From Negativicutes bacterium (GTDB lineage Bacteria > Bacillota > Negativicutes > UBA1444), in assembly GCA_963665275.2 (NCBI GenBank), contig CAXXIN010000003.1, positions 64,001 to 128,000 on the forward strand: DNA of 64,000 nt. Direction: 5' to 3'. This document shows positions 1 to 64,000 of the stretch, in pieces. Under the pieces are notes generated by a model, which saw only the letters and a program-made list of their open reading frames with translations, ran no database searches and was not told where the DNA came from. How positions within the stretch are numbered: the first letter of the stretch is position 1; every line of letters starts with the position of its first letter. The position numbers and the translations under genes are program-made.

Positions 1-599
1 TGATTGCCAGGGAATGCAGTGCCATTTTGATTATAGTTGTTGTCAATGAAATCAGCCGCTGCAACCTTTGCCACTTCATTCACTTCGGCTGGAATGGTTG
101 TAAAAATTCCAAAGTCACGAGTGCCGCTGAAATAGTTGGCAAGAAAATTAAAGCTGCAAATGAAAGCTGCTTTCCCATCAATGACAATTCCTTTTTGGTG
201 CGTGACCTCATATACATTACTGGCGGGATGAGTTTGAATATTGCTTGATTGCTGAGTTAACGATTGCATGAAACTTGTAACAGTTTGTTGTTTTCCACTG
301 GTGCTTGCAAAGGAACTATAATTGTAAGTAATATCAACCTTTACGCCTCTTTGCGCTGCAGCTAGAATAGCTCCGTATAACGGGGTTGAATTATCGAATT
401 CATAAATGGTAATAGCAATAGTGCTTTGTGCTGAATTGATTTGATTAACCAAAAATGTTGTGCCATCATCTGGCTCAGTAATTAAAGTGTGCCCGTTGAT
501 AGGACCGATAGTGGCGCTGGCAATGGGAGTCGCGATTACCGAAATGGCAAAAATAAAGGTAATCAGAATAACCGCTTGCATTGCTTTCCTCATATTCAT
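1..599 (-). CDS. Secreted phospholipase D-family protein (runs off left edge)
   Basis: Own translation from ATG 599 after AAGGAG RBS: signal peptide MNMRKAMQAVILITFIFAIS..., HKD motif HQKGIVID; absent from ORF track because it is open at the window edge. Confidence 0.8.
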   Translation of the reverse strand, partial: MNMRKAMQAVILITFIFAISVIATPIASATIGPINGHTLITEPDDGTTFLVNQINSAQSTIAITIYEFDNSTPLYGAILAAAQRGVKVDITYNYSSFASTSGKQQTVTSFMQSLTQQSSNIQTHPASNVYEVTHQKGIVIDGKAAFICSFNFLANYFSGTRDFGIFTTIPAEVNEVAKVAAADFIDNNYNQNGTAFPGN

Positions 600-654
600 C
601 TCTCCTTCTTTTGCTTTACTTCAGTATGTCGACTAATCCACAGTTCATCAGGAT

Positions 655-765
655 AAGCCCTTCTTTGTCCATATTATACGGTTTCCGGTTTGTTTAAAAT
701 ACAAAAAGGAAAACTAGCAAGTTTTCGAGTAAAATTGGCGGGTTCCTATTGCCGATGGGACATCC
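655..765 (-). promoter_or_regulatory. Conserved ~110-bp promoter block, copy 1 (upstream of PLD gene)
   Basis: Similar to 15980-16090 (ttctttgtccat.ttatacgg...aaggaaaa...ttcgagtaaaattggc.gg...cgatggga); contains TATAAT on minus strand. Confidence 0.6.
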
Positions 766-942
766 CCCCTCTCGGCTCAATGGAATATGAAGCATATTGC
801 TTCACGCGGAGCCCAAACGATGATTTCTCTTAATTTCGTGCATTAGCGACGAAATGCACCTATGTCAGGCGATGCTTTTTGCTCGACATTCTCTTACAAG
901 GAAATCCAATTGGGGGAACTGCATTGCCCTTTCTAAACATCG

Positions 943-1686
943 CTAATTTTTCGTAAGTGGAAGCAATTTTGTAAGAGGCGTTAATAGATCTATTAATTCA
1001 TTATTTCCTGATTTTATTGCTAAATCCAGCGGTTTTTCCGCTATTAAATTGGCTTGATTTGGGTTTGCGCCATTTGCTAATAAAATTTTAACGCTTTCTA
1101 ATTTGCCTCGTTCACAGGCTTCTAGCAACGGAGTATTTCCCATACTATCTGCTTTATTTACGTTCGCACCTTTTTCGATTAATAATTTTAATATATCTAA
1201 ATCAATAAGTTTATCTGATCGTACTGCCCAAAAAGCAATAGTGACTCCATGAATATCATAAATTTTATGGTCTTTTAGAATTTCTCCATCGAAGCTTAAA
1301 TTGGGATCTGCTCCAGCATTAAGTAACATTTTAATTATATCCAAGCGTCTTTCACTAAATGCCCATGCAAGAGCGGACGGATAAGTACCGTTACCCTCTG
1401 CTTTGAAATTAACATCAACACCATTATCAATAAAACATTGAACAATAGCAGTGGATTTAGAGTTCCGTATGGCTCTGGTGAATGGTGCATCAGAGCGACT
1501 TTGTAAATAATTAGGATCGGCTCCCATAACAAAGGCTTGTTTTACTTGCTCCAAGTCATCATTTTTTACAGCGTTTAGAAGAAGTTGGCTGGCGGTTTCG
1601 TTGTAGTCTTTAGCTGAAACTGATGCTTGTCCTACTCCAATTCCAGCCAAACAAAGCATTATCATCACTAATAGCAGTTTTTTCAC
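943..1686 (-). CDS. Ankyrin-repeat protein with signal peptide
   Basis: Repeated ankyrin motifs (GADPN, GANVNKADSMGNTPLLEA, KPLDLA); hydrophobic N-terminus. Confidence 0.9.
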   Translation of the reverse strand: MKKLLLVMIMLCLAGIGVGQASVSAKDYNETASQLLLNAVKNDDLEQVKQAFVMGADPNYLQSRSDAPFTRAIRNSKSTAIVQCFIDNGVDVNFKAEGNGTYPSALAWAFSERRLDIIKMLLNAGADPNLSFDGEILKDHKIYDIHGVTIAFWAVRSDKLIDLDILKLLIEKGANVNKADSMGNTPLLEACERGKLESVKILLANGANPNQANLIAEKPLDLAIKSGNNELIDLLTPLTKLLPLTKN

Positions 1687-2269
1687 AAATACGACTCCTC
1701 TTTTTTACAGACTCCATTTTTACTACTTCTCTGTTAAAATTATTAAACCTTCATTAGTTGGTTACGTACTCCATTCCCAAATTATTCACACCAGCTGAGC
1801 CAAGCGAGCAAATATTACGGAATTATCTCACAGACCAAGGCTTCCTGGATGACAAAACAGCCTCTCATTCTCCTGAAAATTTTCTTATTCAGTTTTCTTG
1901 TTGTGCCCAACTGCCCCAATTTAATCTGGAAACACATAGGGCTTCCGCTGCAATTGCCGCCTCTGCAATGTCTTTCTCAGAAAAGGGGCAGTCCCGAATA
2001 TTATCTCAGCTTGGCATTTGCGCCCGCTCGGTTTAATTTGATAAAAAATCAGCGTTGGTTATGTTATCGGTGATCCGGTTAAGGCAGTGATAGAGAAATT
2101 ACTAACACCTGTGACGAGTTGCTGGATGAACTTGCGCTTAATTGACAGGCTCAAGTCAATTCGCTAGTATTGATGCATGGCTAAAGAATCATTTCACGAT
2201 CGCCATTTGGATCGCCAAACTTAAATGCGTTATCATTAATCACCCACAGAAAGGGTTGAAATCTTTAGT

Positions 2270-2920
2270 ATGATTAGTAATGAATCATATGGACCCTGTC
2301 CGAATACTCCCCACCCGATGCCAGGGCATCCTCGAGTATGTTACATAAAAAATGTCGTCAAAAACCCTAACATCATAATTGGTGACTATACCTATTATGA
2401 TGATCCGCAAAATCCCGAAGGATTTGAAAAAAACGTCTTGTATCACTACGATTTCATTGGAGACAAACTAATCATCGGGAAATTTTGTGCCATAGCCGCT
2501 GGCGTCAACTTTATCATGAACGGCGCCAATCATAAAATGGAGGCTTTGACAACATATCCATTTGGTATATTTGGCTCAGGATGGGAAGCAGGGCGACCTG
2601 CGTTGACCAACCTACCAATCAAAGGAGATACAGTAATCGGCAACGATTTTTGGCTTGGTTATGAATCAGTTGTGATACCAGGTGTCAGAATTGGCGATGG
2701 AGCAATTATCGCTGCAAAATCGATTGTAACAAAAGATGTGCCCCCATACACAATTGTTGGTGGCAATCCTGCCAAGATCATCAAACAAAGATTTGACGAT
2801 CAAGTTGTAGCAAAGTGATTAGCTGTAAAATGGTGGGATTGGTCTGTCGAAAAAATTACTCACAATATACCTTTCTTGGCTAGCAATGACATTGAACAAC
2901 TTATAAAAATGAAAGAATAG
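2270..2920 (+). pseudogene. vat: Vat/CatB-family xenobiotic acetyltransferase, copy 1, premature stop at 2816-2818
   Basis: Near-identical to 13610-14260; codon TTA(Leu) in copy 2 is TGA here and homology continues to TAG 2920. Confidence 0.8.
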
Positions 2921-3010
2921 GTTGACCAAACAATCAAAATAATCCCCCAATAGCAAAGGGCTCCTCGGACGAAAATCTGAAAAGCCTTTTACCTTCTATG
3001 CATATGGGCA

Positions 3011-3145
3011 TTATTTCAACAAAGATTCAGCCAAATTCATTTTATAAATCGATAAAGCTCAAACTTGGATTATCGGCATCATTGGAATTAACGCGAATAA
3101 GCATTTCATATTACCCTTCCCTCGTAATATTTTCTCAATGCATTG
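3011..3145 (-). pseudogene. Collapsed relic of the linear amide C-N hydrolase gene (start region fused to 3' end)
   Basis: 3095-3145 matches the RBS/start region at 15398-15450 (GGGAAGGGTAATATGAA.TG.TTATTC); 3011-3082 matches 14351-14481 with a deletion at ATTCAGC microhomology. Confidence 0.7.
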
Positions 3146-3328
3146 ACTCCGTCTCATATTCCAATAGCACATTGTTTCAACGGTATGGTTGTTCCTCTTT
3201 GGTTCAGTATTTTGGGTTTTATCTTGCCCGGTTGATCGCGTTCATGCTTTGGCGAGAAATGAAACAAACATAATAAATTCTTATGCATTTATATCGTACT
3301 TTAATTCTATCGCAGGAGGCTTCAAACA

Positions 3329-4021
3329 ATGATCGGAATTCTTGCTGGCATGGGACCGAAATCAACAGCCCCGTTTGTAGATAAAGTAGTTCAACTCTGT
3401 CAAGAAAAGTATGCCGCAAAATATGATATTGATTTTCCTCCAATGATGATCTATTCATGCCCTACTCCTTTTTATATAGACCGTCCATTGGATCATGAGG
3501 CTTTGGAATTTGCTATTATCAGCGGTGCCCAAAAAATCGCCTCCACAGGAGTTGATTTTATTGCTATTCCATGCAATACTGCTCATCGCTATTTTGAAAA
3601 CATTAAAAAATCCGTAGATACCCCCCTCTTGAACATGGTTGAGGAAGCGATAAAACACATCCCTCGCAACAAAGGGCGGGTTGCCCTCCTGTCCACTCCC
3701 TCAACCCTTGAGTCAGGAATCTATCAAGACGGACTAGCAACACTAGGGTGTCAGTTCGTATGGCAAGAATCTTGGCAACATCTGGTCAATCAAGTGATCT
3801 CGGGAGTGAAAGAACCTAACGGATTGGATCAAGCCCATTCAAATTGGCAGGAATTGCTTAACGAACTTGGAGAGCAAGCCGATTCACTGATATTAGCTTG
3901 CACCGATTTAAATATTGTTGCAGCTCATCACCCCACTGATATTCCAATAATTGATGCCGGCCTTTGCCTTGCAAGTGCAGTCGTGAATCGCTATTATGAA
4001 GGTCTTAAAAAAGAACAATAA
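3329..4021 (+). CDS. Aspartate/glutamate racemase family protein (RacX/YgeA-like)
   Basis: IGILAGMGPKST, PCNTAH and ILACTDL two-cysteine motifs; GGAGG RBS. Confidence 0.9.
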   Translation: MIGILAGMGPKSTAPFVDKVVQLCQEKYAAKYDIDFPPMMIYSCPTPFYIDRPLDHEALEFAIISGAQKIASTGVDFIAIPCNTAHRYFENIKKSVDTPLLNMVEEAIKHIPRNKGRVALLSTPSTLESGIYQDGLATLGCQFVWQESWQHLVNQVISGVKEPNGLDQAHSNWQELLNELGEQADSLILACTDLNIVAAHHPTDIPIIDAGLCLASAVVNRYYEGLKKEQ

Positions 4022-4096
4022 TGTTCGCGTTTTTAGAATGACTTTCTCAAATCGCTCTCACTGCCAACCATCATCAAGAATAATCTTATTCATTGC

Positions 4097-4196
4097 CACC
4101 CAGACTGGCACTCGCTCACCAAACTGATCACCAACACCCCAAAAACTCTATCATCCAACACAAAAAGCTTCCGACCACGAGTGGCTGGAAGCTTTT
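4097..4196. repeat. Junction repeat: paired TCACCAA arm-like sites (4112-4134) + palindrome A (4163-4196)
   Basis: Aligns over ~85 bp with 17333-17416, which abuts the selC 3' duplicate; cacccagactggcact is identical to 13520-13535. Confidence 0.8.
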
Positions 4197-4384
4197 AAAA
4201 TTTGAAATGAATCCAAGATGAGAATTCTTTTCTCTTCCGGAGAGTTTGCAGCTTCTGCATAACTATAATGACCACTTATCAAGAAAACAGTTAGCGCAAG
4301 AATAATAAAGTTTGAAAATATATCATTTGTCTTTTTGCCAGGTTGCCGCAACATTTTCTTCAACCTCTTCTTATAAACGCACAT
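4197..4384 (-). pseudogene. 5' fragment of a secreted/sensor protein cut off at palindrome A
   Basis: Signal-peptide-like stretch then EKRILILDSF, after which the frame runs into the repeat. Confidence 0.5.
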
Positions 4385-4456
4385 TCCATAACAACAACGA
4401 GTAAAAAGCTCAAAGGAATTATTCAGCTATAAATATTTTGCGGATTCGCAATTTGC

Positions 4457-4849
4457 CTATTTATTGATTAAGTCCGTGCCATATGAATTATCAATCGCGC
4501 AGAGCCATTTACCTTGTGCATCTTTCCTAAATACATAGGTTGCCCTTCTATCCATTGAATACTCCGAATCCTTTTTGTTGTTTGCTTCAAGAAGCGTTTG
4601 AGAAAGAACCAATGCGATATCTCCAGCTTCCAAAATTATCATTTCCCCTTGTGTTGGCACAATGCTATTATTGAAATATTTGGAAATTGCAATAAATGCT
4701 TTTTTGATTTCCTCTTTTCCACGCGCTATCATTTCAGGCTTTACAACCAAGATCGCATCATCAGTATAGTAATTCATCAATGTATCGAAGTCTTCTTGTT
4801 TGATTGCGCGGTCACATTTTTTGATAAACTCTTTTAGCTCGTGTTCCAT
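4457..4849 (-). CDS. NTF2-like / DUF4440 (YybH-like) protein
   Basis: [16 protein letters not shown]...GKEEIK...[16 protein letters not shown] pattern. Confidence 0.8.
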
Positions 4850-4981
4850 TCTATTTCCCTCCGATAATCAATTTTAGGCTATAGCCTGTGTTTCGGATAG
4901 GCACTGGACTTGAAAAAGTCGAGTCATGTTATTTTTTTGTCGTTGTCTATAACAAAAAAGCTAATGTGCCACGGCTACCAT

Positions 4982-5407
4982 TTACTCAATAAATCTTTTT
5001 TCACGCATACTCGATTCATTATTAAATTTTGCCATTCCAGTAATCATTTTACTATAGCCGAGTTTACAATAGAATTCTTCTTTTCCAGGGCTTGCATACA
5101 AAATGACATTGAATCCCTGCAAATTCCTGTGAAGCTCATCGACAATCAATTTGCCAAGTTTTTTACCTTGATATGCTGGCAATACAGCAATATCATAAAT
5201 TGCCGCTTGATAAGCACCGTCAGAAATCGCTCTACCAGCTCCCACAAGCAAAGCATTATCAAAGACAAATGCTACACAATAACTGTTTGTAAAAGCCTTT
5301 TTGATTAACGCGACAGTCCGGGTTGCTAATCCGGCTTCCTTCAATAAACAGCAAACTGTATCCCAATTAACATTCTCACAATTATTTTGAACACGGTATT
5401 GCATCAA
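4982..5407 (-). CDS. GNAT family N-acetyltransferase
   Basis: IYDIAVLPAYQGKKLGK acetyl-CoA motif; FYCKLGY. Confidence 0.9.
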   Translation of the reverse strand: MMQYRVQNNCENVNWDTVCCLLKEAGLATRTVALIKKAFTNSYCVAFVFDNALLVGAGRAISDGAYQAAIYDIAVLPAYQGKKLGKLIVDELHRNLQGFNVILYASPGKEEFYCKLGYSKMITGMAKFNNESSMREKRFIE

Positions 5408-5602
5408 ATTCTCTCCTTTACATATAGCGCCAGTAAATAGTTATTAACTCTTTACTGCAAAGGCACCTGCAATTTCTAATAATTGTATGTTGCCCCTCTG
5501 CCCCCTACTGATTCATCAACAATAAAAGCCAAGGCACCTTGTGATGAAGGCGCCTTGATTGGTTAATAATAATTTAAAAACTGTGAAGCTAAAAAAACGT
5601 CA

Positions 5603-5809
5603 TTAATTCTTGTTTAGAAGAATCAGCCCTATGGCGCAAAATACAACTCCCAGTGTTCTATTAAGAGCAAATCCCTCTTGGTAAAATAGAATACCTACTG
5701 GAATAAGCATAATGGCAAGCAGAATATTTGCAACTAAAGACCCTACACTTATATCCCATCCTGCCCTATACGCCATCAGCGTCCCAAACTCAAGTCCAAC
5801 AATTGCGAT
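5603..5809 (-). pseudogene. 3' fragment duplicate of the DMT/EamA-like gene 8463-8900
   Basis: 5518-5809 nearly identical to 8376-8669 including the downstream terminator; 5' half missing. Confidence 0.85.
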
Positions 5810-5829
5810 ACTTCTCGCGCACAAAACAT

Positions 5830-5860
5830 AAGGCTTCCAACCGCAAATGGCTGGAAGACT
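5830..5860. repeat. Palindrome A copy
   Basis: aaggcttccaaccgcaaatggctggaagact. Confidence 0.8.
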
Positions 5861-5928
5861 GTCCTCAATCTTAAACTGATGCAGTTCTCATATTAAAATC
5901 AAACAAATCAATTACCAACCTCACAACT

Positions 5929-6306
5929 TTATTTATAGTCAATTGCGCCGCCTGCATTATTATAATAGTATGTAAGTTCAGCGATTACTTTTAAGTTGTA
6001 CTTTTTCTTTGTCCAGTTCCACACTTTCCCGCTGCTGTCCTTGATTCGAAAGTTCCACCACGTGACATTATTTGAATTATCAAAAGTGATGTCTATGCTT
6101 TCGCCTTTTCCTAAGGATGTTCCTGCCAAAACGTTTTCTTCCCAATTATCACTATCAGCCGGTGCTACCCAAAAACCTACAATCGCGTAGGGCGAATTAT
6201 TCACCAAAGTAAAATCTTGGCTCCCAGCCAATCCCACGCCTGGCAATGCCACAATCATCATCATTAATAGCAATCCGGCTAACAACCTTATTTTCAATAA
6301 GCTCAA
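5929..6306 (-). CDS. Small secreted beta-rich protein (QDFTLVN...WEENVL family)
   Basis: TTG start at 6306 after GGGAGG RBS; signal peptide then GSQDFTLVNNS...APADSDNWEENVL. Confidence 0.7.
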   Translation of the reverse strand: MSLLKIRLLAGLLLMMMIVALPGVGLAGSQDFTLVNNSPYAIVGFWVAPADSDNWEENVLAGTSLGKGESIDITFDNSNNVTWWNFRIKDSSGKVWNWTKKKYNLKVIAELTYYYNNAGGAIDYK

Positions 6307-6618
6307 AATACAATCCTCCCTTAATGTTTTGATCATTGACTTCGTTAGGTTTGATTGGATTCTTCTATGACAACTGTGCCTCAAAAGCAATAAGGGTATA
6401 TCACCTCCACAAGCTGTGCAATTTAATGAACAATTAGCTATTTTCAATTATGTACTTCTCCATTTATATGCAAATTTTCCTGCAATGAGAAGAATTTTTT
6501 GTTCAAATCGCATAATTTTCACCAATCCTATTCAGGCTCAATATAATTGCCTTTGAACACAACGTTCATTCCGCCATCATATGTACATCTTTCCGTCTGT
6601 TGCACGAGGATTTGATGC

Positions 6619-7119
6619 TCAAGTTTTCCTTCGTGCCAGTTCGTTTTTATACAAACCTCTGTACCAATATATTGGCAATGCAAAAACGAAGATCAAAGAT
6701 GCCGTATCGATTACTGCAACTAGAACGGACCTTGTGCGACCAGTTCTTATAAGAAGTTCAAGGGTAAAGGAAATCAGTGTAATAGAAATCCCCGTGACAG
6801 TTATCCATTTCCAAAAGTATTTAACTCTCACGAAGCAAGTAACCGTTATAATGGATAGAATCCCAAAGCCACCCACTCCATCAGCTGAAAGCAGCAGTGC
6901 ATAAAATAGACAAACGGGTTTGGAAAATATCCATTGCAGATTCCTTAACCACATAGCCCCTCCAAGTCTAGTATGGGGGTACGTCGCCAAAAACCATTCC
7001 TTCACAAATCCATATGTTATCAACAAGGTCAGGATGACAAGTCCTTCTTTAACCCATGGTTTCATTTTCCTTAGAAGTTCGGTTGTCCCCAATGCTATTT
7101 TCCACTTGGTTATCGTCAT
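6619..7119 (-). CDS. Hypothetical membrane protein
   Basis: Several hydrophobic segments; GGAGG RBS. Confidence 0.6.
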   Translation of the reverse strand: MTITKWKIALGTTELLRKMKPWVKEGLVILTLLITYGFVKEWFLATYPHTRLGGAMWLRNLQWIFSKPVCLFYALLLSADGVGGFGILSIITVTCFVRVKYFWKWITVTGISITLISFTLELLIRTGRTRSVLVAVIDTASLIFVFALPIYWYRGLYKNELARRKT

Positions 7120-7365
7120 GCCTTTCCTCCGAGTTTATGTAGTCATTCACGAACAGTCGGTACAGACCTTATATTACTAATATTGAGTCCATTTACATTC
7201 CATTAAAACTCTTCGGATGCTCCGTAGCGCATTGAATTGTTCGGTACGGGTATTGTTAATGGTCTGGTTGTGATGAAATTAGTTTAACAAACCGACTCCA
7301 TCACTAAGCTTTTGCCTTGAGTCTTTTTTCATATATCTATTACCCTTCCTCATTTTCCTTTTTCT

Positions 7366-7406
7366 TCCTTGAGTCTATAGTCCTATTTCAATGGACTAAA
7401 TGGCTC
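7366..7406. repeat. ~40-bp upstream repeat, copy 1
   Basis: ttccttgagtctatagtcctatttcaatg identical to 8278-8306. Confidence 0.75.
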
Positions 7407-7508
7407 AACCTGTCACTGTCCAAGGAATATTGCCCTCGGACATAAGAAAGACTCTTCGGAATTACATCCAAAGAGCCTTTTTTTGAGCAGCGCGTACCAC
7501 AGTTCGAC

Positions 7509-8192
7509 CTATTCTTTCAGAGCCGCCCATTTTGATAAATCTTTTACACCATATCGTTTTTCAGCTGAGCTCATTTTGGCGAAGACCTCATTGAAATACT
7601 TCACATCTCCTTCTCGACCCTTTTCTCCCGTTATCTGAACCCAAGACTTAATAACCCAAACATCTCCTTCTTTAATCAATTCGACATTTGACATATAAGG
7701 GGCAAGATTCTTGCCAATGGTATTGGGTATGTTCATGTCGGCGGTGTATAGAATTAAACCCATAAGCGTGTTGCCCTTTTGGGAGACATGCTCCATCCCT
7801 TGGAGAGTATAGCTATTGATAGAAGACAATCTGGTCGAAAGCTCGGATTCTGAAATACTTCTCATCCCCAAATGCAATTTTTTCATGCTTTGGAAGTCTT
7901 TTGTATTGATTGCAGAAAAGAATGGAAGGAGTCCACGAACCATCTCTTTTTCCGCTGGTTGGATTAAAGTAGTGTTTCGGGGTGATGATGTTTGCTCGGA
8001 AACTTGATTTTGGGATGTTATTTTTGATGGTATACTGCTGTTTTCTGAGGACGATAACAACATTTTGGGTTGACCGAGACCATTTGTAGTTCCGATTGAA
8101 GGTTTTAATATTAGAAACGAGAGTGTGCCTATAGTTATGGCAAGTATAGCTATAATACCAATTATCACTTTTCTTCCTGTAATCGATATCAT
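7509..8192 (-). CDS. Hypothetical membrane-anchored protein
   Basis: N-terminal TM, Ser-rich linker, globular C-terminal domain; GGAGG RBS. Confidence 0.7.
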   Translation of the reverse strand: MISITGRKVIIGIIAILAITIGTLSFLILKPSIGTTNGLGQPKMLLSSSENSSIPSKITSQNQVSEQTSSPRNTTLIQPAEKEMVRGLLPFFSAINTKDFQSMKKLHLGMRSISESELSTRLSSINSYTLQGMEHVSQKGNTLMGLILYTADMNIPNTIGKNLAPYMSNVELIKEGDVWVIKSWVQITGEKGREGDVKYFNEVFAKMSSAEKRYGVKDLSKWAALKE

Positions 8193-8277
8193 AGTTGAAC
8201 TTCCTCCGATATTATATTTATTAACAATCTAGTATTTTTTAGCATTTGCTATTTGATTTCCTTATTGTATCTATCTG

Positions 8278-8322
8278 TTCCTTGAGTCTATAGTCCTATT
8301 TCAATGAACCGAAGGACTCAAC
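8278..8322. repeat. ~40-bp upstream repeat, copy 2
   Basis: Matches 7366-7406; bounded by TTGAGTC...GACTCAA inverted repeat. Confidence 0.75.
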
Positions 8323-8462
8323 ATTTCCAAACTGTACCCTTTACTTCTGCACCGCACGCCCCAAACATCATCATTAACAATAAAAAGCCAAGGCACCTTG
8401 TGATGAAGGTGCCTTGGTTGGTTAATAATAATTTAAGAAACTGTGAAACTAAAAAAATATCA

Positions 8463-8900
8463 TTAATTCTTGTTTAGAAGAATCAGCCCTATGGCGCAAA
8501 ATACAACTCCCAGTGTTCTGTTAAGAGCAAATCCCTCTTGGTAAAAGAGAATACCTACGGGAATAAGCATAATGGCAAGCAGAATATTTGCAACTAAAGA
8601 CCCTACACTTATATCCCATCCTGCCCTATACGCCATTAGCGTCCCAAACTCAAGTCCAACAATTGCGATCCCTAGCGCAGCGCTTGTCCAATTTAGTTCT
8701 TTTAATGAATGAACAAAATTTTTGTCAGAGTGAAAAAGCAGGAAGGCAGAAAGAGTTATCATTGATGCAGACAAATATGTTACGAGTAGAGATACCATTG
8801 AATTGGCACTTTCTGGAGTCGATTTCTGACAAACATGATACATAATATTCGATGCAACAATCAACGCAATGGAAAACACGTACATAAGATTGATCTTCAC
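8463..8900 (-). CDS. DMT/EamA-like small multi-TM transporter
   Basis: About five hydrophobic helices, AYRAGWDIS, ILFYQE motif. Confidence 0.75.
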   Translation of the reverse strand: MKINLMYVFSIALIVASNIMYHVCQKSTPESANSMVSLLVTYLSASMITLSAFLLFHSDKNFVHSLKELNWTSAALGIAIVGLEFGTLMAYRAGWDISVGSLVANILLAIMLIPVGILFYQEGFALNRTLGVVFCAIGLILLNKN

Positions 8901-9077
8901 CTCATTGACTTTATTCTAGTGTCGAAACCTCAAAGGTCGTATGAAATTACTGCATCGAGCAGAACTCCTACAGATAATTATTTTACCACACTAAATGTAT
9001 CCTGTAGATACGAACACCTTGCCTTTATGCCCCAAACCCACTTGCCCCTCTGTCCCAAACAATAAATCCATCCACCA

Positions 9078-10955
9078 ATCGAGTAGGAGGGGGCGGCGAG
9101 CCCCCGACCTCTCACACCACCGGACATGCGGGTCCGCATCCGGCGGTTCCCAAGGATTGACGAAGTTTTCCATAGTGTGCAAGCAAACTCAACAGCCCTT
9201 GACGTTCCCAATAGGTAACGTCGAGGGCATTATTTGTGTTGCGGGCCATGGCCCAGGGTCCCTTGCTGGATTTGGCCATCATCCACGCCGCCCACTCCGG
9301 TACGCCCAGCGCCCGGAGGTTTCGGAAACGTGTCCACGCCCTCTTCCATTGTTTCCAGAGGCACATGCGCAGTCGCCGCCGTAACCATTGGTCCAGTTCC
9401 CCGCAATGCTTCTTGGCCGATGCCACATGGAAATATCCAATCCAGCCCCGCAGATACTGGTTAACCTGCCGGATTCTTTCTTCCATCGCCACGGACCATG
9501 TTCGGTTCGTGAGTTGTCGGATTCTCTCCTTGCAACGCTCCAGCGTCTTTGGCGCTAACCGGATGGTTCCCGCTTTGTCGTTCAAGAAACTAAAGCCAAG
9601 AAACTTTCGCTTCCACGGTCGGTCTACTGCACTCTTCTCCCGGTTTACCTTGAGTTTGAGCTTGCCTTCCACAAACCGGACCACCGATTCCATCACCCGA
9701 ACTCCTGCCCGCCTGCTTCGCACGAACAAGTTGCAGTCGTCCGCGTAGCGGACGAACCGATGCCCGCGCCGCGCCAGTTCCCGGTCCAAGTCATCGAGCA
9801 GAATGTTCGACAATAGCGGACTCAACGGACCGCCCTGCGGCGTTCCCTCTGTTGTCCTACTTACTACGCCACATTCCATGACTCCGGCGCTTAAGTAACT
9901 GCGGATGAGTTTCAGAACTCGTTTGTCTCCCACTCTTCGCGCCACCCGCGCCATCAACATGTCGTGGTTGACCCGGTCGAAGAATTTCTCTAGGTCCATG
10001 TCCACGACAAACCGATAGCCTTCCCGGATGTGTTCCTGCGCCCGCCGGATTGCGTCATGCGACCGTTTCCCCGGCCGGAAGCCGTAGCTTTCCGGGCTGA
10101 AGTAAGGATCGAATATCTGGGTCAGTGTCTGCAGAAGGGCCTGCTGGATCAGGCGATCCAATACGGTTGGGATACCCAGCGCCCGCGTCCCGCCTCCGGG
10201 TTTTGGAATGTCCACCCGTTTCACGGGTTGCGGCCGGTAAGTTCCCGTTCGGAGCTGTTCTTTAGTTGTTTCCCAGTTGGTCTGGAGATATCCCGCCAGT
10301 GTGGCGGTATCCATCCCGTCGACGCCGGGAGCTCCTCCGTTTTGTTTCACCCGCTGGTAGGCGCGTTTCATGTTTTCCCGCTCCAGCGTTTTCTCCAGCA
10401 GTTCACCAGGGTCTTCGCGAGAGGGCAGGTCCACTTGTGCCGGTGATGGGCTCAGCGCTCCGGCATACTTTTGCGGCTTCACCGCTACTTTTTGCCGTAA
10501 GCCTTCTTCTGAAGTTGGCTGCTGTAATTGCTCATCACGCGAACGCATAGTTTCCCTCTCTTTCTTTGGGTTCGGCCCTTCCGGCGCGGCGTCCCGCTCT
10601 CCGTACTATGGCCTCGGCTGACTCCTGCGATTTCAGCGCCGCCTCACGGCGGCGGTTGCCGACTCAGTCGGCGTGACCGCAGGCCTCCCCGGATAAGAAC
10701 GTCATCTTTCCACTCATGCACCTGCCCAAGTTTACTGCTTCAGCCCTTGGCGGCTTCGGACTTCGTCTTCTCGTGCAGACTCGTCCGGCTGAAACAGCCT
10801 CAAATTGGGTTCGTATACCTCAGGTCGAGCATTTGCCTCCAGCTTCCTTCAGATTCCGTCTCGCGACGGACACCCTTGCTCTTGGCTAACGGTAGGCGCT
10901 CGCCAGCCCCCGCTCGGGACTTTCACCCTATAGACGACGCCCATGCCGGGCGTAC
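9078..10955 (-). mobile_element. Group II intron, bacterial class C (IIC)
   Basis: 5' GTACGCCCGGCATGGGCG; DV GAACCGCCGGATGCGGACCCGCATGTCCGGTGGTGTG (CGC triad); 3' ...CCTACTCGAT; inserted just after a stem-loop and T-tract. Confidence 0.93.
9112..10548 (-). CDS. ltrA: Group II intron reverse transcriptase/maturase (no endonuclease domain)
   Basis: GAPGVDG, GFRPG, DLEKFFD, GTPQGGPLSPLL, RYADD, thumb RGWIGYF. Confidence 0.95.
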   Translation of the reverse strand: MRSRDEQLQQPTSEEGLRQKVAVKPQKYAGALSPSPAQVDLPSREDPGELLEKTLERENMKRAYQRVKQNGGAPGVDGMDTATLAGYLQTNWETTKEQLRTGTYRPQPVKRVDIPKPGGGTRALGIPTVLDRLIQQALLQTLTQIFDPYFSPESYGFRPGKRSHDAIRRAQEHIREGYRFVVDMDLEKFFDRVNHDMLMARVARRVGDKRVLKLIRSYLSAGVMECGVVSRTTEGTPQGGPLSPLLSNILLDDLDRELARRGHRFVRYADDCNLFVRSRRAGVRVMESVVRFVEGKLKLKVNREKSAVDRPWKRKFLGFSFLNDKAGTIRLAPKTLERCKERIRQLTNRTWSVAMEERIRQVNQYLRGWIGYFHVASAKKHCGELDQWLRRRLRMCLWKQWKRAWTRFRNLRALGVPEWAAWMMAKSSKGPWAMARNTNNALDVTYWERQGLLSLLAHYGKLRQSLGTAGCGPACPVV

Positions 10956-10960
10956 ACACA

Positions 10961-10994
10961 AAAAGCTTCCAACCACGAATGGCTGGAAGCTTTT
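10961..10994. repeat. Palindrome A copy (terminator-like; intron target)
   Basis: aaaagcttccaaccacgaatggctggaagctttt. Confidence 0.85.
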
Positions 10995-11018
10995 ATATTT
11001 TGATCAATTCTGGTGATT

Positions 11019-11954
11019 TCATGTAATCACCATATATACAGGAATAGCAAACACTGCGAAAAGTGTTGTAATTGCCACCATTAAAGCTGCATATTCCGCG
11101 TCTGCTCCATATACCTTGGCAAGCACTGTATTATGACTCATGGCAGGCAAAGCGGCTTGAATAACAAAGACTTTTTTCATAAGTTCCGGAATTGGAAAAA
11201 AGAATACAACGATTAGAATGACTATAGGGGAGATCACAAATCTTCCGAGCAATATGGCCAGCAACTCATTGCTAAATTTTATTTTGTTTATTTGAATTCC
11301 AAATATTGTAATTCCAATAAACAGCATTGATAAAGGTGTGGTCATGCTTCCCAAATACTTGGTTGTGTTAATTGCAAAATCCGGCAAATGAATTCCGCAA
11401 AGTATCATGAATACTGCAACTGCAAAACCAACAAGTGGCGGAGAGCATACTCTCTTTACTGTTTTAAGACTCAGGATTTTCGCCGGAACCGCAGTTCCGT
11501 CCAAACTGATTGAATAATTGCCAATTGTCCAAAACAGAATAGCATTTGCGAGAAAGTATACCAAGACATAAGGAATGCTCTTTTCACCGAATAATGCCAA
11601 ATTAACCGGCACACCAACAAATACCGAGCTGGAGCAAAAGAAAATTGATCTGAAAGTTCCTGCTCTATTGGCAGGCAATTGTAGAGCCTTTGAAAGCAGA
11701 AAAGCTATGGCGAAACTGATAAGCATTGATATTATTGGAACGGCGATTCCATTAAGCATAAGTAAAAAGGCTGATTTATCAAAGGTGGTCAATAAATTCC
11801 AAATCATATATGTCGGCAATGCAACGTAATTTATCAATTGGGGTAGCAATTTTGAATTTTCTTGATTAAACCATCCTTTTGCAGCCAGGATATACCCTAT
11901 TGAAACCATTATGATAATGCTGACCAGCCCTTCCATCGCATGAAAAAATACCAA
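11019..11954 (-). CDS. AEC (auxin efflux carrier) family transporter
   Basis: About ten TMs, YVALP, VGVP, TTPLSMLFIG, QAALPA. Confidence 0.88.
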   Translation of the reverse strand: MVFFHAMEGLVSIIIMVSIGYILAAKGWFNQENSKLLPQLINYVALPTYMIWNLLTTFDKSAFLLMLNGIAVPIISMLISFAIAFLLSKALQLPANRAGTFRSIFFCSSSVFVGVPVNLALFGEKSIPYVLVYFLANAILFWTIGNYSISLDGTAVPAKILSLKTVKRVCSPPLVGFAVAVFMILCGIHLPDFAINTTKYLGSMTTPLSMLFIGITIFGIQINKIKFSNELLAILLGRFVISPIVILIVVFFFPIPELMKKVFVIQAALPAMSHNTVLAKVYGADAEYAALMVAITTLFAVFAIPVYMVIT

Positions 11955-12025
11955 TTTTCCCCCTCCTGCATTGTCAATGAAACATCTTCATTCCGCCTAA
12001 TAATTTATTACTGGCAAAAAGAAAC

Positions 12026-12418
12026 TCAATCCTTATAGTTTGGATAATAACACCCATTGATCATTTTCAATTCATCTGTATAGTTTTTGGCTTCCGTTGA
12101 ACTTACTGTTAGCTTGTCCTGAATCAGGTCTAAAATGCACTTTTTGCCTTCATTGTCGTACCCATCTACAAAAGCTAATGAAAGCAAATTGGAAAATACA
12201 ATCTGCCGGGTTCGACGGTCAGAGAAATTATTACAAAGCTGATCCAGGGATATTGGTTGTAACGAAACCTGAATTGGATTTATTGCCATTTCTTCAAGAT
12301 ACAAATTTATCAATTCTCGCTCAGTATATCCCAAGCAGCCATCAGATTTCGCGACTAAAAATGCCAGGTTTACAAAAGCATCTTTCTCGTGTTGTGTTTT
12401 TAAATCTGTCAAAAGCAT
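12026..12418 (-). CDS. TerB-like hypothetical protein
   Basis: LAFLVAKSDG...E and LAFVDG...E duplicated motifs. Confidence 0.6.
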   Translation of the reverse strand: MLLTDLKTQHEKDAFVNLAFLVAKSDGCLGYTERELINLYLEEMAINPIQVSLQPISLDQLCNNFSDRRTRQIVFSNLLSLAFVDGYDNEGKKCILDLIQDKLTVSSTEAKNYTDELKMINGCYYPNYKD

Positions 12419-12561
12419 TCTAATCCCTCCCTGATATTTTTGTTGACGTTAATTACTTCTGTGTGTATCATAATATCAAAGTTATAGTCATACATATAAT
12501 ACTAAATTACTTTATGATTCATAGGAAAAACTTATGTTAAGAAATATGGTGGGTAACGTTT

Positions 12562-13443
12562 ATGGATATAAAGCAGCTTAAATATTTTAGAGCCATTGTT
12601 GCAGAAGGCAATATTACCGGAGCAGCCACACGTTTATTTATGACGCAACCATCGCTAAGTCAACAACTGCATCTTCTTGAAAACGAGCTGGGTGTGAAGC
12701 TGGTTCAGAGAGGCAGCAGAAGGATTACCGTTACTGAAGCAGGTCGTTTATTAAATGACAGAGCTGGACAAATTTTAGACTTACTAAACGCCACCGCTTT
12801 GGAAGTAAAAGAGTTTCACGAAGGATATAAAGGCACATTGTCTATAGGAACAATTGCATCTTCCGGCGTGACACTATTGCCAAGCCTGATTCGGGACTAT
12901 CATCAACAATATCCTAATATCAATTTTCAATTATTGGAAGGTGATACCCCACGAATTTTGGATTTGTTGAAAAACGGTATAATTGAAATAGGCATTGTCC
13001 GAGCCGCTTTTGATGCAGAGCTTTATGATTGGGTGGACTTACCAACTGAACCAATGATTGCAGCCACTTCCCAAAAATGGAGTGGCGGAGATCACTCCCA
13101 ATATATTTCCATCAAGGATCTTGCAAACAAGCCATTACTGCTACATCGCAGCAATGAAACAATGATAATAGAATGCTGTCAGCGCGCTGGATTCCAACCC
13201 AACATTATCTGCAAGGGTGATGATGTCCGGTCTTTATTAGTTCTTGCCAATGAAGCGATTGGGCTTGCGATTGTGCCAAAATCCGCATTAGGTTTAGTCC
13301 CAGGCAATAATATAAAATATAGAGAGATTATTGATTCACCTTTAGAAATAAAGAAAGCAGCAGTCTGGTTGCGACAAAGATTCCTTTCCATTGCTGCAAA
13401 ACATTTTATTGATATGCTGCTATTACTCAAATCGAATTCTTAA
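12562..13443 (+). CDS. LysR family transcriptional regulator
   Basis: GNITGAATRLFMTQPSLSQQLHLLENELG HTH; divergent from TerB-like/AEC genes. Confidence 0.95.
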   Translation: MDIKQLKYFRAIVAEGNITGAATRLFMTQPSLSQQLHLLENELGVKLVQRGSRRITVTEAGRLLNDRAGQILDLLNATALEVKEFHEGYKGTLSIGTIASSGVTLLPSLIRDYHQQYPNINFQLLEGDTPRILDLLKNGIIEIGIVRAAFDAELYDWVDLPTEPMIAATSQKWSGGDHSQYISIKDLANKPLLLHRSNETMIIECCQRAGFQPNIICKGDDVRSLLVLANEAIGLAIVPKSALGLVPGNNIKYREIIDSPLEIKKAAVWLRQRFLSIAAKHFIDMLLLLKSNS

Positions 13444-13609
13444 ACAAAGAAAATGTCTACTCGTCCTTCCCCTGCCCCTTCCTCCCCAAATATCATCAGT
13501 AAATACCGTCATTTACCGGCACCCAGACTGGCACTTGATCACCAACCCAAGTCAAAACCTTCAATGCATTATTCACCAATCGTTCGCAGAAAGGATTGAG
13601 AAGTTTAGT

Positions 13610-14260
13610 ATGAGTAGTAATCAATCATATGGACCCTGTCCAAAGACTCCCCACCCGATGCCAGGGCATCCCCGAGTATGCTACATAAAGAATGTCGTCA
13701 AAAACCCTAATATCATAATTGGTGACTATACCTATTATGATGATCCGGAAAATCCCGAAGAATTCGAAAACAATGTCTTATACCACTACGACTTCATAGG
13801 CGACAAATTAATCATCGGAAAGTTTTGTGCCATAGCCACTGGTGTCAACTTCATTATGAACGGCGCCAATCACCAAATGGATGCTTTGACAACGTATCCA
13901 TTTGGTATATTTGGCTCAGGATGGGAAGTAGGACAACCTGCGTTGGCCGACCTACCAATCAAAGGGGATACAGTAATCGGCAACGATGTTTGGATTGGCT
14001 ACCAATCAGTTGTGATGCCCGGTGTCAAGATTGGCGACGGAGCAATTATCGCTGCAAAATCGATCGTAACAAAAGATGTTCCCCCATACACAATTGTTGG
14101 CGGCAATCCTGCCAAGTTCATCAAACAAAGGTTTGACGATCAAGTTGTTGCAAAGTTATTAGCTATCAAATGGTGGGATTGGTCTGTCGAAAAAATTACT
14201 CACAATATACCTTTCTTGGTTAGCAATGACATTGAACAACTTATGAAAATAGAAGAATAG
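13610..14260 (+). CDS. vat: Vat/CatB-family (streptogramin A-type) O-acetyltransferase, intact copy
   Basis: IIGDYTYYDD, IGKFCAIA, MNGANH, hexapeptide repeats, KWWDW; start after AAAGGA RBS, matching copy 1. Confidence 0.88.
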   Translation: MSSNQSYGPCPKTPHPMPGHPRVCYIKNVVKNPNIIIGDYTYYDDPENPEEFENNVLYHYDFIGDKLIIGKFCAIATGVNFIMNGANHQMDALTTYPFGIFGSGWEVGQPALADLPIKGDTVIGNDVWIGYQSVVMPGVKIGDGAIIAAKSIVTKDVPPYTIVGGNPAKFIKQRFDDQVVAKLLAIKWWDWSVEKITHNIPFLVSNDIEQLMKIEE

Positions 14261-14350
14261 GTTAAGCAAACAATCAAAATAATCCCCCAACACAAAAGGC
14301 TCCTCGGACGAAAATCCGAAGAGCCTTTTATCAACTATGCATATTGATTA

Positions 14351-15412
14351 CTATTTCAACAAATATTCAGCAGGACTATGAAATTCTCCTCCAGCCAGTT
14401 TCATCCGCACCACAGGAGCAGATTCAGCCAAATTCAATTTCTTTAAATCGATAGAGCGCAAACTCGGATTGTCTGCATCATAAAAATATATGACTTTGTT
14501 TTTGTGATCTCTTATGATCGTCCACAACGTGTAGTTATACGAACCCAAACCAGCGTATGCACTGGCTTCGACTCTTGCCTCCCCACGAACCACAGCCACC
14601 TTATTCATAATGGCGGTTGCGGTGGCAATCGCGGAGGGTAAACTCTGCGGTTCGTTCACGTATTTGTTAATCAAATACGCTTGCACGAAACGACGATCTT
14701 CATATATCACCACATCGTCATTAGACATCGCATTGGTATAATTGTTATATTTTTTCAAATTATTAATGTGCCAGTCATACGGGGGATCGTTTGTAACTAC
14801 TTTAATCGCGGAAATATCGTGGATTTTCATTTGACCATCGACAAATTCGATAACAATGCTCTCGCCGGTCTCGTCGCCGATGATTAAATGCTGCGGTGGA
14901 ATCATTTTGAGTTCTCCCGCATAATTGCCAGTAATGATTGTTTTTTGCAGCGCCTGTCGCAATTCAGCGATGTTAGAAAAATTCCCCAATACCCACTCAC
15001 TTGCGTATGTCAAAGGAATCACTTCACGGCTAGGATAACGTGCGGGCTCTGGATATTCTGCCCCTTCCATCCACTGCATCGCCACTGAGAGGCCCTTTTC
15101 ATTCAAACCATCACTAAAAACATCTCGTCCAAGCAGGTTAACGCCAACAAAACCATATTTTGTTTTCTTGTCGATTAAAATCCCTTCGGGATATTTCATC
15201 ATGGTCACGACGTGACCGGCAGGAACAACAACAATATCGGAATTCATCTCAATATCAAAATCCATATTGCGACCACTTACTACGTAGTTCCGCGAGTTTA
15301 GAAATACGCTTGTACAAGCTTCAGCCGGGAGCGCGGCGCCCCAGAAACTCAGAGTTAACGCAACCAGGCTATAAATGAAAAAATCCCGACGCTTGCTGAA
15401 TAAACAATTCAT
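14351..15412 (-). CDS. Linear amide C-N hydrolase (choloylglycine hydrolase/penicillin V acylase family), secreted
   Basis: Signal peptide then AEA-CTS (N-terminal nucleophile Cys), GRNMDF, DGLNEKGL, VTNDP. Confidence 0.9.
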   Translation of the reverse strand: MNCLFSKRRDFFIYSLVALTLSFWGAALPAEACTSVFLNSRNYVVSGRNMDFDIEMNSDIVVVPAGHVVTMMKYPEGILIDKKTKYGFVGVNLLGRDVFSDGLNEKGLSVAMQWMEGAEYPEPARYPSREVIPLTYASEWVLGNFSNIAELRQALQKTIITGNYAGELKMIPPQHLIIGDETGESIVIEFVDGQMKIHDISAIKVVTNDPPYDWHINNLKKYNNYTNAMSNDDVVIYEDRRFVQAYLINKYVNEPQSLPSAIATATAIMNKVAVVRGEARVEASAYAGLGSYNYTLWTIIRDHKNKVIYFYDADNPSLRSIDLKKLNLAESAPVVRMKLAGGEFHSPAEYLLK

Positions 15413-15452
15413 ATTACCCTTCCCCCGCAACATTGCCTCAATGCAGATTATT

Positions 15453-15926
15453 CTACTGGAGTACATTCCATTTTGTCTCAACAGCCTTTGTCACTTCGTT
15501 ATTATTGTCCTTTAGCATATTCCGCTGCGCGTTTAGTGACGTCACTAATAGCCCCTTATCCAGCATAGACGATAATTGATCTTGGTTCATTTGCAGCATC
15601 TGCTGTCGGGTGTATGTCATCAGTTGCTCTTTCGTTTCCTGCTTCGTCTGGGTTTTAAGAAAGCTTTGACCCATCGTCTTCACCTGCTCAGGAGTCATCA
15701 CCACCATCATTTTATCGATTGCCCTAATGTACATCATTAAAACCATCTGATCTTTAAGCGCCGTTATCGCATCTTTCTCATTCGTAATCATCTGTTCGCC
15801 TTTAATCAAATCATTCATTGTTTTCTCACCGCTTGTCATGACCGGAGCCGCCAATACTGTTCCCATACTTGTAACCACCATCAGGATAACAAGAACAACT
15901 GTGAATCGCTTTAACATAAGTAACAC
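15453..15926 (-). CDS. Secreted Met/Gln-rich hypothetical protein
   Basis: Signal peptide; upstream of and co-oriented with the hydrolase. Confidence 0.65.
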   Translation of the reverse strand: MLLMLKRFTVVLVILMVVTSMGTVLAAPVMTSGEKTMNDLIKGEQMITNEKDAITALKDQMVLMMYIRAIDKMMVVMTPEQVKTMGQSFLKTQTKQETKEQLMTYTRQQMLQMNQDQLSSMLDKGLLVTSLNAQRNMLKDNNNEVTKAVETKWNVLQ

Positions 15927-15979
15927 CCCTTATTTATTATTGTATTATTGATTTACGCTCTTTACCAAACGTTTTGGCA

Positions 15980-16090
15980 AAGCCTTTCTTTGTCCATGTT
16001 ATACGGTATCCGCTTAATTGAAAAGACATAAAGGAAAATCCGCAGGCTTTCGAGTAAAATTGGCAGGCTCGTCTGGACGATGGGAAAGCC
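15980..16090 (-). promoter_or_regulatory. Conserved ~110-bp promoter block, copy 2
   Basis: Similar to 655-765. Confidence 0.6.
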
Positions 16091-16113
16091 TAAAACCATT
16101 CTTCTCCCAACAG

Positions 16114-16150
16114 AAAAAGGCTTCCACCCACGAATGGCTGGAAGTCTTTT
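16114..16150. repeat. Palindrome A copy
   Basis: aaaaaggcttccacccacgaatggctggaagtctttt. Confidence 0.85.
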
Positions 16151-16201
16151 ATATTTTAATCTTATTCAACTGCGTTAGTATTTCATATTCTGCCTGACGA
16201 T

Positions 16202-16657
16202 TTATTTTATCCTTCTAACCACTTCGTTATACAAGATTTTTGCAAGATCGCCATCGAGTGCAGCCCAATGTGCATCGGCAGGAAGGGTCTCTTTTAGGAT
16301 AACCTTATCGTTTTTATCGAAAAAGCTGAATTCTGTGGCTCTGAATGTCCGATCATTGATTTTCATTTCCTGGACAATCAAAAGGTACTCCACGTCAACA
16401 AAAGGATTCACGCCGCCTTTGCTCCACGCTGCGGCTCGAGTCTTTTTCGAATTTTCATCAAATGTTGTTTTTATCTTGTAATTGGCGATGTCTTTATCCT
16501 TATTATATACAACTGTCGCCACGTCAAGGTTGAGTGTCGTCCCGCCTAGTTCGCCGATTTTAACATATTGGGGCTGACTACAGCCCGTCATAACTAACGC
16601 AACAATAATTAGAACAAACAACGAAACCAAAGAACACGCCTTTTTCATTTGTGACAC
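16202..16657 (-). CDS. Lipoprotein (surface-adhesin E-like)
   Basis: Lipobox VMTG-C; beta-rich body. Confidence 0.7.
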   Translation of the reverse strand: MSQMKKACSLVSLFVLIIVALVMTGCSQPQYVKIGELGGTTLNLDVATVVYNKDKDIANYKIKTTFDENSKKTRAAAWSKGGVNPFVDVEYLLIVQEMKINDRTFRATEFSFFDKNDKVILKETLPADAHWAALDGDLAKILYNEVVRRIK

Positions 16658-16688
16658 CCCTTACCCTTCGATTGTTGAAACAGATACT

Positions 16689-16712
16689 CCTCCAGCCGCA
16701 AATGGTTGAAGG
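16689..16712. repeat. Palindrome A, degenerate copy
   Basis: cctccagccgcaaatggttgaagg; same loop as the 5830 copy. Confidence 0.65.
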
Positions 16713-16740
16713 TCCTTGTTATTTTCACGACCCAAGATGT

Positions 16741-17247
16741 TCATTGCCGTATTAAGGCATAAATAAAAGAATCTGATACTATCCCATTTTTGTATATGCT
16801 ATTTTTCAACTTACCCTCCAATTGGAAGCCCGCCTTCTCAAGCACTCTAATAGACCCTGCATTATAGGAAAATATTTCTGCAAAAATCCTGACCACATCA
16901 TAAGATTGAAAGATTTCTCGGCACATTCGATTTACGGCTTCTGTCATAATTCCTTTGCCCCAGAAGTCTTCACCCAGCCAATACCCTATCTCGCAACATT
17001 TGCAGTGCACATCATCTTTGATAAAACACCCTATAACTCCAGCCGCTTCTTGATTTACAACAATGGCTCGAATGTATTGATTCTTTTCTTCGTTGTTCAT
17101 AGACTCATTTATAAAGCTTCTGGCATCCTCAACCGTATATGGATGCGGAAATATATTACGCAAGTTATTCGCTATATTATTGTTATTGGCATATTTCGCT
17201 ATGCTTATCGCATCAGAACTTTGCAGTTCTCTTAATTCAAAATCCAT
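16741..17247 (-). CDS. GNAT acetyltransferase, RimJ/RimL-type
   Basis: EIGYWLGEDFWGKGIMTEA, NAGSIRVLEKAGF. Confidence 0.92.
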   Translation of the reverse strand: MDFELRELQSSDAISIAKYANNNNIANNLRNIFPHPYTVEDARSFINESMNNEEKNQYIRAIVVNQEAAGVIGCFIKDDVHCKCCEIGYWLGEDFWGKGIMTEAVNRMCREIFQSYDVVRIFAEIFSYNAGSIRVLEKAGFQLEGKLKNSIYKNGIVSDSFIYALIRQ

Positions 17248-17332
17248 GCATTCGCCCTTCGCTTCTTTCGGAAAGTTTATGAAAGCATTTTATCATATCT
17301 GCGTTATCCGTCTCTACAATAGTCCTTTACAA

Positions 17333-17416
17333 TCGCTCACCAAATCGATCGCCAAAAACCTTAAACTGCATCAACAAATACAAAAGGCTTTCAGCCACGA
17401 ATGGCTGGAAGCCCTT
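17333..17416. repeat. Junction repeat: paired TC(A/G)CCAA arm-like sites + palindrome A, abutting the selC 3' duplicate
   Basis: tcgctcaccaaatcgatcgccaaa...caaaaggctttcagccacgaatggctggaagccctt. Confidence 0.85.
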
Positions 17417-17426
17417 ATATTTATTA

Positions 17427-17492
17427 TGGCGGGAGCGTGTAGGAATCGAACCCACCCAGGACGGGGTCACCGCCCCACACACGGTTTTGAAG
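17427..17492 (-). repeat. att direct repeat: 3' 66 bp of tRNA-Sec
   Basis: Identical to 23574-23639; identity starts at the anticodon loop (CTTCAAA). Confidence 0.95.
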
Positions 17493-17636
17493 TGTGAATC
17501 CGGTCATTTGGATAAAATTGGTATAGTGTAGAAGTGGCGAAACAAAGCCATTTTATCGATTTTTCTTTTTTGTGTATCCTAGCACGTTTTGGTACATTTT
17601 GCAAGATAGTGGCACACGAAATGGCACACGATTTTT

Positions 17637-17670
17637 GCCGGGATCGAACCGGCGACCTCTTGAATGCCAT
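17637..17670 (-). other. tRNA-Ala(GGC) fragment (anticodon loop to T-arm), att relic
   Basis: ATGGCATTCAAGAGGTC-GCCGG-TTCGATC-CCGGC: GGC anticodon and perfect T stem-loop. Confidence 0.8.
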
Positions 17671-17683
17671 GAATGCAGCATTC

Positions 17684-18826
17684 TTATATATTGAATGGAG
17701 GCAAAACTGTGTGAAGGTTCATCTCATCTTCTAATAATTTCAATTCATAATCGACATAGTCACTTACTAACTTATGCGCTACAAACTGTTCAAACTTCTT
17801 TGGACCCACATACTTGCGTAGTCCTGGAGCTATTACATAGATTAGCCCTTCACCGCTGATTCCTTCCCAATATCTTGGCTCATTCGAAATCTCTATAACC
17901 GCATTTTGAACTTCATAAAAAGATGCATATAAAACTAACTTGTTACTTGTTCTGCGGATATGCAACAGATGTCCTCCTGGCCAAGTAAGAATACCTTTTA
18001 AATGCGAATCGGATATTTGAAAGAAGTTCGATCCATGAATCGGGATAGTTGCTCTGATTGCAGCATCTCTTGTCCACATTGCCTTTCTTAACATATTTGC
18101 AGAATTACTTGTTTCATATCCGCTCTTCAGAAGGATACTTCCAAGGCCCAAAGCAATTTTTGCCAAAAACCTATCACCGTAAGAAATACCTATTGCTGCC
18201 TCGACTTCATGGTGCTCCCCGAGCAAACTTATTAGATCCTGGTGAAGAGCGTTCAAACTATGAGGAATATCAGAAAAATCACCGCCCGGAGGAGTTGGTC
18301 CATTTCCTAAGAATAACTCGGATTTCCTAAATTGCTCCCGAAAAGATAATAATATTGTCGGGTGCCATTCAGGGTTATTTGAACGAACAAATATAAATGC
18401 AAACCCTCTGTCAATATTAATATTTCTCGCATATGTTGGTACTCCTACCATAGGAGTAGTATTAGGCTCCGCCGGATAAGGTTCATGGAAGTGATAAATC
18501 GTATCACCCGTTGGTCCGATCCACAATTCACAGATTTTCCCTTCGTAATCCATTTTTTTGATAATTCCCATATACGACAAAGGAAGGATGAGATTACTAT
18601 CGATATTCGCATATTTCATTATAGCGCTCGAACGATAATTCTGGTTCATCCAACTTTTTATAAAAGGACCATCAATATACGTACCGGCTAAATTATTGCA
18701 ACGTGTGCACACGTTCCTGATTGCAAATGGATTCTGTGGCGTAAGATTTCCACCTAGAGCCTGAGGAATTACATGTTCTTTAGAAAACAGTTCATTTTCC
18801 AATCCGCAATACAAACAAATTGACAT
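17684..18826 (-). CDS. HNH endonuclease domain protein
   Basis: CLYCG...SKEHVIPQALGG...NVCTRCNN at N-terminus. Confidence 0.85.
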   Translation of the reverse strand: MSICLYCGLENELFSKEHVIPQALGGNLTPQNPFAIRNVCTRCNNLAGTYIDGPFIKSWMNQNYRSSAIMKYANIDSNLILPLSYMGIIKKMDYEGKICELWIGPTGDTIYHFHEPYPAEPNTTPMVGVPTYARNINIDRGFAFIFVRSNNPEWHPTILLSFREQFRKSELFLGNGPTPPGGDFSDIPHSLNALHQDLISLLGEHHEVEAAIGISYGDRFLAKIALGLGSILLKSGYETSNSANMLRKAMWTRDAAIRATIPIHGSNFFQISDSHLKGILTWPGGHLLHIRRTSNKLVLYASFYEVQNAVIEISNEPRYWEGISGEGLIYVIAPGLRKYVGPKKFEQFVAHKLVSDYVDYELKLLEDEMNLHTVLPPFNI

Positions 18827-18889
18827 ATCAAACTCCTACGCAAGCTTCTTGCCTTACGGTCGCACTCAAGATCGTGATAAGCTTGCTTT

Positions 18890-20497
18890 TCAACCAGATA
18901 GATATTCGTATACTGCCGCCATTGCAGAATTATGCATCATTCGGGCGCGTTTTTCGCCGATTAAAGCTACCGTCTGCAGTTGATTCTCGGAAGCGTTAAT
19001 TACATCACCAATGGAGTTAAGGTGCAATTCTCGCAGCTTTCCCTTCAAAAACGGAGTCAAATCTAAAACATCAGCGGATGTTTCGAGCCTAGACCGAAGC
19101 ACTGCGTTCATGTCTGGATCATTAATTTCAGAAGCACTCAGTGGTAAATCAGAATAAGCACTATTGTTCATTCCATATTCAGACATACGTCGAGGATCGA
19201 GTCCTTTTGCAATGTCAAAGCCAGATGATGCGGCCGCTTTTTCGAGTGATATCAAGCATCCCAAATTGACAATATACCTAGTCCCTATCTCTGATCTTGT
19301 GGCTTTAATGCCTGTTCCATTTTCATTAACTATGCCAGTATAAGCAAGCAAACGAATCGCTTCATGCACTGATTGCGGAGCCTTTCTATGAATCCAGAAG
19401 AAGCAGGTGGTCTTTTTATCACTTGCTAAATATTCATTGTTTTTCTTCTGTAACTCAGGCAATATGTCTTCTTCAATGAATTTGCGCCCCCAATTTATTA
19501 ATTCTTCATGTCCGGTGTATTTCCCACCTAACGTAGAATGTTCACTCCAAATATCCGTTCGGAAATACTCACGGATAACCTCATTAACTTGTTGACTATT
19601 TATTTTTTGAGCTTTAGAAACAATTTTGATCAATATTCTCGGGTTTCCTGTTGACGCATAGGCTAATACCGCAAAATTCTTCCCGTTTTTCGCAATATTT
19701 GTAGCGAGGTTGCTATCAGCGCGTTTCATGATGATTTCTTTCATGTTCTCAATATAATTTGGTAATAGAACATTTCTATCAACAGATATCATTGTTGCAT
19801 CATGCGCCGGCTGGAAAACATCACCGTAGTAAGTAACTCCAGGGTAAACAGCTGCATTACATGTTATTCTCGGACCCCGCATGTCTCTAAATAGAGTAAA
19901 AAATTGTCGTTGTTGTTCAGGTATAAATATATGGGCTGCCTCGTCGATAAATAAAGCAAATCGTTTTATTTTTATCAAACCGCACATATCATCAATAGCG
20001 CATTTAAATTCTTCAATGGATGGAATGCTTGAAGTATCGATGTTGCTTGAAAAATTTTTCCACGAGTCTTCAAGCTTCTTTGTGATTTTCTCCATAGGCG
20101 TATCCCCTGAAATATCTCTTAGCCCTCCAGTTAAGACTGACGTAGTCGCACATGTGGGCAATATGATTCCTTGAATACTCAGACTCCTAACTATTTGAGA
20201 ACATATGCGAGCCAACATCCAATATTGAAAGCGTTTAGGATCTGAAGTCTGGATAAGCGAAGACTTAGTAAAGGTCAAATATACCGGAAATATCCTGTCT
20301 TGAGCAAAAGACGCTAATAATTCTGCTTCCGCGACGCGAAGCAAAAACGTTTTCCCTGCCCCTCGGCTCGCGATCAAAATGGTTGGATTAATCGACTTGA
20401 GTTGATTTACCAACAGTCTATCTTGTTCTGTTTCAACAAAATACTCCATTATTTCATCAAGGGTCAAATCTTCGGTCCTATATGACATATTGCTCAT
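18890..20497 (-). CDS. P-loop ATPase (ORC/CDC6/STAND-like) with C-terminal RNAP alpha-CTD-like HhH domain
   Basis: Walker A ASRGAGKT, Walker B LFIDE, STGNPR motif; C-terminus DVLDLT...SIGDV...SENQL...IGEK. Confidence 0.75.
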   Translation of the reverse strand: MSNMSYRTEDLTLDEIMEYFVETEQDRLLVNQLKSINPTILIASRGAGKTFLLRVAEAELLASFAQDRIFPVYLTFTKSSLIQTSDPKRFQYWMLARICSQIVRSLSIQGIILPTCATTSVLTGGLRDISGDTPMEKITKKLEDSWKNFSSNIDTSSIPSIEEFKCAIDDMCGLIKIKRFALFIDEAAHIFIPEQQRQFFTLFRDMRGPRITCNAAVYPGVTYYGDVFQPAHDATMISVDRNVLLPNYIENMKEIIMKRADSNLATNIAKNGKNFAVLAYASTGNPRILIKIVSKAQKINSQQVNEVIREYFRTDIWSEHSTLGGKYTGHEELINWGRKFIEEDILPELQKKNNEYLASDKKTTCFFWIHRKAPQSVHEAIRLLAYTGIVNENGTGIKATRSEIGTRYIVNLGCLISLEKAAASSGFDIAKGLDPRRMSEYGMNNSAYSDLPLSASEINDPDMNAVLRSRLETSADVLDLTPFLKGKLRELHLNSIGDVINASENQLQTVALIGEKRARMMHNSAMAAVYEYLSG

Positions 20498-20502
20498 TTT
20501 GT

Positions 20503-21225
20503 CTATCCTCCTATAGTCCCGCCGAATAATGCCCTTACCGGTGGTAGATGGTTTAACTCTCTACAGATAACATCTTGTATTTTCCCGAGTTTATCTTTTT
20601 CCATAAGAGACAAATAACGAACTGAATAAGCATAGAAAACAACAAGTGTTATACTTCTGACCTTATCATGCCATTCGTCAAAAATTTCTTGGGAAAAATT
20701 GGTCTCGCGCGGCAATTTATTTGAGGCAATATAATTTCCATGAATGTATTCCGAGCATTCTCGATAGATTTTTTCCGCTATTGGGCAAATACCTTTGGAT
20801 TCCGATTCTAATGATTCAAAAAATGCTCTGGCAAATTTTTTAGAAAATACACCATTATCCAAATCAATAATCTCTTTCCAGAAAATATCCCGTTGCTCCA
20901 CCATCCATGTGCGCAATTCGATTTCTCTTGCGGAAAACAATATGCCGGCAAGCGTTAGTTCTAAGAAAAATCGCAACCCAGTAAATGCATAACGATATTG
21001 ACCACAGCCTAGAGACAAAAGCGCATTGTAATATTCGTCTTGCGCTTGTTGAAATATCACTATTTCCGGTTTGTCCGACAAACAATCAATCAACCGTCCG
21101 TAATCAAGCAATACAAGAAATGATTTGTTCATTTTTAATAGATTTTCATCTGTAACAGATACTTGAATATTTTCTTTTGCTTTATCCATAAATATTTCAT
21201 AAATATCTTTACATTCTATTGTCAT
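20503..21225 (-). CDS. HEPN-like helical protein (putative RNase)
   Basis: GQYRYAFTGLRFFLE and YRECSEYIH (R-x6-H); GGAG RBS before ATG 21225 (ORF track starts at 21258). Confidence 0.65.
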   Translation of the reverse strand: MTIECKDIYEIFMDKAKENIQVSVTDENLLKMNKSFLVLLDYGRLIDCLSDKPEIVIFQQAQDEYYNALLSLGCGQYRYAFTGLRFFLELTLAGILFSAREIELRTWMVEQRDIFWKEIIDLDNGVFSKKFARAFFESLESESKGICPIAEKIYRECSEYIHGNYIASNKLPRETNFSQEIFDEWHDKVRSITLVVFYAYSVRYLSLMEKDKLGKIQDVICRELNHLPPVRALFGGTIGG

Positions 21226-21701
21226 AATTTCTCCAGATTTTCTATCATAGAATCTCATATTTCAGCCTCTCAACCCAACTCATTATGTAAGCTTGGCTTT
21301 CTTTCATGGAATGAAAATTCAACGTCACCGCTCTATTTCCTTTACCTGCCTATCAAAAGTTCTACCTTATGGCATGCTGATTTATTCTTTAACAAGAACA
21401 GTCTCTCTCCTCCACAAACCATTTTCCTCGTCATCGAACAAACATACTTCTTTCCCCAGAAGCTGGAACCAATACCGCATCCCCTCCGGTGCCCTACAGT
21501 GACGGTGTCATCCTCGCGTCCATCACCCGGTTGAGCTCCTACTGTTTGCCGCTGACCCACCACCAGGGCCAGCGGCTTTGTTTTTCCATCTGGATATTGG
21601 AGGGCAATGAATTGCTCTTTATACCATAGGGGCACCTTCAACATGCAAGTTGACCCATCCGTTACAACTCTTTTCCCAAACGCAACTTTAGGATACGTTA
21701 T

Positions 21702-22271
21702 CTATTCTCCAGCGTGCTTCAAAGGGATTATCCCCAATTTTACGCGATACTCTTTATCTTTATAGTCCTTCGCAACGAGCCAGACATCCTGCTCTATAAT
21801 GGGGAAATCATTTACATCCAAACAGCTCTCTAAGTCAAAATGATACATCGTTCTTGGCATAAAATTCAATACCTTGAGACTATCATAAAACATCACGGGC
21901 CCAACCTTCCGCCCCGTATCCAAGTCCTTTACATCGGCACGTTTTCTTCGATTATCTGTATTGTATTCAATTACAATATCGCGAAGGCTATTAGGTACCT
22001 CGGTACAGTTGAATACATCCAATGAAATTTTTATAGATCCGTGTGAAATATCATCGTCTAAATCAGCCGGTACCAACCCACCCATCTCATCTGACTTAAA
22101 ACACGGCATTTCAAAATTGGATACGTAAAAAACCAGGTCGCCGCGTTTCAAAAAACATTGGATAATTATGGCACCAAACGCTGCCGCTAAAGTGAAAAAT
22201 CCCGTTATAATATTGGGCCAGACATCTTTAGGTATCACAAGTTCTCCTTTATCGTCTCTTGACTGCAGCAT
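21702..22271 (-). CDS. Hypothetical protein with one N-terminal TM
   Basis: 189-aa ORF, IITGFFTLAAAFGAIII. Confidence 0.55.
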   Translation of the reverse strand: MLQSRDDKGELVIPKDVWPNIITGFFTLAAAFGAIIIQCFLKRGDLVFYVSNFEMPCFKSDEMGGLVPADLDDDISHGSIKISLDVFNCTEVPNSLRDIVIEYNTDNRRKRADVKDLDTGRKVGPVMFYDSLKVLNFMPRTMYHFDLESCLDVNDFPIIEQDVWLVAKDYKDKEYRVKLGIIPLKHAGE

Positions 22272-22359
22272 TTCCTATACATTATTGCTAACTAATCATT
22301 TTTGTACCTCCCTTGACCACTGTTGCAATTTCCACTTAACCATGTGCGCATATAAATAA

Positions 22360-23226
22360 GCCAGTTTTCAATTGATTAATTGATCTAAAACAGGATATAT
22401 TTGTTTGAGGGGTTCATAAGAGATACTCTGCTTTCTATCTTCTACATCAAAGTTTATATTCTTAATAGTGGCGTTGTTTTTTTTGCCAATACATCTTGAG
22501 TCGCTCCTGATTCAATACTATCGTAAACACATTAATAGGAGGCTGATTACGATAATCCATCTCGAACACATTAATCCAAGAAGCAATATCAACAGGCCGT
22601 TTACCATCAATTGGACACATTTGAGGGACCTTGGGAACAATATCTATTGCATACTTTTTATTATGATGCTGAATGTAAATCACTACGCGACCAAAGTTCT
22701 CAGAATACCACTGTCTTAAATCATCAGTTGAATATCTTTCAAAATCATTTAGGCTTTGCCCTAATGAATAAATTATCCAGTTAATTATTGTAGATTTTCC
22801 AGTGCCTCTTGCACCAATTAAGCAATTCAAAGATCCGTTAAAACGCAAGTAGTACCAGATATTATCAGCCATCCCCATTGGCGAATCCCAAAACGCCATC
22901 CCCACTATATATGGATACTCTATTCCCTCTGGTTTGCCTTTTAATACTCGCAAATCAGGATCTCTCAGCGCATATTTCACTCCAAAGAAATCGGGCTTTG
23001 TCATCTTAAGCCATATGGTGTTCTTCCCAATTTTTTCAGGGCAATGCGCATCTGAATCATGAACAAAAGCCATCATATTCGTACGCTTATATGTTCCATT
23101 TTGAATTTCTTTGAATAACTCTTTTTCTTTCTCTGGATCCATCACTGCCAATGCCGAAACCTTATCATCTGTAATTATCCGTCGTATATCAGGTTTACTA
23201 AAAGCAGAGTTCCGCTTCTCTTTCAA
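22360..23226 (-). pseudogene. Fragment of PHP-phosphoesterase + ATPase protein (Ppl/TrlF-like)
   Basis: SDAH...IG...WLKMTKPDFFGVKYALRDPDLRV followed by FNGSLNCLIGARGTGKSTII; both ends missing. Confidence 0.7.
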
Positions 23227-23301
23227 GCTGTTCAGCTACCTGCCGAACCTGGCCAATGTCCCCGCTCATGACCGCTGCCTGAAGCCTCGTGTAGAGTTCC
23301 G

Positions 23302-23511
23302 CGGCAAACGTTCGCCACACTTATGGACCGCTCAGAGATTTCCGACGTCGATCTATCCCGACTGCTCGGTCACACCAAGGTATGCACAACCAAAAACCTT
23401 TATACCCACGCGTTGCCCGGAGCCGATGACTTAGCGGCATCTACGATGCAGAACCTCATCAAACCCAACGGAACAGACGCTTTACCGCCTACTGGCACAC
23501 AGCCCTCCTAA
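23302..23511 (+). pseudogene. Tyrosine integrase C-terminal remnant
   Basis: RQTFATLM...LSRLLGH..V.TT...YTH, pointing toward selC. Confidence 0.8.
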
Positions 23512-23529
23512 AAATGAAAAATGGCACAT

Positions 23530-23563
23530 AAAAAAGACCGCTGGCGATCATGCCAGCGGTCTT
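23530..23563 (-). terminator. Intrinsic terminator downstream of selC
   Basis: aagaccgctggc-gatcat-gccagcggtctt with T-tract on minus strand. Confidence 0.8.
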
Positions 23564-23573
23564 GATTTATAAG

Positions 23574-23671
23574 TGGCGGGAGCGTGTAGGAATCGAACCC
23601 ACCCAGGACGGGGTCACCGCCCCACACACGGTTTTGAAGACCGGGGAGACCACCAGGCCCCATGCGCCCCC
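23574..23671 (-). tRNA. selC: tRNA-Sec (anticodon UCA)
   Basis: 98 nt; 8-nt acceptor, 6-bp D stem with 4-nt loop, CTTCAAA loop, long variable arm, GTTCGATTC, G73-CCA. Confidence 0.95.
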
Positions 23672-23722
23672 ACATACTATTACATTTTACATGAATTACG
23701 AGCGTTCGACAAGATTTCTCCG

Positions 23723-23947
23723 TTATTCGCCGACAAATTCAAATCGAGCGAATACCCTGCCGTCCCGCTCAACGGTTTCCAGAAACATTGCTGCCGAGCG
23801 AACCCATAATCCGCCTTCGCCATACAGTGCCCGGTATACGACCATCGGTTCACAAGTTTCGCTATGCTTCGCGATTCCGACCACTTCGTATTCACCGCCC
23901 TTGAAGTGCCGATAGCGGCCGAGCTTTATCTCGTTCATCATCTGCAC
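23723..23947 (-). CDS. DUF1653 domain protein
   Basis: GRYRHFKGGEYEV...HSET.E.MVVYRALYG...WVR...F. Confidence 0.9.
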   Translation of the reverse strand: MQMMNEIKLGRYRHFKGGEYEVVGIAKHSETCEPMVVYRALYGEGGLWVRSAAMFLETVERDGRVFARFEFVGE

Positions 23948-24720
23948 CCCCGTACGACGCCATGACCTGTGGGCCGCGCGAATCCCAGCTCCGCATGATC
24001 CTCTCGGAGCAGCACTTCCGCCGGTGTTCCGCAGGCGGCCACCCTCCCGTCACATATTGCCACCACCAGATCGGCCCATTCCAGCACCCAGTCCATGTCG
24101 TGTGTCGAAATAACCAGCGTTTTACCGGACTTGTGCAGTCGGTCGAGAATGCCACAAAGGTTGAGAGTGCCCGCATAATCGAGACCCGCTGTTGGCTCAT
24201 CCATGACCAGAACTTCGGGTTCCATCGCCAGCACACCAGCGAGCGCCACCCGTTTCTTTTGCCCTGGACTGAGAAAGTGCACTGGATCTTCCAGATATTC
24301 CATCATCTCGACCGTTTCCACCGCTTTCCGGGCAGCCCGCTCCGCTTCCTCCAGCGTCAGTCCCATGTTCATCGGGCCGAACAGCACATCATCGAGCACT
24401 GTGGGTGCGAACAATTGCATGTCCTGGTCCTGAAAAACCAGGCCAATTTTTTGCCGCAGCCGGTTCACCGACTTTCGTGAATAATCATAGGGTGTACCCT
24501 GAAAATAGAGAGCACCAGATGTCGGTTGTAAAATTGCGTTGAAATGCAGGAACAGCGTCGATTTCCCGGCGCCATTCGGGCCGACGAGCGCGACTCGGGC
24601 TCCGGACGGAATAGCGATATTCAGATCTTTCAGTACCGGCTTGCCGGACTGGTAGTTAAAACAGACGGATTTGGCTTCCAGAATGGGAACTGACGACATG
24701 AGATTTTTTCCTCCGATCAA
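23938..24720 (-). CDS. cbiO: Cobalt ECF transporter ATPase
   Basis: GPNGAGKST, LSPGQKKR, MDEPT; cbi operon context. Confidence 0.9.
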   Translation of the reverse strand: MIGGKNLMSSVPILEAKSVCFNYQSGKPVLKDLNIAIPSGARVALVGPNGAGKSTLFLHFNAILQPTSGALYFQGTPYDYSRKSVNRLRQKIGLVFQDQDMQLFAPTVLDDVLFGPMNMGLTLEEAERAARKAVETVEMMEYLEDPVHFLSPGQKKRVALAGVLAMEPEVLVMDEPTAGLDYAGTLNLCGILDRLHKSGKTLVISTHDMDWVLEWADLVVAICDGRVAACGTPAEVLLREDHAELGFARPTGHGVVRGCR

Positions 24721-25475
24721 TGTGAAAGCCAGATGGACACAACAAAAAAAGCCACGATGAAGGTGAAGCGCACCGGCGCCAGACGTTGCGGCGGATAGCG
24801 AAAAACCAGCCGCTCCGTATAGTTGCGCGAGGATAACCCGATGAACAGGTCCCGGGCCGTGATGAACGATTTTCGACCCAGATTGGCGGCTAAAATGCCG
24901 ATCGACCGCAAGGACCGTGACAGGTTCGAGTACCCCAGCCGGGATTGTTGGGCTGTGTAAATCTGCGCCGCCGTGTTCAGGATCACGAAGATAAAGCGGT
25001 AGGCCAGTAATGCAACCTCCAGGACCGGACGCAAAAACGGGATGCGTGAGGCCCAGGCCGTCAGGTAGCTAACCGGAGTCGTACCAGCCAGCAACAACAG
25101 ACAGGCCGACGCAGCAACCGAGCGCAACAGGGTTGCCTCCATCGCCGATCGCCCCGCCTCCGTCACTCCGACGTAAACAGCCCCCATGTGCAGGCTCCAT
25201 ATCGCAGGAAACGGTTCCAGCGAAAAACTGAACAAAACTGTGGCAACCGCCATCAACAAAAACGGCAGCAATGTGCCCCACAACCTCAGCCAATAAACGA
25301 TAGGCATGCCTGCCCGCCAGAGAAGGGCGGACATAAACAGGAACACCGCCAGATTCACCGCCTGCAGGCCGGAACTGACGGCCAGCAGTAACCCACCCAA
25401 GCCCACAGCCAGTTTTTCCAGAATGCTGATGTGGGAAAACCGATTATGGTACGACAAAAAATCCAAATACAGCAT
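24717..25475 (-). CDS. cbiQ: Cobalt ECF transporter T component
   Basis: YRFIF, AQQSRLGY, LSSRNY motifs. Confidence 0.88.
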   Translation of the reverse strand: MLYLDFLSYHNRFSHISILEKLAVGLGGLLLAVSSGLQAVNLAVFLFMSALLWRAGMPIVYWLRLWGTLLPFLLMAVATVLFSFSLEPFPAIWSLHMGAVYVGVTEAGRSAMEATLLRSVAASACLLLLAGTTPVSYLTAWASRIPFLRPVLEVALLAYRFIFVILNTAAQIYTAQQSRLGYSNLSRSLRSIGILAANLGRKSFITARDLFIGLSSRNYTERLVFRYPPQRLAPVRFTFIVAFFVVSIWLSH

Positions 25476-25481
25476 GAAAAC

Positions 25482-25766
25482 TCAAGCGGACCGGGAGGAC
25501 CGGCGACCACGCTGAAAACCAATCCAGTAGCCGATGAACCCAGCGCCGATTCCAGCCTGCACAGCGAACAGGAAGGACTCGACCTCAGCCGAAGGCGGCT
25601 TCCAGATGGAACTAAACCACGGTTGATAGCCCGGATTGATTTCGGCGACGACTCCCTGCACTTGATCATCCGCTCCACCGAAATCCGCACCGGCTTTCCA
25701 GATGAGGGGAAAGGCCACCAGGGCCACGACCAACAAAATCAGAATCAGGTTCTCGTGTTTTTTCAT
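25482..25766 (-). CDS. cbiN: Cobalt transport protein CbiN
   Basis: FGGADD...YQPWF...PPSAEVESFLFAVQAGIGAG. Confidence 0.92.
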   Translation of the reverse strand: MKKHENLILILLVVALVAFPLIWKAGADFGGADDQVQGVVAEINPGYQPWFSSIWKPPSAEVESFLFAVQAGIGAGFIGYWIGFQRGRRSSRSA

Positions 25767-26509
25767 GTCTCGTGTTCGCTCCCCTTCCACCAAAGATGGA
25801 TCAAGCCCTGTTCATTGTATCGCAGCAGCGTGTTGTAAACCACCACGCTGAGCAGCCCTTCGCTGATCGCTAGTGGAACCTGCGTCAGCGCAAAGACGCC
25901 GGCAAACTTCAGGAACGAGGCAGCCATGCCGCCGACCGGGTCCGGAAATGCCGCGCTCAGTTGCCCTGCTGTCACCATGTAAGTCGCCAGATCGCCGAGT
26001 GCCGCCGCCGAAAAAACCGCCACCTTGTCAGGCAGTCCTGCCGCTCGCACGCCGTGGAAAACGAGATAGGCTGTCACACCGCCGGCGACTCCCATCGAAA
26101 AAGTGTTCGCTCCCCAGGTTGTCAATCCGCCATGCGCCAGCAGCAGTGCCTGAAAGGCCAGCACGATACCGGCCGTGATCCCCGCCACCCAAGGCCCGAA
26201 CAATATCGCCGCCAGGCCGATGCCTGTCGCATGGGAACTCGAACCGGTAACCGAAGGCATCTTCAGTGCCGACAAGACAAACACAAACGCCGTGACCAAC
26301 CCGAGCAGGAGTTTGCGATCCGGATGGTCTTTCATCAGGCGGTTAATCTTAATAATCCCCACCAACACAAACGGTGCAACCGCCGCAAACCAAAACAGTG
26401 CGTGCTGCTGCGGCAAAAAGCCTTCCATGATATGCATGGCCTGCGCTAGATTCGGCAATGCCAACCCAGCTGCCAAGATCGACAAACATGTGATGATTTT
26501 CAAATCCAA
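25763..26509 (-). CDS. cbiM: Cobalt ECF transporter S component
   Basis: Leader then AMHIMEGFLP. Confidence 0.95.
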   Translation of the reverse strand: MDLKIITCLSILAAGLALPNLAQAMHIMEGFLPQQHALFWFAAVAPFVLVGIIKINRLMKDHPDRKLLLGLVTAFVFVLSALKMPSVTGSSSHATGIGLAAILFGPWVAGITAGIVLAFQALLLAHGGLTTWGANTFSMGVAGGVTAYLVFHGVRAAGLPDKVAVFSAAALGDLATYMVTAGQLSAAFPDPVGGMAASFLKFAGVFALTQVPLAISEGLLSVVVYNTLLRYNEQGLIHLWWKGSEHET

Positions 26510-26532
26510 CCCGACCTCCTTACGACCCCAGA

Positions 26533-27378
26533 TTATCTGTCAAACGAACGACGCAGGCCCGGGAACTCCGTTGCCTCCATCACGTGTTGACGATAAATTT
26601 TGCGGAAAGCCTGATTCTCGCCCAAGCCCCGCAGATACGACTCCACCTGATACCCGGCTTCCTTCAGCCTGTTCTGCCAGGAATCCTCTTCCTCGCCGGC
26701 CATGTCATTGATCGCATGATCACCTGCCACCAACATGAAGGGCATCAATACTACCTGACGGGCTTCTTCGCGCGCGAGCCATTGGAGCGCATCTTCCAAC
26801 GTCCGGCTGCCTTCCACCGTGGCAGTGAATACCGGCAGCCCCTCATTTTCCAGACGTTCCTGCAGCAGATCGTAACACCTGTCGGAAGTGTGCCCCGAAC
26901 CGTGTCCCATCAGAACTACCCGACCCCAGTGCGCCGGCGTGAAATCCGGCAGCTGCTGCCGGAGCGCTTGGACTGCGATCCGATAATCATCCGGGTATCC
27001 CGCCTCCGTTCCTTCATGGTACAGCAATGGCCGACCGATTTTCAGAGACGCAAAAACGCCAGCTCGCCGGAATGGTTCCATCGCTGCAACGAGTCGGTCA
27101 TATTCATCGCCGGGAATAATATGCGTCGGCTGCACGATGACTTCGCGGAATCCGTCCCGACCCAGACGTCCGAGTGCCGCAGCCGGCGGGTCGATCCAGA
27201 GACCCTCTTCCTCGGCGATTTTGGTGCGGACTATGCCTGAAGTAAAGGCGCGACGTACTTCCCAGCCGGGAAAGTGCTCCCGCAGGTCGTTTTCCAATCC
27301 ATCGATATTAGCAGTCCGGGTTTCCGGCACAGCCGTCCCGAAACTGACAACCAGAATCGCTCTTTTCTCTTGCATCAT
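26533..27378 (-). CDS. cbiK: Sirohydrochlorin cobaltochelatase
   Basis: LVVSFGT, QPTHIIPGDEY, MGHG, MLVAGDHAINDM. Confidence 0.93.
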   Translation of the reverse strand: MMQEKRAILVVSFGTAVPETRTANIDGLENDLREHFPGWEVRRAFTSGIVRTKIAEEEGLWIDPPAAALGRLGRDGFREVIVQPTHIIPGDEYDRLVAAMEPFRRAGVFASLKIGRPLLYHEGTEAGYPDDYRIAVQALRQQLPDFTPAHWGRVVLMGHGSGHTSDRCYDLLQERLENEGLPVFTATVEGSRTLEDALQWLAREEARQVVLMPFMLVAGDHAINDMAGEEEDSWQNRLKEAGYQVESYLRGLGENQAFRKIYRQHVMEATEFPGLRRSFDR

Positions 27379-27387
27379 TAACGCTCC

Positions 27388-28113
27388 TTATGCGGACGGC
27401 GCATCAGCAGGCTTGCGGCGCCGGGCCAAAATCGTCGATAGATAAGTCACATCCGCTGGATCGATAGTCATGAGATCCTCATGTACGACTTCCTCCGCAT
27501 GACCGCATTTGGAAACCATGAGCGCACTCTCGGCGAACCCGTGGTGTTGTAGGCGATCCCTCAGATCATTGAAATTTCGCGATATTTTCATGAGCACCAA
27601 CCGATCCGAGACCGCTAAAACTTGATCCAGTTTCTCCGGACTGATGGTGGCAGGCACTACACTGAGAACATCGTCCCCTTCCACGATCGGCGTCCCGTGA
27701 TGACTGGCGATGGCGCAGAACGCTGTCACGCCGGGAATGGTTTCGATGGGATGACCGCAGTTCGCCAGCAGCTCGAAAACATAAATGTAGGTGCTGTAGA
27801 ACATCGGATCGCCGAGCGTCAGGAATACCACATTCTGACCAGCATCCAGCCGCCCCTGGATGACATTGCGGTTCTCCAGCCATGCGTCACTGAGTTCGCC
27901 GGCATGGTACACCATCGGGAACACCAGTTCCAGCACTTCGCTATCACCACGCATATGTGGACGCGCAATTGACAATGCAATGCTGTCCGCGCGTTTTTCC
28001 GTCCGGGGTGCGATGACCACGTCCGCTTCGGACAAAGCCCGAACTGCTTTTAAAGTCAATAGTTCCGGGTCTCCGGGACCGATCCCGATCCCGGTGAATT
28101 TTCCAGTCGCCAC
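27388..28113 (-). CDS. cbiL: Precorrin-2/cobalt-factor II C20-methyltransferase
   Basis: GIGPGDPELLTLKA, FLTLGDPMFYSTY, IPGVTAF; GTG start after GGAGG. Confidence 0.9.
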   Translation of the reverse strand: MATGKFTGIGIGPGDPELLTLKAVRALSEADVVIAPRTEKRADSIALSIARPHMRGDSEVLELVFPMVYHAGELSDAWLENRNVIQGRLDAGQNVVFLTLGDPMFYSTYIYVFELLANCGHPIETIPGVTAFCAIASHHGTPIVEGDDVLSVVPATISPEKLDQVLAVSDRLVLMKISRNFNDLRDRLQHHGFAESALMVSKCGHAEEVVHEDLMTIDPADVTYLSTILARRRKPADAPSA

Positions 28114-28229
28114 GTCTGTCTCCTCCTCCATGCTGCAAAAAAAAGAAACCTCTACCCCGAAGAGTAGAGATCATGTCAGTAAAATGACATTTTAATCCCC
28201 TTCCCATCGCTCGTGGGTACAACGGTGAT

Positions 28230-28398
28230 CGTCAAACAGGCAGTTCTTCTGACTCAGACTCATCGCAGGCCTGCGCCTTCCCAAAACCCATGGTTTCAGT
28301 GGCGTATCGCAGGCAGCTCCTCTTTACAGCGGCGGGACCGCGCCGGCTTTGCACCGGACTTCCCTATTAAGCCCAAACCGGGCACCTGTTTCATATAT
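28230..28398 (-). ncRNA. Cobalamin riboswitch
   Basis: AGGTGCC...AATAGGGAAGTCCGGTGCAAAGCCGGCGCGGTCCCGCCGCTGT...CCACTG...GGGAAGG...AGTCAGAAGAACTGCC upstream of cbi operon. Confidence 0.93.
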
Positions 28399-28448
28399 AA
28401 TTGCGAATAGATTATACCCGAACGGAGCAAAAAAAACAAGGCAACTCT

Positions 28449-29699
28449 TTACCTTTTCCCTCCTGCCATCCGTTCACTTTCAGGCAGGTTTCGCAGCAGC
28501 TGCATGGCAATGCTGCCTACAAACGGGCCTACTGCGAGTAGCGAAAATGCCCAGCCCCAACCGGAGTAATCCAGAACAATCCCAAATAGTTTGGGAGAAA
28601 TGATTGTGATGCCAAAACCTATAACAGATTGCAAACTTAGCAAACTGCCCAAATTCTCCGGCGGGACCAGCTCGGTCAAACCCGCTTTGAAAATCGCCGA
28701 ATCGGCAACTATAAAAAAACTGTACATCAAACCCGACGGAATAAACAGCCATAGGGGCGCAACTGCCAACCAGCCAAACAGCAGCGAACCTATGCCACTG
28801 AGCAGCAAGGCCAGTGTGGCGGTAAAACAACGCCCATGGCCGTCAGAAAACCATCCGGCCAGCGCCGGTGAAACGACGCCCATGAGCAAACAAGCTGCGG
28901 CTATTGTGCCGCCATAAGCCAACGACAGTTCTGTATTGAAGCCTTGACCCCGCAGTGTATGCGTGGCAAAAGCACCAATCCAGCCATTAAATGCGTACAA
29001 TTCCCACATGTGTCCGACGTAGCCGAGTATGATCAGCCACAGGGCCCGTTTTCCCCACTTTGCTCCGCGCCTTATTGCCGCAGGCGCAGGCGCCGTCGTC
29101 ATATCAGCTCGCGGAGAGCACTCATCATGCGGGTCCGAAATGCACAAATAAACCAGAACTGCCGCCGGAAGCGCCCATACACTGGTCCACAAAACAGCCG
29201 ACTGCCAAGAAAATATGGCGGCCAGCGGGGCTGCCACCAGATACGCTGCCGCATAGGAAGCCATCAGCGACCCGGTATACACGCCGATAGCCATGCCGCG
29301 TTGCTTGGCGGGATACCAACGGCTTAGAATCTGGATTCCTGGTATATACAGTCCGCCTTGCCCGATCCCGGCCAAAATACGCCAAATCAACGCAGAAGAA
29401 TAGTCCGTCGCGAATATAGCAAAACCAATTCCAGCCAACCCGGTTTCCACTGCACACAGTGCAAAAGTCAGACGACCACCGATCTTGTCACTAAGCCACC
29501 CCGTCAACATTACCGAAGCGACATATCCCAGCTGAAAGGCGCTCAAGATGGTTCCGGCCTGATCGTTGCTCATTTCCCATTGTTGACGCAATACAGGCAG
29601 TACGGCGGAAAAATTGTACCAGACCAACATCGCGCCAAACTGGGCCAGGCAAAGAATCGCCAACACACGAGTCTTTGCCTCCGTGTGTATTCGCATCAC
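28449..29699 (-). CDS. MFS transporter
   Basis: About twelve TMs, GWLSDKIGGR motif A. Confidence 0.9.
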   Translation of the reverse strand: MMRIHTEAKTRVLAILCLAQFGAMLVWYNFSAVLPVLRQQWEMSNDQAGTILSAFQLGYVASVMLTGWLSDKIGGRLTFALCAVETGLAGIGFAIFATDYSSALIWRILAGIGQGGLYIPGIQILSRWYPAKQRGMAIGVYTGSLMASYAAAYLVAAPLAAIFSWQSAVLWTSVWALPAAVLVYLCISDPHDECSPRADMTTAPAPAAIRRGAKWGKRALWLIILGYVGHMWELYAFNGWIGAFATHTLRGQGFNTELSLAYGGTIAAACLLMGVVSPALAGWFSDGHGRCFTATLALLLSGIGSLLFGWLAVAPLWLFIPSGLMYSFFIVADSAIFKAGLTELVPPENLGSLLSLQSVIGFGITIISPKLFGIVLDYSGWGWAFSLLAVGPFVGSIAMQLLRNLPESERMAGGKR

Positions 29700-30905
29700 T
29701 CATTGCCCCATTTCAATTGCCAGAGCCATATTCCCCAGTAGCGCCTCTTGCATTTTGGAAATACTGACACTATCTTCATTGGTGTGGCAGTGTCTCTCCT
29801 CAGATGGCGCATAAACCATCACTTTGCTTCCCCGAGATCGAAAATGACCTCCATCCGTGGCAAATCCGCAAACTCCGATCTCCACCGGATGACCCACCGC
29901 AGCCTCCAAGACCCGGTGCGCCTGTTGAACTGTTTCATCGCTTGCGGGGGTAACGAAACTCGGCTCTCCCGCGGGAGCTTTGCCCATAAATCCGTTATAG
30001 CACAGCACATCACGCAGTTCTACAATGATTTTTGCACTCACGCCAGGCACCAGATTCTGACGAACCAGGCCTGTCAATTTGTCCAAAATGAAAGCTTCCG
30101 ACTCGTCGGGAATATTGCGGCAATCAATGGCCAAGTTGACTTTCCCTGGCGTGACGTTGCTGCTGGTTTGATCCGTCGAGTACAAGGTCGGTGCAAAAGA
30201 AGTGCTGCCAAAGAAAGGATCAGCGCCAAGTTTCAGTGATTCTACCGCCAATACCATCCGCGCCGCAGCATAATGGGGGTTGCTGCCGCGTTCCGGCACA
30301 CTGGCATGCGTAGATTTCCCCGTGTAGTAAACATTATACAGAATGCGTCCCCGGTGACCGATATTCAGCTGATTGTTGGATGCTTCACCCAGAATAACAC
30401 AGTCCGTTTTCAGGTGTTTGGATAGATGGGTGCTGCCAAATCCGGCGGTCTCTTCGCACACCACACCGGCCACCCATATATCTCCCGGCGGCAGCAAATC
30501 AGCTTTTTTCAAAGCCGCTACAGCAACGATCTGGCAGGCAAACGCGCCTTTGGTGTCACTGGCGCCCAAGCCCCATATTCGTTCATCTGCAATAATGCCG
30601 GCATAGGGCGGATATTTCCAGACGGACTCATCACCGGCCGCCACCGTGTCCAGATGGCAGTTGAACATTACCGAACGACCCTTCCCTTTCCCGCGCATCA
30701 GTCCCAGCACATTGCCGGCCTCATCTATCGTGACCTCATCATAGCCGAGTTCCCTCATATATTTCTGAGTCAACTCGGCCATTGCAGCTTCATCACCGGA
30801 CAGACTGGGAACACGGATCATTTCCTGCGTCATCTTTACTGCCAGGTTGAGCTCCTGTTCCGCCAACGTCCTCAACTCTGCCATATCCATGTTATCTGAC
30901 CACAA
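29700..30905 (-). CDS. M20 family metallo-amidohydrolase (ArgE/DapE/YgeY-like)
   Basis: CHLDTV, GASDTKG, EETAG, CHTNED. Confidence 0.88.
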   Translation of the reverse strand: MWSDNMDMAELRTLAEQELNLAVKMTQEMIRVPSLSGDEAAMAELTQKYMRELGYDEVTIDEAGNVLGLMRGKGKGRSVMFNCHLDTVAAGDESVWKYPPYAGIIADERIWGLGASDTKGAFACQIVAVAALKKADLLPPGDIWVAGVVCEETAGFGSTHLSKHLKTDCVILGEASNNQLNIGHRGRILYNVYYTGKSTHASVPERGSNPHYAAARMVLAVESLKLGADPFFGSTSFAPTLYSTDQTSSNVTPGKVNLAIDCRNIPDESEAFILDKLTGLVRQNLVPGVSAKIIVELRDVLCYNGFMGKAPAGEPSFVTPASDETVQQAHRVLEAAVGHPVEIGVCGFATDGGHFRSRGSKVMVYAPSEERHCHTNEDSVSISKMQEALLGNMALAIEMGQ

Positions 30906-32079
30906 CTTCTTTCAATACCTGCTCGAAGTCAGCCAGGATATCCGCGCAGTTCTCGATACCCACCGAAACACGGATCAGATCATCCCCCACGCCGTATGCC
31001 TGTCTTTCAGCCAGAGGTATCGCCCGATGCGATGTTTTTCCGGGATGGGACACTGTAGTAGAAGGGCCTGCCAGACTGGGGACAAGTTCAGTCAGCTGAA
31101 GCCCGTTGATTACGGTTCGAGCTGACTCCATGCCGCCTGCCACAGCGAAGCTTAGCATACCGCCACAGCCGCCCTGCAGCAGCCGTTTCGCCACAGAATA
31201 AGTTTTGGAACCGCAGAGGCCTGGATAATGAACCTTCGTCACTTTGGGATGTTTTTCAAGGAACTCGGCCAACTTCAGAGCGTTCGCCGAATGTCTCTCC
31301 ATGCGCACAGCCATCGTCTTAATCCCGCGCAGCACCAACCAGGCATCAAAAGGACTCAGCGTAGGACCATAGGTTGTTCCGACCTTTTTCACCCTGTCGA
31401 TAAACTCCTTGCTGGAAGCAACCACGCCTCCGGTAATGTCACTGTGCCCATTCAGATATTTGGTGGCGCTGTGTATGACCACATCGGCCCCAGCAGCGCA
31501 CGGCTGAAAATGGACCGGTGAAGCAAAAGTATTATCCACATATACTTTGGCGCCAATTTTCCGCGCCAGTTCGACTACAGCAGGAATATCGATTACTTCC
31601 ATCAGCGGATTACAGATGGTTTCCACATACAGCACCTTGGTATTGGGACGTATCGCCCCGCGGACAGCCTCCATATCCGTAAAGTCGACAAAAGTCGCCT
31701 CCACCCCAAACCGGCTCATTTCGTTCGTAAACAAAGCGTAAGTGCCGCCATACAAAACCTGATGCGCCAAAACATGATCACCGGCCTGTAATTCCGCCAA
31801 CAAGGACATAGCTATCGCCGCCATACCGGATGAGTATGCCGCCGCCGCCTCTGTTCCCTCGAGCAGCGTTATTGCCTGTTCAAGTTGTTCCACGCCAGGG
31901 TTGCTGATACGGGAATAAACGTAGCCGGGAACTCGATGTTCATATACGTCGTCGATTTGTTCGAGCGAATCAAAGGCCCATACCGAGGATGCAAAAATGG
32001 GAGATATTTTCGAACGTGTATCTGAAGGACATGCTTTCGCCCCGGCGTGCACCGCAAGCGTATCGATTTTTTTTGACAT
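30892..32079 (-). CDS. PLP-dependent Cys/Met metabolism enzyme (cystathionine gamma-synthase/methionine gamma-lyase family)
   Basis: YSRISNP, SSGMAA, DNTF, HSATKYLNGHSD. Confidence 0.9.
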   Translation of the reverse strand: MSKKIDTLAVHAGAKACPSDTRSKISPIFASSVWAFDSLEQIDDVYEHRVPGYVYSRISNPGVEQLEQAITLLEGTEAAAAYSSGMAAIAMSLLAELQAGDHVLAHQVLYGGTYALFTNEMSRFGVEATFVDFTDMEAVRGAIRPNTKVLYVETICNPLMEVIDIPAVVELARKIGAKVYVDNTFASPVHFQPCAAGADVVIHSATKYLNGHSDITGGVVASSKEFIDRVKKVGTTYGPTLSPFDAWLVLRGIKTMAVRMERHSANALKLAEFLEKHPKVTKVHYPGLCGSKTYSVAKRLLQGGCGGMLSFAVAGGMESARTVINGLQLTELVPSLAGPSTTVSHPGKTSHRAIPLAERQAYGVGDDLIRVSVGIENCADILADFEQVLKEVVVR

Positions 32080-34278
32080 TATTTCAGCCTCCTACCTCTT
32101 TTTACAATTGTGCAGGCAATGATAATATTTTCGAACTGATATTTCTTTCGCGCCTTGTGGCAAAGTTCCTGCTAAGTTGGGATAATGGTCGGGTAAAAGA
32201 AAAAAGAGCGGTGACCGGGAATCAACCCAGCCACCGCAATAGTTATTGTAGTCTTTCGGCTTAAATTTAAACGTGGAACTTGCCGACAGCGTCCCTGAGT
32301 TCCATGGCCAATTGAGCCAGACTTTGGCTGGATGAAGCAATTTCCTCCATGGAGGCGGACTGTTCTTCTGTAGCAGCTGATACGGTCTGCGCCTGCGCGG
32401 CGGCCTCTTTGGCAAGTAAATCAATCTGGTTAACCGACCCGACGATCTGTTGACTGCCGATCGCCATCTGCTCGATAGTGGCCGACACTTCTTTGACTTG
32501 ATCCGATACTTGGTCCACCAAAGCCACGATTTCCTGGAAAGCCTGCCCTGCAGCATTCACGACTTCCGCGCCCAGTTTCACTTCACGCGTACCATTGTCC
32601 ATGGCAGTAACTGCTTGTTCTGTATCACTCTGAATTCCGCCAATCAACGCAGAAATTTGTTTGGTTGCCGCCTGCGACTGTTCCGCCAGTTTGCGGACTT
32701 CCTCAGCGACAACGGCGAAGCCTCGTCCTTGTTCACCCGCCCTGGCTGCTTCAATCGCCGCATTGAGAGCCAACAGGTTCGTCTGATCGGCTATGCCGGC
32801 AATGGTAGCGACGATCTGGCCGATTGCCTTGGATCGCTCACCCAATTCCGCCACCACTTTGGCGGAGCTGTTGACGGTATGTTCAATTCGTCCCATCTGC
32901 TCGACGGCTTTCTTCACCGCTTTGTTTCCTTCATTGGCCTGCACCGCGGCCCGTGAAGACTGATCCGCGACTTCATTGGTCGTAGCGGAGACTTGCTGAA
33001 TGCTTGCTGACATCTCCTGAACCACGGCAGCAGTTGCATTGGCAGCAGCCAACTGTTTCTCCGCGCCCGTTGCCACCTCCGTGATGGCCCCGGCTACCTG
33101 ATTGGCAGCTTGCGCGGATTGGTCGGCGCTGGCTGTCAGTTCTTCACTGGAAGCGGCCAGTTGTTCAGACTGCGCGTGCATCTTCGATACAAGATCACGC
33201 AAGGTTCCCCGCATTTCACGAAACCCTTTGGCCAGCTGCCCGATTTCATCCTCGGAATTTACCCTGGCCACCTGTTCCCGCAAGTCGCCCTGGGCCAACA
33301 GCAGACATTCATCGCGAATGAATGAAATGGGTCTGGCAAATTTTTTGGCGATGAACAGAATAATTACGGCCACCACCAGCAGCCCCATCAACGAAATGAT
33401 CATCATCATTCTTGCCAGCGCTTCGGTATCCCGGGTCGCCTCCGCTTCGGGAGCCGCTACTGAGAAAATCCAGCGCTGCCCTCCAGGCAGATCGACAGGT
33501 GTGAACACCGCCACGCGGGCAATATTGTCAACAAAAGTATAGCTCCCTACAGACTGTTTCCCTGTCTGGACTGCCGCTTTGAACAAACTGATCAATTTGT
33601 CATCTATTTCGGTCTGTTGCAGCTTCAGTTCGGGATTGATTTTTTTCTCCTGCAGATTAAGTTTGCCGACTACCTCAACCTTATGAGGATGCGCGATGAT
33701 CATGCCGGAGTCATCAGCCAGTTGACCATATCCAGTCTCCAAAAATTTTACATCCTTGATTATTCCATTCAGCCGTTCCGTTGAAAAAGTCCCCACCATC
33801 ACGCCGACTAGCTGACCCTGGTTGAGCACAGGAACTGCCAGAACGACCGCCAGCTTTCCGGTCGCCTTGGAAATCAGTGGATCGGAAACAACCGGTTTTT
33901 GGGTCGCGACAACTTTTTTGAAGTAATCCCGTTCTGCATAGGAAGCAGTCGTTCCCGCGCTGGTCAACCCAGCGCCATCGGGTGCAACGAACACAATGAC
34001 ATCAAATTTCCCCAACCTTTTGAATGTCTCAGCCATTACATATACCATCTGTCCGCTATCCGCCCTGGTTCGAATCTGCTGCAAATTCGCCAGATCCTCC
34101 AATTGGGCCAGCATGGTTTCTATATCCGACTTCACGCGCTGAGAATACCCCACCCCTACGGCCATTGCGGTTTGGTCGATATTTTTCGTCAGAGCCTGAT
34201 TTGCCAGATAGTAGCTTGCTCCTGAAAGCACGCACAGAGCCAGCAGAACAACCGGCAATAAGGCCAGCAGCAGTCGGG

Positions 34279-35616
34279 GATAGCGTACAATAAAGTTCGC
34301 AAAAGAGAATAGGAAAAACCATCGGCAACTCCGAAAAGGTAAGTGTCCAGCAAACCAAGAAGGAGTGTAGCGCCGATGGTTTACCAAAATTCTACCGTAC
34401 CTTTTGAAAAAATGCTAATGAAATTTGTGGCAGACGACGATCCCATGCAGGAAATGCTCAAGTGGCTCTGCGAACGACTCATGGCAGCCGAAGTGGACGG
34501 CAAGCTGGAAGCCCAAAAATCAGAGCGAACCCAAACTCGCCAGGGATATCGCTCAGGTTATCGAGTCAGGCGATTTGACACGCGAATGGGGACAATGTAT
34601 CTGATGGTGCCCAAGATCCGAAATGGCGGGTATATCCCATTCTTCCTGGAAGCCAGAAAACGATCCGAAGCCGCTTTGATGAACGTCATTCAGGAAGCCT
34701 ATGTAAACGGCGTATCGACACGGAAAATCGACAAACTCACCAAAAGTTTGGGGATCGACTCCATCTCCCGCAGTCAGGTTTCGGCCATCACCAAAGAATT
34801 AAATGAACAAGTTGAAGCCTTCCGCAATCGCCAGTTGGAAGAGATCTATCCGGTTCTATGGGTGGATGCCTTGTATGAACGTATCCGCGATCACCATAGT
34901 GTTAAAAACATGGCGGTCCTGGTAGTTACAGGCATTAATTGCGACGGCAAACGCGATATCCTGGCGATTGAACCGATGGTTGAGGAATCCGCCGCCACGT
35001 ATACCCAACTGTTCGACAATCTCAAAGCCCGGGGAGTAAAAAAGGTCTGGTTGGTTGTATCGGATGCGCATAAGGGGCTGGTCAAAGCCGTGAGGGAATC
35101 CTTCGTTGGTTGCGCCTGGCAACGCTGCAAAGTCCATTTCATGCGAAATATCTTGGCCCATATATCCAGCCGGGAAAAGAAAACCTTTGCGGAAAAACTC
35201 AAGCAAATCTGGCTCCAGCCTGACTATGACAGCGCCAAAAAATATGCGGCGTCTCTGATGGACGATTATGAAACAAGATATCCGGAAGCGATTGCCACAC
35301 TGGAAGACGGTCTGGAAGAATCGCTGCAGTTTTTCAGTTTCAATGAAATCGACTCGCGAAAAATCTCATCCACTAATCTGTTGGAACGGCTAAACAAGGA
35401 AATCCGGCGTCGAACAAAGGTGGTCGGTATCTTCCCGAGTATGGATTCCTATGTTCGCCTAGTAACCAGTTACTTGATTGAATACAGCGAGGATTGGTCT
35501 AGCGGGCGATCTTATATTCATCCCATGATCATTACAGAGATCCAGCAAAAACTCGATGCGGCTGCTTAACCAAGCTGGAGTGCCGATGGTTTTTGCGAAC
35601 ATTATTTGACACTATC
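34279..35616 (+). mobile_element. IS256-family insertion sequence
   Basis: Imperfect 26-bp IRs (GATAGCGTACAATAAAGTTCGCAAAA / GATAGTGTCAAATAATGTTCGCAAAA); 8-bp TSD CAGTCGGG at 34271-34278 and 35617-35624. Confidence 0.95.
34376..35569 (+). CDS. IS256 (Mutator-type) transposase
   Basis: [37 protein letters not shown]. Confidence 0.95.
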
Positions 35617-35687
35617 CAGTCGGGTCTGAATGTTTTTCACTTTCATTATTTCAAATATCCCTCCAAAAAATATTAGGATTGAGGATA

Positions 35688-35725
35688 AAAAACCGCCAAT
35701 TTGCCATTGCAAATTGGCGGTTTTT
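35688..35725 (-). terminator. Intrinsic terminator (riboswitch expression platform)
   Basis: aaaaaccgccaatttgc-catt-gcaaattggcggttttt between aptamer and MCP start. Confidence 0.75.
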
Positions 35726-35734
35726 CATACCAAC

Positions 35735-35822
35735 CATACAGCAACCTGGCAATCATAAGACGGTTCATCTCTAAGACCCATGGCTTTGCGTCCCTGCTTT
35801 TCAACAGGTTTGCCCATATTTT
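35735..35822 (-). ncRNA. c-di-GMP-I (GEMM-type) riboswitch
   Basis: GGGCAAACCTGTTGAAAAGCAGGGACGCAAAGCCATGGGTCT...ATGATTGCCAGGTTGC upstream of MCP. Confidence 0.85.
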
Positions 35823-35953
35823 TTTATTTTCGGGTAACTATCCAAGCAATAATCCCATAAATGTCCCTCAAAGTCAAGTTTGGACAATACCGGGATTAGC
35901 TTCACCCACCAGGAATGCTTTGTTATCGAAGCATTCTATATTTGGGGAAGAGA

Positions 35954-36832
35954 TTAAATTAATGTTCGCCCGGTAAAAATTGAAACTGCCGTAGCATAAA
36001 ATATATATCGGCCGATGAATTCTCCTGCCGCAATAAGCATTAGGGCTCCAAGCGCCTGATTTACAGGCAAAACCGATCGGGGATTCTTTAACACCGAATA
36101 CAAGAGAGCTACTCCCGCCAAGGAAAGCAGCGCGCGAATTACAAGGGGCATGAGATAACTGCCTGAAATCATGGCTGCAGAGTCATGCGCTGCCGCGGAT
36201 CCTGCGTTGAGCGTTGAAACAAAAACCGGTGTGTACACAAGCGGAACTGCCACTGCAATAACAGCAATGCCGGCTACGATTTTCAGCAGCTTGCCAACCG
36301 GGGCAGGAATAGCACCCCCTTTTAATTCAAAGGCCACGAGGCTGGTTGCTCCTACACATCCCAACGCGAAGGTCGTGCCAAAGAAAGCCAGATAAGTATT
36401 CGCATCCATCCAGGCAGGACGAACCGACAGGGAATGGACGCTGGCGTTGCTGAAAATAGCCGCGAGCCCGAACAGTGCCGTCACTATGCCCAAAGCGACG
36501 CCCGGTTTTCCTTGTTTGAAAGTCGAGTAGGAAAGGAACCAGCAAACAAAAAATCCGCCTGCCGTTATAATTTCACGGCTTAACCAGGAAGATGCCAGAT
36601 TAAGGACAGCACGATAGGCGCCCAGTGGCGTTCCCAAATGAAACACGGAAAGGACTAATGCCAAGGCCATAATCGGACCGACCATTTTGAGACCTGGATT
36701 GGTCAGCCGAATTGATAAATGCACATCATTTTTCATTAATGAAAAACGGATGAAAAGCAGAATAATATAAGTGCCAACAGCCAGTTGGCTGAGTAATGTA
36801 AACATCATAAGCGGCCATTCTTCTGAAAACAT
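35954..36832 (-). CDS. dmsC: DMSO reductase-type membrane anchor
   Basis: EWPLMMFTLLSQ, HLGTP, SWLSRE, GEFIGRYIFY. Confidence 0.9.
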   Translation of the reverse strand: MFSEEWPLMMFTLLSQLAVGTYIILLFIRFSLMKNDVHLSIRLTNPGLKMVGPIMALALVLSVFHLGTPLGAYRAVLNLASSWLSREIITAGGFFVCWFLSYSTFKQGKPGVALGIVTALFGLAAIFSNASVHSLSVRPAWMDANTYLAFFGTTFALGCVGATSLVAFELKGGAIPAPVGKLLKIVAGIAVIAVAVPLVYTPVFVSTLNAGSAAAHDSAAMISGSYLMPLVIRALLSLAGVALLYSVLKNPRSVLPVNQALGALMLIAAGEFIGRYIFYATAVSIFTGRTLI

Positions 36833-36844
36833 TTCGTACCCCCC

Positions 36845-37387
36845 TTATTTTTTCTTGGTGGTAATACACAAAGACGGACGAGTCATTTCCGAACCCGGCA
36901 GCCCTTTAACATCGGCGATATTACCGTACTGCTTGCGAAGCGTTTCGATCTCCCCCACATGCAGGGATCTGGTGATGCAGGCAGTCACACACGCCGGCTC
37001 TTCCCCTTTTGCCAACAGATCGGCGCAAAGATCGCATTTGCCAATTATCCCTTCATCTTCTTTATATTGCGGCACGCCGTAAGGGCAGGACCACAGGCAC
37101 AGTTTGCATCCAATACACTTATTTTTGTCATGCAGAACGATCCCATCTTGTTCTCTTTTATATAATGCGCCGGTTGGACAGTTCTTGACGCATTTGGGAT
37201 CAGCGCAATGATTACATCCCATGGATAGGTGATCAATCCGCGGATTGGGGTAAACGCCGCTTTCCATGTCATAAACCTGTCGGTAAAGCACACCGACTTT
37301 TAGATTGTTTTTATCTTTACAGGCAATTTGACAGACCCTGCAGCCAACGCATGTTGTCATGTCATAATGAAATCCAAGTTGCGTCAT
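36845..37387 (-). CDS. dmsB: DMSO reductase-type 4Fe-4S subunit
   Basis: Four Cys clusters (CVGCRVC, CNHC..P.C...CP, CIGCKLC...CP, KCDLC). Confidence 0.92.
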   Translation of the reverse strand: MTQLGFHYDMTTCVGCRVCQIACKDKNNLKVGVLYRQVYDMESGVYPNPRIDHLSMGCNHCADPKCVKNCPTGALYKREQDGIVLHDKNKCIGCKLCLWSCPYGVPQYKEDEGIIGKCDLCADLLAKGEEPACVTACITRSLHVGEIETLRKQYGNIADVKGLPGSEMTRPSLCITTKKK

Positions 37388-37408
37388 TCCTGTTATACTC
37401 CTTCCTTG

Positions 37409-39979
37409 TTATATGATCCGTTGGGGCCACTTTACATCAGGTATCAGCGCTGCACCCGTCCACTTTTCAACCTGAATGTTGCAGGTATTCCAGCCGCCGA
37501 TGCCTTGCCCTGTCGCGATGGGTCCCGTCAGGATATTATCCGCGCCAGCCTTATCAACCCCATTTTTCTCATCCATGTCGACCCACGCGCCATGAGGGAG
37601 TCCAACGACGCCCGGCATGAGACGCTGCGTGACTTGCGCGGTTCGTAGCGTTTTCCCATGGCGGCTTTTCAGCAGGACCGTGTCACCCGTCTTGATACCC
37701 CGCTCACCGGCATCCTTCGCGCTGACAAAGACAGGATTCGGGAAGGCTTCGCGAAGCTGGGGAATATTATCAAAAATTCCATGGGATCGCCTGAAGTAAT
37801 GCGGATTCACCACTTGCAGCGGATACTCGCCTTTGACTTTGGCCTTCCAATCTTTGAAAGTGTCTTCATATCCTTCTGTCGCTTTATTATAGCTTGGGAA
37901 CGGTTTAATTTCGGTGAATCCATAATTTTTGATCAACGTGGCCAAGGCCCTGGAGTGAATCTCCAGTTTTCCGGACTCAGTTTTCAATGGGTTGGCAGCC
38001 GGATCCTGACGAAATTTCTCATACCCAATATAGCCAAACTTATCACCCGGTTTGCGTTCCACCTGGTACATTCCTTTTTCTCTAAATTCCTTCAACGTGA
38101 TCCGACCTTGTTGCGGCTTCCCTTGAACGCCCATTTCGGCAATGTCAGCCGCAGTAATCGTCAAAAGGGTTTCCATGCCGGAGCCGTCCGCTTTGATAAC
38201 CGTTGCCCCGGCTAATTGATTAAAGATCTGCTGCTTTTCGGGAATCGGATAAATGTTTTCCGCTTTAAGGCCCAATCGCTTACCGATTTCAATCGCCATC
38301 CACTGATCGTGCTTCGCTTCGAAGAGAGGCTGAGTCACCCGTGTGTAATGGATTAAGATTTCGCGGTTCCCTGTGCCGAAGCCGCCTTCACGTTCCCACT
38401 CCGTTGTGGCAGGCAGAATAATATCGGCGTATTTGGCATTCGTCGTTAAAAAGTGGGAATGACAAACAACGAACTCTACCTTACGGTGTGCTTCAATCCC
38501 CTTGTTCATGGCGGAGCGGGTTTGCAGAACCGAGCTATATCCATGATAAATCAGCTGAATATTGATATCCTTCTTCTTGTTATAGCCTGCCGTATACCTT
38601 CCTGAAAGAATGGCTTCCCACATTTCGTTATCATTAATACTGTCAGTCACTGGGTTTTTAATTGCCGGCAATCCGTTTCCGCCTGGTTTGACAAGACCGG
38701 GACCTCCATTGCCCGAGCCAAAGTGACAGCTAACCCCTGTCATTCGTCCGGGCTGACCCATGTGTCCGGTCATCGCCCCAAAAGACATAAACATTTGCGG
38801 CCACGAGTCGGAATTGTTGATCCGTGACGCAGCCCATGCGGTAAATAAAGCGACCCGTTTGGTTTTGGCAATTTGCAAAGCAATGTCACGGATTGTGTTG
38901 GGTTCTATCCCGCAAATTTCAGCGGCCCACGCCGGCGTCTTCGGCAACCCGTCAAACGTTCCAAGAATATAGTCTTTCAGATTATCCTTCGGATCAGCGC
39001 CCTGAGGCATATGATCCGCATCGAAGCCTACCGTGCAGCGATATAGGAAATCCCAATCAATCAGCGGGTTCGTTGCCGGCGCATCTTCTTTCAATAGAGT
39101 GTACGCCATTCCCAGTAGCATTGCATGATCTGTCCCTGGATGTATGGGAACCCACTGCGCCTCGAGAGTTTCCGCCGTATCGGTATAGATAGGATCAATG
39201 ATAATGAACTTTGCGCCTGCCTTTTTGGCCTGCAAATAGTTATACGTCGGATTTCCTCCTGCACTCCAGGCAGGATTGCCGCCCCAGAGAACAACAAGCT
39301 GGGAATTCCGCAAGTCTAACCGATCATTGATGCTATGCTCAAAGTACCCTTCTTGCATGCCGAATTTCGCCGGACCCCAACGCCAAGAACCCCAGGAAGT
39401 TGTCCCCCAATGTGTGGAATGCCCCCCATAGAGTCCCAACGCGCGCGGCATTTCGCTGCCACCTGTTACAAAGATCGAACTATTGCCGTATTTTTCACGG
39501 ATTCGTTTGATTTCACCCGACACACTATCCAGCGCTTCATCCCAAGAAATCCGAACCCATTCATCTTTACCGCGCAGTTCTTTTTTCCCACCGCCCGGCG
39601 CCCAATTTTTCCGTTTCATCGGATATTTGATCCGATCAACACCAAAAACCTGATGGCGCTGGGATCGACCGCGGGCGCAGCCTCTTTGCTGAGGATAATC
39701 AGGCGAGTCGGCGTGGGTATCATCCGTTTTTTGACGGAGGACTACGCCATCCACAACATACGCTTTATTCATACAACGTCCGCCACAATTATGCCAGCAG
39801 GCAGCAGTAATCCACTTGCCTTCCTTCTTGGCCAGCTCTTCCGCCTGTTGGTTGGGCACTTTTGTGAGACCGCAGCCCGACAGGGAAACGGCCGCAAGCG
39901 TGCCTGCTGTGAGCCCCATGAAGGACCGTCGGCTCATCGCGTAGTTTTTGGCTTTGTCGATAAGATTTCCCATAAACAT
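37409..39979 (-). CDS. dmsA: Tat-exported molybdopterin oxidoreductase, DmsA family
   Basis: SRRSFM Tat motif, CWHNCGGRC Fe-S motif, ADIILPA, C-terminal molydop-binding domain. Confidence 0.88.
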   Translation of the reverse strand: MFMGNLIDKAKNYAMSRRSFMGLTAGTLAAVSLSGCGLTKVPNQQAEELAKKEGKWITAACWHNCGGRCMNKAYVVDGVVLRQKTDDTHADSPDYPQQRGCARGRSQRHQVFGVDRIKYPMKRKNWAPGGGKKELRGKDEWVRISWDEALDSVSGEIKRIREKYGNSSIFVTGGSEMPRALGLYGGHSTHWGTTSWGSWRWGPAKFGMQEGYFEHSINDRLDLRNSQLVVLWGGNPAWSAGGNPTYNYLQAKKAGAKFIIIDPIYTDTAETLEAQWVPIHPGTDHAMLLGMAYTLLKEDAPATNPLIDWDFLYRCTVGFDADHMPQGADPKDNLKDYILGTFDGLPKTPAWAAEICGIEPNTIRDIALQIAKTKRVALFTAWAASRINNSDSWPQMFMSFGAMTGHMGQPGRMTGVSCHFGSGNGGPGLVKPGGNGLPAIKNPVTDSINDNEMWEAILSGRYTAGYNKKKDINIQLIYHGYSSVLQTRSAMNKGIEAHRKVEFVVCHSHFLTTNAKYADIILPATTEWEREGGFGTGNREILIHYTRVTQPLFEAKHDQWMAIEIGKRLGLKAENIYPIPEKQQIFNQLAGATVIKADGSGMETLLTITAADIAEMGVQGKPQQGRITLKEFREKGMYQVERKPGDKFGYIGYEKFRQDPAANPLKTESGKLEIHSRALATLIKNYGFTEIKPFPSYNKATEGYEDTFKDWKAKVKGEYPLQVVNPHYFRRSHGIFDNIPQLREAFPNPVFVSAKDAGERGIKTGDTVLLKSRHGKTLRTAQVTQRLMPGVVGLPHGAWVDMDEKNGVDKAGADNILTGPIATGQGIGGWNTCNIQVEKWTGAALIPDVKWPQRII

Positions 39980-40000
39980 TCTCCTCCTAAACCCTTATAT

Positions 40001-40705
40001 CTAAAACTCAATTTCCAACAGTTCATGGAGCGCACTTTGGTCAACTTGCAAAAAGCCTCTGAGGATCTGTGCCGTCCCTTGATAAAGTTCCGTACCGGAA
40101 TGCGCAATGACTTGTCCTGCGAAAGCCGGAACCCAACGAAGAAGGTGCTGTTCCAGAAAGTCAACTTGGTCACGCAAAACTTCCCGCATTCCCGAGCAAT
40201 CCTGGTTTTCAACCTTTTCACAGGTCACAATCGACAGTTGATACATAAAATCACATTCCAGCCCCACATGATCATCCGCTTCCTGCTGATAGAGTTTGGG
40301 CAAGAAAGCATATTTCAGATAAGCCAGCCGGACACGTCGCGTCTCTTCCTGAAACAGCAGTTTGTCTTTATTAAGATAGGCTGATTCCCAGGGAGGCGCC
40401 GGTAACTCGCCGGGGCCAATAAAGAGTCGCGTGTAATCCCAGTGAAGTTTGTCATATTCTATTTCCGTCATCACATCGTGTTGCCCGAGGTAGTCTTGAA
40501 CCTTTCGAATCCCTTGCTCAATCTCTTCGTTTTCATCTTTAAAAGGGAACTCCTGAAGGGTTTGCTGTTGACTCAGGTTCTGCAGGAATTCCGGCGAAGG
40601 TTCCTGTAGAAAAGCACGACGCAGAAAATCATACGCAAACACTCTCGTTTCCAGAAGCGGCTGCAAAAATCGGGTACCAGATTCCGCTTTAATATTCTGT
40701 GACAT
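40001..40705 (-). CDS. dmsD: TorD/DmsD family chaperone
   Basis: PPWESAY, EADDHVGLE, FLEQHLLRW. Confidence 0.9.
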   Translation of the reverse strand: MSQNIKAESGTRFLQPLLETRVFAYDFLRRAFLQEPSPEFLQNLSQQQTLQEFPFKDENEEIEQGIRKVQDYLGQHDVMTEIEYDKLHWDYTRLFIGPGELPAPPWESAYLNKDKLLFQEETRRVRLAYLKYAFLPKLYQQEADDHVGLECDFMYQLSIVTCEKVENQDCSGMREVLRDQVDFLEQHLLRWVPAFAGQVIAHSGTELYQGTAQILRGFLQVDQSALHELLEIEF

Positions 40706-40725
40706 TGAAACACCTCATCTAACTT

Positions 40726-42063
40726 TCACACCATACTGATATGGAACTCTTGCGAAAAAACGCGTTCAATTTTTAATTCCCGGCGATATAGTTCGCCTTC
40801 GCGGACTTCCATAATATTGGTTGATATCCCAATCTCAACAGAGAGCGCTGACAGCAAATGAATTTCATCGACCGGAAACTCCAAGTATTGATAGTCTTTA
40901 TTGACCTCGTATTCCCTCATGTTTTTTGCGTCAAAAATGCACATGACTGTGGGGATGTCGTCGCCAAAAACCTTAGCAGTTTTTATAAAATAGTCTTTGG
41001 GTGACAGGTAGATTAACTTCGCCTTATCTGCCAACTGGTTTTGTTGAAAAACCTGTCCGGTAAATTTATTTTCCAAAGAACAATAATGCACCCCCAGGGA
41101 CAGCACCTCTTCAACCGCAAAGTTCAATAATTCCAAGCCCTCATCTTCACTGCCGGCAACAGGCAATCCCCCCGCATACCAGTAATCATAGAGCACTTCA
41201 AAAGGCGGATTTTTTACCCGAAACTGCCGTTTTTTAAACTCCTGGGCATTATGGTAGGGAAAACAAAACTCCAACAAATTAATTCCTGCGATCCCTATAG
41301 AATTTAGTTCTTGCAACAAGTCTTTCATCTCAGGCAAAGTTCCTGGAATCACAGGCATCTCGACCATTACGCAGGGAATATTACTCTTCGCCATACGGAT
41401 CATTTCCATGACCTTACGCCTTCTCTGGAGAGAGTCTTCCAATTTAATGCTAAAGCGGATTTCATTCAACCGGACTCGTTCAAGCTGGTCTAAAATCGCT
41501 TTGTCCAGCAAGTCGCCCGATGTATAAAGCCGGGTGTGCGCCCGAGGAAATTTCAGCTTCGCCGCTTGAAAAAACCGAACTGTCTCTTCTGGATGCAGTA
41601 ATGGCTCGCCACCCGTTAATGCAATATAGTCTAGGGTCCCACCCGTCTGCTTGAGCTGATCCAATTCCTTGATACTGTCCCGTTGCCGTGCGGTATGTTC
41701 GTCATAATCCTGCTGATTCGGGTTAAAACAGTAATAGCAATGCCGATGACACTGCAAGGACAAATAGAAAGTAGCACTGTTTTGCCCTTTATTGCACGCC
41801 TTGCAGGCTGGTGATATCCAATTAACATAGATACTGTGATTATTATTGCGATGGTTCACCTGATTCTCCGGCAAATGTACTCTCTGCTCAGTTTTGTGTG
41901 TCGAAATGCAGCGATCCAATTCCAAGCCTTCGGTATTTACGTGTTCAAGAAACCGTCCGTATATCCTGGAATAAATTTGCGCATATTCCCTAAATTTCGG
42001 ATTTGCAATTTCAGTCAAGTTACCCTCATTGATCTCCAATAACATTGAATAACTCCTGTCCAC
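40726..42063 (-). CDS. Radical SAM protein
   Basis: CHRHCYYC, TGGEPLL; extra SPACKAC. Confidence 0.9.
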   Translation of the reverse strand: MDRSYSMLLEINEGNLTEIANPKFREYAQIYSRIYGRFLEHVNTEGLELDRCISTHKTEQRVHLPENQVNHRNNNHSIYVNWISPACKACNKGQNSATFYLSLQCHRHCYYCFNPNQQDYDEHTARQRDSIKELDQLKQTGGTLDYIALTGGEPLLHPEETVRFFQAAKLKFPRAHTRLYTSGDLLDKAILDQLERVRLNEIRFSIKLEDSLQRRRKVMEMIRMAKSNIPCVMVEMPVIPGTLPEMKDLLQELNSIGIAGINLLEFCFPYHNAQEFKKRQFRVKNPPFEVLYDYWYAGGLPVAGSEDEGLELLNFAVEEVLSLGVHYCSLENKFTGQVFQQNQLADKAKLIYLSPKDYFIKTAKVFGDDIPTVMCIFDAKNMREYEVNKDYQYLEFPVDEIHLLSALSVEIGISTNIMEVREGELYRRELKIERVFSQEFHISMV

Positions 42064-42244
42064 ATCGTAATAAAATGAGCATTTAAAAGACTCAGCCTCT
42101 TAAACTTCCATATTATTTATTAAAACCCTTCAAATTCAAGAATATTTTTGATATTTGCCCCAAGATTCACCCCAAGATCCAAAAAGAAGAGGATCCGTCC
42201 ATAGATGAACCGATCCTCTTCTTCATTGATGTATTAGCGTAAGG

Positions 42245-43300
42245 TTATTTCGCAGATGATTTTTTCACTTCTGCGAGGATGGAATCAACTGTGGCTTTGC
42301 CAATCTTGTCGGTATACTCGGCATATACGGGCTGCACAGCATCCTGGAACGCTTTGAGTTGTTCCGGGGTCAATGCGGTCACGGTCATGCCGGCTTCCTT
42401 CAGTTTGGAAATTTGCGAATCGTTCATTTCCTTGCTGATGGTTCGGACATAGTCGCGGGCGACATACGCTGCATCCTGGAATACTTTCTGGTCTTCCTTA
42501 GGCATTCCATCCCAGGTCTTTTTGCTGATGATCAGCAGATGCGGGGTGTAGACGTGACCGGTCAGGGTCACAAATTTCTGTACTTCATTATATTTTGACA
42601 GATAAATGGTCGGAATCGGATTTTCCTGTCCGTCAACAGTCTTTTGCTGCATAGCGGTGAACAGTTCGCTGAAAGGCATCGGGGTAGGGTTGGCGCCGAG
42701 GGCTTTCCATGTCGCCAAGTGAATCGGGTTCTGCATGACGCGGATTTTCAGGCCTTTCACGTCAGCAGGTACTTTGACTTCGTGTGCGCTATTTGTCAGA
42801 TGACGGAATCCATTTTCCCAGTACGCAAGGCCTTTTAGGCCCTTGGCTTCCATTTTGTCGAGCAGGGCCTGGCCGGCCGGGCCATCCATGACTTTGTATG
42901 CGACTGTCGTATTCGGGAACAGGAACGGCAGATCAAACACGCCGAGTTCTGGCACGATACCGGTCAGTGGCGAAGACGATGGTCCTGTCATTTCCAGATT
43001 ACCCATACGGGCGGCTTCGGTCGTCTTAACGTCGTCGCCGAGCTGGGCATTGGCATACAGCTGGATATCATATTTGCCAGGGAGTTTCTTGTCGATTTCT
43101 TCCTTGAATTTTTTCAGGCCGAGGAACTCGGGGTGCACTTCGTTCAGACCGATACTGATGCGGATTACTTTGGCGCCGGTTGTCGCTGCTTTCGCCGGAT
43201 CAGCTTTTGCTTCCGGTTTCTTGTCTGAGGACAGACAGCCTGTCAGTAGGGTTGTTGCCATCACCATGACCATTGCGAGAACGAACCATTTTTTGCTCAC
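42245..43300 (-). CDS. dctP: TRAP transporter substrate-binding lipoprotein
   Basis: Lipobox LTGC, ENGFR, KGLKIRV, VDGQENP. Confidence 0.93.
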   Translation of the reverse strand: MSKKWFVLAMVMVMATTLLTGCLSSDKKPEAKADPAKAATTGAKVIRISIGLNEVHPEFLGLKKFKEEIDKKLPGKYDIQLYANAQLGDDVKTTEAARMGNLEMTGPSSSPLTGIVPELGVFDLPFLFPNTTVAYKVMDGPAGQALLDKMEAKGLKGLAYWENGFRHLTNSAHEVKVPADVKGLKIRVMQNPIHLATWKALGANPTPMPFSELFTAMQQKTVDGQENPIPTIYLSKYNEVQKFVTLTGHVYTPHLLIISKKTWDGMPKEDQKVFQDAAYVARDYVRTISKEMNDSQISKLKEAGMTVTALTPEQLKAFQDAVQPVYAEYTDKIGKATVDSILAEVKKSSAK

Positions 43301-43393
43301 TCTTTTTCCCCCTCTTTTCTTGTCGTGTTGGTTTTTATCGATGCGGCTTTCCGCCGCAAAAACCCGTGTTCAAATCCATGACTTTGGGTTAAG

Positions 43394-44677
43394 TTAGTTG
43401 GTGAACAGGTTGGGAATGAACGTAACCAAACTGGGAATATAGGTAATCAGCAGCAAAACCGTGATCATCACGCCGATAAACGGCAACAGGGGTTTCGTGA
43501 TCTGACCCATCGAGATTTTCGACAGGCCGCAGCCAACGTACAGAACTGTGCCGACAGGCGGCGTAATCAGCCCAATACAGAGGTTAACGCACATGACCAC
43601 GCCGAAATATACAGGGTCAAGGCCATAACTTTCGGCAACCGGCAACAGCATCGGTGCGAGAATGAGCAACGCCGGTGTAAGGTCCATGACGCAGCCGACG
43701 ATCAACAGCAACACATTAATCCAGAACATGGCAAGCAACACATTGCCGCCTGCAAGTTCGTTAAGTGTACGCAACAGCATCAGGGGAACCTGAGCGGTGG
43801 TAATCATATAGCCAGCCGCAGTAGCTGCCCCGCAGACGAGCAGGACGATGGCCGTTCCTTTGCCGGACATGACCAGAATTTCAGGCATCTGAGATATTTT
43901 CAGTTCCTTGTAAACAAACATCCCAATGAAAAACGCATAGACTACCGCGACCACAGCGGCTTCAGTCGGTGTATAGACGCCGGAAACGATACCGCCCAGG
44001 ATAATGATCGGCAGCATCAACGCCCAGCCTGCCTCTTTAACTGCAGTCATCATCTCAGCACGGGTTTGGCGGTGACCGACGGCCTTGTACCCCATTTTCT
44101 TCGCATGAAAGTACCAGACGATCATCAAGCCGACGCCGATCAGGATGCCGGGAACGATTCCACCCAGGAACAGTTTGACGATCGACACGCCGGCAACAAC
44201 CCCGAACAGAATCATCGGAATGCTTGGCGGGATGATCGGTCCGATCGTTCCGGCCGAGGCAATAAGCGCCGTACTCTTGGGTACATCATAGCCTTCTTTT
44301 TTCATGATCGGTAACAGAATTGATCCGATGGCCGACGTATCAGCAACGGCCGACCCGGAAACGCCGGCGAAGATCATGCTGGCAACAACCGAAACATAAC
44401 CCAGGCCGCCGGTCACATGGCCGACCAAGGCGTTGGCAAAATTAACAATTCGTCTTGACATCCCGCCTACATTCATGATTTCCCCCGCCAGCATGAAGAA
44501 CGGGATCGCCATTAATGGAAAGTTATCGATGCCGCGATAAACGCTGGACGCAATGTTCGCTGAGGACAATTCGCCTGCAAACACCATGAGAACGATCGTT
44601 GTCAGGATCAAACTAAACGCAATCGGGATGTTGAGAAATATGAACCCAAACAGACTCGATAAGAAGGTGCTTAACAT
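43394..44677 (-). CDS. dctM: TRAP transporter large permease
   Basis: AIPFFMLAG, SGSAVAD, IIPPSI, TPTEA, TPPVG. Confidence 0.95.
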   Translation of the reverse strand: MLSTFLSSLFGFIFLNIPIAFSLILTTIVLMVFAGELSSANIASSVYRGIDNFPLMAIPFFMLAGEIMNVGGMSRRIVNFANALVGHVTGGLGYVSVVASMIFAGVSGSAVADTSAIGSILLPIMKKEGYDVPKSTALIASAGTIGPIIPPSIPMILFGVVAGVSIVKLFLGGIVPGILIGVGLMIVWYFHAKKMGYKAVGHRQTRAEMMTAVKEAGWALMLPIIILGGIVSGVYTPTEAAVVAVVYAFFIGMFVYKELKISQMPEILVMSGKGTAIVLLVCGAATAAGYMITTAQVPLMLLRTLNELAGGNVLLAMFWINVLLLIVGCVMDLTPALLILAPMLLPVAESYGLDPVYFGVVMCVNLCIGLITPPVGTVLYVGCGLSKISMGQITKPLLPFIGVMITVLLLITYIPSLVTFIPNLFTN

Positions 44678-45174
44678 GAGGTACCCTCCCGAAAGTGAGT
44701 TTTTCCTGTCAGCAAATAAAAAGTTTTGAGCATTACCTGGAGCATCATCAAGCCACAGGTGAACGGTACGATGAAGTATACATATCCCTGAGGTATTTCC
44801 GCTGCAGAGGAAAGCCAGTCGAAATTATCCCGCATCAGCAGGTATCCGCCTTCCATAACTGCATACAATGCGAACAGAATCAGCAGGTTGGTGCAGACAG
44901 CGACCCCTACCCGCAAGGTATGCGGAAACTTCGCCACGAGGATGTCCAGTCCCAGATGTTCGTCATTGATATAAGCCAGGAAGGACCCGATGAACACCAG
45001 CCAGACCAGCATAAACCGGGCCACTTCCTCCGACCACGCCAAGGAGGCGTGCAAATAGTAACGGCTGACTACATTCGAGAACACAATGACGACCATCATT
45101 ACCAACAGAACGATAACCGTCCATCGCATCATTTTTTGAATTGCCCCGTAAATGAAATCTATGGCTTTTATCAC
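44671..45174 (-). CDS. dctQ: TRAP transporter small permease
   Basis: Four TMs, WSEEVAR. Confidence 0.92.
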   Translation of the reverse strand: MIKAIDFIYGAIQKMMRWTVIVLLVMMVVIVFSNVVSRYYLHASLAWSEEVARFMLVWLVFIGSFLAYINDEHLGLDILVAKFPHTLRVGVAVCTNLLILFALYAVMEGGYLLMRDNFDWLSSAAEIPQGYVYFIVPFTCGLMMLQVMLKTFYLLTGKTHFREGTSC

Positions 45175-45195
45175 ATTGCACCCCTCACTTGGCGA

Positions 45196-46086
45196 TTATT
45201 TCTTGCGTGCTTCCACTTTCGCCAGCTTCTCGTAGAACTCAACGATGCCGGAGTGGTCGTTCTGCCCTTTGCCATCCACTTTCAAGGCCTGCAGGATTTC
45301 CATGACGGATGCGGTCAGAGGCAGGGGAACGCCCACGTCGTGACCCGTTTCAATGGCATTGGCCAGATCCTTGATATGCAGGTCGATCTTGAAGCCTGGC
45401 TTGAAATTGCCTGCGAGCATCATCGGACCTTTCGCTTCCATCACCGTGCTGCCTGCGAGGCCGCCGCGGATGGCGTTGAATACGAGTTCCGGGTCGACAC
45501 CGGCCTTGGTTGCCAGCACAAAAGCTTCGGATACTGCCGCGATATTGAGCGCGACGACGATCTGGTTCGCCAGTTTGGTGGTGTTGCCTGCGCCGATTTC
45601 GCCGCACAGTACGACCGATTTGCCCATCTTCGACAATAGTTCGGCGCAACGCTCGAACAGTTCTTTTTTGCCGCCGACCATGATGGACAACGTGCCGTCG
45701 ATTGCTTTGGGTTCTCCGCCGCTGACCGGCGCGTCCAGCATTTCAACGCCTTTTTTCGCCACAGCCGCCGCCACTTCCTGCGAAGCAAGCGGCGCAATGG
45801 AACTCATGTCAATGAGAACCAGACCTGCCTTAGCGCCTTCGAGGACGCCGTTTTCACCGAGGATGGCGGTTTTCACATGCGGGGAGTTCGGCAGCATGGT
45901 GATGACGACTTCCGACTGCATGGCGACATCTTTGGAGGTCGGCGCCGACTTGGCGCCTGCGGCCACGACTTCTTTCACTGCGTCCTGGTTGATGTCGAAT
46001 ACGACGAGTTCATAGCCAGCCTTAAGCAAATTCTTGGCCATCGGTTTTCCCATGATACCAAGACCGATAAATCCGATTTTTTTCAT
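45196..46086 (-). CDS. garR: 2-hydroxy-3-oxopropionate (tartronate semialdehyde) reductase
   Basis: IGFIGLGIMGKPMAKNL, DAPVSGGEPKA, KLANQ, FKPGFKIDLHIKDL. Confidence 0.88.
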   Translation of the reverse strand: MKKIGFIGLGIMGKPMAKNLLKAGYELVVFDINQDAVKEVVAAGAKSAPTSKDVAMQSEVVITMLPNSPHVKTAILGENGVLEGAKAGLVLIDMSSIAPLASQEVAAAVAKKGVEMLDAPVSGGEPKAIDGTLSIMVGGKKELFERCAELLSKMGKSVVLCGEIGAGNTTKLANQIVVALNIAAVSEAFVLATKAGVDPELVFNAIRGGLAGSTVMEAKGPMMLAGNFKPGFKIDLHIKDLANAIETGHDVGVPLPLTASVMEILQALKVDGKGQNDHSGIVEFYEKLAKVEARKK

Positions 46087-46132
46087 AATATTAGCCTCCC
46101 AATCAGTTGATATTTTTATTTTTCGTCGAAGC

Positions 46133-47065
46133 CTATTTCAGCAGTCCTTTGACTTTCGCTGTAATGGCCTGTGCCGTCAATCCGTAGTGAACCAGCAATT
46201 CCTCATAGTTCAGCGCCGAGGTGCCGAATACATCTTCGATACCGACGAAGTCAAGCGGAGCTCCTTTTTCAAGCCGGAGAGCTTCTGCAATGGCGCTGCC
46301 CAGCCCGCCGATGACGCTGTGTTCTTCCGCCGTGACCACTGCTTTCATTCCTTTGGCGCACTCGATGACCGCTTTTCTGTCGAGCGGTTTGACCGAGCTC
46401 ACATTGACGACTTTCACCGAAACGCCTTCGGCCGCCAATTCTTCCGCTGCTGTCAGCGCCCGGGAAACCATGACGCCGTTAGCGAATACGACAACATCTT
46501 TTCCTTCGCGTATCGTATAGAGCTTACCGATTTCAAACGGAGTATCCGTCGGGGTCAGAATTGGCAGGTCGTTGCGGTTGATGCGGATGTATACGGGGCC
46601 GGGTTGGTTGACCATGGCCGCTACCATTTTGGTGGTTTCCACCGCGTCAACAGGAACGAGCACTGTCATGCCGGGAATCCCGCGCATCAAACCCATATCT
46701 TCAACCGATTGATGGGTCGAGCCGTCGCCGTAATCGGACAGACCGGCGCTCGAACCACAGATCTTCACATTCAGTCCGGCGATGGAAATTGTCTGGCGCA
46801 GCTGGTCATAGCAACGTCCGGTGGAAAATACCGCGAACGAATTGATGAAAGGGATTTTGCCTGTCAGAGAAAGCCCCGCCGCAGTCGACGCCATGTTCGC
46901 TTCGGCGATGCTCATTTCAAAATAGCGTTCCGGATAGGCAATTTGGAATAGATTGGACATTGTGGACTTGCCGAGGTCGGCTTCCAGCACCACAATGTTC
47001 TTGTTGTCTTTGCCCAGTGCTACCAGGGCCTCGCCGTAAGCGGTCCGCAAACTGTTCGTAGCCAT
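46133..47065 (-). CDS. Transketolase, C-terminal (pyrimidine-binding) subunit
   Basis: IAEANM, DGSTHQ, EEHSVIGGLG. Confidence 0.9.
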   Translation of the reverse strand: MATNSLRTAYGEALVALGKDNKNIVVLEADLGKSTMSNLFQIAYPERYFEMSIAEANMASTAAGLSLTGKIPFINSFAVFSTGRCYDQLRQTISIAGLNVKICGSSAGLSDYGDGSTHQSVEDMGLMRGIPGMTVLVPVDAVETTKMVAAMVNQPGPVYIRINRNDLPILTPTDTPFEIGKLYTIREGKDVVVFANGVMVSRALTAAEELAAEGVSVKVVNVSSVKPLDRKAVIECAKGMKAVVTAEEHSVIGGLGSAIAEALRLEKGAPLDFVGIEDVFGTSALNYEELLVHYGLTAQAITAKVKGLLK

Positions 47066-47066
47066 C

Positions 47067-47912
47067 TTATGCCCTCCCTTTCCGGATGTTGTCCAGATCA
47101 CACAGGGCCGTCTTGCACTGCTCCGCGCTCAACATTCCGTTGTGGAACGCCGCATTGTTTTCGGCGAAAGAAATGCATTTCCCTTTGACGGTCTGCGCCA
47201 GGATGACCGAAGGGCGCCCCTTGACTTGCTCGGCGGCATCGAACGCCTTGAGCAGCGCAGACACATCATGTCCGTCCACCTCGATGGCATTCCAGCCGAA
47301 AGCTTCCCATTTTGGACGAATGGGGTTAAGATCGAACCGGTCCTTGATCGCGCCGGTAGCCTGCAATCGGTTGCAGTCGACGATGGCGGTGATATTGTCG
47401 ATCTTGAAGTTGGAAGCCGCCATGGCCGCTTCCCAGATCTGCCCTTCAGCCTGTTCGCCGTCGCCCACGATCACATATACGCGACGAGGGCTGCCATCGA
47501 GCCGGAGTCCGAGCGCCATGCCGTTGGCGACCGACAGACCTTGCCCGAGCGAACCGGTATTGGCCTCGATTCCCGGCGTCTTGGTCATGTCGGGATGTCC
47601 CTGCAGCATCGCTCCAAGCGATTTCACTTTCTTCAGCTCACTCTGCGGGAAATAGCCGGCCAAGGCCAGCGCCGCATACTGGACGAGAGCCGCATGCCCC
47701 TTGCTCAGGAGGAAGCGGTCACGATCAGGATTCTTCGGATTCTTGGAATCATGTTTCATTTTGTGAAAATAAAGCGCCGCCACGATGTCCGCCGAAGAGC
47801 AGGACCCGCCAAGGTGCCCCACTTTCCCTTCGCCGATGAGATCGGTCACAATCAGTTCTCGCATTTCCAGCGCTTTGTCCTCAATCGAACGGATAACTTC
47901 TGCTGCTATCAT
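47067..47912 (-). CDS. Transketolase, N-terminal (TPP-binding) subunit
   Basis: GHLGG, LSKGH, GSLGQG, GDGE...EGQIWEA. Confidence 0.92.
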   Translation of the reverse strand: MIAAEVIRSIEDKALEMRELIVTDLIGEGKVGHLGGSCSSADIVAALYFHKMKHDSKNPKNPDRDRFLLSKGHAALVQYAALALAGYFPQSELKKVKSLGAMLQGHPDMTKTPGIEANTGSLGQGLSVANGMALGLRLDGSPRRVYVIVGDGEQAEGQIWEAAMAASNFKIDNITAIVDCNRLQATGAIKDRFDLNPIRPKWEAFGWNAIEVDGHDVSALLKAFDAAEQVKGRPSVILAQTVKGKCISFAENNAAFHNGMLSAEQCKTALCDLDNIRKGRA

Positions 47913-47948
47913 CGGAACCTCCCCTTCTATATTTAGTGATTCTGCGCC

Positions 47949-48998
47949 CTAGTCAATCGGCGTCAGAACGATCTTCAGTCCTTCTTTGGATTCCATCAGA
48001 TCAAAGCCTTTTTGCCACTGATCGAGAGGCAATTCGTGCGTCACGATTTCGCTCAGATCGACAGTTCTTTCTCCCATCAGCACCAGGCATTTTTCCCATA
48101 CGTCCCAGTTGTGGCTGAAAGTCCCCTGCAACGCCACGGCTTTGGAAATAAGCTGATCGAGCGAGAAACCTACCGGTCCGGGTCCCCAGCCAATCTTGTT
48201 GATCTGGCCGCAGGGGCGGACTACGTCAAGCGACAGTTTCAGGGTCGGCGAGAATCCGGCCGCATCCACCACCAAATCAGCGCCATAACCGTCACGCATT
48301 CCCATGATAATAGAGACGGGGTCTTGTTTCGAACTGTTGATGGTCATCGTTGCTCCGAGTTTTTTCGCGATTTCCATGCGGGCATCATCACCGTCGGTCC
48401 CGATAACGACGATATCCGAGGCGCCGAGGATGGAAGCCATCTTGGTGCAGAGCAGGCCGATGGGCCCCGGTCCGATGATGACAACCAAGTCGCCCGGTTT
48501 CAGCGGCGAGTGTTTGACAAGCGAGCTGTATGCCACGCAGAAGGGTTCCGTCAAGGAAGCTTCTTTCAGGCTGACGTTGTCAGGCACTTTGTGCAGGATG
48601 CGGCTTGGAACTTTGACATATTTGGCGAACGCGCCATCGATCTGGAACCCGTATCCCTTACGCTCGCGGCACACATGGTAGTTGTTGGTCCGGCACATGA
48701 CACACTTGCCGCAGAAATCGGCGTGCGTCTCGGATGTCACGCGGTCGCCGACTTTCCAGCCTTTGACGTTGGCGCCGACCTGGGCGATGGTACCGGCGAA
48801 TTCATGCCCCAGAATCAAAGGCACATTGACCTTGTAAGACACTTTGTTGTGGTGCATGTGGGGATCGCTGCCGCAAATCCCGATATAGGCTGTTTCGACC
48901 AGCACGTCGTCCTGTCCGATCGTCGGAACAGGAACTTCGCGGACTTCCGTGGCGCCTGCCACATTGTCATACTTCACGACTGCTTTCATCATTTTCAT
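47949..48998 (-). CDS. Zinc-dependent (MDR) sugar/polyol dehydrogenase
   Basis: GICGSD, GHEF, CGKCVMC...C, GPGPIG. Confidence 0.9.
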   Translation of the reverse strand: MKMMKAVVKYDNVAGATEVREVPVPTIGQDDVLVETAYIGICGSDPHMHHNKVSYKVNVPLILGHEFAGTIAQVGANVKGWKVGDRVTSETHADFCGKCVMCRTNNYHVCRERKGYGFQIDGAFAKYVKVPSRILHKVPDNVSLKEASLTEPFCVAYSSLVKHSPLKPGDLVVIIGPGPIGLLCTKMASILGASDIVVIGTDGDDARMEIAKKLGATMTINSSKQDPVSIIMGMRDGYGADLVVDAAGFSPTLKLSLDVVRPCGQINKIGWGPGPVGFSLDQLISKAVALQGTFSHNWDVWEKCLVLMGERTVDLSEIVTHELPLDQWQKGFDLMESKEGLKIVLTPID

Positions 48999-49729
48999 AT
49001 TCTCATTCCTTTCGCCTTTATCTGTCCATCTGATTCATCAGGAAATTTTCGGGAAACATCTTCGATCGTGGTCGCGATATGTTCCTGCATCCAGCGCCTG
49101 GCCTGATCGGAATCTTTGTCGCGAATCGCCTCGAAAATAAGGAGATGATACTTCAGTGCCCGATCGATACCCATGAGTTCATTGATCTTGCGATAATAGC
49201 TGACCAGAACATCCCGGATAACGTTGGACACATTGAACAGCAGGGAGTTCTTCGTTGCCCGGGCAATATCCAGATGGAATTTCATATCGGCAATGGCAAA
49301 TTCCAGCTCCGGGCGACCGATCTTGTTCATCTCACCTAAAGTTTGCAGCAAATGCGCAATATCGGTTTCATCGGCATTGCGGGCAGCCAGCGCCGCATTC
49401 TCCGGTTCCACGATTCGCCGGTATTCGAGAATATCCATCATGCTCTTGCGGTTCCAGACCAACATCGGCAAGAGTGAGTTCATGAACATTCCTGGTGTTA
49501 CCATCAGTACGAAGCTTCCTTCTCCCTGCCGCGTCTGAGTGATACCCATGGTGTTGAGTTTTCGCAGTGCTTCCCGGATCGGCACGCGGCTGACGCCGAA
49601 CATCTGCCCCAGTTCGTTTTCCGAGGGCAGCTTGGTTCCCGGTGGCCAAATCCCGTTCAAGATGTTATCAAGCATCTGGTCATAGACCTGACACCCCACA
49701 CCTCTTTTATCGATAGGAACGATAACCAA
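48995..49729 (-). CDS. FadR/GntR family regulator
   Basis: KLPSENEL...GVSRVPIREAL...GEGSFV; FCD domain. Confidence 0.93.
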   Translation of the reverse strand: MVIVPIDKRGVGCQVYDQMLDNILNGIWPPGTKLPSENELGQMFGVSRVPIREALRKLNTMGITQTRQGEGSFVLMVTPGMFMNSLLPMLVWNRKSMMDILEYRRIVEPENAALAARNADETDIAHLLQTLGEMNKIGRPELEFAIADMKFHLDIARATKNSLLFNVSNVIRDVLVSYYRKINELMGIDRALKYHLLIFEAIRDKDSDQARRWMQEHIATTIEDVSRKFPDESDGQIKAKGMRI

Positions 49730-49981
49730 TCCATAACCTCCATCTGTGTCGAAAAATTCAAGTCGGGAAAAACCAGGTAGGTTGTAATACAGGTTACAGG
49801 TTATAATTTTCTGTATTAATTTCTATATTCCTGCTAATTGAAATAATATTTATTTTTTTATTTTTATGTAGCAAAAAAGACGAAAGCTCAAGCCTTCGTC
49901 TTTTTGTTTTCGTTGATTCAGTCTATACAGCGTATACTATTTATTTTTTATCATCAATATGCTAGCCGAATATCCGGTTTA

Positions 49982-51250
49982 CTAGCGGATCACGTCAACG
50001 CCCATGTAGGAGCGCAGGGCATCCGGCACCACAACAGAACCGTCTTCCTGCTGGTAGTTTTCCAGAATAGCGGCCACCGTCCGGCCAACAGCCACACCCG
50101 AACCGTTCAGGGTATGGACGTATTCCGGCTTGGCCTTGGGCTCGCGGCGGAATTTGATTTCCGCGCGCCGTGCCTGATAATCTTCGAAGTTGGAACAGGA
50201 CGAAATCTCACGGTAGCAGTCGGCGCTCGGCAGCCAAACTTCGAGATCATAGGTCTTGGCGGAAGAGAAGCCCATGTCGCCTGTACACAGCAAAATTTTT
50301 CGATACGGCAGTTCCAGTCGTTGCAATACCTTCTCCGCGTTGAGGGTCAGTTTTTCCAGTTCGGCATACGAATTTTCCGGTTTCGTGAATTTGACCATCT
50401 CAACTTTGTTGAACTGGTGCTGGCGAATCAGGCCGCGGGTGTCGCGTCCGGCCGCCCCGGCTTCGGCCCGGAAACAGGCGCTATAGGCAGTGTAGTAAAG
50501 AGGCAGGTCTTTGCCGTCGAGGATTTCGCCGCGATGATAGTTGGTAATCGGCACTTCCGCCGTCGGAATCAGGTAATATTCGTAGCCTTCCAGCTTGAAC
50601 ATGTCTTCGGCGAACTTCGGCAGCTGTCCGGTGCCGATCATGCTTTCCCTGTTGACGATGAACGGAGGGAAAAACTCGGTATAGCCGTGTTCCAGCGTAT
50701 GCAGATCGATCATGAAGCTGATCAAAGAACGCTCCAGCCGCGATCCCAGACCTTTGTAAAAGGTGAAACGTGCGCCGGACACCTTGCCGCCCCGTTCGAA
50801 ATCTAGAATGCCCAGTTTTTCGCCGATATCCCAGTGCGCCAATGGGGCTTTGTCGAACTTGCGCGGCTGGCCCCAGCGCAGAATTTCCGGATTGGACTCT
50901 TCATCGGCGCCCACCGGCACAGATTCGTGCGGGATGTTCGGGATATACAGCAATATGGATGTCAGTTTGGTTTCGATTTCCTTGAGTTCCGTATCCAATG
51001 CGGCAATCCGGTCCCCGACGCCGCGCATCTCCAGGATCAGCCCCTCGGCATCGAGCCCTGATTTCTTCAGTCGACTGACTTCCTGCGACACTGTGTTGCG
51101 CTTGCTTTTCAGCGCTTCCACTTCGACCAGCAGTTCCCGGCGTTTTCGTTCCATCCCGATGAACTCGGTTAGATCCACCGACGCGTTCCGGTTCTGCAAC
51201 GCCTGCTCCACCACAGGCAGATTGTCGCGGACAAATTTCAAATCCAGCAT
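49982..51250 (-). CDS. serS: Serine--tRNA ligase
   Basis: [36 protein letters not shown]. Confidence 0.98.
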
Positions 51251-51357
51251 GAAAGTCCCTCCGTTCCGTCACGGCAGGACTTGCACCTGCCACATCCCAT
51301 ATATTGTAGCACTTTGGTCAAAACAGCGTCAATGCGACAATTGATGCAAACGAAGGC

Positions 51358-52221
51358 TTAAGAAAGCTCCTGCATCAGCGCGCGGATGTCCGCCCCCGCC
51401 GCCGGTCGCTCTACCAGCGTTTTTTCCTGTAGCTGAGGAATGGATTCTTCCAGCGTCATCCTCTTCTCCTGGTAAAAAACCCCCGTAGGAATTCGATCTC
51501 CCCACTCCGCGCCAACCTGTTGGGCCTGTTGGAGATTGGATGGATCGTAGCCTCCTCCGGCATCAATGCGGTAGATGCGCTTCTGATACCATTCGTAGGA
51601 ATTGAGTTTATTGAACGAAACACACGGCTGCAAAATATCCACCACCGAAAACCCCTTGTGACGGACAGCTGCCACCATCGTATCCGACAGATGCGCAAGA
51701 TCTCCGGCATAAGACCGCGCCACGAACGTCGCTCCCACCGACAACGCCAGTTTCACGATATTGATCGGCCGTTCCACGTTGCCCAGCGGCGCCGGGCTGA
51801 ACTTCGTCACCGCACCCAGTTCGCTGGTCGGTGAAGTCTGCCCCTTGGTCAGTCCGTAGATCTGGTTGTTATGAATGAAATAACTGATGTCGAGGTTGCG
51901 CCGGGCCGTGTGCACAAAGTGACCCATCCCCAGACCCATACCGTCGCCGTCGCCGCCGTCCACGATCACCGTCAGTCGGTGGTTGGCCAGTTTCACTCCG
52001 GTTGCTACAGGCATCGTCCGCCCGTGCAGCGTCTCGATGCGGTACATGTTGGTATACTGGGCGATTTTCGAGGAACAGCCGATACCCGTCACCTGCACCG
52101 TTTGTTCCAGATCGAGATCCAGCACCGAACAAGCTTTCTTCAATGCGTTCAGGATTCCAAAGTTACCGCAGCCGGGGCACCAAGTCGACGTGTAAGTAGA
52201 AGCAAAATCCTTGGCGGTCAT
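51358..52221 (-). CDS. 2-oxoacid:ferredoxin oxidoreductase beta subunit
   Basis: WCPGCG, GIGCS, GGDGD, YGLTKGQ.SPT. Confidence 0.93.
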   Translation of the reverse strand: MTAKDFASTYTSTWCPGCGNFGILNALKKACSVLDLDLEQTVQVTGIGCSSKIAQYTNMYRIETLHGRTMPVATGVKLANHRLTVIVDGGDGDGMGLGMGHFVHTARRNLDISYFIHNNQIYGLTKGQTSPTSELGAVTKFSPAPLGNVERPINIVKLALSVGATFVARSYAGDLAHLSDTMVAAVRHKGFSVVDILQPCVSFNKLNSYEWYQKRIYRIDAGGGYDPSNLQQAQQVGAEWGDRIPTGVFYQEKRMTLEESIPQLQEKTLVERPAAGADIRALMQELS

Positions 52222-53978
52222 TTCGCCATCACCTCCTGGATTTTCTGCAGAATACCGGATGGTGCAAAGGTTCGCGAATCATACTTCAGATACTGGGCAT
52301 CCGCGGCAAACCCTGTTTGGCAGCGCAGCAGCGCTCCCATCTGGGCGGTGCGGTTCCCCTCAAGCAGCAGCGTTCGCCGCGCTTTCTTCAGCACTTCCGT
52401 CACGGCTGCCTCCGGAAACGGCGCAGCGTAAAGAATCTGCAGCAGATTGACGCTGATGCCCTGTTCTTTCGCCAGTTCGATCGCCGCGAGAGCCGCCCCC
52501 TTCGTGGAACCCCAGGCGATGATTGTCAGGTCGGCCTGTTCGGGTCCGTGTAGCTTGACCCCGGGAATTTCCGCGAGGATGCCCGGCAACTTGGCAAACA
52601 ATTTATCGATCCCCGCCCTGGTGATTTCCGGTTCGTTGCCGGCATATTCCTTATGGCCCGAGCTGTAGAAACCGTCCTCGCCGTGCGTGTAACTGGTGGC
52701 GATATGGCGTCCGCCGGCCTGCCCGGGAATCGCCCGTTCGGAAACTCCGTCCTCTGTCAGACGGTAACGGAGATAAGGCTGATGTTCCGCTAACCAAGCC
52801 TCATCCACCCGTTTGCCGCGGTTCACTTCCATCCCCTTGGTATCAAAGAACGGCTGGGTCACGGAAGAATCCGCCAGGAACTTATCCGTCAGGATGAAGC
52901 AGGGAACCTGGTATTTTTCCGCCAGATTGAACGCCCGGAACGTCTCCGAGAAGCATTCCTCCACGTCTCCAGGCGCCACGACCACTCGAGCGAACTCGCC
53001 CTGCGAAGCATACAGCACCTGGTTCAGGTCAGCCTGCATCGTCCGCGTCGGCAACCCCGTCGACGGACCACCCCGCTGCGCCACGACCATCACCAGCGGC
53101 GCCTCGGCCATCGCCGCGAATCCCACCGCCTCGGTCATCAGGGCGAACCCGCCGCCGCTCGTCGCGCCGAGAGCCCGTACGCCGGCGAACCCCGCGCCGA
53201 TCAGCATGTTCACTGCGGCAATCTCATCCTCGGCCTGTTTGAAAACCAATCCGTAATCCACAGCATGATCAGCCAGATAGGTCAGCACGCTGGTTCCCGG
53301 CGTCATCGGATACCCTGCCGCGAAGCGGCATCCGGCCTGCAAAGCACCTAGGGCGATGGCATCGTTGCCTGTTAAGAGCATGCGGGGCGATGGAGAAGGC
53401 TGCAATGCGAACGGGAACTTCATTCCCGCCAATAGCTGGCCTTCTTTCACCGCCCGCCACGTTTGATTAAAAATTGCCAGGTTTTTTCCCAACACTTCCG
53501 GTTTGGCAAACTCACTCGCGATTACGGCCTTCACTGCATCGGCAGGAAAATCGGTCAAGGCGCAAAATGCCCCAACCACTGCGCTGTTCGCCATCACTTT
53601 CGCCATTTCCCCCGACCCGGACTGGATCAGCGGCACGGAGATGAGCTTCACTCCCACGGGCGGCGAAACCGCATCCACTTTCACCCCGGTGTCATGGAAT
53701 ACCAGTCCGCCCGGTTTCACTTTCCCCACATTTAATTCATAGGCCTGCTGCGACACCGCCCCCAAAACATCGACAGTTTCCTCAAAGGAAGTTAACGGCG
53801 AGTCGCTAACGCGAACCAGACAATTATTGAGACCGCCCTTGATCAGAGAAGGATATTCGTTGACTACCACCGCGTGCAAGCTGTTCCGCACGGCGGCCCG
53901 AGCCAGCATCATACCGGCGCTCATTACGCCATAACCGGCTTCACCGCCAAACAAGACAATATAATCCCGATCCGACAT
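52218..53978 (-). CDS. 2-oxoacid:ferredoxin oxidoreductase alpha(+gamma) subunit
   Basis: GGEAGYG, YPMTP, QAEDEIAA, QRGGPSTGLPT. Confidence 0.93.
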   Translation of the reverse strand: MSDRDYIVLFGGEAGYGVMSAGMMLARAAVRNSLHAVVVNEYPSLIKGGLNNCLVRVSDSPLTSFEETVDVLGAVSQQAYELNVGKVKPGGLVFHDTGVKVDAVSPPVGVKLISVPLIQSGSGEMAKVMANSAVVGAFCALTDFPADAVKAVIASEFAKPEVLGKNLAIFNQTWRAVKEGQLLAGMKFPFALQPSPSPRMLLTGNDAIALGALQAGCRFAAGYPMTPGTSVLTYLADHAVDYGLVFKQAEDEIAAVNMLIGAGFAGVRALGATSGGGFALMTEAVGFAAMAEAPLVMVVAQRGGPSTGLPTRTMQADLNQVLYASQGEFARVVVAPGDVEECFSETFRAFNLAEKYQVPCFILTDKFLADSSVTQPFFDTKGMEVNRGKRVDEAWLAEHQPYLRYRLTEDGVSERAIPGQAGGRHIATSYTHGEDGFYSSGHKEYAGNEPEITRAGIDKLFAKLPGILAEIPGVKLHGPEQADLTIIAWGSTKGAALAAIELAKEQGISVNLLQILYAAPFPEAAVTEVLKKARRTLLLEGNRTAQMGALLRCQTGFAADAQYLKYDSRTFAPSGILQKIQEVMAK

Positions 53979-54165
53979 GTGCCATCCCTCCCTACAGATA
54001 TTTAGTCTTGATGTTCGGATTTCGCCAGCTTGCGCCAAAATCCTTTCTTGTTGGGAACTGCTGCGTACAGGATTTAATCTGCCTCGCCGGCAGGATTTCC
54101 GGCCATCAGGTCGAAACGGAATCTAATAGGAATTATCGAAAGTTACTCACAAGGAGGTTTTTTGA

Positions 54166-54861
54166 TTGCATTGCCCTGCAGGTCCCCAGTCTTACTCAAC
54201 TTTGAGCGAGCTGGAAAAATGTCTGTTTTCCTGTCGAGCCTGCCCTCTGCGCGATGCAGCGATCGGGCCGACTTCTTATAATGGAGACCCCGCTAGTCCT
54301 TTGATGCTCGTCGGTGAAGGCCCCGGCGGCGTGGAGGACGATTATGGAGTCCCTCTCGTCGGCCCTTCCGGGCAGTTGCTCGACAAAGCCCTCTCCCGCG
54401 TCGGCATCACCCGCGACCGCGTTTATACCACCAATGTGGTCAAATGCCGGCCGCCGGGAAACCGCACACCGACGCCCGAAGAAGGCGAATTTTGCGCCAG
54501 CCGCTGGCTCGATGCCGAAATCGCCCTGGTGCAGCCCAAAGTCATCGTGGCGCTCGGCAGTGTCGCCCTGAAATATCTCTATCATTCGAAAGCCCGTATC
54601 ACCGCCGACCGGGGCAAATGGTTCCGTACCCGGCACGAAATCTCCGCCATCGCCACCTACCATCCGGCTTACCTCCTCCGACTGACAGGCGACGCCGAAC
54701 GCAAAGCCAAGTGGGAAGTAGTGCACGATCTGGAGGCCGCCATCGCCGAAGTCCAAAAATCCGCACCGGACTGGGACCTTACTAATAGTAACCCACCGAA
54801 CCTGTTGGCGCTCTACGCCAGCCGCCGCGCCGAACGCAAGGCGCAGACCGCCAGCAAATGA
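54166..54861 (+). CDS. Uracil-DNA glycosylase, family 4
   Basis: C..C Fe-S, GEGPG, VKCRPPGNR, TYHPAY. Confidence 0.92.
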   Translation: MHCPAGPQSYSTLSELEKCLFSCRACPLRDAAIGPTSYNGDPASPLMLVGEGPGGVEDDYGVPLVGPSGQLLDKALSRVGITRDRVYTTNVVKCRPPGNRTPTPEEGEFCASRWLDAEIALVQPKVIVALGSVALKYLYHSKARITADRGKWFRTRHEISAIATYHPAYLLRLTGDAERKAKWEVVHDLEAAIAEVQKSAPDWDLTNSNPPNLLALYASRRAERKAQTASK

Positions 54862-54873
54862 AGTAAGGAAGCT

Positions 54874-56067
54874 ATGATCATGGAAATGTGGAAAAAGAAC
54901 CTCTGGGTCTGCTGGTTTGGCGTGTTCGCCACTTCGGCCGGGCTGAGTCAGTTAATCCCTATCCTGCCTTTGTTCATCGAACAGCTGGGTGTGCACAATG
55001 TAGCCGAAATCGAAGAATGGTCCGGCATCGCTTACGGAGTGACTTTCATCTGCATGGCCATCTTTTCTCCCATTTGGGGAAAAGCTGCCGATCGCTATGG
55101 TCGAAAACCGATGCTGCTACGCGCAAGTATGGGCATGGCCCTCGTACTCACCTGCATGGGCTTCGTACAGAATGTCTATCAACTCGTCGGCTTGCGCCTG
55201 CTGCAAGGCACCATCTCCGGCTACTATTCGGCGGCCATCACACTGGTGGCTACCCAAACCCCGAAGGAACGGTCCGGCTGGGCGCTGGGAACCCTATCCT
55301 CCGGAGCTGTCGCCGGCATGCTGCTCGGCCCTTTAATCGGAGGCGCAGTTTCCGAGTTGCTCGGAATTCGCAGTGTTTTCTTTGTAATCGGCGCCCTGCT
55401 GCTGGTCGCTTTCCTAGCGGCTTTGCTGTATATTTCGGAAGATTTTACCCCGTCAGAAACTCCATCGCCGAACTTGCGGGAAATTTGGAGCACGCTGCCC
55501 TTTCCGGAAGTCACGATCGCCATGTTCGTGACTACTCTGATCCTGCAGCTCGCTCTGATGTCCATCCAGCCGATTCTTACCGTCTATATCGCTGAGTTGT
55601 CCACGGACACCGCGCACATCGCTTTCATCTCCGGCATGGTTTTCGCCGCGTCAGGCCTGGCCAGCATCATCGCCGCACCGAGGCTCGGCGCCCTGGCAGA
55701 CCGGATCGGTCCGCAAAAAGTAATGGTCGTCGCCCTGCTGGCTGCCGGGCTCCTATTTATTCCCCAGGCGTTGGTCCGCAACCCCTGGGAATTGATGGTC
55801 CTGCGGTTTTTGCTCGGAATCGCCACCGCCAGCCTGTTGCCATCCATCAATACGATGCTCCGGCATATCACACCGGATGAAATAACGGGACGAGTGTACG
55901 GCTACAACCAGTCCGCTCAGTTCATCGGATCCTTCGGCGGAGCTGTGATGGGAGGGCAAATCGCCGCGTCGGTCGGCATTCATTATGTGTTTTTTGTTAC
56001 CAGTATCCTGCTTCTCGCCAATGCGGCCTGGGTCTATTTCCGGGTTTACAGGAAAGTGGCAGCCTGA
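54874..56067 (+). CDS. MFS multidrug efflux protein (MdtG-like)
   Basis: WKKNL, WGKAADRYGRKPMLLRA. Confidence 0.88.
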   Translation: MIMEMWKKNLWVCWFGVFATSAGLSQLIPILPLFIEQLGVHNVAEIEEWSGIAYGVTFICMAIFSPIWGKAADRYGRKPMLLRASMGMALVLTCMGFVQNVYQLVGLRLLQGTISGYYSAAITLVATQTPKERSGWALGTLSSGAVAGMLLGPLIGGAVSELLGIRSVFFVIGALLLVAFLAALLYISEDFTPSETPSPNLREIWSTLPFPEVTIAMFVTTLILQLALMSIQPILTVYIAELSTDTAHIAFISGMVFAASGLASIIAAPRLGALADRIGPQKVMVVALLAAGLLFIPQALVRNPWELMVLRFLLGIATASLLPSINTMLRHITPDEITGRVYGYNQSAQFIGSFGGAVMGGQIAASVGIHYVFFVTSILLLANAAWVYFRVYRKVAA

Positions 56068-56098
56068 TAGAGCCAGCTAAAATAACGGGAGTAAAAAG

Positions 56099-56722
56099 AT
56101 GAGACAAATTACCCGACGCGAATTCTGCAAATTTTCCGCCCTGGCTGGACTCTCCGTCTTGCCTGGCAGTCAGCTTCTGCGACCAAGCTCCTGCTTCGCT
56201 GCGGCCCCAACCTCAGGCAACAACTACTATTTGGCGCGCCGCCAGGAACTGCTGCACGACTTTGCCTGCACCTTGGAAGGCGTCAATGAGTTTTTAGCCC
56301 CAGAATTCGGCCTGATACGAACCCGAATGATCACGGACCAAGCGATGAAAAACTTCGAAGCCCGGCTCCCCAAACTTCCCGATGTAGGCGGAGATCAAAA
56401 CTGGGACACGGAGTTCATCCCCATTGCCGCCTGGTATGTATCTCTTTATGAGCCCATGAGACAGAACGGAAAAACCGCCGAAGAGGTCGGCAAGCTAATT
56501 TATGATCTCAACGAATACTGCCGCTCACAAGGAACTCCGGAAATAGCCCCTTACATCTGCCCCACTGACTTCGATCGCAGCCGGACCTATGGCACAGGTC
56601 TGCAACGAACCAAAACCATCGCCCGGGGAGACGGGATCTGCAATTTCCGGTTCAAAAAAGACCGTCCTGTCGTGCAGAACTGGTCAACAGAGCTGGCATT
56701 GATCCGCGCCAGTCGCGCCTGA
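56099..56722 (+). CDS. Tat-signal protein, L-2-amino-thiazoline-4-carboxylate hydrolase-like C-terminus
   Basis: TRREF signal; APYICPTDF...GLQRTKTIARG..ICNFRF. Confidence 0.6.
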   Translation: MRQITRREFCKFSALAGLSVLPGSQLLRPSSCFAAAPTSGNNYYLARRQELLHDFACTLEGVNEFLAPEFGLIRTRMITDQAMKNFEARLPKLPDVGGDQNWDTEFIPIAAWYVSLYEPMRQNGKTAEEVGKLIYDLNEYCRSQGTPEIAPYICPTDFDRSRTYGTGLQRTKTIARGDGICNFRFKKDRPVVQNWSTELALIRASRA

Positions 56723-56970
56723 TAAGACCTGCGTCCAATGAACCCAAAAGCGGTAGAGAGCTTTATCAAAGTCCTCTACCGCCTTTTTTTGTCCTCAGAA
56801 CTGCGCCGTGTAGTTGCTCTCGATGATTTTCACGAATCGAGTGACATAAAAAAAATACCGCTCTGGCAAAATTTCACCTTTCACCAACTAGTACTTTCAC
56901 AGATATAGATTATCATGATAAAGTAAAGACAACAATCGCAACCATCATTAACAAGCAGGAGGAATGCAGC

Positions 56971-57951
56971 ATGAAAACAGCCCGCAAGGTAATCGTTACA
57001 GAATTCGGCGCCCCGGAAAAAATGCAGATCGTATCCGCAGAATTGCCAGAGCCTGCTGCTGGGGAGGTTCAATTGCGCCAAACGGCGATTGGACTCAACT
57101 TCATCGATATCTACCAGCGCAAGGGAGTCTACCCGCTGCCCCTGCCGACCGGCCTCGGTCACGAAGCCGCCGGTGTCGTCGAAGCGGTCGGACCCGGCGT
57201 CGAGACCTTCAAAGTCGGAGACCGGGTGGCGTACATGAACGCCGGACTCGGCGCATATGCCGATTTCCGCAATGTCTCTGCCGACCGTCTGGTCAGCATT
57301 CCGGCGGGCGTGTCCGACGAGCAGGCGGCCGCGCTGCTGTTCAAGGGCATCACCGCACAGTATCTGCTACGAAAGACGCACGTCGTCAAAGCTGGAGAGA
57401 TCGTGCTGATCCATGCCGCCGCCGGCGGTGTCGGCCAGATTCTCTGCCAGTGGGCCAAAGGGCTGGGAGCCTTTGTCATCGGCACGGCCGGTTCGCAGGC
57501 CAAGTGTGCGGTTGCCAAAGCCGCAGGCGCCGATATCGCCATCGACTACTCGCAGGAAGACTGGGTGAAAACCTTGCTGGAAGCAACCGGCGGCAAAAAA
57601 GCCAATGTGGTCTATGATTCGGTAGGCAAGGATACTTTCCTGAAATCGCTGGAGTGTGCGGCGCAGTTCGGCCTCGTGGTATTATTCGGAGCGGCTTCCG
57701 GCCCGGCCCCCGCCATCGACCCGGAATTGCTGAACAAGAAAGGCTGTCTGTTCCTCACCCGCCCCTCCGTATTCCCGCACAATGCCGACCCGGAAGTATT
57801 CCGCGCCAATGCCGCCGAACTGTTCGCGGTAATCGCATCGGGCGTCGTGAAGCCCGCTATCAGCGCGAAGTTCTCCCTTGAAGATATCGCTGCGGCTCAC
57901 CGATCAGCCGAAGCACGGGCAACGCAGGGAGCCACGCTGATCATCCCCTAA
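56971..57951 (+). CDS. qor: NADPH:quinone oxidoreductase (zeta-crystallin family)
   Basis: IGLNFID, HAAAGGVG, YDSVGKDT, LFLTRP. Confidence 0.9.
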   Translation: MKTARKVIVTEFGAPEKMQIVSAELPEPAAGEVQLRQTAIGLNFIDIYQRKGVYPLPLPTGLGHEAAGVVEAVGPGVETFKVGDRVAYMNAGLGAYADFRNVSADRLVSIPAGVSDEQAAALLFKGITAQYLLRKTHVVKAGEIVLIHAAAGGVGQILCQWAKGLGAFVIGTAGSQAKCAVAKAAGADIAIDYSQEDWVKTLLEATGGKKANVVYDSVGKDTFLKSLECAAQFGLVVLFGAASGPAPAIDPELLNKKGCLFLTRPSVFPHNADPEVFRANAAELFAVIASGVVKPAISAKFSLEDIAAAHRSAEARATQGATLIIP

Positions 57952-57978
57952 ACATTACAACATCAAGGAGGACCTTCG

Positions 57979-58434
57979 TTGGAACCGATTTTTTCACTTG
58001 AAAAAGCAAACGACCATAGCCAGGGACATCTGTCAGACATCCTCGGACTCGAATTTCTCGAAATCTCGCGCCAGAAAATTCGCAGCCGCATGACGATCAC
58101 GCAAAAACACCGATCTCCCACCGGCTACCTGCATGCAGCCGCCATCATAGCCCTCGCCGACACCACCTGCGGCTGCGGTACGGCTATCAATCTTCCGAAA
58201 GGCAACAATGGTTTCACAACCCTGGAACTGAAAAGCAATTTTCTGGGTACCCTGCGCGAAGGGGAACTGTTTTGCGAAGCCGTGCCCGAACATATCGGCC
58301 GAACCTCTCAAGTCTGGTCCGCTACCGTTACGGACGAGAACGGAAAGCGAATTGCCCTGTTTCGCTGCAGCCAGATCATCCTGTACCCCGAGTGCGGCAA
58401 TTTGAATCTCAAAATAGAGAGCACTCCCAAGTAA
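57979..58434 (+). CDS. PaaI-family thioesterase
   Basis: GYLHAAAIIALADT, TLELKSNF, HIGRTSQVW. Confidence 0.9.
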   Translation: MEPIFSLEKANDHSQGHLSDILGLEFLEISRQKIRSRMTITQKHRSPTGYLHAAAIIALADTTCGCGTAINLPKGNNGFTTLELKSNFLGTLREGELFCEAVPEHIGRTSQVWSATVTDENGKRIALFRCSQIILYPECGNLNLKIESTPK

Positions 58435-58490
58435 AAAGGAATCAAATGTCTGCATCGATCAATGTTCAATATTATTGAAGGTGGGTTACT

Positions 58491-59018
58491 ATGAGTATCC
58501 ATTATGAAGTGATTCCCGCAGAAAATATTATTCTCATTAGGGATTTGTGCAATGATTTAATGGCTTATCAAAAATCAAAAGCATATATTCGCCCAGAGCT
58601 GTTTGATGGCATGTGTTTTGAGTCCAGGCTGGCTCCCTCTGTCCAGAGTGCAACAGAAAACTACATCGTAGTCGCCAAAGAGGGTGCTGAAATTGTGGGG
58701 TATGTGTATAGCAATATTGCCCCCAAGAAAAACTATGCAAATGACTTCGCAACTTTTTTTGACCTTGATTCTGTAAATGGCGATACAGTCGGCTGTCTAT
58801 CTCAGTTTTATCTAAAAGAAAGGTATCGCAACACCGGCATTGGTACTGTTTTGTTCGACAAGTCGATGGATTGGCTGCGTTCCTTCAAGGCAGTAGACGA
58901 TCTGTTTATTTTTGTATCCAACGGGAACGATAGTGCTTTGCAATTCTATCTGGGTAAAGGGTTCAAAATAAGTCACCCGATCCTTGATGGTTTTATTACA
59001 GTGCTCAGAAATAGTTAG
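58491..59018 (+). CDS. GNAT acetyltransferase
   Basis: YRNTGIGT, N..ALQFY..KGF. Confidence 0.85.
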   Translation: MSIHYEVIPAENIILIRDLCNDLMAYQKSKAYIRPELFDGMCFESRLAPSVQSATENYIVVAKEGAEIVGYVYSNIAPKKNYANDFATFFDLDSVNGDTVGCLSQFYLKERYRNTGIGTVLFDKSMDWLRSFKAVDDLFIFVSNGNDSALQFYLGKGFKISHPILDGFITVLRNS

Positions 59019-59125
59019 CCCTTTTCTCTTCCTGCATATTCGTCCGATCCAAGGAGGAAGAATAGCAACAATTGCAGAATTAAAAAGGGTGAGAATCGGG
59101 AAATAACTTCAACGGGCGGTGAAAA

Positions 59126-59482
59126 ATGGACATCAAGGACAGTGGAAACAGGACAGAGTTCGAATCCGGAGCTGTGAGAGATTTACACGCAGGGAAAGGA
59201 CGCTATGATTTGATTCCATGGGACGCAATTCACGAACTGGCGATTCATTGTGAGCAAGGCGCCAAAAAATACGGCGAGAGAAACTGTGAAAAAGGCATTC
59301 CAATTCACTCTTTGATCGACAGTGCTATCAGGCATTTATCCTGTTATCTGAGAGGGATGAAAGACGAACCGCACCTACGGGCAGCGCTGTGGAACATTGC
59401 CTTTGCGATTTGGATGGAGAAAAACCGACCTGATATGCAAGACATCCCCGCCAGAATGTCGCCGAAAGAGAATGCCGATTGA
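59126..59482 (+). CDS. dATP/dGTP diphosphohydrolase-domain (DUF5664-like) protein
   Basis: GAVRD...GKGRYDLIP...GAKKYGERN.EKG...DSA.RHL...EPHL.AA.WN. Confidence 0.8.
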   Translation: MDIKDSGNRTEFESGAVRDLHAGKGRYDLIPWDAIHELAIHCEQGAKKYGERNCEKGIPIHSLIDSAIRHLSCYLRGMKDEPHLRAALWNIAFAIWMEKNRPDMQDIPARMSPKENAD

Positions 59483-59506
59483 ATAAGAAGCCACCAACTT
59501 GCTATT

Positions 59507-59558
59507 AGCACAATAAAAGGCCATGCTTTTCAATGCAAGCATGGCCTTTTATTGTGCT
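59507..59558. terminator. Bidirectional terminator-like long inverted repeat
   Basis: agcacaataaaaggccatgctt...aagcatggccttttattgtgct between convergent genes. Confidence 0.8.
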
Positions 59559-59608
59559 TCTGGTAATCAGGTGGTTTCATGCATAGGTGACTGGGCCGTC
59601 AGCTTTTT

Positions 59609-60418
59609 TTATCGTATTGGAAGGAAAAAACGCAAGCCCAAATTGTCCGTGAGCAGCATTTTAACCACGGCCAAGTATTCCCGCACGGCATAATTCAACA
59701 TGATTGTACTGGGCGTTTCTGCTGCCAGACCATATACTTTGGCATAATATTTCCCGGCAATATACTTGGATCGAAACATATGATAGTCACTGGTAACGAT
59801 CAGTATATCCCGCATTTGCTTGCCGTCCATCCTGTCGAGCAGTTCTCTCGTATTTTTTAAATTCTCATCACTCGATTTCGATTGGTCTTCTTTCAAGATC
59901 CGGATTGCAGCGATCCCATGAGAGACCAGATAACGCTGCATGACTTCCGCTTCAGTCATATTTGCCTCGGACCCCATCCCGCCCGAGACTACTACTTTCG
60001 CATCGGGATGCAGAACCAGATATTCGATTCCCTTGTCTAGTCTTCTTTTGAGCGTTAAAGAAGGCTGGTCCCGTTGGACCCCCGCCCCAAGTATGACTGT
60101 ATATTCCACCGCAACTTTGTCATTGGTGTGCAAAGACTGATAAACAAGCGCCTCAACCCAAATAAAAGATACTATCCCCAGCAATATCAACAGCGACATC
60201 AACTTGTTGGCCAGCGACAATACAAAGTGGGGGCTTCGATGAAGGGCATCCAGGGTAATGCCGTAAACCAGTAAAAACAGCCCGGTCACCATCGTCCCAA
60301 CCGTGACAAACGTCAGTCCAAACCGAAAATATACCATACCCATACCAAGCAGTACTATGCCAACACCCATCGCTACCATAGATAATCCGAGTTTTGAATT
60401 ATTAATTCGCAGTTTCAT
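59609..60418 (-). CDS. YdcF/ElyC (DUF218) family membrane protein
   Basis: ILGAG, VVSGG.G, EA..M, EN, VTSDYHMFR. Confidence 0.88.
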   Translation of the reverse strand: MKLRINNSKLGLSMVAMGVGIVLLGMGMVYFRFGLTFVTVGTMVTGLFLLVYGITLDALHRSPHFVLSLANKLMSLLILLGIVSFIWVEALVYQSLHTNDKVAVEYTVILGAGVQRDQPSLTLKRRLDKGIEYLVLHPDAKVVVSGGMGSEANMTEAEVMQRYLVSHGIAAIRILKEDQSKSSDENLKNTRELLDRMDGKQMRDILIVTSDYHMFRSKYIAGKYYAKVYGLAAETPSTIMLNYAVREYLAVVKMLLTDNLGLRFFLPIR

Positions 60419-60538
60419 AATAAGCTAATTTCAACGACAAACTCTTTTCCCCTTCCAAGAAAGGGGCTTTCTCAAAATTGGTTTTTCCCTGATTGAGACA
60501 GCCCGCGTTTATTACTTGAAAAACAATCACGGCATACT

Positions 60539-61504
60539 CTACAAAGTGTCCTTTAAATAATCAATCAGCAACCGCGTTCGTCTTTTCGCACCCAAGTCAT
60601 TCAAATGATACGCTGTATCATAGATATACTCAGGTCCATATGCAACTTCATCAAATTTACCTAATACTTTAATGCCCCTTGTTTGCCAAAATCGATCAAT
60701 TTGCGCAATAGTTTTTGAGGTGGTACTGGAAAAATAAGCTTTGTTATATAAAATTGGAGGGTATGTAACCAAAATAGTAATATTTCGATGACTGCACCAA
60801 ACCACGAAACTATCCAGCAAATTCCATGATTTTGACTCTTTGCTTATGCCATGCGTTAGATGTTTGAGTGGGATAAAACGCAATATTGCTTCACGAGTTG
60901 GAGCATTTTCATGCTTATTGTTGCTTTCATCGCCATTTTCATTGAGCGTCCATGATTGGTAACCGTCAGTGGAATATGCATCAGGCACAATAAACTTGCT
61001 TTTTATCCCTTTAGCTAAGCGTATTATATCTGTGCCAAACACAAACTGCGTTATTTCCAAAGCAGGTCTTTTTTGCAAATACGCCAGATCTCTTGAAAAA
61101 ACATAGTCGATCAAAACATTGTCGGGCGTTCCCTGATCATCATATAGACTATACTCCAATGGCAATATAATGATATCTCTCGGGTGAGCAACCGACTTGG
61201 TTTGTTCCAAAATATAATTCAGCTGCAAACCAGCACTTACCGCCATGTTTATGGTCGGTATTTGCAGTTCATTCTCGATGGTTTTTGCATTCACCCCAAA
61301 CAAAGCACTTGACCCAGCAACGATCAGAATCTTGGGTTCAGTGATCTTACTTGCATTAGTAGTCTTTTGGATAATGCTCTCATGTATCCATCGTGAACTC
61401 TCGGTGGGTGCTCCCAACTGCGCATATGCAAGAATACACCAAAGTACGCTTGACAACAGTATAGACCCCACAAAGAAACCATAAAACTGTACAGACTTAT
61501 TCAT
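60539..61504 (-). CDS. SGNH-like partner of MBOAT acyltransferase
   Basis: N-terminal TM, AGSS nucleophile block, DTAYH (DxxH). Confidence 0.65.
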   Translation of the reverse strand: MNKSVQFYGFFVGSILLSSVLWCILAYAQLGAPTESSRWIHESIIQKTTNASKITEPKILIVAGSSALFGVNAKTIENELQIPTINMAVSAGLQLNYILEQTKSVAHPRDIIILPLEYSLYDDQGTPDNVLIDYVFSRDLAYLQKRPALEITQFVFGTDIIRLAKGIKSKFIVPDAYSTDGYQSWTLNENGDESNNKHENAPTREAILRFIPLKHLTHGISKESKSWNLLDSFVVWCSHRNITILVTYPPILYNKAYFSSTTSKTIAQIDRFWQTRGIKVLGKFDEVAYGPEYIYDTAYHLNDLGAKRRTRLLIDYLKDTL

Positions 61505-61521
61505 GGCACATCACACCCGCC

Positions 61522-63012
61522 TTAAAAATTAAAATAAAGAAACTCACTTGGCGCCGCCTCTGCAATAATTTTCAACGCAAGAAAAAAACCTATACCCAAA
61601 AGTACAGGGACATATGTGGAATAGTCTTGACTATCGCTTTTGCGCTCACCCATTCCTATTGGGGAAGAATAATTGCATAATTTTTGAATATTGGGCATAC
61701 TCACAACTGCAAGAAGCAACACAAATAACGCGAAAAAAGAAGCGCTTGCTTTCCAGTTCGGCGGCAGTAACTCAAGCCTCGCAAAAGGAAAACCCCATTG
61801 ATAAACAAAAGGCATTTTCTCTAAAAAACTAGGCAAAACAATCCCATTTGCACCAGACATACCAATTAAAATAGCGATAGCCTCCTGCAAATTATTGGCC
61901 CTGAAAATAACCCACGCAATTACAATGCACACAAATGTAAGTCCCCAAGACAACCCGTTGGGAAGAGATATATTTAATCTGCGCCAACTATGGTTGATCA
62001 CCAAGTAACAGCCGTGCAAAGCTCCCCATACAACAAACGTCCATCCTGCACCATGCCAAAGTCCTCCAATAAGCATTGTAACAAACAAGTTTATCATACG
62101 CTTTTGGCTCCCGTTTCGGTTTCCCCCCAGAGGGATATACAAATAATTTTTCAAAAACTCAGAAAGAGTAATATGCCACCTCTGCCAAAACTCGCGAATA
62201 GACAACGATTGATAAGGAGAATTAAAGTTTATTGGCAGTTTCAAATTGAACATTAATCCAAGTCCGATTGCCATCTCCGAATACGCGGAAAAATCAAAGT
62301 ATAATTGCAAAGTATAACTAAGAGCACCAAACCATCCTTCAACAAAAGATACATTCATTGGATTGTCAAAAACAGGTTTAACCCATACTGCCAAAGTGTC
62401 TGCAATAAGAGTCTTTTTAATTAACCCAACGCTAAAAAATATGATTCCTTTTATCATATTTTCATGCGAGAAAATAAAATTTTTGGGATCAGAAAATTGA
62501 GGGATCATATGTTTGTGATATAGGATCGGTCCTGCTATTAAATGGGGAAACACGGTTACAAATAGACTATACGTTAACAAATTGTTTCGTTGAGTTTCTC
62601 CCCGATACGCATCAACCAAATAAGCAATCTGTGTAAATGTAAAAAATGAAATTCCTAAAGGCAAAATTACCTCAGGGACAAAAAGAGAAAGCCCGGCAAC
62701 ATCATTAAAGGATCGTATGAAGAAACCAATGTATTTAAACCAACACAGTAAGGATAAATTAACTATGACCGCAATTGCTAAAACCCTTTTCGCTCGTTTT
62801 TTTTCTATAAACTGACCTATAACATAATTAAAGATTATCGACCCCACTAACAGGGGCAAATAGCGAATATCCCAATAGGAATAAAACGCCAATGAGGCTA
62901 CTACCAAAAACATTGTCGCATAGTAGGTCTGTTTTAATTTGGCGAGCAAAAAAAACGTCATCAATACAATAGGCAGAAACACAAAAATAAATTCAAATGA
63001 ATTAAACAACAT
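61522..63012 (-). CDS. MBOAT O-acyltransferase (AlgI/DltB-like)
   Basis: MLFNSFEF start, LPLGISFFTF, YFDFSAY, FWQRWHITLS, GLWHGA. Confidence 0.92.
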   Translation of the reverse strand: MLFNSFEFIFVFLPIVLMTFFLLAKLKQTYYATMFLVVASLAFYSYWDIRYLPLLVGSIIFNYVIGQFIEKKRAKRVLAIAVIVNLSLLCWFKYIGFFIRSFNDVAGLSLFVPEVILPLGISFFTFTQIAYLVDAYRGETQRNNLLTYSLFVTVFPHLIAGPILYHKHMIPQFSDPKNFIFSHENMIKGIIFFSVGLIKKTLIADTLAVWVKPVFDNPMNVSFVEGWFGALSYTLQLYFDFSAYSEMAIGLGLMFNLKLPINFNSPYQSLSIREFWQRWHITLSEFLKNYLYIPLGGNRNGSQKRMINLFVTMLIGGLWHGAGWTFVVWGALHGCYLVINHSWRRLNISLPNGLSWGLTFVCIVIAWVIFRANNLQEAIAILIGMSGANGIVLPSFLEKMPFVYQWGFPFARLELLPPNWKASASFFALFVLLLAVVSMPNIQKLCNYSSPIGMGERKSDSQDYSTYVPVLLGIGFFLALKIIAEAAPSEFLYFNF

Positions 63013-63105
63013 AAATTGCCTGCATCTTCCTTTTCTCCAGCGTAGCCGGAACTGGCACACCCAGTCCCCGCTATCAGTTTTATCCATAGCAAACACTTTT
63101 TTAGA

Positions 63106-64000
63106 GGCAGATGTACAATCCAAGTGCAACACCGATGAAAAAATAGAGACTCATCGTAAGGGATCCGCTAAAATGGTAGCTACCACACAACCAACGAAGC
63201 GGAGGAACCCAAACGATGAGCTACCACCATCTTACCATAGCTGAGCGGGAAGACGTAAGAGTCTTACTTGAGCAAGGAATGAGTCAGCGATTTATTGCGC
63301 GACATCTCGGACGCAGTCCGGCAACTATTTGCCGCGAAATTAACCGCAACCAGTCGTCAGCGAATACTTATCGCGCTCACGAAGCACAAGATCGGTATCT
63401 GAGGGTACGCCAGGTCTGTAAATCAGCAAGGAAAGTGCTTCGACCGGAACTTTACCATGATATTGTCAACGGCTTGGAATTGTATTGGGCACCGGAACAG
63501 ATTATCGGGCGTTTGCAATTGCCTATTTCCACGAGCACGATTTATCGCGCATTGTGGAACGGTTTGCTACCTCAAATACTGGTGCCAAAACTAAGACGGG
63601 GCGGGCACCGGTCCAAAGGATCTGCGGAACGGCGAGGAAAAATATCCGGGTGCACCTCCATCGAAGAGCGCCCTGCTATCGCTGCGCAGAGGCAGCGAGT
63701 TGGCGATTGGGAGGACGACACTGTTTGTGGATCCCATGGAACTGGGCATATTTTAACCCTGGTGGACCGGGCTACTTCATTTCTGGTAGCCAGCAAGATG
63801 AAAAACAGAATGGCTGAAACGGTGTCACGCTCGATGAGTTCTAAGCTGGCTGGACTTTGCTGTCATACCCTAACCTTGGATAATGGCAATGGATTCGCTA
63901 AGTTCAATGATATCCAGACCAACTTGAACACAAAGATTTACTTTGCCCATCCACATAGTCCGTGGGAACGCCCCCTCAATGAACATACGAATGGATTGTT
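63106..64000 (+). mobile_element. IS30-family element (runs off right edge)
   Basis: Left end ggcagatgtacaatccaagtgcaaca; transposase follows. Confidence 0.8.
63216..64000 (+). CDS. IS30-family transposase (partial)
   Basis: Own translation MSYHHLTIAER...IARHLGRSPATICREINRN...WAPEQI...GDWEDDT...TLDNG...HSPWER..NE.TNGL. Confidence 0.9.
   Translation, partial: MSYHHLTIAEREDVRVLLEQGMSQRFIARHLGRSPATICREINRNQSSANTYRAHEAQDRYLRVRQVCKSARKVLRPELYHDIVNGLELYWAPEQIIGRLQLPISTSTIYRALWNGLLPQILVPKLRRGGHRSKGSAERRGKISGCTSIEERPAIAAQRQRVGDWEDDTVCGSHGTGHILTLVDRATSFLVASKMKNRMAETVSRSMSSKLAGLCCHTLTLDNGNGFAKFNDIQTNLNTKIYFAHPHSPWERPLNEHTNGL

Follow-up and report, generated by a model that had tools for sequence, protein, structure and literature searches.

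A selC-linked gene array in a Negativicutes genome punctuated by a terminator-plus-repeat module

What are the co-oriented palindromes that punctuate the low-GC gene array next to the tRNA-Sec gene (selC) of this Negativicutes bacterium, and how did the genes between them come to be stacked there? A preliminary description of the window (the whole 64-kb stretch of DNA analyzed) proposed an integron-like array built by serial capture of small units at selC. In the window and in two related loci (L003 and L007), arrays have a GC content of 0.37 to 0.41, compared with 0.51 to 0.53 for the core side.

Palindromes and other features of the window

The 24-nt palindrome pattern, with up to 3 mismatches, has 5 matches in the 64 kb (4168, 5834, 10966, 16121, and 17388), all five on the plus strand; the number expected by chance is 0.00 (100 shuffles of the window). 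The start coordinates given previously take in 4 to 7 flanking bases. The single orientation reported for six copies is confirmed, as are five strong copies in 1-17426, but the sixth is degenerate: it belongs to a repeat family (D5) yet scores poorly with R1, a covariance model of the hairpin and its flanks that was run over the whole window with filters off. As claimed, the 40 kb of core genes lack the palindrome, since the R1 scan of 23.7 to 64 kb yields no match with an E value below 1 (the top ones are at 59442, E 2.7, and 35885, E 3). The features are as follows.

1..17426, minus strand (most genes): cargo array of low GC content, truncated where the window begins
2167..2276, plus: left-arm-only module (TCGCCAtttgGATCGCCA), immediately upstream of vat-1
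2886..2999, plus: type B module after the truncated vat-1 (R1 E 0.024; D1, D8, D13, D15), within a segmental duplicate of the region at 13.5-15.5 kb
4090..4206, plus: type A module with complete left arm (TCACCAAactGATCACCAA; R1 99 bits, E 1e-17)
5490..5570, plus: type C module, preceded by TTGCCCCTCTGCCCCC
5755..5872, plus: type A module, hairpin 5834-5857 (R1 65.9 bits; D2, D9), of whose left arm a duplicated EamA fragment (5524-5818) leaves only ~15 nt
7447..7481, plus: diverged type B hairpin (D7), 3' of gene 7509-8192
8350..8432, plus: type C module, stem CCAAGGCACCTT/AAGGTGCCTTGG, 3' of the EamA gene
9083..10959, minus: group II intron (ends approximate; GC 0.58) with RT/maturase ORF 9112-10548
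10956..11004, plus: type A hairpin and right spacer (R1 54 bits, model positions 66-114 only)
13513..13581, plus: module piece, left arm alone (single ATCACCAA, GGCACCCAGACTGGCAC; D16), immediately upstream of vat-2
14226..14338, plus: type B module (R1 E 0.005) between vat-2 and the hydrolase gene
16044..16159, plus: type A module, hairpin 16121-16144 (R1 71.7 bits, E 2e-12), 3' of minus-strand gene 16202-16657
16689..16712, plus: degenerate type A hairpin (D5; E 0.72; fold -11 kcal/mol), 3' of GNAT gene 16741-17247
17319..17426, plus: selC-proximal junction module, type A (R1 100.3 bits, E 5e-18)
17427..17492, minus: exact 66-nt copy of the 3' portion of tRNA-Sec (D6; 100% identity to 23574-23639)
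17493..23573, minus: separate decayed low-GC 6.1-kb insertion flanked by the 66-nt repeats
23574..23671, minus: intact tRNA-Sec gene (selC)

Repeat families D1, D2, D8, D9, D13, and D15 represent segmental duplications. These duplications, the 6.1-kb element, the group II intron, and the other hairpin types with the same flanks had been missed in the preliminary description.

Anatomy of the junction module

The palindrome is the middle part of a larger module of ~110 to 130 nt, in which paired GATCRCCAA repeats are followed by a ~32-nt spacer, the hairpin, and a 15-nt spacer. The selC-proximal copy shows this order with repeats TCACCAAatcGATCGCCAA and hairpin 17388-17411 and is 90% identical to the L003 module that adjoins an intact tRNA-Sec gene. 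Once variants with other stems and the same flanks are counted, the window holds ~10 to 11 module-like sites. The stem types (A, B, C, and others) differ, with pairing, the outer flanks AAAAGG/CCTTTT, and the adjacent bases retained. The type B module at 14226 has type A flanks (CCAACACAAAAGG ... CCTTTTAT) around a different stem (GGCTCCTCGGA/TCCGAAGAGCC), and its hairpin recurs in another locus, L009. On the minus strand, the group II intron is inserted 6 to 10 nt past the hairpin; it displaces the left arm of the 10956..11004 copy, which continues at ~8990-9082 with TGCCCC repeats. Such repeats often accompany the left arm of the module.

The paired 12-nt-period pattern TCRCCANNNNNRTCRCCA is found exactly at 2200, 4116, and 17337 and a single unit at 13538, in line with the recurrences noted earlier near 2198, 4112, and 13536. 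With one exact match (25972) and four one-mismatch matches in the core, its 8 matches compare with 0.68 expected. ATCRCCAA alone (14 observed, 6.7 expected) was counted as not enriched. A second repeat type described at 5490 and 9042 is there in two exact copies of TTGCCCCTCTG but is not significant alone (0.88 expected; 26 of 100 shuffles reach 2). The repeat pairs keep a fixed distance from the hairpin in the window and in 6 of 12 loci, which is the layout of arm-type sites.

The hairpins carry a U-tract on the minus strand, and of 15 copies, 12 fold more stably as minus-strand RNA than as plus-strand RNA. On that strand, the hairpin is best read as a predicted rho-independent terminator for selC and the cassette genes; therefore, the notion that the palindrome is a recombination site is unproven.

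The same module at selC in related genomes

Among 185,579 species genomes, exact matches to the hairpin comprise 10 copies in three Negativicutes MAGs, with 3 to 4 per MAG, and a further two, restricted to the hairpin and located in high-GC contigs, that seem to be chance matches. The relatives are all MAG contigs, covered for ~2 kb to the left and right of every exact hairpin match. Exact copies thus lie almost only in selC-type arrays of Negativicutes MAGs and not in the genome-wide REP-like scatter that had been named as the refuting case. These sequence comparisons support reading the repeats as selC-linked junction modules.

In L003 and L007, which come from two related Negativicutes MAGs, an intact tRNA-Sec gene begins 15 nt past the hairpin. 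Among 11 nonredundant strong type A modules in relatives, 2 adjoin an intact tRNA gene, 3 adjoin tRNA 3'-end fragments (L003a and L012 with 10 nt each, L010c with at least 23 nt), and 6 adjoin neither. The type B module of L009 adjoins a diverged ~66-nt tRNA fragment, module 1 of L012 retains 7 nt of the tRNA 3' end, and 4 of the 5 strong modules in the window have no tRNA piece. The right-hand borders vary: the tRNA portion retained is 66, at least 23, 10, 7, or 0 nt long, or the break comes at the stem itself. All modules of a contig share one orientation, also relative to the tRNA gene or its fragments.

Module identity across the four genomes is 74 to 95%, whereas the window array and the loci of relatives have just two cargo genes in common, namely, vat and one encoding a 157-aa ORF. 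Between the 157-aa gene with its module and the tRNA-fragment module, the window encodes a probable lipoprotein and a GNAT, and L010 encodes a different GNAT and two Nif11 proteins. The vat gene is paired with a type A hairpin in L003 and with a type B hairpin in the window. Units measure 0.45 to 2.1 kb; L012 packs 4 modules into 2.1 kb, with units down to ~0.45-0.65 kb. Across these genomes, the cargo between conserved modules differs, but the right-hand borders do not coincide at one precise point.

Cargo genes and search for a recombinase

The array units consist of one or two genes, each ending in the same ~110-nt terminator-plus-repeat module. The products include PLD-like, ankyrin, truncated Vat (vat-1), racemase, SnoaL-like, GNAT, and EamA proteins and three unknowns, as well as an AEC transporter, LysR, Vat (vat-2), a choloylglycine-type hydrolase, a probable lipoprotein, another GNAT, and two further unknowns. 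The cargo listed previously is recovered, namely, two GNATs, two Vat-type hexapeptide transferases (one truncated), and ankyrin, SnoaL/NTF2-like, EamA, and choloylglycine-type hydrolase proteins; the lipoprotein is only probable and matches no family.

No integrase or recombinase gene is found among the 26 window ORFs scanned (Pfam, then NCBIfam), including the 17.4-kb array, and no integrase among 25 ORFs of the relatives' loci (Pfam) or 19 unknown ORFs (PHROGs). The same scans detect no integrase remnant within any array, so that the cognate integrase to be looked for did not emerge from the window or the loci of relatives. An Rfam scan finds nothing at the modules.

The 6.1-kb element between the array and selC

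The 6.1-kb element sits between the cargo array and the true selC. It encodes an HNH protein, an ORC/Cdc6-like ATPase, an AAA ATPase fragment, and a 79-aa C-terminal integrase remnant (23272-23508, plus strand; Pfam E 3.4e-4, below the cut-off), the sole integrase trace. The 66-nt tRNA duplicate was produced by this later insertion, and 17427..17492 is the distal att repeat of the element. As stated earlier, the copy nearest selC abuts this duplicate: its hairpin ends 15 nt before it.

Origin of the array

The leading explanation, with about an even chance of being correct, is that miniature elements lacking an integrase accreted one after another at selC by site-specific insertion, with an integrase supplied in trans and later blurring by deletion and duplication. 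The region would be a selC-anchored pile of small integrated units, each bounded on its selC-distal side by an att-site-like module that corresponds to the usual downstream neighbor of selC in this group of bacteria. Read along the minus strand, the module comprises the tRNA 3' end, the 15-nt spacer, the GC-rich hairpin with its U-tract (the selC terminator), ~32 nt, and two GATCRCCAA repeats 12 nt apart, often with TGCCCC repeats. A tyrosine integrase provided by a phage or island located elsewhere could recombine circular DNA bearing the module, with the crossover falling somewhere from the hairpin to the last tRNA bases; this enzyme, the position of its crossover, and any mobility today are what we infer. 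Every insertion would set a new module beside selC and displace older units outward, and the modules would therefore be co-oriented at all junctions. The hairpins would then serve as terminators for captured genes, the units bringing their own promoters. The borders would afterward have been blurred as segments were deleted or duplicated, modules recombined homologously with one another, and a single group II intron inserted.

The idea of serial capture at selC is thus partly borne out by the module-selC link, the internal tRNA pieces, and the differing cargo, although neither an integrase nor a precise common breakpoint was found. One fixed crossover without later deletions does not predict right borders that differ from copy to copy, and the hairpins are fully explained by a terminator role, which weighs against accretion. 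The vat gene is joined to differing hairpins and some breakpoints fall inside EamA; therefore, the array also owes its form to illegitimate or homologous recombination. Both alternatives offered in the preliminary description, cassette accretion in trans and stacked decayed ends, still lead.

A dedicated integron-like cassette platform of Negativicutes appears unlikely. Here, the hairpin would be the recombination site, acting as a folded strand or through inverted 9-bp arms around an asymmetric 6-bp center, the selC terminator would serve as attI, and a specialized recombinase encoded beyond the stretch seen would excise and reinsert single-gene cassettes. Its recombinase is neither known nor seen, inspection of the module sequences reveals no RYYYAAC/GTTRRRY cores, the flanks being AAAAGG/CCTTTT, and the Rfam result is empty. 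The small one- or two-gene units, such as those in L012, and the lack of integrase remnants in the arrays would fit it, as would stems that vary while their pairing and flanks are kept. This recalls attC sites, in which structure is conserved and sequence variable. The center bases (ACGAAT or GCAAAT) are asymmetric and conserved in 13 of 15 aligned copies, and the pairing of vat with differing hairpins suggests that a breakpoint lies where the hairpin begins on its left side. However, part of the invariance seen in the 3' arm is an artifact of the search pattern. The group II intron directly past one hairpin also speaks for such a platform; as far as the respective sources go, IIC introns prefer terminators and other inverted repeats (PMC1702495), and one lineage prefers attC sites (PMC3001079). 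Hairpins with U-tracts and a stabler minus-strand fold are ordinary terminators, the borders are imprecise, and tRNA fragments at the junctions indicate classical tRNA-site integration.

It is rather improbable that this is an ordinary horizontally acquired island with terminators related by descent and no site-specific system today, its repeats arising by segmental duplication and, after DNA uptake, through homologous recombination at shared stretches of ~110 nt. Such processes have clearly left traces: vat, the type B hairpin, and the hydrolase gene are duplicated (13.5-15.5 kb versus 2.2-3.3 kb), as are the EamA 3' part and the type C module; adjacent Nif11 units in L010 (n = 2) resemble a tandem duplication; vat-1 is truncated and hydrolase remnants persist; borders vary, some lying within genes; and the hairpins behave as terminators. 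What this leaves unexplained is the same module after intact selC in two other genomes, tRNA 3' fragments of differing length and sequence at internal junctions, and a noncoding module that flanks dozens of unrelated genes in four genomes and is better conserved than the cargo. Colonization of the island by a REP/MITE-like small mobile repeat, moved, for example, by a RAYT or IS200/IS605-type transposase, is already disfavored and highly improbable. The short imperfect intergenic palindrome with its conserved mismatch and loop resembles such elements, but the 40-kb core has 0 copies, the 3 to 4 exact copies per related MAG are co-oriented and all within selC-type arrays, no HUH/Y1 transposase is encoded among the scanned ORFs, and the conserved unit takes in the selC spacer and tRNA end and is thus not a self-contained repeat.

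Comparison with known systems

The accretion favored above is closest to that of CIMEs, integrase-less elements that keep att sites and accrete in tandem, as far as these and the ICESt1/ICESt3-type elements are covered in PMC5704250. Shared traits are the lack of integration genes, att-like direct repeats with a tRNA end, one target gene, one stacking orientation, and the newest insertions lying nearest the tRNA gene (here, the 6.1-kb element with its exact 66-nt repeats). Relative to the CIMEs outlined there, the units described here are much smaller (one or two genes), much more numerous, and free of integrase remnants; many junctions have no tRNA piece, and it is the terminator with the repeats downstream of it, not the tRNA end, that dominates the repeated block. 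In tRNA-gene islands, successive integrations move older elements inward and leave partial tRNAs, according to the portion of 10.1101/2020.12.28.424599 dealing with them. The Prochlorococcus tycheposon islands of that account are likewise tRNA anchored and variable, with serial integration, partial tRNAs, and degenerate remnants. However, tycheposons as depicted there span several kilobases and have their own recombinase and often replication genes, which the present arrays lack, and the host lineage and target tRNA differ.

The term "integron-like" holds by analogy only. Integrons and CALINs (clusters of attC sites without an integrase) share the co-oriented array, in which most units are a single gene and every unit has an imperfect palindrome after it, the typical cargo (GNATs, Vat-type acetyltransferase, toxin-antitoxin parts, and small unknowns), and a group II intron beside one palindrome. 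In contrast, the selC array has no intI, attC-type cores, or attI, is anchored at a tRNA gene with tRNA fragments at some junctions, has palindromes with U-tracts that are predicted terminators, and carries genes in both orientations that seem to be served by promoters of their own. Xer-dependent modules and IMEX arrays, such as the dif modules of Acinetobacter plasmids and the CTX/TLC arrays at dif, are small modules bounded by short imperfect palindromic sites, with the recombinase encoded elsewhere and one chromosomal pile-up site. The site described here is unlike the 11+6+11 dif layout, the array is at selC and not at the terminus, and the modules are direct rather than alternately inverted. 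REP/BIME palindromes are similarly short, GC-rich, imperfect, and located after genes, whereas those described here are confined to selC arrays, in a single orientation and within a longer conserved nonpalindromic module.

Module structure and distribution in the window

The low-GC array of cargo genes at positions 1 to 17426 contains a recurrent block of ~110 to 130 nt, here called the module. The consensus of 15 aligned copies (4 from the window and 11 from relatives) reads, from left to right, GATCACCAAcccGATCGCCAAA, about 32 nt that end in CCAACACAAAAGG, a hairpin, and then CCCTTATATTTACTA. This right spacer is followed in several copies by the 3' end of tRNA-Sec (TGGCGGGAGC...), and C-rich TGCCCC repeats are often found farther to the left. 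A stem of 10 to 12 bp forms the hairpin; its centre is CGAA or CAAA, an A.C mismatch recurs in it, and an A-run and a T-run lie on either side. The paired repeats of the left arm match their pattern exactly at 2200, 4116, and 17337. When 1-mismatch matches are counted, the window contains 8, versus 0.68 expected; one exact and four 1-mismatch matches in the core, the remainder of the window from ~23.7 kb on, look like chance occurrences.

The preliminary description listed six co-oriented copies of the palindrome. Five are strong: a 24-nt pattern with up to 3 mismatches finds 5 copies in the window (0.00 expected), all on the + strand. The sixth, at 16689, is degenerate, belongs to the repeat family D5, and scores an E value of 0.72 with R1, the covariance model of the hairpin and its flanks. 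With filters off, R1 yields five matches with E <1e-8, every one within 1-17426 and on the + strand, and no match with E <1 in the core (23.7 to 64 kb). Thus, within the window, which is what this profile scan covers, the palindrome is not scattered after core genes in both orientations, as a REP or terminator family would be. ATCRCCAA, the TGCCCC pair pattern, and TTGCCCCTCTG, the second type of site in the preliminary description (5490 and 9042), are not enriched when tested alone.

Weaker full-length R1 matches at 14226-14338 and 2886-2999 represent type B, with the same flanks and a different stem (GGCTCCTCGGA/TCCGAAGAGCC); CCAACACAAAAGG is exact at 14287. Left-arm-only pieces lie directly upstream of both Vat-type acetyltransferase genes, vat-1 and vat-2. 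If these are counted, the 17.4-kb array has ~10 to 11 module-like sites, which gives about one site for every one to three genes. Rfam has no family for the module at either gathering or E-value thresholds. The other variants are as follows.

Further module variants in the array
~5490-5570 and 8350-8432: type C stem with related flanks
7447-7481: diverged type B (repeat family D7)

The selC gene and the 6.1-kb element

The GC content is ~0.39 to 0.40 over 1-23240 and ~0.51 beyond, with the boundary at about 23.2 kb; one 1.9-kb stretch of 0.58 is the exception inside the low-GC part.

tRNA-Sec sequences in the window
23574-23671, - strand: tRNA-Sec gene (selC)
17427-17492: exact 66-nt copy of the tRNA-Sec 3' part (repeat family D6)

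Exact 66-nt direct repeats of the tRNA end flank the low-GC DNA at 17493-23573, indicating that this 6.1-kb piece is a separate insertion; the array starts immediately past its distal tRNA repeat. The element has defence-like genes, for an HNH protein, an ORC/Cdc6-like P-loop ATPase, and a Spaf_1101/TrlF-type AAA ATPase fragment, together with unknowns. A tyrosine integrase has left a C-terminal remnant of 79 aa adjoining selC (23272-23508; Pfam E value of 3.4e-4, below the cut-off), whose high-GC DNA is cut off by the low-GC DNA of the element. TGGCACA repeats are visible by eye close to both ends of the element, without statistical support. ATGGCACA, which by eye resembled arm repeats of the element, occurs 55 times versus 60.6 expected and stays an impression. 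A tRNA-like T-arm seen by eye (GGGATCGAACC...) at ~17636-17680, near the distal end, was called by neither ARAGORN nor Rfam.

Related loci in other genomes

A scan of 185,579 species genomes for exact matches to the type A pattern gave 12 loci, and the genome of the window was not among them. Ten of the 12 represent 10 distinct matches on five contigs of three metagenome-assembled genomes (MAGs) labelled Veillonellaceae or Negativicutes; contigs with related arrays include CAZFSM010000017.1 (85 kb), CAZXCC010000067.1, JBGSKE010000233.1, and JBGSKE010000104.1. The other two, L004 and L008, are hairpin-only single matches on high-GC contigs, treated as chance and excluded from the counts, and three loci (L002, L006, and L011) were omitted from the counts because they overlap L003, L005, and L010. 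The relatives were viewed as ~2 kb on either side of the exact matches on MAG contigs, and part of the constancy of their 3' arm is imposed by the pattern searched for. The 10 exact copies are clustered and co-oriented in low-GC selC-type arrays, as judged by an exact type A scan of incomplete MAGs. In 6 of the 12 loci, paired repeat and hairpin are spaced as in the window, and module identity is 74 to 95%.

In L003 and L007, an intact tRNA-Sec gene starts 15 nt past the hairpin; in this group, selC is thus normally flanked downstream by the module. Among the 11 nonredundant strong type A modules of the relatives, 2 adjoin an intact tRNA, 3 adjoin tRNA 3' fragments of 10 nt (L003a and L012) or at least 23 nt (L010c), and 6 adjoin neither. 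The unit in L003 is bounded by one module with 10 nt of the tRNA and another with the full tRNA, module 1 of L012 keeps 7 nt, and a type B module in L009, with its own GATCACCA pair, adjoins a diverged ~66-nt tRNA fragment. On each contig the modules share one orientation, also with respect to the tRNA and its fragments. The GC content is 0.37 to 0.41 in the arrays, compared to 0.53 on the opposite side of selC in L003 and L007.

The units between modules span 0.45 to 2.1 kb, and L012 carries 4 modules within 2.1 kb. Their cargo includes HxlR with an FMN reductase, Nif11 proteins, GNATs, ThiF-type and Dabb proteins, an RTX-repeat protein, vat, and small unknowns, of which only vat (91% nucleotide identity) and a 157-aa open reading frame (ORF) are shared with the window. 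From the 157-aa gene and its module to the module with the tRNA fragment, the window encodes a probable lipoprotein and a GNAT, whereas L010 encodes a different GNAT and two Nif11 proteins. Content thus changes between conserved modules.

Two adjacent Nif11-type units at 1881-2765 of L010 have near-identical upstream flanks and modules, and the pair looks like a tandem duplication of an entire 691-bp unit, module included. To the right of one type A hairpin, ~60 nt are 86% identical between the window (5858-5915) and L005 (1730-1787); beyond them the genes differ, with an unknown 172-aa ORF in the window and a ThiF-type gene in L005. This stretch may be a second conserved junction arm or the relic of a gene 3' end.

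Properties of the hairpin and rearrangements around it

Each copy of the hairpin directly follows the 3' end of a minus-strand gene, a tRNA, or a tRNA fragment. The minus-strand RNA folds at -11 to -29 kcal/mol, with CYTTTTGTGTT directly after every copy, and is the more stable strand in 12 of the 15 aligned copies, since a plus-strand A.C mismatch is a minus-strand G.U pair. The copies have the make-up of an intrinsic terminator, in that a U-tract comes after a GC-rich stem-loop on the transcribed strand and the whole lies at gene 3' ends. From its sequence, the hairpin is best read as a predicted rho-independent terminator for selC and the minus-strand genes.

One of these hairpins, at 10966, adjoins a group II intron.

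Group II intron in the array
~9083-10959 (ends approximate), - strand: group II intron with Rfam matches to D1-D4 and D5-D6; RT/maturase ORF at 9112-10548

The RT/maturase scores 429.8 bits with the NCBIfam model group_II_RT_mat and has no HNH domain by Pfam; the intron has a GC content of 0.58 against a background of 0.40. It is inserted 6 to 10 nt past the stem, at the U-tract, and the left arm of the module resumes beyond it. According to PMC1702495, class IIC introns are typically located behind a terminator motif or another inverted repeat, so that the insertion site of this candidate class C intron fits a terminator and a recombination hairpin alike.

The right-hand borders of the modules vary, falling at the stem, after 12 to 15 nt of spacer, or 7 to 66 nt into the tRNA. 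Behind the gene vat, the hairpin is of type A in L003 and of type B in the window, with a diverged, alignable left arm, and one type A module is fused to the middle of a duplicated EamA fragment. A block of vat, a type B module, and a hydrolase gene is duplicated, with the second copy decaying. Both vat genes encode Vat-family streptogramin A O-acetyltransferases: vat-2 (13600-14260) passes the NCBIfam Vat cut-off (328.9 versus 300), and vat-1 (2270-2818) is truncated to 182 aa (282 bits), with a decayed copy of the choloylglycine-type hydrolase gene at ~3005-3300. Taken together, these variations show that deletion and duplication, and probably homologous exchange between modules, shaped the array.

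Search for a recombinase

Pfam, NCBIfam, and PHROGs searches of the array and the relatives' loci detected no cognate integrase of the kind that the preliminary description pictured as acting in trans, and no other recombinase. Apart from the 79-aa remnant, Phage_integrase has no match in the 26 ORFs of the array and the 6.1-kb element (Pfam and NCBIfam) or in the 29 core ORFs; the array runs past the left edge of the window, and the search covers the part inside it. The only other recombinase-type matches in the window are an IS256-type transposase (34343-35569) and an rve-type IS (from 63216). No relaxase or transfer genes were found in the arrays. Distant-mode blastn searches of phage and plasmid collections with the module and the adjoining tRNA end matched the tRNA-Sec part only, with no attP-like partner.

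Possible origins of the array

Serial site-specific integration is consistent with the tRNA fragments at internal junctions, the constant orientation, the arm-like pairs of repeats, and the restriction of the modules to selC. It is about an even call whether the array arose by serial accretion, at or just behind selC, of miniature elements that lack an integrase and use one in trans. An incoming circle would carry a module that ends beside the tRNA, each insertion would displace the earlier units outward, and the crossover, if at one point, would fall somewhere from the hairpin to the first bases of the tRNA end. Of the known systems, accretion of cis-mobilizable elements (CIMEs) is the closest in its working, and the array shows both testable features of the class. 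CIMEs are defined as keeping att sites while missing integration and transfer genes (PMC5704250), a description that the arrays match if the modules, as we infer, are functional att sites. The same source describes accretion for CIMEs, with new insertions next to the tRNA, and a similar model is outlined for tRNA-anchored islands of Prochlorococcus (10.1101/2020.12.28.424599). As in other elements that use tRNA sites, direct repeats with the 3' end of the target tRNA flank units here (the 6.1-kb element, L003, L009, L010c, and L012), whereas 4 of the 5 strong modules inside the window array lack it. Compared with known accretion, three things are unusual: the units are of cassette size, they are numerous, and they contain no integrase remnants at all. 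This makes the decay of full elements a poor explanation and points to units that never had an integrase and relied on one in trans.

The term "integron-like" from the preliminary description applies by analogy. Integrons carry intI next to an array with attI, and no intI is found in the ORFs scanned here. Their attC sites have inverse cores of RYYYAAC...GTTRRRY, whereas the modules have AAAAGG/CCTTTT flanks and, by inspection of the 15 aligned copies, no GTTRRRY; Rfam returned no match at the modules. Integron cassettes are co-oriented, mostly promoterless single genes that end in the recombination site, and on this point the units give a mixed picture: most consist of a single gene followed by a module, 4 to 5 genes are on the opposite strand, and a promoter-like site with a TG (17316-17287) precedes at least the GNAT gene at 17247. 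A dedicated integron-like platform, with the hairpin as its recombination site, is unlikely. To our knowledge, integrons are essentially absent from the phylum. A further reading can be offered tentatively, as a possibility on the doubtful side: an undescribed gene-cassette platform of Negativicutes at the selC terminator, in which a trans-encoded recombinase would capture, excise, and reshuffle single-gene cassettes of 0.5 to 2 kb through modules of ~110 to 130 nt, each made of a structure-conserved hairpin with an asymmetric centre and conserved arms with paired GATCRCCAA repeats. It is quite unlikely that the array is an ordinary island whose related terminators spread through duplication and homologous exchange, processes that have left traces here. 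A REP- or MITE-type repeat is very improbable: REP/BIME families are dispersed in both orientations after core genes, whereas the modules are confined to one orientation in the array, have no core match with E <1, and occur as 10 exact copies, all co-oriented in selC-type arrays.

If the modules were live recombination sites, selC in this group would be a capture platform without a recombinase of its own, assembling small adaptive genes such as those for Vat-type streptogramin acetyltransferase, GNATs, transporters, and toxin-antitoxin parts. The known ways in which tRNA-linked islands grow would then include, besides the stacking of whole elements, the addition of units as small as a cassette, and Firmicutes-type bacteria would have something that works like an integron. 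Even on a conservative reading, the array documents serial integration at one tRNA gene with unusual clarity. This record is conserved across several species, and its ~110-nt signature is well defined and searchable. No relevant description of selC-anchored arrays or cassettes in Negativicutes came up in a search of titles and abstracts.

Other features of the window

A conserved noncoding stretch of ~110 nt with a TATAAT-like box is found at 655-765 and 15980-16090 and at ~330-440 of L010. On the minus strand it precedes genes that differ between copies, namely a PLD-like gene and, in two genomes, the 157-aa unknown; it may act as a promoter or operator common to them. A riboswitch-like reading was set aside, as the consensus fold reaches only -4.5 kcal/mol and Rfam gives no match.

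A second patch of lower GC content (0.36 to 0.46) at 58000-64000 contains small genes of cassette-like kinds, encoding a 4HBT thioesterase, a GNAT, a dGTP diphosphohydrolase-like domain, DUF218, and MBOAT, together with the rve-type IS. The best match to the module model there (59442; E value of 2.7) is not significant. A cobalamin riboswitch (28222-28404) is found upstream of a cbiK/cbiM/cbiQ/cbiO cobalt-uptake cluster that neighbours selC. A c-di-GMP-I riboswitch (35737-35824) lies beside the IS256-family transposase gene, upstream of a DMSO-reductase-type operon.

Follow-up and report, generated by a model that had tools for sequence, protein, structure and literature searches.

Three intact open reading frames in the same orientation are listed between positions 17684 and 21258 on the minus strand of the window (the whole 64,000-nucleotide stretch of DNA analysed here). 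In the direction of transcription these are gene A (20503–21225), coding for an all-helical protein of 240 amino acids, gene B (18890–20497), coding for a P-loop ATPase of 535 amino acids, and gene C (17684–18826), coding for an HNH protein of 380 amino acids. The gap between A and B is 5 nt and that between B and C 63 nt, so that an earlier reading of the locus, made from the sequence only, was right in describing three intact, co-oriented genes with these gaps, and all the motifs that it named in A, B and C are present. For gene A there is an alternative upstream ATG at position 21258, which would yield a protein of 251 amino acids; the start at 21225 corresponds to Met12 of this longer form and is preceded by GGAG 7 nt upstream. 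Gene C is preceded by a ribosome-binding sequence of its own, AGGAG, located 8 nt from the ATG. Since A, B and C each have many relatives, they are real genes rather than chance open reading frames.

The genes lie in an island next to a gene for tRNA-SeC (23574–23671, minus strand; found by ARAGORN; 63.8 bits with the Rfam tRNA-Sec model), which is the integration site. The 3′ 66 nt of the tRNA gene (23574–23639) are repeated with 100% identity at 17427–17492, and this perfect direct repeat flanks a 6.1-kb island holding A, B and C, of which the distal copy forms the far boundary. The GC content is 0.37–0.41 within the island and 0.51–0.58 past tRNA-SeC. A further open reading frame of 254 amino acids (22462–23226, minus strand) is related to the Ppl/Spaf_1101/TrlF-like ATPases. 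Its match to the PADLOC Ppl model (E = 8.5e-18) is confined to about positions 189–309 of 894, and that to the NCBIfam Spaf_1101 ATPase model to positions 220–406 of 836 (118 bits versus a cut-off of 475). Because the coverage of both models is partial, the open reading frame is a fragment, what remains of a further defence gene in the island that holds A and B. PtuA matches given by PADLOC fall on this fragment and not on B. The 66-nt repeat, the low GC content and the partial Ppl match thus bear out what had been read as a tRNA island next to a Ppl-like remnant.

The product of gene A contains the motifs G-x-Y-x-x-A-x-x-x-L-R-x-x-L-E and Y-R-E-C-S-E-Y-I-H, the latter with R155-x6-H162. HEPN domains are described in the available text of PMC3710099 as four-helix up-down bundles, in which helices 2 and 3 are often separated by an insert and an acidic residue is kept in helix 2 near the motif. 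In the AlphaFold2 model of A (pLDDT 96.4) helices are found at residues 55–73, 77–98, 129–159 and 179–207, with an insert (99–128) between helices 2 and 3. When residues 50–207 were compared with known structures in an exhaustive VIA-align search, they matched whole HEPN domains (2hsb with Z = 9.4 over 125 of 126 residues and 1ufb with Z = 8.8) and the sacsin HEPN domain (3o10, Z = 8.7); of the 11 top-scoring chains among 48,161, seven were HEPN domains or HEPN-containing proteins (Z = 9.4–7.5), although a Z near 9 is not decisive, as helical bundles can reach it by arrangement alone. The 57 relatives compared all have H162, E89 and R85, and at least 90% of them have R155. E89 and R85 sit in helix 2, R155 at the end of helix 129–159 and H162 in a loop. 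From the fold, the position of the motif and the conserved arginine and histidine it follows that A is HEPN-like, as had been proposed. We regard A as a probable member of the HEPN superfamily with an intact R-x6-H motif and as the putative RNase effector of the A–B pair.

The HEPN families of Pfam gave no match to A; DUF5677 was matched weakly by five of the 57 members (best E = 7e-4) and the PADLOC model CARF_HEPN by one of the 57 (3e-4). Foldseek found nothing for the A model in the PDB at E ≤ 0.001, and single-sequence and profile searches of PDB sequences found nothing relevant. Relatives of A form 774 clusters at 50% identity with lengths mostly of 232–256 amino acids. Longer or fused forms were not found, the best 150 of the clusters having 179–347 amino acids, which is weak evidence.

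Gene B is recognized by Pfam family PF24389 (ORC-CDC6-like) at residues 5–267 with E = 1.4e-15 and 57.6 bits, against a gathering cut-off of 27, and the same family is present in all of the best 120 relatives of B; ParA is absent from the Pfam matches of B. The number of full-length relatives is at least 1,541. Of the motifs ASRGAGKT, LFIDE and STGNPR, the invariant residues in the relatives are G46, G48 and K49 of Walker A (A43–T50), D185 and E186 of Walker B, and G284, N285, P286 and R287, the last four of which (GNPR) we take to be sensor 2. The structural model of B is of moderate quality (pLDDT 69.6). With it Foldseek retrieved Cdc6/Orc1 (2qby_A, E = 1.3e-5) as the top match, followed by ORC, Apaf-1, CED-4 and RdrA; the alignments to Cdc6/Orc1, ORC subunits, CED-4 and Apaf-1 cover 430–500 columns with E values from 1.3e-5 to 1e-3 and TM scores of 0.2–0.3. 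B is an ORC/Cdc6-STAND-clade AAA+ P-loop ATPase, in agreement with the ORC/CDC6-like assignment made earlier. B is also predicted to carry a winged-helix region and, at its C-terminus, a helix-hairpin-helix domain resembling the RNA polymerase alpha C-terminal domain: Pfam gave HHH with E = 0.03, and residues 455–522 weakly matched profiles of the alpha C-terminal domain (E = 0.2–0.8). Phage records gave no match to B and plasmids only seven distant ones. Sequence searches of PDB chains with B and with C yielded nothing useful.

In C an HNH_5 domain is found at residues 4–59 (8.5e-12; 45.3 bits versus a cut-off of 27.5), as expected from the N-terminal HNH motif noticed earlier. The family comprises 75 proteins, and all of 25 relatives compared share C4, C7, H18, C40, C43 and N44, so that the catalytic histidine and the zinc-binding cysteine pairs of an HNH nuclease are present. 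The C profile weakly matches the HNH endonuclease 4h9d (0.0041).

In 81 of the 82 loci with a relative of B the gene immediately upstream, in the same orientation, codes for A; in the sole exception the sequence ends 212 nt before B (L076). These loci were found with an alignment as query, whereas the lone B sequence as query gave none. In 62 of the 64 loci in which A could be assigned an ATG start, A and B are separated by −8 to +41 nt, and in L050 by 136 nt. At one locus (L079) an apparent fusion of A and B was rejected as an artefact because of an in-frame stop. The 82 loci belong to more than ten bacterial phyla and to one genome of Methanosarcina. The distribution is patchy, with 166 confirmed matches among 185,579 species (one genome each); the window's own genome has one A–B copy and 40 related genomes, 11 of them from the same genus, have none. 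Downstream of B the genes vary, and no recurrent third gene was found there, save for synteny between two Chryseobacterium loci. Nor were ParA genes found in the A–B gaps of the 82 loci, or replication, partition or integration genes that recur beside the pair.

Gene C does not belong to this unit. With tblastn and with a profile search a relative of C was found in none of the 82 B loci, and A or B was found in none of 91 C loci (in only 21 of the 57 of these from metagenomes does the sequence upstream of C extend for 2.4 kb or more); the neighbours of C differ from locus to locus. The sequence-only reading had joined the three genes into one system in which C was a possible DNase arm. Its expectation of a conserved gene neighbourhood holds for A and B and fails for the HNH gene, which lies outside the conserved unit. 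A–B is a self-contained, horizontally mobile two-gene cassette without the DNase arm, and C is an independent, stand-alone gene for an HNH_5 nuclease, an island-mate by accretion, and should be annotated as an island gene of its own.

When 116 immediate neighbours of the pair were scanned, seven were of the restriction-modification/BREX/Abi/Druantia type (in L072, for example, the gene after B codes for a type I HsdR), seven were integrases or transposases and two were Fic proteins. In L082 a serine recombinase adjoins the pair, and Y-family polymerases are near it in L029, L042 and L045. There are many housekeeping genes among the immediate neighbours (those for ribosomal proteins, EF-Ts, PheT, PolA, UvrB and Mfd), so the link of A–B to defence islands is modest, as judged from these 116 neighbours.

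A and B probably bind each other, as is supported by structure prediction. The predicted A–B complex has a median score of 0.62 over three runs (0.66, 0.62 and a low 0.25), whereas the best control scored 0.00. At least 96% of the contacts are shared between the runs, and the pLDDT of the partners is at least 85. Of 157 solved complexes 116 reached the score mark applied, as did two of 215 mismatched pairs, which is a rough guide here since own alignments were used. In the model a lid helix of B (residues 257–272), located beside GNPR, contacts A at helices 3 and 4, on either side of the catalytic motif. This predicted contact provides a concrete, testable model of how an AAA+ switch could gate a separate nuclease.

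Neither A nor B reached a named family in PADLOC 2.0 or matched an NCBIfam anti-phage model above its cut-off; the combination had been considered not to be a named system, which for A–B is still so. B and C gave no match to PADLOC models, including PtuA and PtuB of Septu, at E ≤ 1, and a two-gene pair of HEPN and PF24389 proteins was not found described in the literature searched. HEPN domains fused or linked to ORC/Cdc6-STAND ATPases are described for BREX-related and HINPO systems, as far as the available texts go. HINPO is a comparative-genomics prediction in which the ATPase is proposed to be a DNA sensor and HEPN the cell-death or dormancy effector (bioRxiv 10.64898/2026.10.19.760177). 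By the part of the preprint available, HINPO centres on a ParA with an inactive nucleotidyltransferase domain, which either forms a fusion with the ATPase or has its gene between the other two, whereas A and B are 5 nt apart without ParA; the HEPN and ATPase families of the two systems can be compared by description only. The HEPN-DUF499 ATPases of type-1 BREX-related systems and the N-terminal HEPN-STAND proteins (PMC3710099, in its available text) are like A–B in combining a HEPN endoRNase, proposed to be an NTP-switched effector, with an NTPase that belongs to the same clade. They are, however, single polypeptides in larger systems, whereas A and B are separate proteins in a minimal cassette.

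Among validated systems B resembles DS-41, a single Cdc6/Orc1-like AAA+ ATPase of 502 amino acids with a GxRGAGKS/T Walker A motif and with 2QBY_A as its authors' best HHpred match; DefensePredictor lists it as a validated anti-phage system in E. coli that is widely distributed (PMC13092281). As described there, DS-41 has no HEPN partner. B reaches 23.6 bits with the NCBIfam model DS41_1 (NF053860; residues 14–107), far below the equivalog cut-off of 370, and is therefore not of the DS-41 family. The motif strings of B were not found among the entries of the DefensePredictor supplement in its available part (PMC13092281), which is weak evidence. DS-15, a validated defence operon of a ParA-like ATPase, a 132-aa protein and a DUF6988 protein (PMC13092281), resembles A–B in combining a small helical protein with a P-loop NTPase, but its NTPase is of the ParA/SIMIBI class and it has three genes, according to the part of the paper available; by eye, in unaligned sequences, the DS-15 protein lacks the arginine of R-x6-H. 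Some of the clusters neighbouring A in a protein atlas carry DUF6988 or DUF5677 on 12–22% of their members. PDC-S01, a single-gene candidate of PADLOC, is weakly matched by 17 of 20 relatives of B (best E = 2.7e-4), but not by the B of the window at E ≤ 0.01.

Taken together, the interval probably contains two independent things: a mobile A–B cassette, in which an ATPase-gated HEPN RNase is proposed to bring about abortive infection, and the stand-alone HNH gene. Of the functional readings of A–B the ATPase-gated RNase, put forward already from the sequence, is the best; the cassette is most likely a module of this kind for abortive infection or addiction, and we infer its anti-phage function, its RNase activity and its trigger from the features described above. 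In the proposed mechanism B would keep A inactive. A trigger, most plausibly DNA of an invader or a replication or packaging intermediate, would be bound via the winged-helix and helix-hairpin-helix domains of B. DNA binding would alter the nucleotide state of B, which then oligomerises. Oligomerisation could free the A domains or gather them such that two HEPN domains form a composite RNase site, and cleavage of RNA would arrest the cell as in abortive infection.

The mean column identity across phyla is 72% for B and only 36% for A, which for B is more in keeping with a conserved role as an enzyme or structural component than with that of a receptor in an arms race. Immune sensors are not usually conserved as strongly as this ATPase is beside its variable HEPN partner, which could mean that a generic nucleic-acid structure is recognized. 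It is possible, and we put this forward tentatively, that A–B is an unnamed minimal immune module that occurs across bacterial phyla and in at least one archaeal genome. The conserved B, with its predicted winged-helix and alpha-CTD-like DNA-binding domains, would then sense not a fast-evolving phage protein but some structural property of DNA that is invading or being replicated, and nucleotide-dependent movement of the lid, together with oligomerisation, would release or assemble a separate HEPN RNase; this would be the HEPN-STAND logic in a stand-alone, two-protein form with a HEPN family absent from Pfam. If A–B defends against phages, a two-gene system that is both compact and very widespread (at least 1,541 B proteins and 774 A clusters) would join the catalogue, together with a new HEPN family.

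Less probable is that A–B is a toxin-regulator addiction module stabilising mobile elements or islands, with A as HEPN toxin and B as ATP-dependent antitoxin or chaperone, and without dedicated sensing of phages. HEPN proteins are toxins in toxin-antitoxin pairs (PMC3710099, available text), and the cassette is small, with nearly abutting genes, and horizontally scattered; yet a multi-domain, DNA-binding AAA+ protein of 535 amino acids is large for an antitoxin. The predicted contact with the helices beside the catalytic motif of A is as for an inhibitor, and the strong conservation of B and the serine recombinase of L082 also fit. On the other hand, many copies lie amid housekeeping genes with no mobile elements seen nearby, and the related Cdc6-like DS-41 protects against phages (PMC13092281, as listed there). 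Roles of A–B in addiction and in phage defence are compatible.

That A–B has no role in conflict, whether because B is an ORC/Cdc6-type factor for the replication or segregation of an integrated element, assisted by A, or because the pair takes part in cellular RNA processing, we consider improbable. The nearest structures of B are indeed archaeal Cdc6/Orc1 initiators, B is very strongly conserved and the neighbours often have housekeeping or DNA-repair functions, including the Y-family polymerases. But the patchy spread (none in the 40 relatives and 166 matches among the 185,579 species) and the lack of recurring replication, partition or integration genes beside the pair speak against such a role, and the conserved R-x6-H hints at a nuclease effector. 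Septu couples an ATPase with an HNH nuclease, and a three-gene system in which the ATPase gates both the RNase A and the DNase C would follow this known logic; despite the common orientation, the 63-nt gap between B and C without a terminator-like site, and nearest relatives of B (63% identity) and C (85%) that sit on short metagenome contigs, it is the least probable reading and as a conserved unit largely refuted by the mutual absence of C and A–B from each other's loci, the own ribosome-binding site of C and the varying neighbours.

With respect to the HNH gene itself, beyond the HNH domain C has a conserved C-terminal region of about 320 amino acids, for which a comparison of residues 62–380 with the protein atlas gave a top score of 0.79, a lead only. 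After the stop codon of C there is a tRNA-like stretch, in which, as at the two scanned of three other places in the genome, ARAGORN recognized no tRNA; it is at these three other places that its 21-nt core is found again with one mismatch.

The conserved unit in this part of the window is a pair of genes rather than a trio. Three intact open reading frames (ORFs) lie on the minus strand: A (21258..20503, 251 aa) for a HEPN-like protein, B (20497..18890, 535 aa) for an ORC/Cdc6-like ATPase and C (18826..17684, 380 aa) for an HNH nuclease, with gaps of 5 nt between A and B and of 63 nt between B and C. The start of A at 21225 (Met12), which has GGAG 7 nt upstream and yields a product of 240 aa, fits the relatives of A, which are mostly 232–256 aa long, and residues of A are numbered from it. 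The B-C gap has no terminator-like site, and the ATG of C is preceded, at 8 nt, by an AGGAG of its own. A sequence-only reading had joined the three genes into a single candidate for an undescribed anti-phage system, and every motif that it listed for A, B and C is found in the ORFs. Its gene observations stand: A is HEPN-like (the top structural matches and the placement of R155, H162 and E89 in a helical model), B is an ORC/CDC6-like P-loop ATPase (PF24389 and invariant Walker residues) and C is an N-terminal HNH protein (HNH_5). Its interpretation holds only for A and B as a module, whereas the HNH gene as a member is not borne out.

In one-genome-per-species contigs, a relative of B was encoded by 166 of 193 pattern-matching stretches, of which the best 80 (44–58% identity) were kept. 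From their titles, these 80 loci belong to Proteobacteria, Bacillota, Bacteroidota, Acidobacteriota, Cyanobacteria, Planctomycetota, Verrucomicrobiota, Nitrospira, Actinomycetota, Methylomirabilota, Myxococcota and one Methanosarcina MAG. When the three window proteins were compared by tblastn with these 80 loci and two plasmid loci, A was found in 81 of the 82, always immediately upstream of B and on the same strand; the sole locus without A (L076) is truncated 212 nt upstream of B. None of the 82 yielded C. Profile HMMs agree (A 81/82, C 0/82). Among the 64 loci with a placeable ATG start, 62 have the end of A at −8 to +41 nt from B. The two exceptions are L050, with 136 nt, and L079, whose spacing is an artefact; an apparent A-B fusion in L079 was part of that artefact and was rejected because of an in-frame stop. 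Downstream of B there are differing, unrelated families, frequently on the opposite strand (MFS and ABC transporters, aspartyl protease, GNAT, type I HsdR, helicase), and no gene recurs 3′ of B in the 82 loci save for synteny between two Chryseobacterium genomes. Among the immediate neighbours scanned, 16 of 116 are of restriction-modification, BREX, Abi, integrase or transposase kinds, plus one HsdR, and many are plain housekeeping genes.

In L029, L042 and L045, which are from three unrelated genomes, the pair is flanked by genes for Y-family DNA polymerases (IMS); L045 also has a flanking SRAP peptidase gene, and UvrB and Mfd flank the pair in two other loci. These neighbours may be accidental, or they may reflect an association with DNA-damage loci. 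The two plasmid pairs are distant: that of Planktothrix (L081, B 41% identical) has a PAPS-reductase-family gene on one side and a DEAD/DEAH helicase with an ATP-binding protein on the other, and that of Clostridium butyricum (L082, B 37% identical) immediately follows a serine recombinase gene.

Gene C belongs to a small family of its own. Residues 1–59 match Pfam HNH_5 (8.5e-12), and the 75 relatives, of about 380–390 aa and the closest of them 85% identical, align end to end with invariant C4, C7, H18, C40, C43 and N44 and many invariant residues in the C-terminal 320 aa. Relatives of A or B were found in none of 34 genome and 57 metagenome loci of C (tblastn at 1e-2, profile HMMs at 0.01), only 21 of the 57 metagenome loci extending 2.4 kb or more upstream of C. 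The neighbours of C are varied and frequently of defence or mobile-element type (SNF2-PLD helicases, PLD nuclease, AAA_15 ATPase, Mrr, STAND NTPases, deaminase, Fic, TniQ and integrases). Since there is no constant partner among them and A and B are absent, C appears to be an HNH nuclease gene that stands alone in variable islands, unrelated to A-B, and its position next to the pair is best explained by accretion within one island. One of the 34 genome loci (L112) encodes a 438-aa DUF5677 protein (7216-8532) 43 nt downstream of the C relative and on the same strand, to which the profile of A gives no match.

No Pfam family was found for A. Its family comprises 774 clusters (50% identity) at E ≤ 0.001 and 322 at 1e-30; the best 150 are stand-alone proteins of 179–347 aa, and a search for longer, fused forms found none. 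An alignment of 57 relatives, 24–40% identical to the window copy, has R85, E89, S98, W107, D113, W116, Y154, S158, H162 and G163 invariant and R155, E159 and N164 nearly so, which gives the motif Y-R-E-C-S-E-x-V-H-G-N. Sequence-level support for A as a HEPN protein is thin: DUF5677 matches 5 of the 57 weakly, the CARF_HEPN model matches one, and some atlas neighbours carry DUF5677 or DUF6988. The AlphaFold2 model is all-helical (pLDDT 96.4, pTM 0.92). Foldseek against the PDB gave no match at E ≤ 0.001, and in an exhaustive VIA-align search of 48,161 chains HEPN proteins rank top: 2hsb (Z 9.4, 125 of 126 residues aligned), 1ufb (8.8), sacsin HEPN 3o10 (8.7), Roquin (8.6 and 8.3), 4nqf (8.2), 1wol (7.6) and the HEPN part of AbiA (7.5), all covering residues ~50–207 of the model. 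Helical bundles can attain such Z values by arrangement, so that the fold match alone is not decisive; what makes the assignment convincing is where the conserved residues lie in the fold. HEPN domains, according to PMC3710099, have a conserved acidic residue in helix 2 and inserts between helices 2 and 3. In the model of A, helix 2 (77–98) bears R85 and E89, an insert follows (99–128), R155 is at the end of helix 3 (129–159), the loop holds H162, and helix 4 spans 179–207. A is thus a putative RNase, its fold being of the HEPN type and its catalytic motif intact.

B matches Pfam PF24389 (ORC-CDC6-like) with 1.4e-15 and 57.6 bits against a cut-off of 27. At least 1,541 relatives were found at E ≤ 0.001 (word-index search, 8,000 scored candidates); the best 120 are 532–544 aa long, 53–63% identical and all carry PF24389, with Cyanobacteria, Alcanivorax, Bryobacteraceae, Enterobacter, Serratia and Bacilli among the sources named. 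The window's genome has a single copy, and none was found in 40 relatives searched, 11 of them from the same genus. In an alignment of 20 sequences the mean column identity is 72%, with G46, G48 and K49 (Walker A), D185 and E186 (Walker B) and G284, N285, P286 and R287 invariant. The model is of moderate quality (pLDDT 69.6). Its 39 Foldseek matches at E ≤ 0.001 are led by 2qby_A (1.3e-5), an archaeal Cdc6/Orc1 bound to origin DNA, followed by ORC and Cdc6 subunits, Apaf-1, CED-4, plant and animal NLRs and the RADAR ATPase RdrA. Past the lid, predicted strands at 366–369, 390–393 and 406–410 with intervening helices fit a winged helix, and the last 70 residues match a helix-hairpin-helix (Pfam HHH at 0.03) and, weakly, the RNA polymerase alpha C-terminal domain (E 0.2–0.8), a name that an Enterobacter relative carries in one source. 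These matches and regions identify B as an ATPase of the ORC/Cdc6-STAND clade with, likely, two DNA-binding modules.

Across phyla, the mean column identity is 72% for B (alignment A1 of its relatives) versus 36% for A (alignment A2). A sensor better conserved than its effector is the reverse of the usual pattern.

When both alignments were supplied to complex prediction, A and B scored 0.66, 0.62 and 0.25 (median 0.62), versus 0.00 in all three controls. The score mark is attained by 116 of 157 solved complexes and by 2 of 215 mismatched pairs, a yardstick that is rough here because our own alignments were used. Among the complex runs at least 96% of the contacts agree, with a partner pLDDT of at least 85. 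The predicted interface joins residues 257–272 of B, the first lid helix just before GNPR, which holds the invariant K258 and S262, with residues 145–156, 184–194 and 226 of A, whose stretches are parts of helices 3 and 4 flanking Y154 and R155. The prediction supports direct binding of A to B, the lid of the ATPase lying against the catalytic face of the HEPN protein.

The pair reached no named system, and the sequence-only reading had likewise recognised none in its combination of genes. In PADLOC 2.0 none of the three proteins matches a model at E ≤ 1, save a chance-level hit of A, and its single-gene candidate PDC-S01 gives marginal matches in 17 of 20 B relatives (best 2.7e-4). NCBIfam release 20 gives nothing for A and, for B, sub-threshold scores with the Sll1717-family ATPase (34 versus 75 bits) and DS41_1 (23.6 versus 370). 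DS-41 (PMC13092281) is a validated, Cdc6-like defence protein of a single gene, and DS-15 a ParA-like ATPase paired with a DUF6988 protein. The closest published architecture found is HINPO, whose ParA component is absent from A-B. A two-gene HEPN and ORC/Cdc6-like pair is not described in the literature searched, whose scope ended short of bioRxiv supplements that might bear on the point. A+B is a conserved and apparently undescribed two-gene module, a variant of NTPase-gated HEPN systems, with its function inferred.

HEPN RNases usually work as dimers that form a composite site (PMC13092281). By covering the catalytic face of A, B could hold A inactive. Binding of a trigger, which the DNA-binding domains of B suggest to be DNA, would alter the nucleotide state of B and lead to its oligomerisation; two A domains would thereby be brought together or released, and RNA cleavage by A would arrest the cell. 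Beyond the gene pair, the fold, the motifs and the modelled contact, we infer this whole mechanism. The same logic has been proposed for HEPN-STAND fusions (PMC3710099), for HEPN-DUF499 ATPases and for HINPO systems (bioRxiv 10.64898/2026.10.19.760177). A role in conflict is favoured by the patchy, horizontally transferred distribution, by the island context here and by the defence or mobile neighbours of some pairs. It should be noted, however, that many neighbours are housekeeping genes and that B is far better conserved than a typical arms-race sensor, which calls for caution.

A tRNA-SeC gene (23574-23671, minus strand; ARAGORN and Rfam) has its 3′ 66 nt repeated perfectly at 17427-17492 (repeat family D5), and these direct repeats bound a 6.1-kb segment as after site-specific integration. 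The GC content is 0.37–0.41 within the island versus 0.51–0.58 beyond the tRNA. A 254-aa ORF in it is a fragment of a Ppl/Spaf_1101/TrlF-like ATPase, about one-fifth of those models being covered, and between it and A lies an intact 189-aa ORF (21702-22271, minus strand) with a hydrophobic N-terminal stretch (phrog_23349, 2.3e-12, function not known). A 62-aa ORF adjoining the tRNA looks by eye like the end of a tyrosine recombinase, without Pfam support. The sequence-only reading was fair in describing a decayed tRNA island beside a Ppl-like remnant.

Directly past the stop of C, 32 nt (17639-17670) are identical to three other sites in the same genome, two of which read onward into a tRNA/tmRNA-like 3′ end (...CCTCCACCA); ARAGORN found no gene at two scanned copies, nor at the window copy. 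The stretch may be what remains of a second integration site, which would hint at island growth by accretion. A 48-nt repeat able to form a hairpin, whose core is GGCTTCC..CCA....TGGCTGGAAGC, occurs in five copies (4158, 5824, 10956, 16111 and 17378), the last of which (17378-17425) has a terminator-like score and adjoins the distal tRNA-SeC repeat. A group II intron reverse transcriptase/maturase ORF (9112-10548, minus strand; RVT_1 1.6e-39, GIIM 6.1e-22) lies in a GC-rich patch (0.57–0.59) of the otherwise low-GC 1–23 kb. A duplicated block (2233-3142 and 13573-15445, 80–95% identity; families D1, D6, D9, D15 and D16) carries genes for hexapeptide-repeat acetyltransferases (2270-2818 and 13391-14260) and extends towards a choloylglycine hydrolase gene (14351-15481).
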